A stretch of DNA of 60,385 nucleotides, counting the filler, from Basidiobolus meristosporus CBS 931.73 (taxonomy: Eukaryota; Fungi; Basidiobolomycota), in assembly GCA_002104905.1 (NCBI GenBank). It is 3 parts of 3 records of this genome, joined end to end, with 100 filler letters (N's around TTAATTAATTAA, not from the genome) between each part and the next. Parts side by side here need not be neighbours in the genome. Positions count along the whole stretch, not along the records: positions 24,832 to 49,161 come from MCFE01000950.1; 2 more parts are not named here. The stretch is one strand, 5' to 3'. The notes under the pieces are model-generated. The model searched no databases. It was not told the DNA's origin and saw only the letters and a list, made by a program, of their open reading frames with translations. How positions within the stretch are numbered: the stretch's first letter is position 1; each line of letters starts with the position of its first letter. The translations under genes were made by a program, and so were the position numbers. Shown piece by piece: positions 1 to 60,385 of this stretch.

Positions 1-509
1 TAGATCTCCAGGCATTTGATACTGAAATGATCACTTCTGGGATATTCCTGGGCACTGATTCTGGCTGAACCATGGTTGTAGAGTCCTCTGGAGTGAAAAA
101 ATTTTCATTGTTTTGCTCTGATTCAATCCTGACAATTAGGTGAATCTGAGATCAGATTTTTGTTGTCATCTGATGTTATCTTTTGTGAAAATTTTGAGTT
201 TTCATCAATCAACACATCCCTGGACTTGATTAGCTTCTTTGCTTTGGTATTTTAGAGTCAGTATGCTTTAATCTCATTGCAGTAGCCCAAATATATGCAT
301 TTTACACTTTTTGGCTCAAGTTTTGACTGAATTCTGGGCAGCTTCTTGGCATATGCTGTACACCCAAATATTCTTAGATGTTCTGCACTTGGTCTGTATC
401 CATACCATGCTTCAAATGGAGTAGAATCACAAAGCATTCTGTTATAACTTCTACTTTTAAGATAAACAGCAGTGGCAACTGATTCTGCCCAAAAATCATA
501 GGATAGCTT

Positions 510-1375
510 TTAAACATGGATCATAGATCTTGACATATCAATTATTGATCTGTTTGCACATTCTGCTACTCCATTTTGCTGTGGGGAGTATGGTACAGTA
601 GTCTCTTGCTTTATCACATGAATTTTGCAGAAGTGGATGAAGAGTTTTGAGGTATATTCTCCACCATTGTCAGAGCATTTTTTTTTGATTTTTTCACCAG
701 TTTCTCTCTCCACCATGGCTTTAAACTCCCTGCACTTAGAAAGAGCTTTCTCCTTTCTCTCCATGAAGTAGACCCATGTGTATCTTGTATAACCATCAAT
801 AAATGTGACTAAATACTTCATCCTGCCTAAGGATAAATTTTGCATAGGTCCACACAGATCTGAGTGAATTAGATCTAATTCTGCTTAGTTTTGATTAACC
901 CAGAGCTCTTGAACAATTGTCCGGCTTGTTTCCCATATATGCAGGCTTCACAGTGCTCCAAATTAGCTGGGGGATCAATTTTTACTCCAGAAATTAGCTG
1001 ATCCTTGATTGTTTTCTGCAAATAATCAAAATTAATGTGCCCAAATCTCCTGTGCCAAAGCATTGGTGTTTCTTCATTTAAGTTACTTTTATTGGCTTCC
1101 AGATATGATGGAATAAAAGTCAACTTGTATAGATTCTGATCTCTGACACCCAAAGCAATATGGGCACCATTTTGATGAGTGATCTTGCATCCAGAATTGT
1201 CAAAGCTGAAACTGAGTCCTGCTGCAGTTCCCTTGCTTACAGAGAGTAGGTTCTTGGCTATTTCTGGTACATAGAGTACTTCTCTGAAAGTCAGTGTATG
1301 GCTTCCTTTACTGCTTATTATGTTTACTTGGAGAGTTCCTTCTCCCACTGCATCAAGTGTTCTATTGTCACCCAT
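510..1375 (-). pseudogene. Copia gag-pre-integrase and integrase (rve) fragments
   Basis: LWHRRFGH...CEACIYGKQ zinc motif; YLVTFIDGYTRYTWVYF, SDNGGEY, PQQNGVAE. Confidence 0.9.
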
Positions 1376-1794
1376 GAAAACCTTCTTAATTGGAATTTCT
1401 TGATATTAGGTAAAAAGCTCTTTTTGGTGTGTAAGTGTTGAGAAGCTCCAGAGTCAATATACCATGTCTGAGAATCCTTGTTTGTGGTCATATTTAGTGC
1501 AGATATGAATAGTCTATCATCAGTTGTTGCAGCATTTCCATATTCTGGCTTCTTTTACTGATAATCTCTCCTTTTGAGGCACCGGTCTGATGTGTGTCCT
1601 TTCCTTTTGCAGTAGTTGCAAAATAGGTTGCTTTTGCCTTTGTAAGGTCTTGGGTACCTCCTTTGTTGGTGATCATTGCTTATTAAAGCATTTTCTTCTT
1701 CCTTCTTATTGGCACTTGATTTTCTTAATTCTTCATCCAGGAGCCTTCCATATATATAATTTAAGGTCAAATCTTCAGTTTTGGACTCTAGGGC

Positions 1795-2295
1795 TTATAC
1801 AAGGCCCTGAAACATGTCTGTTAGGCTATTCAGGATGGTAACTATCACATCCTCATCAGTAGTTGGTACGCCCACAGATTCCATTTCATCTACCAGCAGG
1901 GTAGTTCTATTAGTTAGATTTTTCATTTCTTCTCCTGGCAGCATCTTTGTAGTAAAGAATTTTTGTCTCAGATACATTTTCTTAGCAGCTGAACATGACT
2001 GGTAGGTGTCTTCTAATGCCTTCCAGGCATTCTTTGCCATTTTTGCTCTTGAGCATTGAATTAGCAATTTGTCTTTAACATTAAGGCATATGCAGTTAAA
2101 GACACTTTGTTCTTTCTTCTGGTACTTTAAGGCTTCCTCTCCCACATTTTTAGGAGGGCATTCTTCTCCAACAACAATGTCCCAAAGGCCTCTTGCTTGC
2201 AGCAGCATCTCCATCTTCACCTTCCACACTTGGTAGTTAGATCCATCCAACTTTTCAGCAGAGGGAAAGATTCCAGTAGTAGCAGTAGTAGACAT
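1795..2295 (-). pseudogene. gag: Copia gag N-terminal fragment
   Basis: EKLDGSNYQVWKVKMEMLLQARGLWDIV and AKNAWKALEDTY are typical copia gag motifs; the ATG at 2295 lies just after the PBS; downstream frames are broken. Confidence 0.85.
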
Positions 2296-2326
2296 TGCCA
2301 AGAGTGACAGCTTGGGGCTTATAACC

Positions 2327-2676
2327 TGTTGTAAGAGTCTTGGAGATATTGGAAGTGATTGGGAGAACAAGTAGATTATGTGGTTTTCATTTAATGATTT
2401 ATTCAATGTAAAAGTAGTATTTATACTTTTATATTGACTTGGCATTACAAACACATAGAATAGGTTAAGGAGGGTCCCAAGTGCATGTGTGCAAATTGTG
2501 GGGCTGTTTGGACAACTTTGAGAATTTTCATGTTCAGGGTACCTGGTATTTTGGTGAAAATATTCTAAGTATATCCCAACAAGGAATTATGGTCAGTATT
2601 CTCTAGGATTTGAAGGTGATGATCTAAGTGACTAAGTTAGGTGAATATTTAGGTGGAAATACAAATTTTTACAACA
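2327..2676 (-). repeat. Copia 5' LTR (350 bp)
   Basis: TG...CA termini next to the PBS; the same family recurs as a solo LTR at 50584-50930 and as an inverted fragment at 2677-2799. Confidence 0.85.
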
Positions 2677-3263
2677 TGTAATGCTAGGACCATGCAAAAG
2701 TATAAATACTGCTTTTACATTTCATAAATCATTAAGTGAAAACCACATAATCTATTTGTTCTCCCAATCACTTCCAGTATCTCCTAGACTCTTACAACAA
2801 TTAGCAAGTATGTTGTCAGCTCATATCAAAGCACTAATGAAGCAATTAGGTGCAGTGGCTGATAGGATAGATGCAATGGCCCAGAGAAATCAGTAAATAG
2901 TTCAGAAACAGGATGAGTGGACAATATGTGAGGAGCAATCAATACCCCAAGTAGAAAATGCAGTATCTTTGCTGCAAGGAAGTAACTCAAGTAGCTCAAT
3001 GTCACAGTCAAGAATTGGGCCTTTTCCTAATGTAACAGCAGAGGAACACTGTACAGTCTTCAAAGCACAACAACAGTGCCCAAAGATAAAGCCCACAGAA
3101 AAACCTATAACAGCATGGGAGGGAGACAATGTGGTGTTTATACCAAAGCCTAAGAGTCCAAAGACATTGAAGATTGGTGAAGCCATTGAGTGCAATAATG
3201 AAGAGTGGGCTAATATTCAAGAGGGCATCAGAAGTCTAACATATCATTACCTTAAGGCCAGCA

Positions 3264-3945
3264 AGGCATATTTTCCACCATTGTTAGAGCATATTTCTGA
3301 ATTTTGTCACCAGTTTCTCTCTCCACTATGGCTTTAAACTCCCTGAGCTTAGACAGAGCTTCTTCCTTTCTCTCCATGAAGTAGATCCATGTGTATCTTG
3401 TATAATCATCAATAAAAGTGATTAAATACTTCATTCCGCCTAAGGATAAAATTTGCATAGGTCCACACAGATCTGAGTGAATTAGATCTAATTTTTTCTT
3501 AGTTTTGAATAACCCAGAGCTCTTGAACAGTTGTCTGGCTTGTTTTCCATATATGCAGGCTTCACAGTCCTCCAAAGTAGCTGGGGGATCAATTTTTAAT
3601 CTTGTTTCCCATATATGCAGGCTTCACAGTGCTCCAAATTAGCTGGGGGATCAACTTCTACTCCAGAAATTAGCTCATCTTTGATCATTTTGCGCAAAAA
3701 ATCAAAATTGACGTGCCCAAATCTCCTGTGCCAAAGCATTGGTGTTTCTTCACTTAAGTTACTTTTATTGGCTTCCAGATATGATGGAATATAAAGCAAC
3801 TTGTATAGATTCTGATCTCTGATACCCAAAGCAATATAGTCACCATTTTGATCAGTGATCCTGCATCCAGAATTGTCAAAGCTGAAACTGAGTCCTTATG
3901 CTGTGGCCTTACTTACAGATAGTAGGTTCATGGCTATCCCCTATG
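3264..3945 (-). pseudogene. Second, rearranged copia integrase / pre-integrase fragment
   Basis: Near copy of ~655-1270 with an internal duplication of the CEACIYGKQ segment (ORFs 3252-3575 and 3596-3829). Confidence 0.85.
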
Positions 3946-4713
3946 AAAAATAATTTGGTCCTGCAGGTGGATCTGATCCGGATTAGCTGTCAGGATCCCG
4001 TTGAGAGACTGTCATTATACCAGCAGCTTGGAATTAGTGACCCTCATAACAATCTTATGATGGGATAATGACAGTGTTTTGCTAATTTTACAATCAAATA
4101 AAGGGATAAAACTTAACAATATTTTATTGGTGCTGCAACAATATTTGCATGGTATTGTTGAGGTCTTTTAGTGCTCTATAACTACTTTAAGTGGATCCAG
4201 TCAGCCAGGACATCCAATTGCTTTATATGGCGCAAAACTTGATGGTATTTTGACAGCCTCACAGCAAGACTCTGATGGTATTATATTAGCAGTGTGACAG
4301 CCTACTGCTGGTTCTTTATGATGCTACCATACCTATTGACCAAATAGTATTTTCTTTTTCTACCTTCCCTTGTGCAATTCATATATTCTACTGTAGAATC
4401 ACCCCTCTTTATTTGCTTACCCACTACTACCTTAGGTATTCCACATATAGTTCAGATCAAAAAAACTATGACCTCCTGCTTACTAACCTCTACAAACACA
4501 CACCCTTACCACAATTGACATACTTCTATCACCTCAACTCTACAGCTTTTTAGTGTGATACTTGCAAAGTTACCATATACCTTGTAGTGCTGGTAACATA
4601 TACATCTTGCAAACATATGCTTGGTTGTTGCCACTTCTGCTATGAATACCTCCTGAATATCCGCAAAGAACTTCTGGGTATTTAGTCAACATATTCATTC
4701 TCCCTTCTGGATT

Positions 4714-7106
4714 CTAGTCCCCCTTATAGGTGTGCTCTGGCTTTTGTTTGTGTGAATTCCATATTAAATGGTGTAGAAGTTGGCTTGTGACCATGAGAAA
4801 TATGGCATACCTTGGTAGAGTTTTCCTGATGAAAGTTAGTTGCTTGTTGCACCCAACCCAACTTTGCATTACGTAACTGATTACCCATGCATTGGGGCTG
4901 CTTAGCTTCTTAATGCCATATGCATAGGTGTCTCCATGTGCAAATTTGCCCTTGGTATTTTCCAACTCTTTCTGCTGTCCTCCTTGTGCCAACTCATCAC
5001 ATCCATGACAGACTTTAAGGTAATATTCTTGATGAGATTGGGATATGGTAGTACCTGCAAATTGACTTGTCCTCCTATTTCCCCACACATCTGCTCCATA
5101 GGAAACTCCCAAAAGGTGAAGCAAGGCCAAATATTCCCCACACACCATTCAAGATGGAGTAGAGAATGGATACAGTAGCAGCAGAGATCTATGTGATCAG
5201 CTTTATGTTTGTAGTACAGCTGCTCAAATCTTGTCACAAACTCCTCACACAACAGCTATAGAAGCATCAAGTTGGCATTGGTGATCTGCTTTGGGATAAA
5301 TATTTGTACAATGTCCACACATGACTCCCAATGCTTCCAATGTACTCTTGGTAGGAATGGCTACAGAGCACCACTTGAATAAATACATATCCAGTTCATC
5401 CAGTCTTTGCATTGGTATTATTGCATATGCATATGAATATTAATTGGAGACTGTGAGAAGCACTTAGGGTAGTGGATACTCTGCAATACCTTGCCAATTC
5501 TTTCAAATTTCTCGGGCATCTCAAAGGGCTCATTTAGCTTGGAATGCCAAATGTACAACTTAGTCATCAGTATAGGGATATTGTTGAAAAGCAAATGCAT
5601 TGCTCCCAGTGGAAAGCTTTTGCTCCAACAGGTACCCACTATCTTAAATATCTCCAGTTTCCAATTGATTCCATATTCTGGCCAATGGGTTATAGCTTGC
5701 CTACTTTGCTGCAATTGGATGCTGACTTCTGTATGTTCTCTCTGTGGAAAGATGAGATTCTTAGTGCTGGTGTTTTGGTAATAATAATGTGTGTTAGTTA
5801 TGGTGTAACTCCCCTGGATCTCAGACATTTAATAGCAATACCATCCATTGTGCCTGGAAAAACCTGCTATCTTGAAGATGGCTGGGGTATCTCCAATGCA
5901 GATGAAAATATGCACTTTTACATGACAGCCATTTACTTTTAGCCTGCTGGAAAGCAGACAAAATTCATCCAGCAATGGATACAGGTAGCTATCCAGTTTG
6001 GACAGTGATTTAGGCCCAGATACCAGTGAGACTACCATCAGATTATTGCTCTGATACCGTAAGATAGGTGGCAGATTCAGGTTGATGAGAATCAGTGGCC
6101 AGCAGGATTTGCTGGTAGAGTACTTGTTTAATGAGAATCCATCAAGTGTTAATGCAAAGGCATGGTCATACATACCTTCAAAGTAGCCCTAGCTTCTTAG
6201 CTGTTTGTAATGTTTGCCATCAAATATATAGTATATAATTGCGCTTGATTGATACTGAGTGCAGTATTCTATAGCTTTGCAATATTTGTTGAACTGCATC
6301 AGCTTCCTCAGATGGGGTATGACTAGAATATATCTGGAGTGTGAACAATGTTTTCCCTCAATGGTGGAGGATTTGTGACAGTTTGGACATGTTGCAATGG
6401 TAGCATTTTTGGATGTAAATGCCATGCAACTGTTAACACATGCTGGAATCAGGACAGTCTCTGCATCATATGTTGCCAGCTGCATGATGGTTGTCCACTT
6501 GTAACACATAAATGGTAAGTTGCATCCCAGTATGACTTTGGCAAGAGGTAGGAATAAATCCTCAAAGCCCCCATTACTGATATCAGTGGAAACACGCCAC
6601 TTCTCTAGCCACAACATTACATCAGTCACCAGTAGATGGATTACTGAGCCCACTTGGCTCCATAAAGTATCCTTGGCATTTATTTCAACAGGTGTTGTCT
6701 CATTGTATACAGGGATTTGACTGGGCTTATATGTGGTACTGTTGTTAGGGGAGATAGGCTCAAAATCCATCAGTGAACCTTCTTTGTCAGAGCTCTCACT
6801 CTGCATGCCATATTCAGAAGGCTGAGGTGAGCCTAAAGGTGTCACAAGCTCACCTGACTCAGTTTGCACAAGGTGACAAAGATAGCCAGGTGCCAATATA
6901 GAAGTATCAACTGGCTGGCAAGATAATGTTGGTACAGCAGTGACCAATGAATGGTCAAATATGACTTGAGTGGCAAAACACTGGCTGTGATCCTTGTCAT
7001 ACTTCCTATGCTGTTGGTGTGCTTCTTGGCTAAGAGGCGTGCCACAATAGCCACATGGTCTTTTTTCTCTTCTCTTACAGCATTGAGTCAAAGTAGTCTT
7101 GTCCAT
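4714..7106 (-). mobile_element. Degenerate CACTA/EnSpm-like transposase (Transposase_21-like), multiple stops and frameshifts
   Basis: Fungal EnSpm-like motifs: ACVNSCMAF...CPNC, IFDGKHYK, LTLDGF...CWPLILINLNLPPILRY...GPK...LYPLLDE, FWEFPMEQMCG; termini not identified. Confidence 0.75.
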
Positions 7107-7328
7107 GGGGCAAACAGTTTGACCTTCAACAACATAATGCTACTATATCACTTTTTGGTCAATACTCATGTGAACTTAAGACAGTCTTGTATTTGAGACA
7201 TTGCACCTACTTGAATGTAAGATTCAATGATGACCTGCCATAGTAAGAATTATAAATAAAGTTGTGGCATCACATACCCACGTATATGTCACACTGTTTC
7301 CCCTTTGATTTGACTCACTTCCATATAT

Positions 7329-8229
7329 ATGCCACCAAAAAATAAAGCAAAGTTGTCTGGTTCTCAACCAAACCCCACTGCTGACAGCAACAGAAGAATG
7401 GTTGCACAGCAGGTTGCTTTGACATTCAGTGCAACAAGCAGTGCTACATCCAAAAAAGGCCCTGTGGACAGTGTGCTCATTGAAGGTAATAATGCGGACT
7501 TCTCAGGCTCTCAGTCAAGTAGGCAATTGAGAACCTCTGTGGCACCACAAGCTGACCATTATGCTCAGGCAGATGAGAATGTAGCAAACACAGTACCCTC
7601 AGTTGAAGATCAGCAAGTGGCCATGATAAAATCACCACCACCCAAATTAGCAAGTATGTGGTTAGCTCATACCAAAGCATTAATGAAGCAATTGGGTGCA
7701 ATGGCTGTTAGGATAGATGTAATGGCCCAGAGAAATCAGTAAATAGTCCAGAAACAGGATGAGTGGATAATATGTGTAGAGCAATCAATATCCTAGGTAG
7801 AGAAAGCAGTATCTTTGCTGCCAGGAAGGAACTCAAGTAGCTCAATGTCACAGCCAAGAATTGAGCCATTTCCTAATGTAACAGCAAGGAACACTGTATA
7901 GTCTTCAAAGCACAACAAGAGTGCCCAAAGATAAAGCCTACAGAAAAACCTATCACAGAATGGGAGGGAGACAATGTGGTGTGTATACTAAAGCCTAAAA
8001 ATCCAAAGACATTGAAGATTTTTGAAGCTGCTGAGTCCAATAATGAAGAGTGGGCTAATATTCAAGAGGCTGTCAGAAGTCTAGCATACCCTCACCTTAA
8101 GGCCAGCATAACACGGGCCCATCAGGAACTCAAGGCCAAGCAGAATGCACTTGACTTGTTCCATGATCATTATACTGAACTCAAACAGGTAAACAAGTTT
8201 TGGGCCAGCATTGCCATGCTAAGAAAATA
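7329..8229 (+). pseudogene. Broken ORF of unknown function, divergent from the CACTA transposase (possible accessory gene)
   Basis: ORFs 7329-7742 and 7976-8260; segment ~7647-8108 is duplicated at ~2800-3263; cut off by the copia LTR at 8230. Confidence 0.35.
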
Positions 8230-8796
8230 TGTTAAGAGTAGCACAAACTATCAAAGGTAGAAGAACAGTTGCAACTTCAGAAGTGATTTGGATATCAGGA
8301 ACTTATCAAGGAATTGTGATAATAGTTGAACTGTTGTTTTTTCATAAAGAAGCTCAGTATTTATACCTTAGTAGAAGTAATGCAGCTGTAACACTAAGTA
8401 AGGAGGGTTTGTTGACATTTAGGTGCATTCTGTAAAAGTTTCAGGGTTGGTACATAATGTTTGGTAAAAGTGTTAATATGATCTTAAGTATAGGGGAATT
8501 ATCATAGGATTGTAGATCTGAAGCAAGTGGCAATGTTAGGGCTGTAAGTTAGTCCTACTGTGACCTAGACTAGTTCAGAGCTGTTAAGTAAGCTTTTAGC
8601 TGCTGAATGATACCAAATATCTAATATTTCATCACTCCCCCTCAGCTAAATAATCTCTTGATCCTAATTCCTCTCTGATATTCTGAAATTGTTGCCTAGC
8701 TAGTGACATTGTCAATATATCTACCACTATTCTATCATTTGGGCAGGAAACTAACCCTACTAAGTTATCTTCTACAGCTTCCCTCACAAAGTGGGG

Positions 8797-9153
8797 CTAT
8801 ATATATATGTGCTTAGTTCTGGCATAATTTGTGGAATTCCTAGCAAATGAAATACAACTTTGATTATCCTTGTACATATATGTTCCTTCATCTGAGTTAA
8901 AACCCAAGTCTTTGAATAGTTTATGTAGCCCTATAGCCTCCTTAGCTGCTTGACAAGCAGCCATATACTCAGCTTCAGTTGTAGAAAGGGCCACAGTTGG
9001 TTGTTTCTTGCAATACCAAGTAATAGCTGCACCAGCATAAAGAAATACATACCCAGTGGCAGAGTATCTGTCTGTCAGATCCATACCCCCTTCTGAGTCA
9101 CTGTAACCATCAAACTTTGGCCTATTTGCTGCTCCAGAGTATTCCAGTACCAT
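8797..9153 (-). pseudogene. Copia RNase H fragment
   Basis: YSDS...SATGYVF...AITWYCKKQPTVALSTTEAEYMAA...DNQSCI...RTKHI. Confidence 0.9.
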
Positions 9154-9281
9154 ATTTATGGTACCTTAAAGGTATTTGAAATTTGCTTAACTGCTATAAT
9201 TTGAATTAATCCATAATTCTACATGAATTGACTGACTATTTCAACTACCACTACAATATCTGGACATGTAGACACCATCAA

Positions 9282-9698
9282 CTACACCAGGCTACCAACC
9301 ATTGATTGATAGGGAAAGTTTTGGTCCATATTTAAGCCATTATCACCTAAAACTGGCTGAGATTTGCGCAATTTTAGATTATTGTCCATAGGGGTAGCTG
9401 TAGGTTTGCAATTTTCCATTTTGAAGCATCTAAGAATGTCCCTGGTGTACTTAGACTGACTCAGCACAACTTTCTGCGTAGGTATGTCAAATTTCACTTC
9501 AATTCCAAGAAAATAGCCTGGTTTTCCAATATCTTTCATCTCAAACTTTCTGAAAAGATCTGATTTTGACTGTTTAAGTGCCTCCTGGTCACTTGTAGAT
9601 ATCATTAGGTTGTCCACATAAAGAACTAGGATAATTACACCCTTTTTAAGCTGTTTCACATATATACTGTGATCTGCAGTGCTACAAATGAACCCAAT
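9282..9698 (-). pseudogene. Copia reverse transcriptase, C-terminal part
   Basis: STADHSIYV...VLYVDNL (YVDD variant), FEMKDIG...FLGIEV, PYQSMVGSL. Confidence 0.9.
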
Positions 9699-12070
9699 AG
9701 ACTTATTCCATTGTACCATGGCAGGGTGCGCGGCGCAATCTGTGGTTGTAAAGAACAATTGGGCGCAATATTAAAGCTACCAGAAGGCAGGATTGTTCTT
9801 GGACAATTTTGCACTGTGAGGGACAATCTCACACACTATGGCATAATCCAACACAATGAGGTTGGCACAGATGATCATGCCAACTTGTAATGTTTGTATC
9901 ATGTGCATGATTGGATACCACTATTTTGGCAGGTAAAATCCGGTATTTGGATATGTTTCTTTAATGTAAATGGAAATAAATGTGTATCACACTATAAACT
10001 ACACTGATACTTACCATATTGGTTACCACTGTTCCAATTGGATGGTATCTCAGTGGTTAATTGGTCCAAAAGTATCATGAAGCTGGCAGCCCCCAATTGG
10101 GTCATTGACTACTAAGCAAGCTACCTGATTTGCCATCAAATATCCCATTTTGCCCATTGAACAAGTAAGTCCTTGATTCTAGTGATTGGACAAGGTGTCA
10201 TAGCTAGCACGTGAGCAATTGGGTAGGTGCAAAACAGATTCAATAGCTGCACTGGTATTACAGATGATGTATATATATGCAGGGTGTTTATTTATAGGGG
10301 TTCTGTCTCAAATATGAGACAACCTTGACATTACTTATATCAAAAATTTGATGATCGCTGATTTGCAATGGCGCGATTCAGATCGCAAAAAAAATGGGTT
10401 GTTGGGATCATTACAAATAATAGCAATTCAAAGCAATTGCATCATCTTCTCCTGGGTTTTTTTCTCACAGGGATTACTACTGAAGCATTTGGTAGTAACT
10501 CACTTTGCACACCTATACTACTTCCTGGCTGACTATCATCTTGGCTACTTGTGTATTTGTAGTCAGTATTTTGCCTCCTAGTTGATGAGTGCAATGCTGC
10601 AGCTTGGCCGTGCTAAATTGCTCCAGCTGAACTAACTGAACCGGCTTGGAGTGCCACATGCTGACACGTTCTTTTACTTGCCAGGGGCTCTGGTGGTTGA
10701 GGCACTTCATGTTGGCCATCATCAGTCAGTTCACCAGAAGTAGCTTGCTGATGGTCAGGCGGAACGGCATGTGCAGGCATGCCTTGACGCATTGAGATAG
10801 CCCTTGGCTGAGTTTGATGTGATGATGCATGTTGACGCAACTTGGTCTGCTCCAATGAACTCATGTCTAAATGAGCAGTTTGGCAAGTTCTGGTAGTTTT
10901 GCTCTGAAGCATGCACATTGACCCAATGCATGTTGACTCAACATGGGGCGCTCTGGTAAAGGGTGTTGGCGTGGTCTGGACTGACATGCGCTGGCATGCT
11001 GTGGTTGCAAGAGATGGTAAGGAATCCTGCAAGGCATGGTAAGGAATCCTGCAAGGCATGCTGGCGCAATCTGGACAATGTTGCTTGCGGTCTGTATTCT
11101 TCCTCCTGAAGCTCACCATCTGATTCCTCGAGGTATTCACTTATCCTCTGTCTGATACTTTGGAGCTGTTGCCTGGATGAGTCCTTTGTATATTGCTCTT
11201 GGAAGCCACTTAGCTCTACTAACATATCACGCAGTACATTAGTCATTTGAGGCAAAAACTCATTCAAAATCTCTTTGGTTCCCAAAGTTGAGGCACAAAT
11301 GGACGCGTCCGGCCCATACTGTGCAAATTGCGTGCAAAATTGTTCCCACACGGCTTCTTAATCAAATCCCCTCACTCTCAGCTCATTCTTGATTTCAATA
11401 CTTATCTTGTTATATATCTTCTTACATACATTGGCTGGCATCTTGATGTAGAACTTATGCCACTGCTTTCTACTCAAGTTCTCCCATCTTTGTTGACTCT
11501 CCAAGGTATCTAGTTCTGCTGGATTAATCAGTAGTGCCTAAATATCTGTATGAAGGCTCATCTTAGACACTTGGGCCATACTGAAATCATTTGGCAAGAA
11601 CTTGAACGGATCCAACATTGACTTTTCCAGTCCGGACCACGCTTGTGAGCTGGGGGATGGGTTTTGTCTGGGTTGTACTAAAGATGAGTTGAGACTTGGT
11701 ATGGGGACCATAGCAACAGATTTGGATACTTATACAGCAGTATACTGGCATCAACCTGGTCTTATATGAAATATATATGAAAACTAATGTGATTGTTGAA
11801 TTTTCCATATATTATGCATGATGCATCTTGGATTGCGTTGACACAGATCAGATCACATCAATTGCAGATTTCCTATTTTATTACAGACATATGAGCAATG
11901 CATCAATAAAAGTACTAAGGCATTGTTTGCAGATGATTTTTGCAACGTATTGATGGGATACATGGTAATTGATGGAGATTTAATCATAATGCATTAAAAA
12001 TCTGATAAATAACACGGATTGTGCCAAATCCATTCAAACCACCTCCATACAGTCATCCACCAATTTTAAT

Positions 12071-12950
12071 ATGAATTACTCATCTGAATGGTCTTTTCTC
12101 ATCAATCTCATCACTACCACTGGATTTTCTTTTGACACACTAGAGGAGATCTATTCCAATTACTGTGGACCATCAACCCCAATCTACTCAAGGAGATCCC
12201 TTGTTAAGCTTCTCTGCTATTACAAGAACTATTGCCCCACAATGTTTCATCCCACTATCCATAGCAAAAAAAGTCCTAGAAGCTTTCATTCCCAGCTGAC
12301 AGCAATGAAGAACCACCTTGCAGAGTGTATGAATGACTTAGAGCAAGCTTGGAATACTAGGTTCAGAAGCTCCAGTAGACTTTCATATCCCAGAGTGTTC
12401 AGCAACAGGTTCCATATAAGGAGTATTTTGGATACCTTCCCAGTGAGGATTAACAGACCTTCTAGAGGGCAGAAGCACTTTTATTCTGGCAAGTAAAGGC
12501 ACACTGTGTGAAGTTTCAAGCACTGTCTGACATTAAGGGTAACATCATCTGGTTTAGTGGGCCATTTGCTGGAAGTAGGCATGACAAAGCACTCTGGGTA
12601 GAGAATCATCCTGAATTCAGTAGAAGGGAGAAATGTATGGCAGACTTAGCCTTTATAGGAGAGGATTGTCACAGATTAGGATGTATTACAGATAAAAGGA
12701 AGCCAAGGAATGGTGTGCTTAGCAGGAAGCAGAAGCTCTACAATGAGATATTTATTCATTTCAGAGTGAAGGTAGAGCACACATTTGGATATCTGAAGAG
12801 GTTCAGCATATTGGCAGGTAAGTACAGTGGAAAGTCATATATAGGAGAAACAGCAGAAAAGGTAAAGTAGTTAAGATACTTATTAATGCACAGTATGCTC
12901 ATACAAGAAGACATCCACTGAGAGAAATGTGTCTGGAGCATTATGAAGAG
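12071..12950 (+). pseudogene. DDE_Tnp_4 (IS5/Harbinger-like) transposase, frameshifted
   Basis: ILDTFPVRINRP...FYSGK, KFQALSD...GPFAGSRHD, MADLAFIG, RVKVEHTFGYLKRFSIL; split into ORFs 12071-12496 and 12508-12870. Confidence 0.85.
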
Positions 12951-13024
12951 TAAATAAAGCAAGTAAAGCACTATTCTGAGCAGCATAAATAAGATTGAGT
13001 AAAATTACCAGTAACTGTATCATA

Positions 13025-13121
13025 CCACTGGCATCATGGTAGAAATTATAGTGCCAGATAGTGCCGTAGGGTGCCAGATCAATCTGGCACTATAAACAGG
13101 CTGGCACTATGTGGCACTATC
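13025..13121. repeat. Subterminal GGCACTA/TAGTGCC repeats in inverted arrangement
   Basis: Several TAGTGCC and GGCACTA motifs next to the TIR; mirrored at ~17782-17880 in copy 2. Confidence 0.75.
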
Positions 13122-13136
13122 CAATGGAACAAGTTT

Positions 13137-14859
13137 AATTTCCTCTAGATATGTATCAATCTTGTTATACCATACTCTAGGTGCCTGCTTAAGCCCATAC
13201 AACAATTTCCTAAGTCTGCACACCTTATGGGGGCCTTTTGGGCTGGTAAAACATTCTTGTTGCTCCATGTATATAGTTTCTTGCAAATCCCCATTTAGAA
13301 AGACTGTTTTGACGTCCATTTGGTGTAGATCTAGACTTGTACAGCAGCCAGGGCTAGAACTGTCCTAATGGAGCTAAACTTTGCCACTGGAACAAATGTT
13401 TCCTTAAAGTCTTGTCCCTGGATCTGGGAATATCCTTGAGCCACCAATCTAGCCTTGTACTTATCAACAGTACCATTTGGGGTTATCTTGATCTTGTAGA
13501 CCCATCTACATCCTACTGGCTTTCTCCCATTTGGTAAGTCTATCAGTTCCCACATTTTTGCCTTGATTGGTGGTTGGTACTCCTTGTGGATGGCTTGTTG
13601 CCACATAGTAGCATCTGGACTTTGCATTGCCTGTTTCAGATTCTGAGGTTTGGCACATAAGGCAAAATAAGCTTCTTCATGATCATTGGATATCTGCCAC
13701 CAGGATCCAGGGACATCTCTTATTCTGGTAGATTTCCTAACTGGGATAATCTGCTCTGCTCTGTAAATGGTAGAATTATCTTCTGTATCAGGCTGAATTA
13801 GGTACTTATCTTCTTCATTATTGTTAATTGTATCACCAGGTGGCTGGCCAATGATTTCCGCGGCTTTCTGATCTGAATCCTCCTTAATTACAATGTCCCT
13901 GCTCTTGATCAGTTTCTGAGTTTTGCCATCATACACTTTATACCCTTCAGTATCATCAAAATATCCAAGAACAATCCCTTTTCTACTGTTTGGTTCCAGC
14001 TTTGGGTATTTTTGTCAGAGATGTGATAAAAGACACCACTAGCAAAGATTCTGAGGCTCTGGAGGTCTGGTTTTTTTCCTATATATGCTTCAAAGGGTGT
14101 AGAATCATGGAGTGCTGTTGTTGGGCATCTATTCTTGATAAATACTGCAGTAGCAACAGATTTAGCTCAAAACTTGTGGTCCATTCCCTTATCCTGTAGC
14201 ATTGCACTTCTCATCTTTACTATTATTCTATTTGCACATTCTGCTACTCCATTTTGCTGTGGAGTAAGTGGAACAGTGGCCTGTTGGAGTATACCAGTAG
14301 ATGAGCAGTATTTTGCAAACTCCTTTGAGCAGTTTCCCCTATATTGCCACTTTGAAGTACCATCAGTTCACACCCAGTTTTGTTTCTGCCATTTTCTTGA
14401 TGTGTTTAAACATCTCTAAAGCCTCAGGCCTTGCTTTGAGGAAGTATACCCATGTATATCTTGCCTTGTTATCAATAAACATCATACAGCATATCTTGGC
14501 TCAAAGGACAGTGTTCTCATGGGCCCACATATTTCTGAGTGTACAGTAGCCACCACTTTGGTGGTGTTGATGCCGCCTGAGCTCCTGAAGTATTGCCTAG
14601 CTTGTTTGCCATATGAGCATCCCTTACAGACACTCAATTTGATTGGAATTGAGTAATTTTGGCCTAAAACAGGTTGATTTTTCACCAATTGTCTTATTTT
14701 CTGTTCCCCATTGTGTCCTAGCCTCCTATGCCACGCCTCCCAGTTAGTCTCATCAGTTTCAGCAATGTTGGCATACTCAGGTAAAATGATCTTGCATTGT
14801 AACTTGTATATATTGTGTTTTCTGATTCCCAAAGCTAATTTTTGTCCATTTTGAATCAA
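13137..14859 (-). pseudogene. Copia pre-integrase, integrase and RT N-terminal fragments
   Basis: WHRRLGH...CKGCSYGKQ; KARLVAQGYSQIQGQDFKETF; MDVKTVFLNG; LYGLKQAPRVW. Confidence 0.9.
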
Positions 14860-15985
14860 TATTACTCACAAATAGTGCCTCCTGGGTCAGTTGGCTGTCA
14901 GCACGGTTTCCTGGGAGTGTCCTGTGGTCTAGGGTTGGAAGTTCAGGTAGCAGCAGGTAGCAGTGATCACACTAATCAACAAGTCAGTATATTGATAAAA
15001 GGGATGATGATTTATTGTTGAGGGATAGCCTCCCTTATATATTTTTCTCACTGGCTAAGTGATTACTAATCATGGTGTTCCAGAAGGTTCTGGATATCAA
15101 TAGAAATCTTAATGACATGAGAATGACCTAAGAGTATTCTAAGTGGGTGCTGGAAGGTTCTAAGAGGCACAGCACATCCAACCAATCAGGAATCATTACC
15201 CTGAAACCTGTGTACCATAGGGATACCATATATGGTATGGAAATGGTAGGGATTGTGACACAGGTTGATCATGTTCCATGGGTACTGACACAGGTACTTG
15301 CCTAATATAGAAGCACTTGCTGCTAGTAATCTTACATAAAGTGAGGGATAACCTATGCAATAAGGTAAGCAGGTGTAATAGTGAACCAGCTTAAGGGATA
15401 GTGCTGATCAGATAAGACAAATGGATAAAACTGAAATAAGTGTATCAGAGAAATAGGGAAGTAGAAAATATGGGAATGAGCACATCTGTCAGTGGGTGTC
15501 ACTGTCACCCCACTACAACAGGAATAGTGTTTAAGTTGCCAAACCACTCCATTTTACCCCAAATACACTGTGATGCTCCAGAGTCAATATACTATTCCTT
15601 ACTTTGGTTACTTGCACTCTCTTTTACAGTTACAAATAAATGTTCATCAGTAGTTATATGATTTGCCTGCTCCGGTTTCTGTTTTTGTTTGCTTGTTTCT
15701 TCTTGCATTCTCTTGCCCAGTGTCCTGGCTTCCTACAGTAGGTACAGCAACCAGGTTTTCATTGGTTTTGTTGCCTTCCCTTCTTTGCTGTGTACCTTTC
15801 TGAGCTGAATACAGCATTGTCTTCATTCTTCTCTGCTTGATCATTATGTCTGAGTTCTTTATGCAGAAGTCTTCCTTTGACATAGTCTAAAGTCAAATTG
15901 TGCTATCTGCTTTCAAAAGAAAGTATCAGTGTTTCATACTTGTCTGGTTGGCTGCAAAGCAGACAGAGTATCTTTGCTTCATCAT

Positions 15986-16450
15986 CTAGACCAGCATTAA
16001 TACTGTAAAGTTCTTCTGCAACTGTCTCCATTCTGGTGATGAGTTGTAGCATGTCATCATCTGGCTTCTTCCACATTTTGAAAAACTTTTGCTCAAATAA
16101 AGCTTGCTTGATACTGGCTTTGATCTAAAGATCTTCTCTAAGGATTTCCATGCCGCTTTGGAAGTACTTGAAGCACGGACTTGTACAATGAAAGAATCTA
16201 GCACAATGATACATACAGCATTAGAGGTCTTTCTTGCCTTCTCTTGAAGCTTATCCACTTCTTCTGCTGTTCTGTTAGGCTCAACTCGTTTTCCTGTTAC
16301 TATATTCCAAAGTTTTCTTTCTTCAGTGTGGATCTGCATCTTGACTCTCCAAAGTCTGTGGTACTCCCCATCAAACCTCTCCTTTACAGGGAAGATGTTT
16401 GTATTGTTTTGTTTACTGGTAGAAGTCATCTTTAGAATAGATGAAGGCAA
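15986..16450 (-). pseudogene. gag: Copia gag N-terminal fragment
   Basis: RFDGEYHRLWRVKMQIHTEERKLWNIV, TSKAAWKSLEKIF. Confidence 0.8.
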
Positions 16451-16848
16451 TCAGGGTTCATAACATCCTACAATTTAAGAAATGATTTGGATATAAGGAA
16501 CTTATCAAGAAATAGTGATAATATTTGAACTATGGCTTATTCATAAAGAGGCTCAGTATTTATACATTTGTAGAAGTAATACAGTTGTAACACCAAGTAA
16601 GAAGGGCTTCTCAACATTAAGGTGCATTCTGTAGCAGCTTCAGGGTTAGTATATAATGTTTGGTAAAAGTGTTAATTTGATCTTAACTATAAGGGAATAA
16701 TCATAGGACCATAGATGTGAGGAAAGTGGCAAAATTAGGGCTGTACATTAGTCCTACAATTACCAAGACTAATGCAGAATTGGCAAGTAAATTTTTAGCT
16801 GCTGAATGATACCAAATAGTCCAAAATTTAAACAAGAACTAGGGTGCC

Positions 16849-17565
16849 ATGGCTAAAGACCAGCAGCTTCCTCAAGAGCTCATTGAAAGCAGTGCCAAAA
16901 GGTCCAAACAAGCATCAAAGGGACATCAGGTAGCCGGAAGAGAGCCAATAAGGGACAAGCAGGCAGACACCAATGCTCCAGCACAACATTTATTAAGGAA
17001 AAAGCATAGTACCACTCAAGAAGCGCTCAGTCAAAGTAGCAGTGAAAGACCTGGCAGTGATAAAGGAAAGGTAAAAGGAAAAAGTCTACCCAAGCCTGAG
17101 ACAGGGAAGCATACAAAAAAACTGCGGTTCATGCCAATCAATGTTGTAAGCCCCAAACATACTGAATCTCATTATAGCCAAAAAGAACTACCAACAAGAA
17201 AAGAGATGTTTTCACCGCAGTTGGAAGCTCAGCCAGTTGAGCTAAACTCCAGCAAGGTAGATGAGATTGCAGAGAAAGACTATTTGTCTACCACAGCCTT
17301 CAAATCCTCCATTGTTGACAGAGTGGAGATCCCACTGACAGACAAGGCTACAGTGTCAAGAACTCAAAAGACTATCACAATACCTTTTGTAGAATTTCGG
17401 AACACTAATTGGCACACCAAGAGGTTGCAGCACATCTTCAAGAGCAGTGCTCAAGAAAGTGCACTTGAATATTGCAAGGATTTATTGCAAAGACTGGCAG
17501 ATAAGGTGCCAGACCTTGCAGTGCTGGCTGAAGACCAGGATGTGTGGGAACCAGTGAATAAATAA
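16849..17565 (+). CDS. Hypothetical protein (238 aa), no recognised family
   Basis: ATG-started open frame of 717 bp, K/S/E-rich, CpG-poor like the neighbouring transposons. Confidence 0.3.
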   Translation: MAKDQQLPQELIESSAKRSKQASKGHQVAGREPIRDKQADTNAPAQHLLRKKHSTTQEALSQSSSERPGSDKGKVKGKSLPKPETGKHTKKLRFMPINVVSPKHTESHYSQKELPTRKEMFSPQLEAQPVELNSSKVDEIAEKDYLSTTAFKSSIVDRVEIPLTDKATVSRTQKTITIPFVEFRNTNWHTKRLQHIFKSSAQESALEYCKDLLQRLADKVPDLAVLAEDQDVWEPVNK

Positions 17566-17766
17566 TGGCATGAAGCCATTAGGTTCCAGCCAGAGTCATG
17601 GAAATCAAGTGTTACAGCCAAAATACTTATTGCGTGGTGGATTTTAATGGAGTTACTTGTTGAGTGTGGGGTTGGGTGTAATGTTAGTGTAGGATATAGG
17701 GACTTGTATAGGTCAATACAATTGGCAATTGAGGTACAACTTAAGTTTCAACAGAAATAAATCAAT

Positions 17767-18833
17767 GGACTTGTTCTGTTGGATAGTGCCACATAGTGCC
17801 AGCCTGTTTGTAGTGCCGGATTGATCTGGCACCCTACGGCACTATCTGGCACTATAATTTCTACCATGATGCCAGTGGTATGATACAGTTACTGGAAACT
17901 TTACTCAATCTTACTTATGTTGCTCAGAATAGTGCTTTCCTTGCTTTATTTACTCTTCATAATGCTCCAGACACATTTCTCTCAGTGGATGTCTTCTTGT
18001 CTGAGCATACTGTGCATTAATAAGCATCTTAACTATTTTACCAATACTGCTGTTTTCTCCTATATATGACTTTCCTCTGTATTTACCTGCCAATATGCTG
18101 AATCTCTTCAGATATCCAAATGTGTGCTCTACCCTCACTCTGAAATGAATAAATATCTCATTGTAGAGCTTCTGCTTCCTGCTAAGCACACCATTCCTTG
18201 GCTTCCTTTTATCTGTAATACATCCTAATCTGTGACAATTCTCTCCTATAAAGGCTAAGTCTGCCATACATTTCTCCCCTCTACTGAATTCAGGATGATT
18301 CTCTACCCAGAGTGCTTTTTCATGCCTACTTCCAGCAAATGGCCCACTAAACCAGATGATGTTACCCTTAATGTCAGACAGTGCTTGAAACTTCACACAG
18401 TGTGCCTTTACTTGCCAGAATAAAAGTGTCTCTGCCCTCTAGAAGGTCTGTTAATTCTCACTGGGAAGGTATCCAAAATACTCCTTATGTGGAACCTGTT
18501 GCTGAACACTCTGGGATATGAAAGTCTATTGGAGCTTCTGAACCTAGTATTCCAAGCTTGCTCTAAGTCATTCATACACTCTGCAAGGTGGTTCTCCATT
18601 GCTGTCAGCTGGGAATGAAAGCTTCTAGGACTTTTTTTGCTATGGATAGTGGGATGAAACATTGTGGGGCAATAGTTCTTGTAATAGCAGAGAAGCTTAA
18701 CAAGGGATCTCCTTGAGTAGATTGGGGTAGATGGTGCACAGTACTTGGAATAGATCTCCTCTAGTGTGTCAAAAGAAAATCCAGTGGTAGTGATGGGATT
18801 GATGAGAAAAGACCATTCAGATGAGCAATTCAT
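17767..18833 (-). mobile_element. Second, partial copy of the PHIS/DDE_Tnp_4 transposon, interrupted by a gypsy LTR
   Basis: TIR GGACTTGTTCTGTTG flanked by AAT; ORFs 18408-18833 and 17950-18396 nearly identical to 12071-12870; TGTTATG LTR begins at 18834 immediately before the transposase ATG. Confidence 0.9.
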
Positions 18834-18991
18834 TGTTATGATCTGCTGCTTGAATGTTCAAGTTATATCAGCTTTTAGTCAAACCAATTAGTATATGTTT
18901 AGGTTATCAGTATATCAGTATTATCTATGAAATCAGTAGCATTAGTCAGCAAATGAATCAGCAGATCCTTATCAGACAGAAATAGATATAT
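18834..18991 (+). repeat. First part of the 5' LTR of a plus-strand gypsy-A copy
   Basis: Reverse complement of the right-hand ~158 bp of LTR 18992-19359; continues at 23930. Confidence 0.85.
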
Positions 18992-19369
18992 TGTTACAAG
19001 TCTTGGTATAAGAGTTGTAGAGGAATAGGGAGTTTAGCTAGTATTGTATTCACTAAAACTTGAACTGATTTTTATTGAGGTTCCAGCAGCTCCTTATATA
19101 CATGTTGCCTGATCAATTGCTGACTAATTGTATTTCCTAATGTAGGTTGTGGCTGATGACTCATTTGATTGCATCATCATCACCCAATAAGATCCTACTT
19201 AATATATCTATTTCTGTCTGATAAGGATCTGCTGATTCATTTGCTGACTAATGCTACTGATTTCATAGATAATACTGATATACTGATAACCTAAACATAT
19301 ACTAATTGATTTGACTAAAAACTGATCTAACTTAACCATTCAAGTGGCAGATCATAACATTCTCCCCTA

Positions 19370-22300
19370 CTAAAGTTGAGAGGGTTCTCCTGAATCTCTT
19401 TTCTTGTGATACCAATATCTTGATGGTTCATTATTATCAGCAAGTCTTGCACGCTTGAGTCTGTCCCTATGCACTAAGTCTTCACGGATATTGCCTTGTT
19501 TGTCCACCAGTTGGTAAGTTGCAAATGGACATTCTCTGATGATCTTGAATGGTCCTGTCCATTGTGGCTCAAATTTCTTCCGAGTGTTGTTTCTTAGCAA
19601 TACAAAGTTCCCAACTGTCAATACTTCTGGTGCTATAGTCTTATCAAATCTCTGCTTCATCTTTTCTGCGCTTTGAGATACTTTGGTCTGTGCCTCTTGA
19701 CATCTTTGTTCTAGTTGCTGGTGTCTACTTGGCTGACTGAGTTCATCTTCTAAGGTGTCTGTAAGTTTTGGTTGTGTGAGATCTCCTGGAATCCTTAGTT
19801 CACATCCATACACTAAGTAAAATGGCAATTGCTGGGTGGTGTTGTGTACTCTGACTCTGCATGCAAAGAGTGCTTGGTCTATATACTCATCCCATCTACT
19901 GACAACTCCATTTGCATACTTGGTCAGCATTTTCCCAAATAATCCATTGAACCGCTCAGTGACTCCATTAGTTCTGGGGTGATATGCCGAGGTTTTCAAG
20001 TGTCTGATCTGCTGCATTTCCAGGTAAGCCTCTAATGTCTTTGCCATAAAGTTTGCACCTCTATCAGATAAGATCTCCACAGGGCATCCAAACTTCATCA
20101 GGATCTCATGGTAAATGAAACTTGCAACTTCTTGTTCACTGGCTATTGGTACAGCTTTAGCAACTGGCCATTTAGTGGCATGGTCAATTGCTACTAGGAT
20201 CCAACGGTTGCATTTCCTGGTAGTTGGCAGTCTTCCAATAAAGTCAATTCCCCATCTCTCAAATGGTCTTACAGGCTCCAAAGGGAAGAGTTTGGCAATT
20301 CTTTGTGGCTGACCTTGATTGATTTGGCAGTTTGGGCATGTTTTCACTAGCTTCTCAATATCTTGTTTCATTCTGGGCCACCATGCTCTGGCTTTCACAA
20401 GGCTATAGGTTCCTTCAATCCCAAGATGTCCATATCCATTGTGTAGCTTATTTATTAAATCCAGGCAAGCAACATAAGGACAATAGGCAATAGGGCTTCC
20501 ATCAACAATTTGGTAGAGTGTTTCATCCTGTACAACAAATTTGCTGGCTTCATCACGGATTATCTTCTTGATATCTTCATCCACCTCATTAGGAATGGCT
20601 TGGTCCTCCAAGTACTTTGGTAATAGGCTAGGCCAATCTGATTCATGTACCAAGTTGAGTTGTGCAACTTGATCTAATCTTGATAAGGCATCAGCAACCG
20701 TGTTGTTTTTTCCTTGGCAGTAGACAATCTCCAGGTCAAATTGCTGAATGTATTCACTCCATCTTGTCATTCTTCTAGAGAGTACCTTCTGAGTAAATAT
20801 ATACTTGAGGGAGGCATGATCAGTCTTCACAGTGCATTTGACTCCTTCAATATAGCATCTCCATGTCTTCAAACAGTGTATTATAGCAAGCATCTCCTTC
20901 TCATGGACTGGATAGTTTTGTTCTGCTGAGTTCAGTTTCTTGGATTCAAGGGCAACAGGGTAGTCCTTTCCCTTGTGTTCTTGGCTCAGCACTCCACCAA
21001 TTGCATAATCTGAAGCATCTGTGCACAGAGTGAACTCTTTTCTGAAGTCTGGTATTCTTAGGCTTGGCAGCTTAGCAAGTTCATTCTTGAGCGTCTGGAA
21101 GGCAGTCTCACAAGCTATGTCCCACTTATAGGTATTGTCTTTCTTGAGGATATCAGTTAAAGGGGCTGCAATACTTGCAAAAGACTTGACAAATCTCCGA
21201 TAATAGGAAACCATTCCGAGGAATGATCTGAGTTCTGATATGCTATGGGGTTGCTTCAAATTCTTGATTACTTCCACCTTCTTTGGGTCTAAGGTTACTC
21301 CTGTGCTAGTCACTATGTGTCCCAGGTATTCAACGTGCTCCTTGAAGAATTCACACTTGGCTAGCTTGCCATATAGCTTGTTCTCTCTTAGTTTCTTCAA
21401 GACCTTTTCAATGTGCACTATGTGATCCTCTTCTGTCTTGCTGTATATCAATATGTCATCCAGGTAGATTATCACAAACTTGTCTAAGTACTCCTGAAAG
21501 ACAGTCTGCATCAGCGTCATGAATGTTGCAGGGGCATTAGTGAGGCCAAAACTCATGACTAAGTACTCGTAATGTCCATATCTGGTCCTGAATGCTGTCT
21601 TAGGGATATCTTCTGGTTTCACCCTAATCTGGTTGTATCCTGACATGAGGTCAATCTTGCTGAAAATAGTGGCTCCATTAAGTTGGTCCAAAAGATCATC
21701 AATCCAAGGTATGGGGTACTTATTCTTGACGGTAACTGAGTTCAGGGCTCTGTAGTCAATGCACATCCTAAGTGTTCCATCCTTCTTTTTCACAAAAAGC
21801 ACTGGTGCTCCCCAGGGTGACTTGCTGGGCCTGATGTATCCTTGCTCCAATAGCTGATCAATTTGTCTCTTCATTTCCTCCAGTTCCAATGGACTCATTC
21901 TGTAAGGTGTCTTGCTCACTGGAGGGCTATCTCCTGTGTCTATGGCATGATCCACGTCTCTGACTGGTGGTAGGCTTACAAGCTCATCTGGAAACACGTC
22001 TGAATATTTCTTCAAGAGAGTCTGGACCTGCTGGGGTGCTGGGGTAGAGGAATCCTCCTGTAATACCGCCATGAGGAACATCTGGGTACCTTTTCTAAGT
22101 GCTCTACAGAACTGGGTCTTGCTAAGTTCACTTGTCTCACACACACTGGAATTGACCAAGTTGAAATCCAGCCTGGCAGGTAATAGCTCATAGGTCTTGT
22201 TGTCTTTTTGGATCTGAGTTGCATGGGTTCTCCAGTTGATTGATGGATTACGACAAAATAGCCAGGTTTTCCCAAGTACAAGGTCAAACTTGCAGGTCCC

Positions 22301-22795
22301 AAATATATAAGCCTGTAGGTCTTCTTCACAGTCATTGATCTTCATTCTTACTGGCTGGGTAATACGGTTGATTATGTGGGAGTTCCCATCAGCTGTGGAA
22401 ACTGAAGTTGATTTGGTAGGTTCCGAGTTGATTCCAGCTTTCAAAGCAAATTGCTCTGACATGTACTCATGCGATGCTCCTGAGTCAATCATGATCTTGG
22501 CAGGTACTCCATTGATTACTCCATTCAAGTACAATAACTTCCCTGAGTTTGAAGTCATTTGGGACAAGTACTCTTCTGTCATATGGAAGGTGAGTTCCGA
22601 GTCTTCTTCAAGCTCATCTTCCACATTACTGTGCTCATGGGACTCAATATGGTTGAAGGTTCTTGTTGGCTGGTGTCCATTTCTTCTCTGAGGGCAGTAC
22701 TTTGCAATATGTCCCTGCTGGTGGCAATTGAAGCAAAGTCCTCTCTTCTTGCATTCTTCTGAGGAGGGATTCTTCTGCATAGCGTCTATTTCCAT
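19370..22795 (-). CDS. pol: Gypsy-A pol (CCHC knuckle, protease, RT, RNase H, integrase)
   Basis: [14 protein letters not shown]; MIDSGAS; YLDDILIY; TDASD; HNGYGH...CPNCQ; [19 protein letters not shown]; GPF motif; no chromodomain visible. Confidence 0.97.
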
Positions 22796-22807
22796 TGGTA
22801 CTACTTC

Positions 22808-23503
22808 TCATTGTCTTCTTTCATAATGATTATAGCCTTTCTGATTAGTCACTGTAGGCTTCCCAACTCCAAACATAGCTGAGTCATAGTCAATAGCAAT
22901 CTTGATGGCTTCTTCAATAGTCTGAGGTCTTCGGTAATTGACTTCCTTGCGAGTTCTTTCTTTCAACCCATCAATAAAGTATTCAACTTGATCCAAGGGG
23001 TCCATTCTTTCAATTTGTCCAAGTAGACATCTGTACTCATAGATGTATTCTTGCACCATTCCTTTCTGTCTGAGTGTCTTTAACTTCTTTCTTAGTAGTG
23101 TCTGCTGGTGTGGAGGTTCAAAAGCATCCTGAATTTCCGACACAAACTCATCCCAGGTAGAGATTGTAGAGCATCCCATCATAGTGGCTGACCTGATCTT
23201 GTTGTGGTACCACTGTAAAGCTGCATCTGCCAGGTAAGAAGCTGCATAATGCAACTTGCTTTCTGGAGCAATTCCTTTAGCTTTAAAAGCTTCTTCAATC
23301 TGAAAGAGCCAAGTTCCCAGGTTTTCATTGACTCTGCCATGGTACTGGTTGACCTTCACACTAAAGTTGCTCTTGACAGGGCTTTGCTGGCTCTGAGCCA
23401 TGGTAGTCATTCCTTGTTGCTGTTGGCTGAGGATCTGGAGTAACTGTTGCTGTTGGGCCAGGATTTGCTGCATGGCATTCTTCCATTCTTGATTGTCCAA
23501 CAT
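22808..23503 (-). CDS. gag: Gypsy-A gag (retrotransposon capsid)
   Basis: YHGRVNENLGTWLFQIE...YLADAALQWY...LRQKGMVQEYI; ends at a TGA that is in frame with pol. Confidence 0.9.
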   Translation of the reverse strand: MLDNQEWKNAMQQILAQQQQLLQILSQQQQGMTTMAQSQQSPVKSNFSVKVNQYHGRVNENLGTWLFQIEEAFKAKGIAPESKLHYAASYLADAALQWYHNKIRSATMMGCSTISTWDEFVSEIQDAFEPPHQQTLLRKKLKTLRQKGMVQEYIYEYRCLLGQIERMDPLDQVEYFIDGLKERTRKEVNYRRPQTIEEAIKIAIDYDSAMFGVGKPTVTNQKGYNHYERRQ

Positions 23504-23929
23504 CTTGAGGGTGGTTTCTTCTTTCTTCAGGAGGGAGGTTTCTGGTTATCGCTGCTACCAATGTTACAAGTCTTGGTATAAGAGTTGTAGAGGAATAGGG
23601 AGTTTAGCTAGTATTGTATTCACTAAAACTTGAACTGATTTTTATTGAGGTTCCAGCAGCTCCTTATATACATGTTGCCTGATCAATTGCTGACTAATTG
23701 TATTTCCTAATGTAGGTTGTGGCTGATGACTCATTTGATTGCATCATCATCACCCAATAAGATCCTACTTAATATATCTATTTCTGTCTGATAAGGATCT
23801 GCTGATTCATTTGCTGACTAATGCTACTGATTTCATAGATAATACTGTTATACTGATAACCTAAACATATACTAATTGATTTGACTAAAAACTGATCTAA
23901 CTTAACCATTCAAGTGGCAGATCATAACA

Positions 23930-24731
23930 ATATTAAGTAGGATCTTATGGGGTGATGATGATGCAATCAAATTAGTCATCAGCCACAACCTACATTAGGA
24001 AATACAATTAGTCAGCAATTGATCAGGCAACATGTATATAAGGAGCTGCTGGAACCTCAATAAAAATCAGTTCAAGTTTTAGTGAATACAATACTAGCTA
24101 AACTCCCTATTCCTCTACAACTCTTATACCAAGACTTGTAACATTGGTAGCAGCGATAACCAGAAACCTCCCTCCTGAAGAAAGAAGAAACCACCCTCAA
24201 GATGTTGGACAATCAAGAATGGAAGAATGCCATGCAGCAAATCCTGGCCCAACAGCAACAGTTACTCCAGATCCTCAGCCAACAGCAACAAGGAATGACT
24301 ACCATGGCTCAGAGCCAGCAAAGCCCTGTCAAGAGCAACTTTAGTGTGAAGGTCAACCAGTACCATGGCAGAGTCAATGAAAACCTGGGAACTTGGCTCT
24401 TTCAGATTGAAGAAGCTTTTAAAGCTAAAGGAATTGCTCCAGAAAGCAAGTTGCATTATGCAGCTTCCTACCTGGCAGATGCCACTTTACAGTGGTACCA
24501 CAACAAGATCAGGTCAGCCACTATGATGGGATGCTCTACAATCTCTACCTGGGATGAATTTGTGTTGGAAATTCAGGATGCTTTTGAACCTCCACACCAG
24601 CAGACACTACTAAGAAGGAAGTTAAAGACACTCAGACAGAAAGGAATGGTGCAAGAATACATCTATGAGTACAGATATCTACTTGGACAAATTGAAAGAA
24701 TGGACCCCTTGGATCAAGTTGAATACTTTAT
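23930..24731 (+). mobile_element. gag: Gypsy-A sister copy (rest of 5' LTR, PBS, gag), truncated by the assembly gap
   Basis: LTR remainder ending ACTTGTAACA, PBS TGGTAGCAGCG, and gag ORF from 24202 nearly identical to 22808-23503. Confidence 0.9.
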
Positions 24732-24831
24732 NNNNNNNNNNNNNNNNNNNNNNNNNNNNNNNNNNNNNNNNNNNNTTAATTAATTAANNNNNNNNNNNNN
24801 NNNNNNNNNNNNNNNNNNNNNNNNNNNNNNN
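24732..24831. other. Assembly gap with TTAATTAATTAA spacer
   Basis: N-run with a central 12-mer giving stops in all frames; true gap size unknown. Confidence 0.95.
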
Positions 24832-24896
24832 CAAAAAAGCAAATATATATATATATAGATATAGGTATTCATCGTCCAGAATGAGAAAAAGAGAAG

Positions 24897-24968
24897 TGAG
24901 GAGTGCGTGATTTGAACACGCAACCTTTCGCTCTGGAGGCGAACGCGCTACCGTTGCGCCAACCCCCC
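24897..24968 (-). tRNA. tRNA-Trp(CCA)
   Basis: Cloverleaf; anticodon loop CTCCAGA. Confidence 0.92.
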
Positions 24969-25253
24969 ACTTTCCATAGCTTCCCAAGCTTAGTTTGATT
25001 CGTCTTCAACACCACCTTCATATTTGTACTGACCAAATAAATGGGATTAATTTAGGATATCTGCGATAGCTTGTAAATAGTAAAATAATTTTTTGGTAAC
25101 TCTATATGCACATTCTCCCTCGTATTGGTAAGCACCGCACAACATAAGAATTGGATGACACAAAATATGATTGTACTCTCGAAGTTTCCTCACATACAAT
25201 CGCAAGTCACGTATAAAGCAAATTAATGTTAAAAAGCGCTATAAATCAAGCAT

Positions 25254-25327
25254 GTCTTCGTGGTGTAGTTGGTTATCACGTCTGTCTAACACACAGACGG
25301 TCCTCGGTTCGAATCCGAGCGAAGACA
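25254..25327 (+). tRNA. tRNA-Val(AAC)
   Basis: Acceptor GTCTTCG/CGAAGAC; loop CTAACAC; GGTTCGAATCC B-box. Confidence 0.95.
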
Positions 25328-25724
25328 TCTCTTTTATCTCGCTAGCTATTTCATTTTGATGGTCTATAGTTTAATTGGAGTAAGTGCATAGATAAAAGAC
25401 ATGGTACGAACATAGTGTACAAATGAGTGTGGTCTGACCAAGGAGCAGCCTCGGTAACTTACCAACTAATAGGACCGACATTTAGTGCGTGAATGCAGTA
25501 TAGATAGTTACCAGAGTACACTCATCATGTGTACAATACACGAGTTTACATTCATACTTGTTGCCTCATTCTCGATAGTAAATATAGACTCGTAGCATCT
25601 ACAAGAGAGTTAAAATAAAGACGTTCATTCTAAAATGGGTCACAAAATGAGATAGATGTGACTCAGATGGTAGAGCATAGCATTGGGATCGATGTCTGCA
25701 GTCTCGCCTCCCGCGGGCACAAAA

Positions 25725-25796
25725 TGGAGGACCTGGGTATCGATCCAGTGCCTCTCGCATGCTAAGCGAGCGCTCTACCATCTGAGCTAGACCCCC
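25725..25796 (-). tRNA. tRNA-Ala(AGC), 1-nt deletion in T stem (possible sequencing error)
   Basis: Loop TTAGCAT; G3:U70 pair; one C missing compared with other copies. Confidence 0.8.
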
Positions 25797-26169
25797 AAAT
25801 ATGTGAATATTTGGAGATACACATCTATCTCATTTTGTGACCCATTTTAGAAATGAACGTCTTTATATTTACCTGCCCGCTTCTCTACTCTCTTGTAGAT
25901 GCTACGAGTCTATATTTACTATCGAGAATGAGGCAACAAGTATGAATGTAAACTCGTGTATTGTACACATGATGAGTGTACTCTGGTAACTATCTATACT
26001 GCATTCACGCACTAAATGTCGGTCCTATTAGTTGGTAAGTTACCGAGGCTGCTCCTTGGTCAGACCACACTCATTTGTACACTATGTTCGTACCATGTCT
26101 TTTATCTATGCACTTACTCCAATTAAACTATAGACCATCAAAATGAAATAGCTAGCGAGATAAAAGAGA

Positions 26170-26243
26170 TGTCTTCGCTCGGATTCGAACCGAGGACCGT
26201 CTGTGTGTTAGACAGACGTGATAACCAACTACACCACGAAGAC
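26170..26243 (-). tRNA. tRNA-Val(AAC)
   Basis: Array copy; loop CTAACAC. Confidence 0.95.
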
Positions 26244-26528
26244 ATGCTTGATTTATAGCGCTTTTTAACATTAATTTGCTTTATACGTGACTTGCGATTG
26301 TATGTGAGGAAACTTCGAGAGTACAATCATATTTTGTGTCATCCAATTCTTATGTTGTGCGGTGCTTACCAATACGAGGGAGAATGTGCATATAGAGTTA
26401 CCAAAAAATTATTTTACTATTTACAAGCTATCGCAGATATCCTAAATTAATCCCATTTATTTGGTCAGTACAAATATGAAGGTGGTGTTGAAGACGAATC
26501 AAACTAAGCTTGGGAAGCTATGGAAAGT

Positions 26529-26600
26529 GGGGGGTTGGCGCAACGGTAGCGCGTTCGCCTCCAGAGCGAAAGGTTGCGTGTTCAAATCACGCACTCCTCA
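26529..26600 (+). tRNA. tRNA-Trp(CCA)
   Basis: Loop CTCCAGA; T-run terminator downstream. Confidence 0.93.
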
Positions 26601-26795
26601 CTTCTCTTTTTCTCATTCTGGACGATGAATACCTATATCTATATATATATATATATTTGCTTTTTTGATTGCACCTGTGTTATGTGGAACGTCTCTATTT
26701 TGCACTATCCTACTGTGGCAATCAAGCTTTTGTTGCCCGAGTTATCTTTTTGATGGCATGAGTTATATTACATTCAAGATGGAAATCTCTCGAAA

Positions 26796-26869
26796 GCTCG
26801 CATAGCTCAGTTGGTTAGAGCGTGGTGCTAATAACGCCAAGGTCGCAGGTTCGACCCCTGCTGTGAGCA
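26796..26869 (+). tRNA. tRNA-Ile(AAT)
   Basis: Acceptor GCTCGCA/TGTGAGC; loop CTAATAA. Confidence 0.95.
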
Positions 26870-27192
26870 TTATCTTTTATCCTTTATTATTGATCTTTTT
26901 GTGTATCAGCTAAAGATTCCCTAGCATTGTGTGGACTATTGTTGCTTAAGTGGTCACAAGTTTAATATTCGGGTGGTCCCAATGTTGTGCTTATGATGTT
27001 ATATGCGCACCCAGTCACTCCCTAACCCAAATCCAGTATATAAAAATATAAGCACCTATACCCTGATTGCAAGGCATTTCACGAAATACGTATTTATGCT
27101 TGTAGTATTGTAAATGTACATGCCAACGCATGAGGCTTTACTTTGCCAACAGAGTACTCTTGTTGTATAATCTTTGTATCTTCACAACCAAT

Positions 27193-27264
27193 TCTCAGAT
27201 AGTATAGTGGTAAGTATCCCCGCCTGTCACGCGGGAGACCCGGGTTCAATTCCCGGTCTGAGAG
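27193..27264 (+). tRNA. tRNA-Asp(GTC)
   Basis: Acceptor TCTCAGA/TCTGAGA; loop CTGTCAC; long T-run terminator. Confidence 0.95.
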
Positions 27265-27572
27265 CTTTTTTTTGGCATTAATTCTCGACACAGAAAATAT
27301 GTGATCACCAGTTTGGACTATCGGGTGTCCCGTTGATATTTTTGATAGGCCCTTTTTGATTTGGTGACATAACCATTAAAAAGTTTCCTGTATTCTGCTT
27401 GGCATGTCATAGATGTAAGGATATTTATCCGTGTTTGAGCTCTAGTTTGTGCCTACATAGAATCAATGACACATTCACCATGTTCTGCGAAGCAAAATAA
27501 TATTGATATTCTACTTGGCGTTATCATTATTGTGTGCTTTTTGTAAAGAAAGTGGTTTCTTCTTGCTGAAAT

Positions 27573-27645
27573 GGGCGTATGGCCAAATGGATAAGGCGCC
27601 TGACTACGGATCAGGAGATTCCAGGTTCGATCCCTGGTATGCTCG
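27573..27645 (+). tRNA. tRNA-Arg(ACG)
   Basis: Acceptor GGGCGTA/TATGCTC; loop CTACGGA. Confidence 0.95.
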
Positions 27646-27972
27646 TTCTTTTTTGCCAATCCTTGATCGATTGCCCAAGGGTTTCTGCTTCATTTTTGCG
27701 CTAACCATGATTGCCGTAAGAGTATTGAGGAAGCTGTAGAGTACAATCTCAATAGAACGCATATATTCATTGACATGGTATCATCATTGCACCGCGCTAA
27801 CGGGAATAGTGTTTGCGTATGTTTATTAAACATATATCAGGGAAACGTGTAAGACAGCATAGCTTTTGAAAGTAGAACATTGTTAATAAACGCCTTGCTC
27901 ATCTACAAAAGTTTATTTCCCTCGTTATTAGTTGATAAACATACTATCAAGCTCACCTTTAAGCTGTCTATA

Positions 27973-28043
27973 GCATACTTGGTTTAGTGGTATAATTACC
28001 GCCTGCCACGCGGTAGACCGGGGTTCGATTCCCCGAGTATGCA
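27973..28043 (+). tRNA. tRNA-Gly(GCC)
   Basis: Acceptor GCATACT/AGTATGC; loop CTGCCAC. Confidence 0.95.
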
Positions 28044-28707
28044 TTTTGACAACCTTTTATGATTTCCACTCTACAATAAAGTGGCACACTCAGTACAATC
28101 CCTCAATTTGCCGCTACAATCAACTTCCAAATTGGTCATGTGTGCTGTGGCATTTAATATCTTTATTCAAATTGGCTTTGTGGTTTCCTCTTTTACTAGC
28201 CACTATATTCCACCTCTTAACACTTTCCCAGTAAAATGGGTTTGCTGGCTAGCGTATTAGCACATTGTCTTCAGCTCCGCCCCAGTCTAGGGTTCCGGAA
28301 AACATATACTTTTAGGCTGGACACGGGTGGAAATTTTCGGCTACGATTTTCTAAAATTTATGCATAACCGGCTTCCACCTCTGGCGCTTAGGTATTACCT
28401 AAATCATATCCACACCACGGAGTCGAACCTGTTCTTTTTGCGCTGCATCTAATCAACAAGGCCAACATCACTGGAAACCCTAAGCTAGATTAATTTGCCC
28501 ACCCTACATCAAGAATGAATTGAAGTGAACCGTAAGAAGGCCTGAAGCACTCCATGATTGTATAAAGATATACGTTGCCATACAAGATGCTTTGGTTGGT
28601 GATGGTGCTACTTGTCAAGTGCGCTGCGCTCTAAAATCTATCATACGGGGTTGAACTAGAGTTTCTTGAAATACAAATTAGGTTCATGTGCGTAAACCCA
28701 TAATAAT

Positions 28708-28780
28708 GCCTCCTTGGCTCAGTTGGCAGAGCGTCTGCCTAGTAAGCAGAAGGTCGCTGGTTCGATTCCGGCAGAAGGCA
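28708..28780 (+). tRNA. tRNA-Thr(AGT)
   Basis: Loop CTAGTAA; one C-A mismatch in the acceptor stem. Confidence 0.93.
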
Positions 28781-29400
28781 TTTTTACATCTTATATTACC
28801 TCAGAGAGATGTACCATTTTGCACTGGACCTACTAAAGAAAGCTTTCAGAGCGTGGCCAGCTTTACTTCATCCAGCCTCGGTTTTAATGATTATTTGTTC
28901 GAACGCCTTTTGGAGATGGTTTTTTTTTTGCAAAAGTAGTAATATCGGAGATCAAATTTGACAAGTATTACAGGGTCCGCATGATGGTATGTTGGCAGAT
29001 AGATATAAGTATAATGCATTAGTAAGATAACAAATTAAGTGTTATGATTTAAATCCTAACTAGTCACTACCGATCACTTGAACACTACTGATCGAACACC
29101 TGGAATTCCACACAGACGATCAATCGCACTCAGTGATACACACGTTATTTAATACATCTTGAACCCTCCTTTTGGAAGCTTGCCCTACGTTATCGGAAGC
29201 TCTCCCTCCGAGGCTATCTCTATATAAACTCCTTTGAACACTATCAATAAAGCATCAACCTTTTACCGGTTCATCAACTATTCAGATAACCTCTCTGATT
29301 CGTATTGGACATCCTCCGGTCCTCCTCCGCTTGCCCTCGATTCATAACATTGGTAGCAGCGAACCTCCGATCTCCAAAAAACAAAAACCTCCGTACCTCC

Positions 29401-29580
29401 CAGAAACTTTTCCAATCTCTCAGAAACTCTTCCGATCTCCCAGAAACTTTTCCAATCTCTCAGAAACTCTTCCGATCTCCCAGAAACTTTTCCAATCTCT
29501 CAGAAACTCTTCCGATCTCCCAGAAACTCTTCCGATCTCCCAGAAACTCTTCCGATCTCCCAGATATTCTTCCAATTGTC
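29401..29580 (+). repeat. 20-bp tandem repeats in the gypsy-B 5' leader
   Basis: Eight units of CAGAAACTTTTCCAATCTCT or CAGAAACTCTTCCGATCTCC plus a degenerate unit. Confidence 0.9.
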
Positions 29581-29746
29581 CAGAGATACCCTCCGTACCT
29601 GCCCGAGACCCTCCCAACCTCCCAGAGAAACCCTCCGTTTCACTCAAAAAAAGAAAAAAAACAGTACCCAGTCAATTCTGCCAGAGAACCAGCCCCCTTG
29701 GTAAACACACCCGCCTACCGCAAATCAAACAATACCCAAAAACAAA

Positions 29747-32700
29747 ATGAGTGAAGAAAAGCCAAAATTTAGCTCTTCAGAAGAAATGTTGGCCTATATT
29801 GAGAGTCTTGAACAACAAGTTGCTGAGTTAGCCGGTCAAGGACAGTCCCACACAACTGAGCCTGCGGCCCTCCCTAGTCTGGACCCAAGAATGGGTAGGC
29901 AGACAGACTTGGACTCTTTACATTTTGTGAACACCCAGAGATCATGGTTTACTGGTCAAGGTATACAGAGAGAGGGTGAAGCCTCATCTGTAAGACCTGC
30001 GGTGCCTCCCAATTCCTTGAATCTTGGAGAAGATGGGCAAGGCTCTCTGGACTTCACAAAACAATATAGAGCAACAAATCTGAAACTTCAGAAACCCAAC
30101 ATCTTTGAAGGCAAAAGACACACTGCCACTCTAGAGACTTGGATATTTGAAGTAGAGCAGTACCTATACTTCTCAGATGACTCTGAAGAAGTCAAAGTAC
30201 ATTATGCCTGTTCACTTTTCAGAAAGGAAGCAACCATGTGGTGGAAACTTCACATTCAAGGAATGAATAGGGGCATCTTTCCACCCATAGCCTCCTGGGC
30301 TGACTTTGTTAAAGCATTGAGAAAGAGGTTTACACCTATCAATGCTGATAGAATGGCAAGAGAAAAACTGTCCAAACTCTTTCAAGCCAAGTCTGTTCAA
30401 GAGTACAATGAGCAGTTTAACTTGCTTAGTATGGAAATTCAAAACATGCCTGATACTGAACTACTTGAGCAATACCTAAGAGGCCTGAAATCCAACACTA
30501 GATGGGAAATTGAATACAAAGACCCCAAAACCCTAGTAGAGGCTATGGAACTGGCAGAAAGATATGATGCCATACACTTCAGAAGGGCTGTCAACCACAG
30601 AATTGGTCACTCAAGAACTACTACAGGCCTCAAAGCCAATAACCACATACCTATTGGTAGTCAACCAATCACTGAACAAGGTGCACACTACCCCCACACA
30701 CTGGAGCCTATGGACCTAGATGTTATGCAGAGCACACCAAGACCTTCTAAAGAGGAATGCTTCAAGCTTGGACTATGCTTTTACTGCAAGGAACAGGGTC
30801 ATAAAGTCAATGAATGCCCAAAGAGGCCATTACAAAGAGTATTCCAACTCTCCACTAAGGAGGAGGAGCACACAATCAGCCTTGTTAAGGAGTATCAGAG
30901 GACTCAGAGCTTATATACTACCCCAAAGATGCTGAAACTCCCAGGGATTCTCAACAACAACCAATGTGTCTCTGTACTCATTGACAGTGGAGCAACTGAT
31001 GTCTACATTTCAAAAGATGTAGCTGATCAGATGAAGCTACAAACAATCCCTTGCCCCCCAATTCACATCCTCTGTGCCACCAAGGAATCAATTATAGTGA
31101 ACAGCAGGACTGAACCCTTGACTTTACAAATCAGGGACTTCCAAGACACCATTTCCCCAATTATCATACCCCAAGCCAACTTTGAAATCAATGTGGGACA
31201 AACTTGGCTAAGAAAGCACAATCCTGACATAAACTGGCAGACTCAGGAAGTTGTAATCAACAAGGATGATGCAAAATATCATCTGTCACCCAAACCAACC
31301 CTGGACAAAGGCAATGCACCAGAACACACCATATCAAAGAAACAGTTTGCCCACTCTATCAGACAGAATCCCAAACTGTTGCACATGATAGCCTTTGCCA
31401 AAATCCAAGAGACCACAGAAGTGACAAATGACAGGCTCAAGACCTTGTTAGCAGAGTTTCAAGAGGTTTTTCCCAAGGAAATCCCTGCACTACCCCCAAG
31501 CAGAGAGATTGACCATGCCATAGAAGTAACAGATGATAAACCAAGAAACAGAGCCCCATATAAGTTCTCCCCAAAGGAAATGGAGACTTTGAAGGAAACA
31601 TTGAAGGACTACCTGGCTAAAGGCTGGATAAAACCCAGTAAATCACCATGGGGAGCTCCAGTACTCTTTGCTCCAAAGAAGGATGGGAAGCTACGGTTCT
31701 GTGTGGACTACAGGGCCCTAAATGCAATCACTGTCAGAAATTCCTACCCATTACCAAGAATTGATGCCCTCTTTGACCAACTGGGGAAGGCAAAGATATT
31801 CTCTAAAATAGACCTGGCATCTGGATATCACCAAATCAGAATTAAGCCTGAAGACACCTCTAAGACAGCATTCAACACAAGATATGGTCATTATGAGTTT
31901 GTTGTGATGAGCTTTGGCCTGACTAATGCCCCAGCAACATTTCAGACACTCATGAATAGCATCCTGGAACCATATTTAGAGAAATTTGTCCTGGTCTACT
32001 TAGATGACATTCTGATCTATAGTACCAGCATGGATGACCACATGAAGCACTTGAAGACAGTACTGGCTATACTAAAAAAGCACAAGCTATATGCACAACT
32101 TCCTAAGTGTGAATTCCTCACCAGATCAGTTGAATACCTTGGTCACATAATCTCAGATAAAGGACTACACATGGATCCAGCCAAGATAGATGCTATCCAG
32201 AAATGGGAAGCCCCAAAGTCACTCACTGAAATGAGATCCTTCCTGGGACTTGCATCATATTACAGAAGATTCATCAGGGACTTTGCAACTATTGCAGCCC
32301 CCCTTACAGACTTGACCAAAAAAGAGAAAGACTATATATGGACCCCAAACTGTGAGACAGCTTTCCTAACTCTGAAAGAAAAGCTATGCCAAACCCCTGT
32401 GCTTCAGTTGCCTGATTTCTCAGAACCTTTCTGTGTATACACTGATGCTTCAGATCTAGCTGTTGGAGGGGTACTGACTCAAAAAGAACACCCGGTTGCT
32501 TATGAGTCCAAAAAGCTATCAGTAACTGAACAAAACTACCCAGTCCATGAAAAAGAACTCTATGCCATACTACATTGTCTGAGAGTGTGGAGATGCTACT
32601 TGGAGGGCAAACACTTTGTGGTATATACAGATCATGCATCCCTAAGATACATTCACACCCAGAAGCTATTATCCAGAAGAATAACTAGATGGATTGAAGA

Positions 32701-34096
32701 ACTACAACAATTTGATTTTAAAATCCACTACCTCCCTGGGCCAAAGAATACAGTTGCTGATGCACTCTCAAGGCAACATATATCAATGGTAGATCATGAG
32801 TTGGACTGGCCAGAATACATGCCAGAGTACTTGGCAAGTCAGACAATGCCAGAAGATTTATCACAGGAAGTAAGGGTCAAGATTAAGAAAGAAGCAGAGA
32901 ATTTCTCATATGGTGAAGACGAGGTACTTTACAGACACATGGAAGAAATAGGGCCTGTACCATATATTCCATTTGTATACAGAGGTGACATGATAATCAA
33001 GAATCATAAAGCCTTTGGACATCTGGGCATCCAAGGAACTTATGAAATAACTAAAAGGAGAGCCTGGTGGCCTAAACTCAAACAATTTATAGCTGAGACC
33101 CTCAAGACCTGCCCTGAGTGCCAGCTGGCTAGACCATACAACAAGGAACATGCCCCATTAGAACCACTGACTCCAGTTCCAGCATTCTACAGATGGGGAA
33201 TTGACTTCATTGGAATATTGCCTGAAACTTCAAGAGGGAACAAGTGGATCATAACTGCAATTGACCATACCACTAAGTGGTGTATAGCAAAAGCCATGCC
33301 AGCAGCTACTGCAAAAAATGTTGCAAAATTCCTTTACCTGGAAATCTTTATGCAGTTTGGATGCCCAGGTGAAATTCTGTCTGACAGAGGAGCAAACTTT
33401 TTGGAACAAACCTTGAAAGAATACCTTCAGATAATGGGGGTTAGACATTTGAAGACATCAGCATACCACCCTAGAACAAATGGGGTCACAGAGAGGTTCA
33501 ATGGACTCTTTGGGAAGATGCTGACTACTTATGTCAAAGGAGCCAAACATAAGTGGGATGAATTTGTACATCAAGCACTCTTTGCCTGTCGTATTAGAGT
33601 CCATTCAGCAACACAAAAGTCCCCCTTCTACCTAGTGTATGGTACACATCCAAGAATCCCAGGTGATACCTTACCACCATACATCTGGGACTTAAAGAAC
33701 CAAAAAGACTTGGCAGAATTCAGAACAAGGGAACTGGAAGAATTAGGACATGCAAGACATGATGCCATCAAGAATTTAAAACGACAAGCAGAGAAGATGA
33801 AAGAACAGTACAACAAAACAGTGGTAACAAAACCCTTAACTTTGGGAAAACTTGTATTAGTCCGAAATGAAAGTAGGCTAAAACTAGAACCACATTGGGT
33901 TGGACCCTTTATTATCACAAGAGAAATGCCCTTCAATACATTTCAACTCGCAGACATGTCAGGTAAAGTAAAGGAGGACCTAGTGCATAGAGACCGACTA
34001 AAGGAAGCACAGCTAAAAAACCCAATGACACCACCAACCAAATACTGGTATTACAAGTCCGATAGACAGGACTCTTCAGGAGAAGAACCTCTTTAA
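29747..34096 (+). CDS. gag-pol: Gypsy-B Gag-Pol polyprotein (1449 aa, single frame)
   Basis: Capsid, [18 protein letters not shown], protease [17 protein letters not shown], RNase H TDASD, integrase HHCC and DDE, GPF motif. Confidence 0.97.
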
Positions 34097-34427
34097 GTGT
34101 GGGAGTATGTTATGATTTAAATCCTAACTAGTCACTACCGATCACTTGAACACTACTGATCGAACACCTGGAATTCCACACAGACGATCAATCGCACTCA
34201 GTGATACACACGTTATTTAATACATCTTGAACCCTCCTTTTGGAAGCTTGCCCTACGTTATCGGAAGCTCTCCCTCCGAGGCTATCTCTATATAAACTCC
34301 TTTGAACACTATCAATAAAGCATCAACCTTTTACCGGTTCATCAACTATTCAGATAACCTCTCTGATTCGTATTGGACATCCTCCGGTCCTCCTCCGCTT
34401 GCCCTCGATTCATAACATAAGTATATT

Positions 34428-34510
34428 CCGAACATAGCTCAGTTGGTAGAGCGGAAGACTGTAGTGTTATAGCAATCTTTAGGTCCCTGGTTCAAATCCG
34501 GGTGTTCGGA
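34428..34510 (+). tRNA. tRNA-Tyr(GTA) with 10-nt intron (34465-34474)
   Basis: Acceptor CCGAACA/TGTTCGG; CTGTAG followed by intron TGTTATAGCA at the canonical 37/38 position. Confidence 0.93.
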
Positions 34511-34650
34511 CTTTTTAATTATTTTGGTAAGCATTACGATATTTTTATTTTCGAAGAGAATCTACTTGTGGAATGAAAATAAATGGGACATACATGTTAA
34601 CTAGTTTGCTACGAGCCAATTCTAAAATGCGTATTCAAAAAGAAAAGGAA

Positions 34651-34724
34651 CGCTCCTGGGTGGGCTTGAACCACCAACCTCCTGATTAACAGTCAGACGC
34701 GCTAGCCAATTGCGCCACAAGAGC
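34651..34724 (-). tRNA. tRNA-Asn(GTT)
   Basis: Acceptor GCTCTTG/CAGGAGC; loop CTGTTAA. Confidence 0.95.
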
Positions 34725-35030
34725 TTCACACTTGGGCATTCTTCACCTAGATTCAAAGCTGTATATTCTTCCGTATAGTATCTGACAAGAAAATTCCTGT
34801 CAATGTTCCACCTCACAGCCATATGCCGGATTTAAGTTACGCGGAGTACACTTTAATGGAAAATGAGTTGAAATGCCACCTTCAGCAAAGCAAGATTCTG
34901 TACTTTTCTGGGTATAAAGAGTATCTTTGGCTTTTCTCGCTTCACTCTAGCACATAATATAGTCAAGGATATTTCACTCCATGTTTCCGTAAGAAACATT
35001 ACAGGTACCTACGCGTGAGTATTAATATAA

Positions 35031-35103
35031 GCCCGGCTAGCTCAATCGGTAGAGCGTGAGACTCTTAATCTCAAGGTTGTGGGTTCGACCCCCACGTTGG
35101 GTG
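35031..35103 (+). tRNA. tRNA-Lys(CTT)
   Basis: GCCCGGCTAGCTC start; loop CTCTTAA. Confidence 0.95.
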
Positions 35104-35207
35104 CACTACTCTTTTTAGATATCCATCGTGGATTGGTTACCTCAAAATATACTTGATAATAGAATCTGGAGTATATGGTATATCAATGGTTGGAGCAACC
35201 TAAGCTT

Positions 35208-35279
35208 GGACGTATAGCTCAGTGGTAGAGCAATTGACTGCAGATCAATAGGTCGGTGGTTCAAATCCGCCTGCGTCCT
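35208..35279 (+). tRNA. tRNA-Cys(GCA)
   Basis: Acceptor GGACGTA/TGCGTCC; loop CTGCAGA. Confidence 0.95.
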
Positions 35280-35427
35280 TCTTTTATTACTTTTATGGAT
35301 TTTGGTCTTCATCGTTTTACAACTTGCATGCTACGCATAACAATACGACGACCTCTACTACTTGCGAGCACCAAATATCCTCGAGTTCGTAGCCAAAAGT
35401 TATCCCAAGCAGTGCTTTGGTTCAAAA

Positions 35428-35500
35428 TGGAGGACCTGGGTATCGATCCCAGTGCCTCTCGCATGCTAAGCGAGCGCTCTACCATCTGAGCTAGACCCCC
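35428..35500 (-). tRNA. tRNA-Ala(AGC)
   Basis: Array copy; loop TTAGCAT. Confidence 0.95.
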
Positions 35501-35873
35501 AAATATGTGAATATTTGGAGATACACATCTATCTCATTTTGTGACCCATTTTAGAAATGAACGTCTTTATATTTACCTGCCCGCTTCTCTACTCTCTTGT
35601 AGATGCTACGAGTCTATATTTACTATCGAGAATGAGGCAACAAGTATGAATGTAAACTCGTGTATTGTACACATGATGAGTGTACTCTGGTAACTATCTA
35701 TACTGCATTCACGCACTAAATGTCGGTCCTATTAGTTGGTAAGTTACCGAGGCTGCTCCTTGGTCAGACCACACTCATTTGTACACTATGTTCGTACCAT
35801 GTCTTTTATCTATGCACTTACTCCAATTAAACTATAGACCATCAAAATGAAATAGCTAGCGAGATAAAAGAGA

Positions 35874-35947
35874 TGTCTTCGCTCGGATTCGAACCGAGGA
35901 CCGTCTGTGTGTTAGACAGACGTGATAACCAACTACACCACGAAGAC
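35874..35947 (-). tRNA. tRNA-Val(AAC)
   Basis: Array copy. Confidence 0.95.
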
Positions 35948-36232
35948 ATGCTTGATTTATAGCGCTTTTTAACATTAATTTGCTTTATACGTGACTTGCG
36001 ATTGTATGTGAGGAAACTTCGAGAGTACAATCATATTTTGTGTCATCCAATTCTTATGTTGTGCGGTGCTTACCAATACGAGGGAGAATGTGCATATAGA
36101 GTTACCAAAAAATTATTTTACTATTTACAAGCTATCGCAGATATCCTAAATTAATCCCATTTATTTGGTCAGTACAAATATGAAGGTGGTGTTGAAGACG
36201 AATCAAACTAAGCTTGGGAAGCTATGGAAAGT

Positions 36233-36304
36233 GGGGGGTTGGCGCAACGGTAGCGCGTTCGCCTCCAGAGCGAAAGGTTGCGTGTTCAAATCACGCACTC
36301 CTCA
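36233..36304 (+). tRNA. tRNA-Trp(CCA)
   Basis: Array copy. Confidence 0.93.
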
Positions 36305-36499
36305 CTTCTCTTTTTCTCATTCTGGACGATGAATACCTATATCTATATATATATATATATTTGCTTTTTTGATTGCACCTGTGTTATGTGGAACGTCTCT
36401 ATTTTGCACTATCCTACTGTGGCAATCAAGCTTTTGTTGCCCGAGTTATCTTTTTGATGGCATGAGTTATATTACATTCAAGATGGAAATCTCTCGAAA

Positions 36500-36573
36500 G
36501 CTCGCATAGCTCAGTTGGTTAGAGCGTGGTGCTAATAACGCCAAGGTCGCAGGTTCGACCCCTGCTGTGAGCA
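36500..36573 (+). tRNA. tRNA-Ile(AAT)
   Basis: Array copy. Confidence 0.95.
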
Positions 36574-36896
36574 TTATCTTTTATCCTTTATTATTGATCT
36601 TTTTGTGTATCAGCTAAAGATTCCCTAGCATTGTGTGGACTATTGTTGCTTAAGTGGTCACAAGTTTAATATTCGGGTGGTCCCAATGTTGTGCTTATGA
36701 TGTTATATGCGCACCCAGTCACTCCCTAACCCAAATCCAGTATATAAAAATATAAGCACCTATACCCTGATTGCAAGGCATTTCACGAAATACGTATTTA
36801 TGCTTGTAGTATTGTAAATGTACATGCCAACGCATGAGGCTTTACTTTGCCAACAGAGTACTCTTGTTGTATAATCTTTGTATCTTCACAACCAAT

Positions 36897-36968
36897 TCTC
36901 AGATAGTATAGTGGTAAGTATCCCCGCCTGTCACGCGGGAGACCCGGGTTCAATTCCCGGTCTGAGAG
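36897..36968 (+). tRNA. tRNA-Asp(GTC)
   Basis: Array copy. Confidence 0.95.
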
Positions 36969-37276
36969 CTTTTTTTTGGCATTAATTCTCGACACAGAAA
37001 ATATGTGATCACCAGTTTGGACTATCGGGTGTCCCGTTGATATTTTTGATAGGCCCTTTTTGATTTGGTGACATAACCATTAAAAAGTTTCCTGTATTCT
37101 GCTTGGCATGTCATAGATGTAAGGATATTTATCCGTGTTTGAGCTCTAGTTTGTGCCTACATAGAATCAATGACACATTCACCATGTTCTGCGAAGCAAA
37201 ATAATATTGATATTCTACTTGGCGTTATCATTATTGTGTGCTTTTTGTAAAGAAAGTGGTTTCTTCTTGCTGAAAT

Positions 37277-37349
37277 GGGCGTATGGCCAAATGGATAAGG
37301 CGCCTGACTACGGATCAGGAGATTCCAGGTTCGATCCCTGGTATGCTCG
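37277..37349 (+). tRNA. tRNA-Arg(ACG)
   Basis: Array copy. Confidence 0.95.
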
Positions 37350-37594
37350 TTCTTTTTTGCCAATCCTTGATCGATTGCCCAGGGTTTCTGCTTCATTTTT
37401 GCGCTAACCATGATTGCCGTAAGAGTATTGAGGAAGCTGTAGAGTACAATCTCAATAGAACGCATATATTCATTGACATGGTATCATCATTGCACCGCGC
37501 TAACGGGAATAGTGTTATGCGTATGTTTATTAACAGCATATATCAAATGAAGCAGAAACCCTTGGGCAATCGATCAAGGATTGGCAAAAAAGAA

Positions 37595-37667
37595 CGAGCA
37601 TACCAGGGATCGAACCTGGAATCTCCTGATCCGTAGTCAGGCGCCTTATCCATTTGGCCATACGCCC
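37595..37667 (-). tRNA. tRNA-Arg(ACG)
   Basis: Array copy in the inverted sub-array. Confidence 0.95.
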
Positions 37668-37975
37668 ATTTCAGCAAGAAGAAACCACTTTCTTTACAAA
37701 AAGCACACAATAATGATAACGCCAAGTAGAATATCAATATTATTTTGCTTCGCAGAACATGGTGAATGTGTCATTGATTCTATGTAGGCACAAACTAGAG
37801 CTCAAACACGGATAAATATCCTTACATCTATGACATGCCAAGCAGAATACAGGAAACTTTTTAATGGTTATGTCACCAAGTCAAAAAGGGCCTATCAAAA
37901 ATATCAACGGGACACCCGATAGTCCAAACTGGTGATCACATATTTTCTGTATCGAGAATTAATGCCAAAAAAAAG

Positions 37976-38047
37976 CTCTCAGACCGGGAATTGAACCCGG
38001 GTCTCCCGCGTGACAGGCGGGGATACTTACCACTATACTATCTGAGA
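37976..38047 (-). tRNA. tRNA-Asp(GTC)
   Basis: Array copy. Confidence 0.95.
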
Positions 38048-38370
38048 ATTGGTTGTGAAGATACAAAGATTATACAACAAGAGTACTCTGTTGGCAAAGT
38101 AAAGCCTCATGCGTTGGCATGTACATTTACAATACTACAAGCATAAATACGTATTTCGTGAAATGCCTTGCAATCAGGGTATAGGTGCTTATATTTTTAT
38201 ATACTGGATTTGGGTTAGGGAGTGACTGGGTGCGCATATAACATCATAAGCACAACATTGGGACCACCCGAATATTAAACTTGTGACCACTTAAGCAACA
38301 ATAGTCCACACAATGCTAGGGAATCTTTAGCTGATACACAAAAAGATCAATAATAAAGGATAAAAGATAA

Positions 38371-38444
38371 TGCTCACAGCAGGGGTCGAACCTGCGACCT
38401 TGGCGTTATTAGCACCACGCTCTAACCAACTGAGCTATGCGAGC
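38371..38444 (-). tRNA. tRNA-Ile(AAT)
   Basis: Array copy. Confidence 0.95.
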
Positions 38445-38637
38445 TTTCGAGAGATTTCCATCTTGAATGTAATATAACTCATGCCATCAAAAAGATAACT
38501 CGGGCAACAAAAGCTTGATTGCCACAGTAGGATAGTGCAAAATAGAGACGTTCCACATAACACAGGTGCAATCAAAAAAGCAAATATATATATATATAGA
38601 TATAGGTATTCATCGTCCAGAATGAGAAAAAGAGAAG

Positions 38638-38709
38638 TGAGGAGTGCGTGATTTGAACACGCAACCTTTCGCTCTGGAGGCGAACGCGCTACCGTTGCGC
38701 CAACCCCCC
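38638..38709 (-). tRNA. tRNA-Trp(CCA)
   Basis: Array copy. Confidence 0.93.
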
Positions 38710-38994
38710 ACTTTCCATAGCTTCCCAAGCTTAGTTTGATTCGTCTTCAACACCACCTTCATATTTGTACTGACCAAATAAATGGGATTAATTTAGGATA
38801 TCTGCGATAGCTTGTAAATAGTAAAATAATTTTTTGGTAACTCTATATGCACATTCTCCCTCGTATTGGTAAGCACCGCACAACATAAGAATTGGATGAC
38901 ACAAAATATGATTGTACTCTCGAAGTTTCCTCACATACAATCGCAAGTCACGTATAAAGCAAATTAATGTTAAAAAGCGCTATAAATCAAGCAT

Positions 38995-39068
38995 GTCTTC
39001 GTGGTGTAGTTGGTTATCACGTCTGTCTAACACACAGACGGTCCTCGGTTCGAATCCGAGCGAAGACA
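38995..39068 (+). tRNA. tRNA-Val(AAC)
   Basis: Array copy. Confidence 0.95.
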
Positions 39069-39441
39069 TCTCTTTTATCTCGCTAGCTGTTTCATTTTGA
39101 TGGTCTATAGTTTAATTGGAGTAAGTGCATAGATAAAAGACATGGTACGAACATAGTGTACAAATGAGTGTGGTCTGACCAAGGAGCAGCCTCGGTAACT
39201 TACCAACTAATAGGACCGACATTTAGTGCGTGAATGCAGTATAGATAGTTACCAGAGTACACTCATCATGTGTACAATACACGAGTTTACATTCATACTT
39301 GTTGCCTCATTCTCGATAGTAAATATAGACTCGTAGCATCTACAAGAGAGTAGAGAAGCGGGCAGGTAAATATAAAGACGTTCATTTCTAAAATGGGTCA
39401 CAAAATGAGATAGATGTGTATCTCCAAATATTCACATATTT

Positions 39442-39514
39442 GGGGGTCTAGCTCAGATGGTAGAGCGCTCGCTTAGCATGCGAGAGGCACTGGGATCGAT
39501 ACCCAGGTCCTCCA
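39442..39514 (+). tRNA. tRNA-Ala(AGC)
   Basis: Array copy. Confidence 0.95.
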
Positions 39515-39662
39515 TTTTGAACCAAAGCACTGCTTGGGATAACTTTTGGCTACGAACTCGAGGATATTTGGTGCTCGCAAGTAGTAGAGGTCGTCGTATT
39601 GTTATGCGTAGCATGCAAGTTGTAAAACGATGAAGACCAAAATCCATAAAAGTAATAAAAGA

Positions 39663-39734
39663 AGGACGCAGGCGGATTTGAACCACCGACCTATTGATCT
39701 GCAGTCAATTGCTCTACCACTGAGCTATACGTCC
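39663..39734 (-). tRNA. tRNA-Cys(GCA)
   Basis: Array copy. Confidence 0.95.
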
Positions 39735-39838
39735 AAGCTTAGGTTGCTCCAACCATTGATATACCATATACTCCAGATTCTATTATCAAGTATATTTTGA
39801 GGTAACCAATCCACGATGGATATCTAAAAAGAGTAGTG

Positions 39839-39911
39839 CACCCAACGTGGGGGTCGAACCCACAACCTTGAGATTAAGAGTCTCACGCTCTACCGATTGA
39901 GCTAGCCGGGC
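39839..39911 (-). tRNA. tRNA-Lys(CTT)
   Basis: Array copy. Confidence 0.95.
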
Positions 39912-40217
39912 TTATATTAATACTCACGCGTAGGTACCTGTAATGTTTCTTACGGAAACATGGAGTGAAATATCCTTGACTATATTATGTGCTAGAGTGA
40001 AGCGAGAAAAGCCAAAGATACTCTTTATACCCAGAAAAGTACAGAATCTTGCTTTGCTGAAGGTGGCATTTCAACTCATTTTCCATTAAAGTGTACTCCG
40101 CGTAACTTAAATCCGGCATATGGCTGTGAGGTGGAACATTGACAGGAATTTTCTTGTCAGATACTATACGGAAGAATATACAGCTTTGAATCTAGGTGAA
40201 GAATGCCCAAGTGTGAA

Positions 40218-40291
40218 GCTCTTGTGGCGCAATTGGCTAGCGCGTCTGACTGTTAATCAGGAGGTTGGTGGTTCAAGCCCACCCAGGAGCG
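40218..40291 (+). tRNA. tRNA-Asn(GTT)
   Basis: Array copy. Confidence 0.95.
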
Positions 40292-40431
40292 TTCCTTTTC
40301 TTTTTGAATACGCATTTTAGAATTGGCTCGTAGCAAACTAGTTAACATGTATGTCCCATTTATTTTCATTCCACAAGTAGATTCTCTTCGAAAATAAAAA
40401 TATCGTAATGCTTACCAAAATAATTAAAAAG

Positions 40432-40514
40432 TCCGAACACCCGGATTTGAACCAGGGACCTAAAGATTGCTATAACACTACAGTCTTCCGCTCTACCAAC
40501 TGAGCTATGTTCGG
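40432..40514 (-). tRNA. tRNA-Tyr(GTA), intron-containing
   Basis: Array copy. Confidence 0.93.
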
Positions 40515-40788
40515 AATATACTTAATTTTGGGTTTTATCTTACTAAATGCATTATACTTACTATCTATCTGCCCAACATACCATCATGCGGACCCTGTAA
40601 TACTTGTCAAATTTGATCTCCGATATTACTACTTTTGCAAAAAAAAAACCATCTCCAAAAGGCGTTCGAACAAATAATCATTAAAACCGAGGCTGGATGA
40701 AGTAAAGCTGGCCACGCTCTGAAAGGCTTTCTTTAGTAGGTCCAGTGCAAAATGGTACATCTCTCTGAGGTAATATAAGATGTAAAAA

Positions 40789-40861
40789 TGCCTTCTGCCG
40801 GAATCGAACCAGCGACCTTCTGCTTACTAGGCAGACGCTCTGCCAACTGAGCCAAGGAGGC
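40789..40861 (-). tRNA. tRNA-Thr(AGT)
   Basis: Array copy. Confidence 0.93.
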
Positions 40862-41524
40862 ATTATTATGGGTTTACGCACATGAACCTAATTTGTATTT
40901 CAAGAAACTCTAGTTCAACCCTGTCTGATAGATTTTCGAGCGCAGCGCACTTGACAAGTAGCACCATCACCAACCAAAGCATCTTGTATGGCAACGTATA
41001 TCTTTATACAATCATGGAGTGCTTCAGGCCTTCTTACGGTTCACTTCAATTCATTCTTGATGTAGGGTGGGCAAATTAATCTAGCTTAGGTTTCCAGTGA
41101 TGTTGGCCTTGTTGATTAGATGCAGCGCAAAAAGAACAGGTTCGACTCCGTGGTGTGGATATGATTTAGGTAATACCTAAGCGCCAGAGGTGGAAGCCGG
41201 TTATGCATAAATTTTAGAAAATCGTAGCCGAAAATTTCCACCCGTGTCCAGCCTAAAAGTATATGTTTTCCGGAACCCTAGACTGGGGCGGAGCTGAAGA
41301 CAATGTGCTAATACGCTAGCCAGCAAACCCATTTTACTGGGAAAGTGTTAAGAGGTGGAATATAGTGGCTAGTAAAAGAGGAAACCACAAAGCCAATTTG
41401 AATAAAGATATTAAATGCCACAGCACACATGACCAATTTGGAAGTTGATTGTAGCGGCAAATTGAGGGATTGTACTGAGTGTGCCACTTTATTGTAGAGT
41501 GGAAATCATAAAAGGTTGTCAAAA

Positions 41525-41595
41525 TGCATACTCGGGGAATCGAACCCCGGTCTACCGCGTGGCAGGCGGTAATTATACCACTAAACCAAGTATGC
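41525..41595 (-). tRNA. tRNA-Gly(GCC)
   Basis: Array copy. Confidence 0.95.
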
Positions 41596-41921
41596 TATAG
41601 ACAGCTTAAAGGTGAGCTTGATAGTATGTTTATCAATTAATAACGAGGGAAATAAACTTTTGTAGATGAGCAAGGCGTTTATTAACAATGTTCTACTTTC
41701 AAAAGCTATGCTGTCTTACACGTTTCCCTGATATATGTTTAATAAACATACGCAAACACTATTCCCGTTAGCGCGGTGCAATGATGATACCATGTCAATG
41801 AATATATGCGTTCTATTGAGATTGTACTCTACAGCTTCCTCAATACTCTTACGGCAATCATGGTTAGCGCAAAAATGAAGCAGAAACCCTGGGCAATCGA
41901 TCAAGGATTGGCAAAAAAGAA

Positions 41922-41994
41922 CGAGCATACCAGGGATCGAACCTGGAATCTCCTGATCCGTAGTCAGGCGCCTTATCCATTTGGCCATACGCCC
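41922..41994 (-). tRNA. tRNA-Arg(ACG)
   Basis: Array copy. Confidence 0.95.
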
Positions 41995-42302
41995 ATTTCA
42001 GCAAGAAGAAACCACTTTCTTTACAAAAAGCACACAATAATGATAACGCCAAGTAGAATATCAATATTATTTTGCTTCGCAGAACATGGTGAATGTGTCA
42101 TTGATTCTATGTAGGCACAAACTAGAGCTCAAACACGGATAAATATCCTTACATCTATGACATGCCAAGCAGAATACAGGAAACTTTTTAATGGTTATGT
42201 CACCAAGTCAAAAAGGGCCTATCAAAAATATCAACGGGACACCCGATAGTCCAAACTGGTGATCACATATTTTCTGTATCGAGAATTAATGCCAAAAAAA
42301 AG

Positions 42303-42374
42303 CTCTCAGACCGGGAATTGAACCCGGGTCTCCCGCGTGACAGGCGGGGATACTTACCACTATACTATCTGAGA
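42303..42374 (-). tRNA. tRNA-Asp(GTC)
   Basis: Array copy. Confidence 0.95.
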
Positions 42375-42697
42375 ATTGGTTGTGAAGATACAAAGATTAT
42401 ACAACAAGAGTACTCTGTTGGCAAAGTAAAGCCTCATGCGTTGGCATGTACATTTACAATACTACAAGCATAAATACGTATTTCGTGAAATGCCTTGCAA
42501 TCAGGGTATAGGTGCTTATATTTTTATATACTGGATTTGGGTTAGGGAGTGACTGGGTGCGCATATAACATCATAAGCACAACATTGGGACCACCCGAAT
42601 ATTAAACTTGTGACCACTTAAGCAACAATAGTCCACACAATGCTAGGGAATCTTTAGCTGATACACAAAAAGATCAATAATAAAGGATAAAAGATAA

Positions 42698-42771
42698 TGC
42701 TCACAGCAGGGGTCGAACCTGCGACCTTGGCGTTATTAGCACCACGCTCTAACCAACTGAGCTATGCGAGC
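42698..42771 (-). tRNA. tRNA-Ile(AAT)
   Basis: Array copy. Confidence 0.95.
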
Positions 42772-42964
42772 TTTCGAGAGATTTCCATCTTGAATGTAAT
42801 ATAACTCATGCCATCAAAAAGATAACTCGGGCAACAAAAGCTTGATTGCCACAGTAGGATAGTGCAAAATAGAGACGTTCCACATAACACAGGTGCAATC
42901 AAAAAAGCAAATATATATATATATAGATATAGGTATTCATCGTCCAGAATGAGAAAAAGAGAAG

Positions 42965-43036
42965 TGAGGAGTGCGTGATTTGAACACGCAACCTTTCGCT
43001 CTGGAGGCGAACGCGCTACCGTTGCGCCAACCCCCC
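42965..43036 (-). tRNA. tRNA-Trp(CCA)
   Basis: Array copy. Confidence 0.93.
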
Positions 43037-43321
43037 ACTTTCCATAGCTTCCCAAGCTTAGTTTGATTCGTCTTCAACACCACCTTCATATTTGTACTGA
43101 CCAAATAAATGGGATTAATTTAGGATATCTGCGATAGCTTGTAAATAGTAAAATAATTTTTTGGTAACTCTATATGCACATTCTCCCTCGTATTGGTAAG
43201 CACCGCACAACATAAGAATTGGATGACACAAAATATGATTGTACTCTCGAAGTTTCCTCACATACAATCGCAAGTCACGTATAAAGCAAATTAATGTTAA
43301 AAAGCGCTATAAATCAAGCAT

Positions 43322-43395
43322 GTCTTCGTGGTGTAGTTGGTTATCACGTCTGTCTAACACACAGACGGTCCTCGGTTCGAATCCGAGCGAAGACA
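43322..43395 (+). tRNA. tRNA-Val(AAC)
   Basis: Array copy. Confidence 0.95.
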
Positions 43396-43768
43396 TCTCT
43401 TTTATCTCGCTAGCTGTTTGATTTTGATGGTCTATAGTTTAATTGGAGTAAGTGCATAGATAAAAGACATGGTACGAACATAGTGTACAAATGAGTGTGG
43501 TCTGACCAAGGAGCAGCCTCGGTAACTTACCAACTAATAGGACCGACATTTAGTGCGTGAATGCAGTATAGATAGTTACCAGGGTACACTCATCATGTGT
43601 ACAATACACGAGTTTACATTCATACTTGTTGCCTCATTCTCGATAGTAAATATAGACTCGTAGCATCTACAAGAGAGTAGAGAAGCGGGCAGGTAAATAT
43701 AAAGACGTTCATTTCTAAAATGGGTCACAAAATGAGATAGATGTGTATCTCCATATATTCACATATTT

Positions 43769-43841
43769 GGGGGTCTAGCTCAGATGGTAGAGCGCTCGCT
43801 TAGCATGCGAGAGGCACTGGGATCGATACCCAGGTCCTCCA
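43769..43841 (+). tRNA. tRNA-Ala(AGC)
   Basis: Array copy. Confidence 0.95.
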
Positions 43842-43989
43842 TTTTGAACCAAAGCACTGCTTGGGATAACTTTTGGCTACGAACTCGAGGATATTTGGTG
43901 CTCGCAAGTAGTAGAGGTCGTCGTATTGTTATGCGTAGCATGCAAGTTGTAAAACGATGAAGACCAAAATCCATAAAAGTAATAAAAGA

Positions 43990-44061
43990 AGGACGCAGGC
44001 GGATTTGAACCACCGACCTATTGATCTGCAGTCAATTGCTCTACCACTGAGCTATACGTCC
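43990..44061 (-). tRNA. tRNA-Cys(GCA)
   Basis: Array copy. Confidence 0.95.
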
Positions 44062-44165
44062 AAGCTTAGGTTGCTCCAACCATTGATATACCATATACTC
44101 CAGATTCGATTATCAAGTATATTTTGAGGTAACCAATCCACGATGGATATCTAAAAAGAGTAGTG

Positions 44166-44238
44166 CACCCAACGTGGGGGTCGAACCCACAACCTTGAGA
44201 TTAAGAGTCTCACGCTCTACCGATTGAGCTAGCCGGGC
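44166..44238 (-). tRNA. tRNA-Lys(CTT)
   Basis: Array copy. Confidence 0.95.
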
Positions 44239-44544
44239 TTATATTGATACTCACGCGTAGGTACCTGTAATGTTTCTTACGGAAACATGGAGTGAAATAT
44301 CCTTAACTATATTGTGTGCTAGAGTGAAGCGAGAAAAGCCAAAGATACTCTTTATACCCAGAAAAGTACAGAATCTTGCTTTGCTGAAGGTGGCATTTCA
44401 ACTCATTTTCCATTAAAGTGTACTCCGCGTAACTTAAATCCGGCATATGGCTGTGAGGTGGAACATTGACAGGAATTTTCTTGTCAGATACTATACGGAA
44501 GAATATACAGCTTTGAATCTAGGTGAAGAATGCCCAAGTGTGAA

Positions 44545-44618
44545 GCTCTTGTGGCGCAATTGGCTAGCGCGTCTGACTGTTAATCAGGAGGTTGGTGGTT
44601 CAAGCCCACCCAGGAGCG
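44545..44618 (+). tRNA. tRNA-Asn(GTT)
   Basis: Array copy. Confidence 0.95.
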
Positions 44619-44758
44619 TTCCTTTTCTTTTTGAATACGCATTTTAGAATTGGCTCGTAGCAAACTAGTTAACATGTATGTCCCATTTATTTTCATTCCA
44701 CAAGTAGATTCTCTTCGAAAATAAAAATATCGTAATGCTTACCAAAATAATTAAAAAG

Positions 44759-44841
44759 TCCGAACACCCGGATTTGAACCAGGGACCTAAAGATTGCTAT
44801 AACACTACAGTCTTCCGCTCTACCAACTGAGCTATGTTCGG
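44759..44841 (-). tRNA. tRNA-Tyr(GTA), intron-containing
   Basis: Array copy. Confidence 0.93.
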
Positions 44842-45115
44842 AATATACTTAATTTTGGGTTTTATCTTACTAAATGCATTATACTTACTATCTATCTGCC
44901 CAACATACCATCATGCGGACCCTGTAATACTTGTCAAATTTGATCTCCGATATTACTACTTTTGCAAAAAAAAAACCATCTCCAAAAGGCGTTCGAACAA
45001 ATAATCATTAAAACCGAGGCTGGATGAAGTAAAGCTGGCCACGCTCTGAAAGGCTTTCTTTAGTAGGTCCAGTGCAAAATGGTACATCTCTCTGAGGTAA
45101 TATAAGATGTAAAAA

Positions 45116-45188
45116 TGCCTTCTGCCGGAATCGAACCAGCGACCTTCTGCTTACTAGGCAGACGCTCTGCCAACTGAGCCAAGGAGGC
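45116..45188 (-). tRNA. tRNA-Thr(AGT)
   Basis: Array copy. Confidence 0.93.
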
Positions 45189-45852
45189 ATTATTATGGGT
45201 TTACGCACATGAACCTAATTTGTATTTCAAGAAACTCTAGTTCAACCCTGTCTGATAGATTTTCGAGCGCAGCGCACTTGACAAGTAGCACCATCACCAA
45301 CCAAAGCATCTTGTATGGCAACGTATATCTTTATACAATCATGGAGTGCTTCAGGCCTTCTTACGGTTCACTTCAATTCATTCTTGATGTAGGGTGGGCA
45401 AATTAATCTAGCTTAAGGTTTCCAGTGATGTTGGCCTTGTTGATTAGATGCAGCGCAAAAAGAACAGGTTCGACTCCGTGGTGTGGATATGATTTAGGTA
45501 ATACCTAAGCGCCAGAGGTGGAAGCCGGTTATGCATAAATTTTAGAAAATCGTAGCCGAAAATTTCCACCCGTGTCCAGCCTAAAAGTATATGTTTTCCG
45601 GAACCCTAGACTGGGGCGGAGCTGAAGACAATGTGCTAATACGCTAGCCAGCAAACCCATTTTACTGGGAAAGTGTTAAGAGGTGGAATATAGTGGCTAG
45701 TAAAAGAGGAAACCACAAAGCCAATTTGAATAAAGATATTAAATGCCACAGCACACATGACCAATTTGGAAGTTGATTGTAGCGGCAAATTGAGGGATTG
45801 TACTGAGTGTGCCACTTTATTGTAGAGTGGAAATCATAAAAGGTTGTCAAAA

Positions 45853-45923
45853 TGCATACTCGGGGAATCGAACCCCGGTCTACCGCGTGGCAGGCGGTAA
45901 TTATACCACTAAACCAAGTATGC
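45853..45923 (-). tRNA. tRNA-Gly(GCC)
   Basis: Array copy. Confidence 0.95.
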
Positions 45924-46250
45924 TATAGACAGCTTAAAGGTGAGCTTGATAGTATGTTTATCAATTAATAACGAGGGAAATAAACTTTTGTAGATGAGCA
46001 AGGCGTTTATTAACAATGTTCTACTTTCAAAAGCTATGCTGTCTTACACGTTTCCCTGATATATGTTTAATAAACATACGCAAACACTATTCCCGTTAGC
46101 GCGGTGCAATGATGATACCATGTCAATGAATATATGCGTTCTATTGAGATTGTACTCTACAGCTTCCTCAATACTCTTACGGCAATCATGGTTAGCGCAA
46201 AAATGAAGCAGAAACCCCTGGGCAATCGATCAAGGATTGGCAAAAAAGAA

Positions 46251-46323
46251 CGAGCATACCAGGGATCGAACCTGGAATCTCCTGATCCGTAGTCAGGCGC
46301 CTTATCCATTTGGCCATACGCCC
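46251..46323 (-). tRNA. tRNA-Arg(ACG)
   Basis: Array copy. Confidence 0.95.
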
Positions 46324-46631
46324 ATTTCAGCAAGAAGAAACCACTTTCTTTACAAAAAGCACACAATAATGATAACGCCAAGTAGAATATCAATATTATT
46401 TTGCTTCGCAGAACATGGTGAATGTGTCATTGATTCTATGTAGGCACAAACTAGAGCTCAAACACGGATAAATATCCTTACATCTATGACATGCCAAGCA
46501 GAATACAGGAAACTTTTTAATGGTTATGTCACCAAGTCAAAAAGGGCCTATCAAAAATATCAACGGGACACCCGATAGTCCAAACTGGTGATCACATATT
46601 TTCTGTATCGAGAATTAATGCCAAAAAAAAG

Positions 46632-46703
46632 CTCTCAGACCGGGAATTGAACCCGGGTCTCCCGCGTGACAGGCGGGGATACTTACCACTATACTATCTG
46701 AGA
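46632..46703 (-). tRNA. tRNA-Asp(GTC)
   Basis: Array copy. Confidence 0.95.
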
Positions 46704-47026
46704 ATTGGTTGTGAAGATACAAAGATTATACAACAAGAGTACTCTGTTGGCAAAGTAAAGCCTCATGCGTTGGCATGTACATTTACAATACTACAAGCAT
46801 AAATACGTATTTCGTGAAATGCCTTGCAATCAGGGTATAGGTGCTTATATTTTTATATACTGGATTTGGGTTAGGGAGTGACTGGGTGCGCATATAACAT
46901 CATAAGCACAACATTGGGACCACCCGAATATTAAACTTGTGACCACTTAAGCAACAATAGTCCACACAATGCTAGGGAATCTTTAGCTGATACACAAAAA
47001 GATCAATAATAAAGGATAAAAGATAA

Positions 47027-47100
47027 TGCTCACAGCAGGGGTCGAACCTGCGACCTTGGCGTTATTAGCACCACGCTCTAACCAACTGAGCTATGCGAGC
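47027..47100 (-). tRNA. tRNA-Ile(AAT)
   Basis: Array copy. Confidence 0.95.
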
Positions 47101-47293
47101 TTTCGAGAGATTTCCATCTTGAATGTAATATAACTCATGCCATCAAAAAGATAACTCGGGCAACAAAAGCTTGATTGCCACAGTAGGATAGTGCAAAATA
47201 GAGACGTTCCACATAACACAGGTGCAATCAAAAAAGCAAATATATATATATATAGATATAGGTATTCATCGTCCAGAATGAGAAAAAGAGAAG

Positions 47294-47365
47294 TGAGGAG
47301 TGCGTGATTTGAACACGCAACCTTTCGCTCTGGAGGCGAACGCGCTACCGTTGCGCCAACCCCCC
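47294..47365 (-). tRNA. tRNA-Trp(CCA)
   Basis: Array copy. Confidence 0.93.
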
Positions 47366-47650
47366 ACTTTCCATAGCTTCCCAAGCTTAGTTTGATTCGT
47401 CTTCAACACCACCTTCATATTTGTACTGACCAAATAAATGGGATTAATTTAGGATATCTGCGATAGCTTGTAAATAGTAAAATAATTTTTTGGTAACTCT
47501 ATATGCACATTCTCCCTCGTATTGGTAAGCACCGCACAACATAAGAATTGGATGACACAAAATATGATTGTACTCTCGAAGTTTCCTCACATACAATCGC
47601 AAGTCACGTATAAAGCAAATTAATGTTAAAAAGCGCTATAAATCAAGCAT

Positions 47651-47724
47651 GTCTTCGTGGTGTAGTTGGTTATCACGTCTGTCTAACACACAGACGGTCC
47701 TCGGTTCGAATCCGAGCGAAGACA
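47651..47724 (+). tRNA. tRNA-Val(AAC)
   Basis: Array copy. Confidence 0.95.
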
Positions 47725-48097
47725 TCTCTTTTATCTCGCTAGCTGTTTGATTTTGATGGTCTATAGTTTAATTGGAGTAAGTGCATAGATAAAAGACATG
47801 GTACGAACATAGTGTACAAATGAGTGTGGTCTGACCAAGGAGCAGCCTCGGTAACTTACCAACTAATAGGACCGACATTTAGTGCGTGAATGCAGTATAG
47901 ATAGTTACCAGGGTACACTCATCATGTGTACAATACACGAGTTTACATTCATACTTGTTGCCTCATTCTCGATAGTAAATATAGACTCGTAGCATCTACA
48001 AGAGAGTAGAGAAGCGGGCAGGTAAATATAAAGACGTTCATTTCTAAAATGGGTCACAAAATGAGATAGATGTGTATCTCCATATATTCACATATTT

Positions 48098-48170
48098 GGG
48101 GGTCTAGCTCAGATGGTAGAGCGCTCGCTTAGCATGCGAGAGGCACTGGGATCGATACCCAGGTCCTCCA
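48098..48170 (+). tRNA. tRNA-Ala(AGC)
   Basis: Array copy. Confidence 0.95.
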
Positions 48171-48318
48171 TTTTGAACCAAAGCACTGCTTGGGATAACT
48201 TTTGGCTACGAACTCGAGGATATTTGGTGCTCGCAAGTAGTAGAGGTCGTCGTATTGTTATGCGTAGCATGCAAGTTGTAAAACGATGAAGACCAAAATC
48301 CATAAAAGTAATAAAAGA

Positions 48319-48390
48319 AGGACGCAGGCGGATTTGAACCACCGACCTATTGATCTGCAGTCAATTGCTCTACCACTGAGCTATACGTCC
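48319..48390 (-). tRNA. tRNA-Cys(GCA)
   Basis: Array copy. Confidence 0.95.
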
Positions 48391-48494
48391 AAGCTTAGGT
48401 TGCTCCAACCATTGATATACCATATACTCCAGATTCGATTATCAAGTATATTTTGAGGTAACCAATCCACGATGGATATCTAAAAAGAGTAGTG

Positions 48495-48567
48495 CACCCA
48501 ACGTGGGGGTCGAACCCACAACCTTGAGATTAAGAGTCTCACGCTCTACCGATTGAGCTAGCCGGGC
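48495..48567 (-). tRNA. tRNA-Lys(CTT)
   Basis: Array copy. Confidence 0.95.
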
Positions 48568-48873
48568 TTATATTGATACTCACGCGTAGGTACCTGTAAT
48601 GTTTCTTACGGAAACATGGAGTGAAATATCCTTAACTATATTGTGTGCTAGAGTGAAGCGAGAAAAGCCAAAGATACTCTTTATACCCAGAAAAGTACAG
48701 AATCTTGCTTTGCTGAAGGTGGCATTTCAACTCATTTTCCATTAAAGTGTACTCCGCGTAACTTAAATCCGGCATATGGCTGTGAGGTGGAACATTGACA
48801 GGAATTTTCTTGTCAGATACTATACGGAAGAATATACAGCTTTGAATCTAGGTGAAGAATGCCCAAGTGTGAA

Positions 48874-48947
48874 GCTCTTGTGGCGCAATTGGCTAGCGCG
48901 TCTGACTGTTAATCAGGAGGTTGGTGGTTCAAGCCCACCCAGGAGCG
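48874..48947 (+). tRNA. tRNA-Asn(GTT)
   Basis: Array copy. Confidence 0.95.
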
Positions 48948-49087
48948 TTCCTTTTCTTTTTGAATACGCATTTTAGAATTGGCTCGTAGCAAACTAGTTA
49001 ACATGTATGTCCCATTTATTTTCATTCCACAAGTAGATTCTCTTCGAAAATAAAAATATCGTAATGCTTACCAAAATAATTAAAAAG

Positions 49088-49161
49088 TCCGAACACCCGG
49101 ATTTGAACCAGGGACCTAAAGATTGCTATAACACTACAGTCTTCCGCTCTACCAACTGAGC
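49088..49161 (-). tRNA. tRNA-Tyr(GTA), 5' end lost in the gap
   Basis: Array copy truncated by the N-run. Confidence 0.85.
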
Positions 49162-49261
49162 NNNNNNNNNNNNNNNNNNNNNNNNNNNNNNNNNNNNNNN
49201 NNNNNTTAATTAATTAANNNNNNNNNNNNNNNNNNNNNNNNNNNNNNNNNNNNNNNNNNNN
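49162..49261. other. Assembly gap with TTAATTAATTAA spacer
   Basis: Same structure as the gap at 24732-24831. Confidence 0.95.
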
Positions 49262-50383
49262 CACCTTCAGTCCTTCGGGAATGACTAGAAATGTATTGCG
49301 GCCCCTAAGTACTGAAAGATGCCCGAAGAGCTTCTAAACATTATCCATCTCAAGCCTATATTAAACGATTCCAGCTCTCGTCAACTCTCTTCAGATGAGC
49401 TGGAGAAGTGGGACATTGTTACCAATAGTGACAGGCTCGCAATGTTTGGATAACCCAAAGTGGCTTTGACAGTAGTTAAGTCACTATGTATTCCAACCGG
49501 TCTGTTCTTTCGAAAGAAGTATATGCACAGGGCAGTGGTGTATATCGCTATTCTACCTTTTGGGTGAGCCCTTCCCATATGCATACACAGGCTCTAGGGA
49601 CAGTTTCTGCAGTCCCTGGAATGGCTGGTGGTAAGGTGCTTTTTATATTTTATTTACTGAGCAGGTGCTGATGTTTTACACAGCGGTGATCCGCCACTTA
49701 CGCAGCCTTCAAAAGATGGAACATGACGGAGGTAGGCCCGTGTTGTGAATCCGCCAGATCAACATTTGTATTGAGTTGGCCCATATAGGTTGGATTACTC
49801 ATTTATTACATGAAGCCGAGAATGGGGTTACATCAGATATATCGTAGCATTCGACTCATCCAAATTTTGAGAGTAGGATATATTTACTTACCTGGATGAA
49901 AGTATGTCAGCCAGCACTCTTAGAGAGAATACTGGTGGCACTCGTGCGGGTAATATCGATTGAAACAGGCGGGGGGGTGAGCAATTGGCTAAATAAGCCA
50001 TTGTATAGAGTGTGTTTTTCAACTGTTTCTTTTTATTCTACCTAAGCACGCCTAAAACCGCCCATAGGTAAGTGTTCAGTAAGAATAAGGTAGAGGATAT
50101 GGGCTAATTGCACTGGATATAAAGGGTTGTTGGGTATCTGGAAGAATAAGCAGTCATTTCATACACAGGATTTCTGGAAGAGATTGATGAGGGTCGGATT
50201 GAAAACAAACCAGCGTCACAGATTGCTATTGACTCATGGAACCTACAGAAATCAGCCACGATTCGGGTCGTTGTTCTTGCAGTTCGCGCTGATGAGGCAC
50301 TTCACCGTGATGCAAATCATCCCTTTTCCAACTTTATCTCATCAAAGCAAGAAGACCTCCGCACAAAGATGCCTCAGACATAG
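49262..50383 (+). pseudogene. AOX: Alternative oxidase pseudogene, intron-containing, 5' part in the gap
   Basis: Exon pieces translated by hand: VVKSLCIPTGLFFRKKYMHRAV, LGTVSAVPGMAGG, RHLRSLQKMEHDG, GWITHLLHEAEN, VFFNCFFLFYLSTPKTAHR, VGYLEE*AVISYT, IAIDSWNL...VRADEALHRDANH; in-frame TAA at 50147-50149; GT-AG introns between the pieces. Confidence 0.85.
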
Positions 50384-50583
50384 GGAAGTGGGCCTAGTCA
50401 CAAATATCATGTATATTAGTAAATAAAATGGTTTATATGTATGTCTACTGAAGGCTAATCTGAGATTACAATTGACCCTGTGGCTGTCAAAGGGCCAGAA
50501 ATCAATCTTATGGTTACTAATTAATTGAATTCATTGTTCCCAATTTTAGAGCTTCACATTTGATACACAATGTATGTATATTG

Positions 50584-50930
50584 TGTTGTAAGAGTCTTGG
50601 AGATATTGGAAGTGATAGGGAGAACAAGTAGATTATGTGGTTTTCACCCAATGATTTATTGAATGTAAAAGTAGTATTTATACTTTTACATGGTCTTGGC
50701 ATTACAAACATGTTGAATAGGTTAAGGAAGGTCCCCAGAGCAGATGGGTAAAGTTTGGGGCTGTTTGGAAAACTAAACTAATTTTCATGCTCTGGGTACC
50801 TGATGTTTTGGTGAAAATATTCTAAGTAAATCCCAAGAAGGAATTTGATTGGTATTCACTGAGACTTGTGGTTGGTAATCAAGTGACTAAGTTAGGGGAA
50901 TAATTGGGTGGGATTACAAATCTTACAACA
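50584..50930. repeat. Copia solo LTR, same family as 2327-2676
   Basis: TGTTGTAAGAGTCTTGGAG...TCTTACAACA; flanks TATTG and CTTTC do not form a TSD. Confidence 0.85.
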
Positions 50931-51443
50931 CTTTCTATCATCATCAATAAGTAGTTTTGGTATTAAAAGTTTCATGGCATTTTTGCTAGGCCTGTAGGGG
51001 TTTCTGGGTGTTGTGCATACTTGTTTTGAGCATGCAGCTGAGTTAACATAATTTGCTAGTGCAACTCAAGCTATTATCAACAAGATTTGTAATATTGCAT
51101 GATGCTGCATACATTAGGTGTATGGCATTAATGTAAATAAGGGTGAGTGTGGGGTATCAGAGCTGTTGATGGTGGCCTGGGTAAAGGTGATAGCAGCAAT
51201 GGTAATTGTGAGTGGCCAGTTGAGATATATTGGCATATCAATATGTGACTCTATAGTCAGTAAGCAAAATCACTTGATGGACAGAGTATTGCTTCTGCTG
51301 TGATAGCTTTGGAGATATTGGAAGTGATTAGGAGAATAAGTAAGCTATGTGGCCTTTGCATAATGATACATTGAATGTAATAGTAGTAGTCATATTTTAC
51401 ACAGTGTTAGCAAAACAGATGTGTAAAATATGTCTAGGAAGAC

Positions 51444-53807
51444 TCAGGGGAGGGAAAGTCACCAAGTTGGTGAAATCTTTATTTGAGTTAAGAACTAATC
51501 TAAGTACAAATAAAGAAGCCAATTAAGAGGTCTAGAACCTCTCTAATAAGTAATCTAATCTATGTTTTGTTTCATCTCTAATGTTTGTTTCAATAAAGTA
51601 AAGCTCATCAGGGGTAAATATAAAATTCAGGGGTTTTGGGGGAAGTACAAATTGTAGATGTTTCTGATCAATATAATCCAAGACTGGAACCCAGCCTGGG
51701 ATTAGGTGTAGTAGGAAAGGTGTGTGGACTTGTAAGTAGCTCTGCCACATAGATCTTAGATGGTCCTGAGCCAGTAGTCTTGGTTTCTCAGCTTTTTGAA
51801 GTTTTGAAGCAAGCTCGGTTACTACAGCAGAGCCAACCAGGGTGTGCCAGCAAGAAGATTTCAGGGAGGAGTTAGATTGAAGCCATTGTTTGATGGAGGG
51901 GTTATGTGATTTCTGAAGTTTGACTAGGAAGGAAGCCCGGAGATAGATCATTTGGATTTGGTATGGGTAGAACCCAAAGGCTCCATTAGTTGCATGGATA
52001 TAGGGAGATACTGGAAGATAAGGTACCAAGGATCTGATACACTGATGGAGAAATTTATCCAGGCGGTGAAGTTCTCTGGAGGTAAGGGGTATAATGTGGA
52101 GACCAAATTCAAGTACCGGCAGTACATACTGCTTCAGAAGTATAGGGATCTTTTGAATTGGAGTGTCTGGAGTGACTACTACCAGAAGCTTTTTGAGAGC
52201 CTGTTGGGCAAGACGGATCCTATTATTCAGGTGGAGCTTTGTGTCAATCCCATGTTGACAAAACGGCAGACCTAGATATATTGCAGTTTGTTGTGGCAGA
52301 ATGCTAGTGTTCTGTATAGTTGTAGTGCATCCAATTGGGACTGTCTTGGAAATTGAGAGTGAGAGGTTGTTGGCAGCCAAGTACTTCTCAATGATGGCAG
52401 TGTCTGCTATGGGATTAGGAGTAGCAATCTTGATATCATCTGCATAGAGAGTTAGAAGTGGATAGGGAGAGTCTGGTGAGGGGCCTTTTGGAAATAAAGG
52501 AAAGTCATGTAGGAATATCACAAATAATAAGGGACCTAGTACAGATCCTTGGACTACTCCATTTGGAACCTCATAAGTCTCTGATGTACAACTTGGATGC
52601 AAAATTTTGGCTGAGTTCTCACAAAATAGAGAACGTACAAGAAGGGTCATTGGTAGTGTGGTAACTGCTAATAGCTTTCTCCAAAGCAGAGCTCTGTCCA
52701 CAGAGTCAAAGGCTTTAGTAATGTCAAACAGAATGGTTGGCAATGAGAATTGAAGTGAATGATCATGGCTTAGCACCACAGCCATATCCAAGGAGAGTTT
52801 GGGCAAGAAGCCAAACTGAGAAGGATGGAATGGATATAGTTGAGATTGCAAGGATCTTGCTATTATAAGCTCAAAGATTTTCCAGCAGGTTGGTAGGAGT
52901 GAAACTGGCCAGTAAGAACCTGGGAGTGAGTGTTTCCCCTTCCCTTTGTATAAGGGTATTACATTTGCCTGTGACCAGGCCTTTGGGGTAGTCAATTGTT
53001 GGGCACAGATAGAGTAGAATGGGAGAAGTAAGTGACTCATTTTGGAGTAGCACACCCGGAGTAGATCGTAGGTAATCAAGTCATGTCCAGGTGCAGTATT
53101 TGCAGGAAGCTTCTTTAAAATTTTCTCCAGAAGCTTTGCTGAAACCACAATTGGAGATGTTGTACTGCTAGATATGTCACCAGTATGGTAGAAAGGAGGA
53201 GTGGGATGCACGGTTGAATCAAAGAATATAGGGGCCAGTTTGTCTGGTGATGGTATACTCCTTGCTTGGGGTCTCATGGCTTTGTATACTCTTGATATGG
53301 ACCTTGTGGTGGCATTCATATTTACTAAGGGCAAGGTATCCATGATATGAGCCCATAATCTAGTATGCTCAGTGATCTGTAGTGACTTGGAGTAGGAGAT
53401 TGCGCTTTCCAGGAGGTTCTGTGTTTTTGGGTTAGGGAAACATAGGTAGCTGGAATTTAAGGCAGAAATGATGGATTTCCATTTAAGTTGGTTAGCAGAT
53501 GGCTTTTGGTAGGACTTGGTGGGCAGGGCCAGACAGCCAGTGATTATGATGAAATGCTGGTAAAATAGCCATAATGCATTTACATCATCACAAATCCATG
53601 CAGGTAAGCTGGGAAGTGCATATTCTGTAAGCAAGGATAGGTAGTTGGCAAAGTCCTGTGTCTGTGATACTGAAGCTTTGGCTGGCAGGATTGTAAATGG
53701 CTGAAGAAGGGTGCCAATTGGTAGGGTTTTTCTGGCAGAAATGATAATATGTATTGGCTTGTGATCAGATTTCTCTAGTGAACCACAGCTGATATCCTCT
53801 GGAATGC
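51444..53807 (-). mobile_element. Telomeric non-LTR retroelement E1, 5'-truncated at the end of the endonuclease domain
   Basis: RT ORF open up to the 53807 junction, including the APE C-terminal SDH motif (SLEKSDHKP); conserved 3' end GGGAAAGTCACC..GGTGAAATCTTT preceded by degenerate TCAGGG. Confidence 0.85.
51532..53634 (-). CDS. Non-LTR (LINE-type) reverse transcriptase
   Basis: TAPGHDLI, LYKGKG..P.SYWPVSLL, QFGF, FDITKAFDSV, GVVQGSVLGP, LYADDI. Confidence 0.92.
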   Translation of the reverse strand: MLTEYALPSLPAWICDDVNALWLFYQHFIIITGCLALPTKSYQKPSANQLKWKSIISALNSSYLCFPNPKTQNLLESAISYSKSLQITEHTRLWAHIMDTLPLVNMNATTRSISRVYKAMRPQARSIPSPDKLAPIFFDSTVHPTPPFYHTGDISSSTTSPIVVSAKLLEKILKKLPANTAPGHDLITYDLLRVCYSKMSHLLLPFYSICAQQLTTPKAWSQANVIPLYKGKGKHSLPGSYWPVSLLPTCWKIFELIIARSLQSQLYPFHPSQFGFLPKLSLDMAVVLSHDHSLQFSLPTILFDITKAFDSVDRALLWRKLLAVTTLPMTLLVRSLFCENSAKILHPSCTSETYEVPNGVVQGSVLGPLLFVIFLHDFPLFPKGPSPDSPYPLLTLYADDIKIATPNPIADTAIIEKYLAANNLSLSISKTVPIGCTTTIQNTSILPQQTAIYLGLPFCQHGIDTKLHLNNRIRLAQQALKKLLVVVTPDTPIQKIPILLKQYVLPVLEFGLHIIPLTSRELHRLDKFLHQCIRSLVPYLPVSPYIHATNGAFGFYPYQIQMIYLRASFLVKLQKSHNPSIKQWLQSNSSLKSSCWHTLVGSAVVTELASKLQKAEKPRLLAQDHLRSMWQSYLQVHTPFLLHLIPGWVPVLDYIDQKHLQFVLPPKPLNFIFTPDELYFIETNIRDETKHRLDYLLERF

Positions 53808-53871
53808 TTAGGGGGGGAGACAGTCACCAACAGGTGAAATCTTTGTTTCAGTTGAAACAAAGAAGCCAGCG

Positions 53872-55920
53872 CTACTGTTGTAGCTTTGATACAAGAGTGT
53901 GTAGCTGAGGGGAATTTGTAGGTAAGTTAATAAGAAGTGATGATAGTTCTTCAGTGCTCAAGACACTGTTCAGTGGGAAGGGGGGTAGCAAGAGAGGTAA
54001 GAATGACTTGTGAACAACATTAATGAGGGGAATGTGATAAGGATTGATATTCATCATAAAGGGAGTGTGCTGCTGCAGATATTGCTGCCAAAGGTCTGTC
54101 AAGTACTTCAGGTAGGACAGCTTGGGTTTTTCTGACTGCAGAATATAGTGAGCAAACTTCTTGACTTCAGGATCTCCAAGTATAGTTCTCCAGCAGGAGC
54201 CAGGTGTTGTGTGGTGTGTTCTCTTCCAGACCTTAATCAGTGGGTTGTTGCAGTTGTGAAGTCTGAGGTATAATCTGGTTCTAAGGTAGAGAAGTCTGAT
54301 CTTATAGGGCATAAACCCAAAAGCACCAAGAATAGCATGTCTGTAGGGGCATTCAGGCAAATGAGGCACCAAGGAGGTAATGCACCATACTGCAAACTTG
54401 TCAAGCTTAGTGCAGTCTCTAGAAGTAAGAGAGAGAAGTGGTAAGCCAAATTCCAGGACAGGGAAGACAAACTGCTTGAGTAGAGGGAGGCAGCTGGGAG
54501 CTGAAGTTGTAGGAGAAGTAACAGCCAGTAGCTTGTGGAGTGACTGTCTTGCCAGGATAATTCTCTTCTTCAGGTGTGCTCCAGAGTCTAGTCCAGTAGG
54601 AAGGAAAGGAAAGCCAAGATATGTAGCAGAAACCTGAGCAGGTAGAGTGGAGTTCTCCAAGTTGATGGGAGAGCCCAAAGGTACTGTCTTTGCAATGGAA
54701 AGCTGGAGATTATTCTTCTGCAGATACTGGTGGATGGTCTGGGAGTCTTGTTGCACATTGGAGGAGGATATTCTGATGTCATCAGCAAAGAGAGTAACCA
54801 GGCAGTCAGCTGAGAGTCTTGGGAAATCATTCAGGAAGATGGCAAACAGTATAGGACCAAGCACAGAGCCTTGAACCACTCCATTAGGAACTGAGAACAC
54901 AGCTGATTGCTCACTTGGGTGCAGAATTCTTGCTTGTGGATCCAGAAACAGAGACCTGACAAGGAGGGTGAGAGAGGTACTGGAGAAGCATTGCAACTTG
55001 GACCAAAGCAGATTTCTGTCAACTGAATCAAAGGCCTTAGTAATATCAAACAGAACAGAGGGATACTTGCACTGGAGAGAGTGATCTTGGCTAAGTATGA
55101 CTGCATATTCCAAGGAGAGGCCAGGAACAAAGCCAAACTGTGCAGGATGAAACTTGAGAGAGTCAGAGTAGAGCTCCTGAGCAAGCAGAAGCTCAAACAC
55201 CTTTCTGCAGGTGGGCAGCAGAGATATTGGCCTGTAGGAGCTAGGATCCAGGTGCTTTCCTTTACCCTTGTACAGTGGCAGAACATTTGCAAAGGACCAT
55301 TCCTCAGGAGTAGAAAGCTGGGCTGAGCATTGCTGGAACAGTGGAAGCAGAAGTGCAGACATGGCCTTGGTACTGGTCTTCAGAAGCTCATAGGAGATTG
55401 TGTCCACACCTGGAGCAGTAGAGTTGGGAAGCCTCTTGAGCACATTATGGATTCTCCTTTGATCAAGTGCAAGTGGGATGGGCAGAGTCTTGAAGTCAGG
55501 ATGAAAGCCAGGAGTTGAGTACTGCTTTGTAGAGAAGAAGATGTTAGCCAGCTGTTCTGTTGAAGGTAACTTCCTGGAAGAGGGCCTCATTGCCCTGTAG
55601 AGTCTTGATACTGTTCTTGTTATAGAGTTGGAAGATTGCAGAGGCAAGGAACTCATAATATGATCCCAGAGCTGAGTATGCAGAGTGTGGTGAATTGCCT
55701 TGGAGTGGTGTATTGCTGTCAGGAGGAGTTTCTCTGTTTTTGGGTTAGGGAAGCTCAGGTAGCTTTGTTGCAGGGCTGAAACAATGGATTCCCATTTTCT
55801 TGAGGTAACAGCAGTAGTCTTGCATGGCAGTGAGAGGGAGGCAGACACCAGAATCAGATGCTTCACAAAGAGCCAGGCAAAGTTGAGATCATCTGGCAGA
55901 GAAAGTAGCAAACTGGTCAA
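53872..55920 (-). CDS. Non-LTR reverse transcriptase (E2 ORF2, RT part)
   Basis: TAPGVDTI, YRPISLL, QFGF, FDITKAFDSV, GVVQGSVLGP, LFADDI; no C-terminal CCHC or RNase H seen. Confidence 0.93.
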   Translation of the reverse strand: MTSLLLSLPDDLNFAWLFVKHLILVSASLSLPCKTTAVTSRKWESIVSALQQSYLSFPNPKTEKLLLTAIHHSKAIHHTLHTQLWDHIMSSLPLQSSNSITRTVSRLYRAMRPSSRKLPSTEQLANIFFSTKQYSTPGFHPDFKTLPIPLALDQRRIHNVLKRLPNSTAPGVDTISYELLKTSTKAMSALLLPLFQQCSAQLSTPEEWSFANVLPLYKGKGKHLDPSSYRPISLLPTCRKVFELLLAQELYSDSLKFHPAQFGFVPGLSLEYAVILSQDHSLQCKYPSVLFDITKAFDSVDRNLLWSKLQCFSSTSLTLLVRSLFLDPQARILHPSEQSAVFSVPNGVVQGSVLGPILFAIFLNDFPRLSADCLVTLFADDIRISSSNVQQDSQTIHQYLQKNNLQLSIAKTVPLGSPINLENSTLPAQVSATYLGFPFLPTGLDSGAHLKKRIILARQSLHKLLAVTSPTTSAPSCLPLLKQFVFPVLEFGLPLLSLTSRDCTKLDKFAVWCITSLVPHLPECPYRHAILGAFGFMPYKIRLLYLRTRLYLRLHNCNNPLIKVWKRTHHTTPGSCWRTILGDPEVKKFAHYILQSEKPKLSYLKYLTDLWQQYLQQHTPFMMNINPYHIPLINVVHKSFLPLLLPPFPLNSVLSTEELSSLLINLPTNSPQLHTLVSKLQQ

Positions 55921-56627
55921 GCTTCAAGTAGTTCCCAAAGTCTTTCTTCTGATTCTTGGTAGCTTTGTGGGTGAGCACAGTAAGTTTTGGCAGCTTCTTC
56001 TTCACAACTGGTTGCATAGAAAGGGACCAGGCTGGGTGGTCAGAGGCTCTCAAGGATCCTAGCTCAGCTCCAGAGAATTGCTTAACTTCATTCACAAAGT
56101 AGAGGGCAGCAGCAGAAGGGCAGATCCAGTCAACACATCTTTTCTCAGATTGAGCACCTAGTGCTAGCAGGTGGCTTTCTCTCAGGAAGTTCAGTAGGAA
56201 TGTAGACCTTGGCTTCATTCTTGCAGTCAGAGTAGTCTTGTTCTCAGGATGGGGAATGTTGAGATCTCCAAGCAAGATAACAGGTGTTGATATAGATTGT
56301 TGGTATTGCATGAACCTTCTGGCATATAACTTGCACTTCCTGAAGGGCTAGACTTGGAGGCAGATAGCAGAGCACCAGACTGATAGTTGGCAACTGGAGA
56401 GCAGCACAGTAAGGGGAGTAAAGAGGAACACAGAGCTGAGGAGTATTGATGGTAGAAGAGATGAAGCAGATAGAGGAGGTATTCTTTGTTCTAGGAGTAG
56501 AAAAGCAATATAGATTAGTCAAAAGTATAGAGGGTAGCTGGACATCAATCAAACACAGGAGGGAAAATCTTGAAAGAAGTCTCTCTAGAGTTGGTCTTGA
56601 TGGCTGTATGCTGTTGCAGTTAAGCAA
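55889..56627 (-). pseudogene. AP-like endonuclease domain of E2 ORF2, split by two frameshifts
   Basis: LNCNS, ILLGDLN, VDWI and SDHP motifs spread over ORFs 56244-56627 and 55889-56311. Confidence 0.75.
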
Positions 56628-56642
56628 CAGAACTTCAGGTAG

Positions 56643-57470
56643 TCAGGCAGAGGTTGTAGCTTCTTCAGAGGCAGCATTAACAATGTGACCTGCAGAGTCC
56701 CAGAGCTCTTCAAATGGTGCATCACTTAAGTCAGCAAGGAGGGAAATGGCATGGTTCTTGAGGAAGTATGCCACATCATAGGAGGGGGCTTGTCTCTTGA
56801 TGGCAGCAAAGAAAGACAGAATGGCAACATGGGCTGGAGGCTTGTTGAACAGTAGAGAGTCAGAGGATTCAGATTCTTCAGGCACTATCTTGAAGTCAGT
56901 TTTCAGCCAGTTAAGGTTCTTCTCCACAAAGGCAACAAATGGGTCAGCAATGTTTTGGTCTAGGATAACCTCCAGAATCTTCCCTTTTCTCCAGGCCAGG
57001 TTGACAATTCTTGAGAGCTGAATATTGCATGCCTTGAGTGCTTTCCTGATGTTGGAAATGGGGGTCCAGGGAACTTGCTTCAAGTACACCACAGTCCAGG
57101 TAGAAGCTGGTGGTAGGTTTGCTGGGGGCTTGTAAGTCCTTCTGTGTTGCAATGGAGCTGCAGTAGTCAGATTGGAGTCCACATTCTCAGTAGAAGGTTT
57201 TCTTGATGTGTCTTGCTGAATAGTACTGGAGCTGGATGTGCTGATAATTCTTGCCAGAACCTTGCCTGCATAAGTCTGAGGTATAGCTGAGGTGACTGTA
57301 GAGGTGGTGGCAGCTGGTGCAGGTGGAGAGGCAGAGACTGAAGCAGGAACTGAGGTCACCTGGGAGAAGGCAGTAGAAGCAGGTTTTCTGGGAGGAACAG
57401 AGTTCACTATCCAGTTGTTCTGTAAAACACTGGAGTAGCTTTTCTGTGGAACAGGATCTTGCTCCTGAAC
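56643..57470 (-). CDS. E2 ORF1 (gag-like), N-terminally truncated
   Basis: Directly upstream of the APE domain; PPASTWTVVY...PISNIRKAL...LSRIVNL...LEVILD is homologous to the E3 and E5 proteins. Confidence 0.7.
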   Translation of the reverse strand, partial: VQEQDPVPQKSYSSVLQNNWIVNSVPPRKPASTAFSQVTSVPASVSASPPAPAATTSTVTSAIPQTYAGKVLARIISTSSSSTIQQDTSRKPSTENVDSNLTTAAPLQHRRTYKPPANLPPASTWTVVYLKQVPWTPISNIRKALKACNIQLSRIVNLAWRKGKILEVILDQNIADPFVAFVEKNLNWLKTDFKIVPEESESSDSLLFNKPPAHVAILSFFAAIKRQAPSYDVAYFLKNHAISLLADLSDAPFEELWDSAGHIVNAASEEATTSA

Positions 57471-58676
57471 TTAGGGGAGGGAAAGTCACCAAAGTAGGTG
57501 AAATCTTTATTTGATTTCAGACAAGTCTAACTACAAATAAAGAAGCCAGCTGGGAATAGAAGATCCCAAAGTAAACACTAAGTTGAATATGAATGAATCT
57601 AAGCTAAAGTTAAGGCAGTATCCCAGAGTACACTGGAGTTCAGGTTCATGGGGGAGTGAAGTAAATAAGCTTGAGAAATATAATAATCTTTTAAGAAGTG
57701 GGTAACAGCAGGTGAAGGGGAGTTTTTGATAAGTGAAGTGAATCTTGAGATCAGAGATTCCTCTAATGAGAAGGTCTTGTAAACTGGAGAATCAGGAAAC
57801 TCTTTGAAGGCATGGTCAGTAGGTTCCCAGTAAAACTGGTCAGAGACATTTTGAGAGAATTGTTTAGCAATACTTTTGTCAAGTACTACCTCCAGAGTGT
57901 GATGGTTGATAAATCTCATGTTGACAATCTTGGATAAGTTGTAACCTTGTTGCTTGAGATACATCCTATGCTCAGATATAGGAATAAACTCCACATTGGC
58001 AAAGTAGCAGACAGCCCAGTCAGTAGCAGGAGGCAAATCAGAAGTGGCAGGAAACTTTCTTTTGGTCTTGAGAGGAGCAGCAGGATGTCTTGAGGAAGCA
58101 GGAACAGGCTTTTTGACAGCTTCAGAGTAGGAAGAGTGAGCAGGAGCAGATGATTCTTGGGGAGTCTTGTTGGCAGGAAGAGTTGGCTCAGGGACAATAT
58201 ATTCTTGCAGATCAGAGAAGGCAGAAAAGAGCTTTTGAACTTGTTTCTTGAGTAAAGCATTTTCAGCTTCCACAAGTGCAAGCCTTTCCTCAAGGAAAGA
58301 AATCTGAAGGGAGTAAAGTGAAGGCATAAGAAATCAGAAGAAGAGGGTAAGATGGGGTGGGTGGGTGGGAAAATTAGCAGGGAGAAGAGAAGGAAGGAGC
58401 AAAAATTCCAGAAGTCAGAATTTATAGATGGATGGACAAGGGTAGATGGATGGATTATTCCTGGGTTAGGAAAATTAGCAGGGAGAAGAGAAGGAAGGAG
58501 CAAAAATTCCAGAAGTCAGAATTTATAGATGGATGGACAAGGGTAGATGGATGGATTATTCCTGGGTTAGGAAAATTAGCAGGGAGAAGAGAAGGAAGGA
58601 GCAAAAATTCCAGAAGTCAGAATTTATAGATGGATGGACAAGGGTAGATGGATGGATTATTCCTGGGTTAGGAAAA
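57471..58676 (-). mobile_element. ORF1-only telomeric element E3
   Basis: TTAGGG plus conserved 3' end, a single 242-aa ORF, and 5' 101-bp repeats; no APE or RT. Confidence 0.85.
57599..58327 (-). CDS. ORF1-like protein, 242 aa, with N-terminal coiled coil
   Basis: LEERLALVEAENALLKKQV heptads; domain shared with E2 ORF1. Confidence 0.75.
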   Translation of the reverse strand: MPSLYSLQISFLEERLALVEAENALLKKQVQKLFSAFSDLQEYIVPEPTLPANKTPQESSAPAHSSYSEAVKKPVPASSRHPAAPLKTKRKFPATSDLPPATDWAVCYFANVEFIPISEHRMYLKQQGYNLSKIVNMRFINHHTLEVVLDKSIAKQFSQNVSDQFYWEPTDHAFKEFPDSPVYKTFSLEESLISRFTSLIKNSPSPAVTHFLKDYYISQAYLLHSPMNLNSSVLWDTALTLA

Positions 58677-58680
58677 TTAG
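58368..58680. repeat. 101-bp tandem repeat (three copies plus a partial one) containing telomere-like seeds
   Basis: Unit starts at 58368, 58469, 58570 and 58671; contains GGGTTAGG and TTAGCAGGG; recurs at 60041-60165. Confidence 0.92.
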
Positions 58681-59136
58681 GGTTAGGGGAGGAAAGTCAC
58701 CAAGTGGTGAAATCTTTATTTACTTATGACAAGTATCTAAAGAAGCCAAGTTAATCTGAAGTAATTCCTAGAAAGCTAGGTCTGAGAGATATCTTCCTGG
58801 TAAGCCAGGTCTGAGAGTTGAGAAGCTGAGTGGTACTATATTTCCTAGTTAGCTAGGTCTGAGAGAGGTTTCCTGGAAAGCCAGGCCTGAGAAGTGAGAA
58901 TCTGAATATATCTGAGCTAAGTTATACTGGTTTTGCAGTAGCCAAATTGTGGCCGGAATGGCCAGTAGACTAGGGGAACTGAGATGAATTTCTGGGCGAT
59001 CACTGGCCAAATTTACTAGGCAAGTCTGACCAATTAGCATTTCAAGGATTTCAGCCAATCAGAGCCTTTACTTTGCCCGATGGTTGATCAAGCCATCTCC
59101 CAATGAGCACACATCAATTTATTGATCAAATTTTGC
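58677..59136 (-). mobile_element. Non-coding telomeric element E4 (SINE-like)
   Basis: (TTAGGG)2 plus the conserved 3' end; no ORF homologous to E1-E3; internal repeats of AGCYAGGYCTGAGA at ~58766-58904. Confidence 0.7.
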
Positions 59137-60165
59137 TTAGGGTTAGGGGAGGGAAAGTCACCAAGGTAGGTGAAATCTTTATTTGATTGCAGACAAGTCT
59201 AACTACAAATAAAGAAGCCAGCTGGGAATAGAAGATTCCCAAAGTAAACACTAAGTTGAATATGAATAAATCTAAGCTAAAGTTAAGGCAGTATCCCAGA
59301 GTACACTGGAGTTCAGGTTCATGGGGGAGTGAAGTAGATAAGCTTGAGAGATATAATAATCTTTGAGGAAGTGGGTAACAGCAGGTGAAGGGGAGTTTTT
59401 GATAAGTGAAGTGAATCTTGAGAGCAGAGATTCCTCTAATGAGAAGGTCTTGTAAACTGGAGAATCAGGAAACTCTTTAAAGGCATGGTCAGTAGGTTCC
59501 CAGTAAAACTGGTCAGAGACATTCTGAGAGAATTGTTCAGCAATACTTTTGTCAAGTACTACCTCCAGAGTGTGATGATTGATAAATCTCATGTTAACAA
59601 TCTTGGATAAATTGTAACCTTGTTGTTTGAGATACATCCTATGCTCAGATATAGGAATGAACTCCACATTGGCAAAGTAGCAGACAGCCCAGTCAGTAGC
59701 AGGAGGCAAATCAGAAGTAGCAGGAAACTTTCTTTTAGTCTTGGGAGGAGCAGCAGGATGTCTTGAGGAAGCAGGAACAGGCTTTTTGACAGCTTCAGAG
59801 TAGGAGGAGTGAGCAGGAGCAGATAATTCTTGGGGAGTCTTGTTGACAGGAACAGCTGGCAGAGAGACAATAGATTCTTGCAGATCAGAGAAGGCAGAAA
59901 ACAGCTTTTGAACTTGTTTCTTGAGTAAAGCATTTTCAGCTTCAACAAGTGCAAGCCTTTCCTCAAGGAAGGAAATCTGAAGGGAATGGAGTGAAGGCAT
60001 AAGAAATAAGAAGAAGAGGGTAGGATGGGGTGGGTGGGTAGGAAAATTAGCAGGGAGAAGAGAAGGAAGGAGCAAAAATTCCAGAAGTCAGAATTTATAG
60101 ATGGATGGACAAGGGTAGATGGATGGATTATTCCTGGGTTAGGAAAATTAGCAGGGAGAAGAGAA
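59137..60165 (-). mobile_element. ORF1-only telomeric element E5, capped by the telomere
   Basis: (TTAGGG)2 plus the conserved 3' end; close paralog of E3. Confidence 0.85.
59272..60000 (-). CDS. ORF1-like protein, 242 aa from the ATG at 60000
   Basis: Same length as the E3 ORF and nearly identical to it; the ORF-track extension to 60075 lies in the repeat and is probably not translated. Confidence 0.75.
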   Translation of the reverse strand: MPSLHSLQISFLEERLALVEAENALLKKQVQKLFSAFSDLQESIVSLPAVPVNKTPQELSAPAHSSYSEAVKKPVPASSRHPAAPPKTKRKFPATSDLPPATDWAVCYFANVEFIPISEHRMYLKQQGYNLSKIVNMRFINHHTLEVVLDKSIAEQFSQNVSDQFYWEPTDHAFKEFPDSPVYKTFSLEESLLSRFTSLIKNSPSPAVTHFLKDYYISQAYLLHSPMNLNSSVLWDTALTLA

Positions 60166-60168
60166 GGG

Positions 60169-60209
<41 letters not shown>

Positions 60210-60385
60210 GGTTAGGGTTAGGGTTAGGGTTAGGGTTAGGGTTAGGGTTAGGGTTAGGGTTAGGGTTAGGGTTAGGGTTAGGGTTAGGGTTAGGGTTAGG
60301 GTTAGGGTTAGGGTTAGGGTTAGGGTTAGGGTTAGGGTTAGGGTTAGGGTTAGGGTTAGGGTTAGGGTTAGGGTTAGGGTTAGGG
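60166..60385 (+). repeat. Telomere (TTAGGG)n, ~220 bp
   Basis: Uninterrupted TTAGGG to the window end, with one TTTAGGG variant at ~60187. Confidence 0.98.

Follow-up and report, generated by a model that had tools for sequence, protein, structure and literature searches.

Repeated cassettes carrying several different tRNA genes are already known from fission yeast, frogs and Entamoeba, and their published gene orders differ from that of the cassette described here. In Schizosaccharomyces japonicus, 34 copies of a 5.6-kb unit each carry 18 tRNA genes plus three 5S genes, a 575-kb subtelomeric array follows a 15-gene order, and there are also 3-kb units (Etherington et al., 10.1101/2023.09.04.556195). 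The text of that paper describes repeats in only part of the spacers, and the array regions had been collapsed or poorly resolved in an earlier short-read assembly (10.1101/2023.09.04.556195). The tandem unit of Xenopus laevis measures 3.18 kb and contains 8 tRNA genes (Muller, Clarkson and Galas 1987, as cited in PMC1635290). In Entamoeba, a unit comprises 1-5 tRNA genes and has microsatellite-like spacers, with 5S or snRNA genes included in some of the units (PMC2652664; 10.64898/2026.07.06.736064). At human 1q23.3, a variable-number tandem repeat with tRNA genes has a 7.3-kb unit, 9-43 repeats and an unstable copy number (PMC4041453).

Here we describe a tRNA gene cassette from the fungus Basidiobolus meristosporus CBS 931.73. 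We think it likely that the piece analysed belongs to a real array of nuclear tRNA genes, in which a twelve-gene cassette of 4.33 kb is repeated many times and kept near-identical.

A twelve-gene cassette and its layout

The piece occupies positions 24832-49161 of the window, by which we mean the whole 60,385-nt stretch of DNA that was analysed. ARAGORN identified 53 complete tRNA genes in it and one Tyr gene cut by the edge (49087-49161). The original prediction of 54 copies is thus right for genes but not for units, of which the piece holds about 5.6. One gene for each of twelve isotypes lies within each unit of about 4.33 kb, as had been proposed: Ala-AGC, Val-AAC, Trp-CCA, Ile-AAT, Asp-GTC, Arg-ACG, Gly-GCC, Thr-AGT, Tyr-GTA, Asn-GTT, Lys-CTT and Cys-GCA. 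Rfam agrees with these ARAGORN calls, and all 12 genes in one unit match its tRNA model with 53-72 bits. Read along the strand that carries nine of them, the order is Ala-Val-Trp-Ile-Asp-Arg-Gly-Thr-Tyr-Asn-Lys-Cys, with Ala, Val and Asn on the opposite strand in each unit. The predicted downstream T-runs are also present: a run of at least four T follows within about 20 nt in 53 of the 53 complete genes.

We regard these as nuclear eukaryotic genes because none encodes CCA, the Ala, Val, Ile, Thr and Arg anticodons have A34, and tRNA-Tyr has an intron of about 11 nt. The set consists of A34 and G34 tRNAs that read C- or U-ending codons, together with Lys-CUU and Trp. The tRNA genes account for 21% of the unit, and the spacers between them (103-662 bp) are unique sequence. 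TRF detected no short tandem repeats in the cassette spacers, in which inspection by eye showed nothing beyond a short (TA)n, and an Rfam search of the cassette returned no other RNA gene, 5S included.

A blastn self-map gave a period of 4,327/4,329 bp, kept exactly throughout the 2.7 direct units, and the other segments are colinear with the same unit. The reference copy (40431-44757; 4,327 bp) has its nine-gene strand on the window minus strand, as placed by ARAGORN, Rfam and the self-map. To its right, the next direct-tandem unit (4,329 bp) and 75 nt of the following one, including the edge-cut Tyr gene, fill 44758-49161 (minus strand). To its left, a partial unit at 37545-40430 (minus strand; 99.7% identity by blastn) covers unit positions 1443-4327 in the reference orientation and begins at an inverted junction, J2. 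These segments form a block that reads one way (37545-49161; 2.7 units), followed by a block in the opposite orientation (25720-37545; 2 units) and a short segment that is flipped again (24832-25660). The opposite block, with its nine-gene strand on the window plus strand, contains a partial unit at 34512-37545 (unit positions 4327 down to 1299; 99.5% by blastn, strands from ARAGORN) and an inverted unit at 25720-29039 (unit positions 3416 down to about 100; 99.4%). The latter is interrupted by a retrotransposon and resumes at 34418-34511 on the plus strand, where the rest of the unit comprises a 10-nt leader region and tRNA-Tyr (34428-34511) and matches unit positions 94-1 at 100% (blastn; Tyr also by ARAGORN). 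The terminal 829-nt arm at 24832-25660 (minus strand) spans unit positions 2470-3315 with Trp and Val, and blastn maps it as an inverted copy of 25820-26667. The description of the locus as a tandem array therefore applies to 37545-49161, with its constant period, but two inverted junctions and the retrotransposon break the head-to-tail order elsewhere. The count of units, the two inversions and the edges of the insertion were all read from the assembly sequence alone.

Copy variation and inverted junctions

The copies are 99.4-99.95% identical by blastn, spacers included, which bears out the expectation of near-identical spacers of unique sequence. About 14 reliably aligned substitution sites separate at least four unit variants, and the common variants form a mosaic. 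At 37545-40430, for example, some variants match the copies to the right and others match the inverted copy to the left. Substitutions per kb climb with the distance between copies (0, 2.4, 3.6 and 4.7), the most diverged full copy being that at 25720-29039, with 4.7 substitutions per kb relative to the reference. Every substitution lies in a spacer and none in a tRNA gene (p of about 0.04 by chance for 14 sites), a distribution that weakly suggests selection. Complete gene copies are identical, with the sole exception of a 1-nt homopolymer deletion in the Ala copy beside the second inverted junction, J1. Spacer-only substitutions, identical genes and divergence that grows with distance fit the predicted rDNA-like concerted evolution, and unequal crossing-over and gene conversion would be the processes that keep the repeated cassettes near-identical, as in rDNA.

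Could the units instead be a product of assembly, with one or two real units over-expanded as repeat reads were strung into a 24-kb contig? The piece does resemble a small stand-alone repeat contig between artificial linkers, and one of its ends looks like a palindromic artefact. Moreover, the unit at 44758-49161 differs from the reference copy by two single-base indels and no substitutions (99.95% by blastn). We nevertheless consider over-expansion highly improbable. Structured substitutions are not expected from a single unit that was collapsed or expanded, and here substitutions, beyond indels, define the variants and their distance-dependent gradient, which argues for at least four distinct real units. 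The presence of a 5.4-kb retrotransposon in one unit only likewise shows the units to be physically distinct. When words were sampled from an 8-kb stretch, each of four small contig sets from one sample contained 81-85% of them; this sharing is weakly suggestive of a high-copy repeat, and the total copy number of the cassette is probably high.

The inverted junctions are a separate matter, and either may be a real fold-back rearrangement or a long-read assembly artefact. J2 (37401-37546) is an asymmetric fold-back in the blastn map and the sequence, with unit position 1299 joined to inverted position 1443 at 37545/37546, a 144-nt single-copy loop (37401-37544) and no more than 1-2 nt of microhomology at the join. 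J1 (25661-25719; 59 nt) consists, on reading the sequence, of a shortened, degenerate tRNA-Ala followed by about 27 unassigned nt, between inverted arms. Fragments of the D-arm, anticodon loop and T-arm of the Ala remnant are visible by eye.

It is a serious possibility, falling a little short of probable, that the array runs plainly head to tail and that both junctions are technical chimeras, J1 a palindromic read end and J2 a blunt-end ligation or mis-join of array fragments. At J1, the arm at 24832-25660 differs from its inverted partner by indels only (0 mismatches, 5 indel openings in blastn), a shortened pseudo-Ala sits at the centre, and the adjoining Ala has the homopolymer deletion. 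Palindromic contig ends that were poorly polished typically look like this; the left arm may be such an artefact, and J1 has the look of one. At J2, the scant microhomology is compatible with ligation, and the join falls within about 550 bp of the midpoint of the piece. However, J2 is asymmetric, with its 144-nt loop, 3 substitutions separate the two arms, and one arm alone carries the 5.4-kb insertion, so J2 is not the palindrome of a single molecule. A real mechanism also exists, since breaks in repeat arrays can yield short-loop fold-back inversions.

A Ty3-like retrotransposon beside tRNA-Tyr

The element that interrupts the inverted unit is an LTR retrotransposon of the Ty3/gypsy type (Metaviridae). 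It is intact, measures 5,378 bp and occupies 29040-34417 on the plus strand, as delimited by repeat search, Pfam and reading of its flanks. Its 310-bp LTRs (29040-29349 and 34108-34417) begin with TG, end with CA and are 100% identical to each other. A primer-binding-like TGGTAGCAGCG begins 2 nt past the 5' LTR, and a 20-bp tandem repeat lies inside the element at 29397-29576. A single ORF (29747-34096; 1,449 aa) encodes gag, protease, RT, RNase H and integrase according to Pfam, and a 4-bp target duplication, TAAG, flanks the element at 29036-29039 and 34418-34421. LTR ends, domain order and target-site duplication are those of Ty3/gypsy elements. The closest solved relative is Ty3 Gag-Pol (PDB 7q5b, E = 7e-142). 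The closest named full-length relatives, at about 90% query cover, are from Mucoromycota, and no named relative exceeds about 43-49% identity. Those of the nearest homologues (40-49% identity) that we examined, on other contigs, did not lie beside tRNA genes, and there was no second copy of the element within 24832-49161.

The 3' LTR ends 10 nt upstream of the mature 5' end of tRNA-Tyr (34428). The fission yeast element Tj1 integrates at most 12 bp upstream of tRNA genes (PMC4600332), and the insertion here falls inside that window. Tj1 itself is 5,003 bp long, with 244-bp LTRs, a gag stop codon and self-priming (PMC4600332); the element here, in contrast, has a longer body and longer LTRs, one fused ORF and no self-priming complement in its LTR. 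It has the Ty3/gypsy domain order in common with Tj1 and with Ty3 of S. cerevisiae, whereas it duplicates 4 bp of target where they duplicate 5 bp. We propose that a Ty3-like element inserted here very recently, at a Ty3/Tj1-type position just upstream of a tRNA gene. From this one insertion, targeted integration beside the tRNA gene may be suspected; of insertions placed at random, about 4% would fall in a window of this kind (12 genes x ~16 positions / 4,327). An insertion at such a position would imply that tRNA-Tyr was occupied by a Pol III initiation complex.

Judged by their sequences, the twelve genes of a cassette are probably transcribed, in which case RNA polymerase III would read each independently, from the usual internal promoter that a standard tRNA sequence is expected to carry to its own T-run terminator. 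Because each gene has such a sequence and its own terminator within the unit, the gene dosage of the twelve tRNAs would rise and fall jointly with unit number. A quite different possibility, which we think improbable, is a silenced reserve cluster that is intact but mostly heterochromatic, with dispersed copies supplying the cell. The Arabidopsis Ser/Tyr tDNA cluster provides the precedent, its clustered tDNAs being intact yet epigenetically silenced in most tissues (PMC7544208; PMC12308677). Against this reading, an intact element with identical LTRs occupies a position used by elements that depend on the Pol III complex, which points to recent occupancy of the gene, and the lack of substitutions in genes argues weakly in the same direction.

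We also put forward, tentatively and as a rather doubtful proposal, a wider role for an expressed array. The cassette might be a dosage-balanced module with one gene per isotype. Its array would be one of at least two that complement each other and provide most of the cytosolic tRNA, in a fungus that is not a fission yeast. Translational capacity would then be adjustable through the number of units, much as with rDNA, and the Ty3-like element would have a safe landing pad in the array. If this is true, cassette-type tDNA arrays would be recurrent in fungal genomes and would have been overlooked there, hidden within collapsed repeats.

Chromosomal setting and comparison with known arrays

The original prediction placed the array beside a TTAGGG chromosome end, a setting that has been proposed for the Entamoeba arrays, and both of its ends in gaps. 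Neither is supported: the TTAGGG sequence lies on an unrelated, artificially joined piece, no telomeric repeat occurs within 24832-49161, and the edges of the piece are artificial N linkers at which no genomic gap is observed. A centromeric or pericentromeric domain of tDNA and retrotransposons, as in Schizosaccharomyces, is conceivable in place of a subtelomeric one, and its main role would then lie in organising chromatin, by forming a boundary or a platform for heterochromatin, no less than in supplying tRNA. Centromeres of S. japonicus are filled by tRNA arrays and Ty3/gypsy elements that target tRNA genes (10.1101/2023.09.04.556195; PMC4600332). In S. octosporus and S. cryophilus, conserved tDNA clusters that include D, V, A, I and R occur only at centromeres, and here R-D-I-W-V-A forms one block, accompanied by a Ty3-like element. 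Yet the gene order matches no published fission-yeast order, and the Mucoromycota affinity of the retrotransposon leads away from fission yeasts; on balance we find a centromeric setting unlikely, if not negligibly so.

As a tDNA array, the locus has at least two different intact tRNA genes per unit, a constant period and homogenised spacers, in an order that is not uniformly head-to-tail. The novelty implied for a unit of twelve genes does not survive comparison, as S. japonicus arrays hold more tRNA genes per unit (10.1101/2023.09.04.556195) and the Xenopus unit already has 8. The human 1q23.3 repeat is likewise a kilobase-scale repeated unit with tRNA genes; these make up less than 6% of it, against 21% here, and GC-richness and CTCF binding are further features of the human unit (PMC4041453). 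The twelve genes per unit and the lack of short tandem repeats in the spacers in TRF do not fit an array of the Entamoeba type; unlike Entamoeba units, the cassette combines unique spacers with no other RNA gene. With Xenopus laevis the locus has in common several different tRNA genes per repeated unit. The Xenopus repeat runs head to tail, its vertebrate unit is smaller and has another gene set, and its copy number comes from hybridisation. The Xenopus unit reportedly also has genes on both strands and unique spacers. Unlike S. japonicus, the cassette has no 5S genes and its retrotransposon is not Tj1, and its order matches none of the S. japonicus orders quoted in the paper's text (10.1101/2023.09.04.556195). 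Like S. japonicus, where arrays are repeated tens of times and interspersed with Ty3/gypsy LTR elements, it is a fungal, kilobase-size cassette of many isotypes.

A twelve-isotype tRNA cassette

The piece at positions 24832-49161 (MCFE01000950.1) is 24,330 bp long and contains no internal N. ARAGORN identified 53 tRNA genes within it, and blastn showed that its final 75 nt are the start of a further Tyr gene, which brings the total to 54. The original prediction had spoken of 54 copies; the number holds once the cut Tyr gene is included, but it counts genes and not units. When one unit was compared with the piece by blastn, the period was 4,327 bp, or 4,329 bp in the adjacent copy. ARAGORN assigned the unit at 40431-44757 one gene each for Ala-AGC, Val-AAC, Trp-CCA, Ile-AAT, Asp-GTC, Arg-ACG, Gly-GCC, Thr-AGT, Tyr-GTA, Asn-GTT, Lys-CTT and Cys-GCA, with the Ala, Val and Asn genes on the strand opposite to the others. 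With the Rfam tRNA model, which has a threshold of 29 bits, all 12 genes of one unit scored 53-72 bits. No other RNA family was found in the unit at an Rfam E ≤ 0.01, except for two sub-threshold Plastid-ycf2 matches, both antisense to tRNA genes. Judged by their sequence, the cassette genes are nuclear and eukaryotic, because none encodes CCA, five have A34 anticodons, and Tyr-GTA contains an intron of ~11 nt at the usual place.

All 53 genes have a run of four or more T within ~20 nt downstream. The tRNA genes make up 21% of the unit, and the spacers range from 103 to 662 bp. TRF detected no short tandem repeats in the spacers, open reading frames are no longer than 102 aa and overlap with tRNA genes, and the unit matches itself only over short segments of 22-52 nt. 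The predicted twelve-isotype unit, its strand layout, its T-runs and its unique spacers were all borne out by ARAGORN, Rfam, TRF and blastn. Downstream of Trp (~42910-42930, and at the same place in other copies), a short (TA)n run differs between copies in length by one AT unit and is the sole microsatellite-like polymorphism in the unit.

Array layout and distinctness of the units

Mapping the unit onto the piece with blastn revealed 2.7 units in one orientation (37545-49161), two units in the opposite orientation (25720-37545) and a last 829 nt that is flipped again (24832-25660). The proposed tandem array therefore stands for the 2.7 direct units, but two inverted junctions and a unit split by a retrotransposon interrupt the rest. 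The array had also been placed beside a TTAGGG end, with both of its ends in gaps. The flanking 44-N runs and stop-codon linkers are artificial, so neither the gaps nor the TTAGGG end is a property of the locus, and a telomere link is unsupported; in the original claim, chromosomal position had stood out the most.

At the inner junction, J2 (37545/37546), unit position 1299 abuts unit position 1443 in inverted orientation, which leaves a single-copy loop of 144 nt (within 37401-37546) and microhomology of at most 1-2 nt. On sequence grounds, J2 cannot be one molecule read forwards and then backwards, because its arms differ by three substitutions and a 5.4-kb insertion is present in only one of them. 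Either a genuine fold-back inversion or a chimera of two array fragments could explain it. J2 lies no more than ~550 bp from the midpoint of the piece.

The outer junction, J1 (25661-25719), holds a shortened pseudo-Ala plus ~27 nt that match no assigned part. Its outer arm differs from the inverted partner by indels only, with zero mismatches, and the Ala gene next to it (25724-25797) lacks one base of a homopolymer in the T-stem, the only difference found among complete gene copies. The stretch 24832-25819, with the terminal arm and J1, is probably technical, a low-quality palindromic end, because indel-only differences and a homopolymer deletion are what poor polishing at such an end of a contig would leave. 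The simplest reading of the piece is a single short repeat contig standing by itself.

An over-expanded assembly containing only one or two real units had been raised as a concern. Besides indels, we found ~14 substitution sites with reliable alignment among the aligned copies, and several variants are common to subsets of copies in a mosaic pattern. Substitutions per kb relative to the reference copy (40431-44757) were 0, 2.4, 3.6 and 4.7 with growing distance. Together with a retrotransposon insertion in only one unit, these structured substitutions, mosaic variants and the distance gradient argue for the existence of at least four different real units. None of the ~14 sites falls inside a tRNA gene, although genes occupy a fifth of the unit (about p = 0.04). 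The near-identical spacers, the mosaic variants and the distance gradient point to homogenization of the units by unequal crossing-over and gene conversion.

We also looked for sampled words of an 8-kb stretch in other sequence sets. Each of four small contig sets from one 2016 sample contained 81-85% of these words, a share that is compatible with a high-copy repeat and is not a copy-number measurement. In 16 other sets the share was only 5-10%, probably reflecting conserved tRNA words.

A Ty3-like element upstream of tRNA-Tyr

A repeat search and Pfam identified a Ty3-like LTR retrotransposon of 5,378 bp (29040-34417) between Thr and Tyr of one unit. It is bounded by two LTRs of 310 bp that match each other at 100% identity and carry TG...CA ends, and a single 1,449-aa open reading frame encodes a Ty3-type capsid, aspartic protease, reverse transcriptase, RNase H and integrase. 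The element's closest solved relative is the Gag-Pol chain of S. cerevisiae Ty3 (PDB 7q5b, E = 7e-142). The insertion appears young and, from its sequence features, the element is apparently active. No solo LTR was found in 24832-49161.

After the 5' LTR lies TGGTAGCAGCG, which we take to resemble a primer-binding site for the 3' end of an initiator-type tRNA. Self-priming as in Tf1 and Tj1 was considered and rejected, as the complement of the primer-binding site is absent from the LTR. Between the primer-binding site and gag, the 5' untranslated region contains a 20-bp tandem repeat (29397-29576) with 8.9 copies and a 40-bp super-period.

The element is flanked by a 4-bp target duplication, TAAG, and sits upstream of tRNA-Tyr, with 10 nt between the end of the 3' LTR and the mature 5' end of the tRNA. 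This position fits Ty3-like insertion behavior, though it is a single event, and ~4% of random insertions into the array would land similarly. If the element was targeted in this way, the neighboring Tyr gene would have carried a Pol III initiation complex recently.

A search of the public protein collection gave no near-identical match to the polyprotein. Among named matches, the best ones of full length come from the Mucoromycota, namely Calcarisporiella thermophila (43%) and Mucor saturninus (~37%), and no Schizosaccharomyces protein is among the best 120 matches. A protein atlas search returned only generic gag clusters. Within the contig flanks examined, no tRNA gene lies near the element's nearest homologues elsewhere (P0004, P0005 and P0026). 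The closest JGI homologue (49% identity) is on a metagenome contig, L007 (1-8174), with retroelement-sized open reading frames at both its sides; this contig resembles tandem or nested element copies and has no tRNA gene nearby.

Gene dosage and comparison with known arrays

The cassette contains one gene per isotype, with no duplicates. Apart from Lys-CUU and Trp, its members are A34 or G34 tRNAs for codons with C or U in the last position, and it lacks Leu, Ser, Pro, Phe, His, Gln, Glu and Met. Because these eight isotypes are missing, the gene set suggests that a complementary cassette should be present elsewhere in the genome. Each gene would be transcribed by Pol III independently of the others and end at its own terminator, assuming the internal promoter of a standard tRNA sequence. 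The cassette could thus act as a dosage module, in which gain or loss of one unit would shift twelve tRNAs together. Such co-amplified cassettes would give a simple way to reach balanced tRNA dosage. Arrays of this type would also be places where retrotransposons targeting Pol III genes naturally accumulate, and the piece supplies a clean, recent and intact Ty3-like element at a Ty3-like site.

In most fungi, tRNA genes are taken to be dispersed, but long-read assemblies are revealing some lineages in which rDNA-like arrays hold much of the tRNA supply. According to the paper on its telomere-to-telomere assembly, S. japonicus has long tRNA arrays across all centromeres, one of them made of 34 copies of a 5.6-kb unit that contains 18 tRNA genes along with three 5S genes; it also has units of 3 kb and, at an end of chromosome 2, a 575-kb array with a 15-gene order (10.1101/2023.09.04.556195). 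The same paper reports 2,623 more annotated tRNA genes than in the earlier short-read assembly, with Ala-AGC rising from zero to 80 copies (10.1101/2023.09.04.556195). Draft genomes may badly underestimate tRNA gene counts. Outside the fungi, a tandem unit of 3.18 kb in Xenopus laevis carries eight tRNA genes (as cited in PMC1635290), and a human tRNA tandem repeat has a 7.3-kb unit and variable copy number (PMC4041453).

The search of relatives for the same gene order took the form of a metagenome scan for Lys-Cys adjacency, which returned six loci with Lys then Cys at cassette spacing. We regard all six as chance: they are dense, closely spaced clusters with mismatched anticodons and are apparently prokaryotic or viral. 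The order in our cassette differs from every S. japonicus array order quoted in 10.1101/2023.09.04.556195, and it matches none of the published orders compared. These differences, with no Schizosaccharomyces protein among the best 120 polyprotein matches, make it unlikely that the array comes from S. japonicus, and the source is probably a different fungus. Conserved tDNA clusters are present at the centromeres of S. octosporus and S. cryophilus, and our block Arg-Asp-Ile-Trp-Val-Ala (41921-43840) contains all five isotypes of their 'DVAIR' cluster, including the Val-Ala adjacency, but in a different order; this is a post-hoc likeness, possibly due to chance. We conclude that the tRNA cassette array is real and of a kind already known. 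It opens no new category, and it adds a further example of such arrays, apparently outside the fission yeasts.
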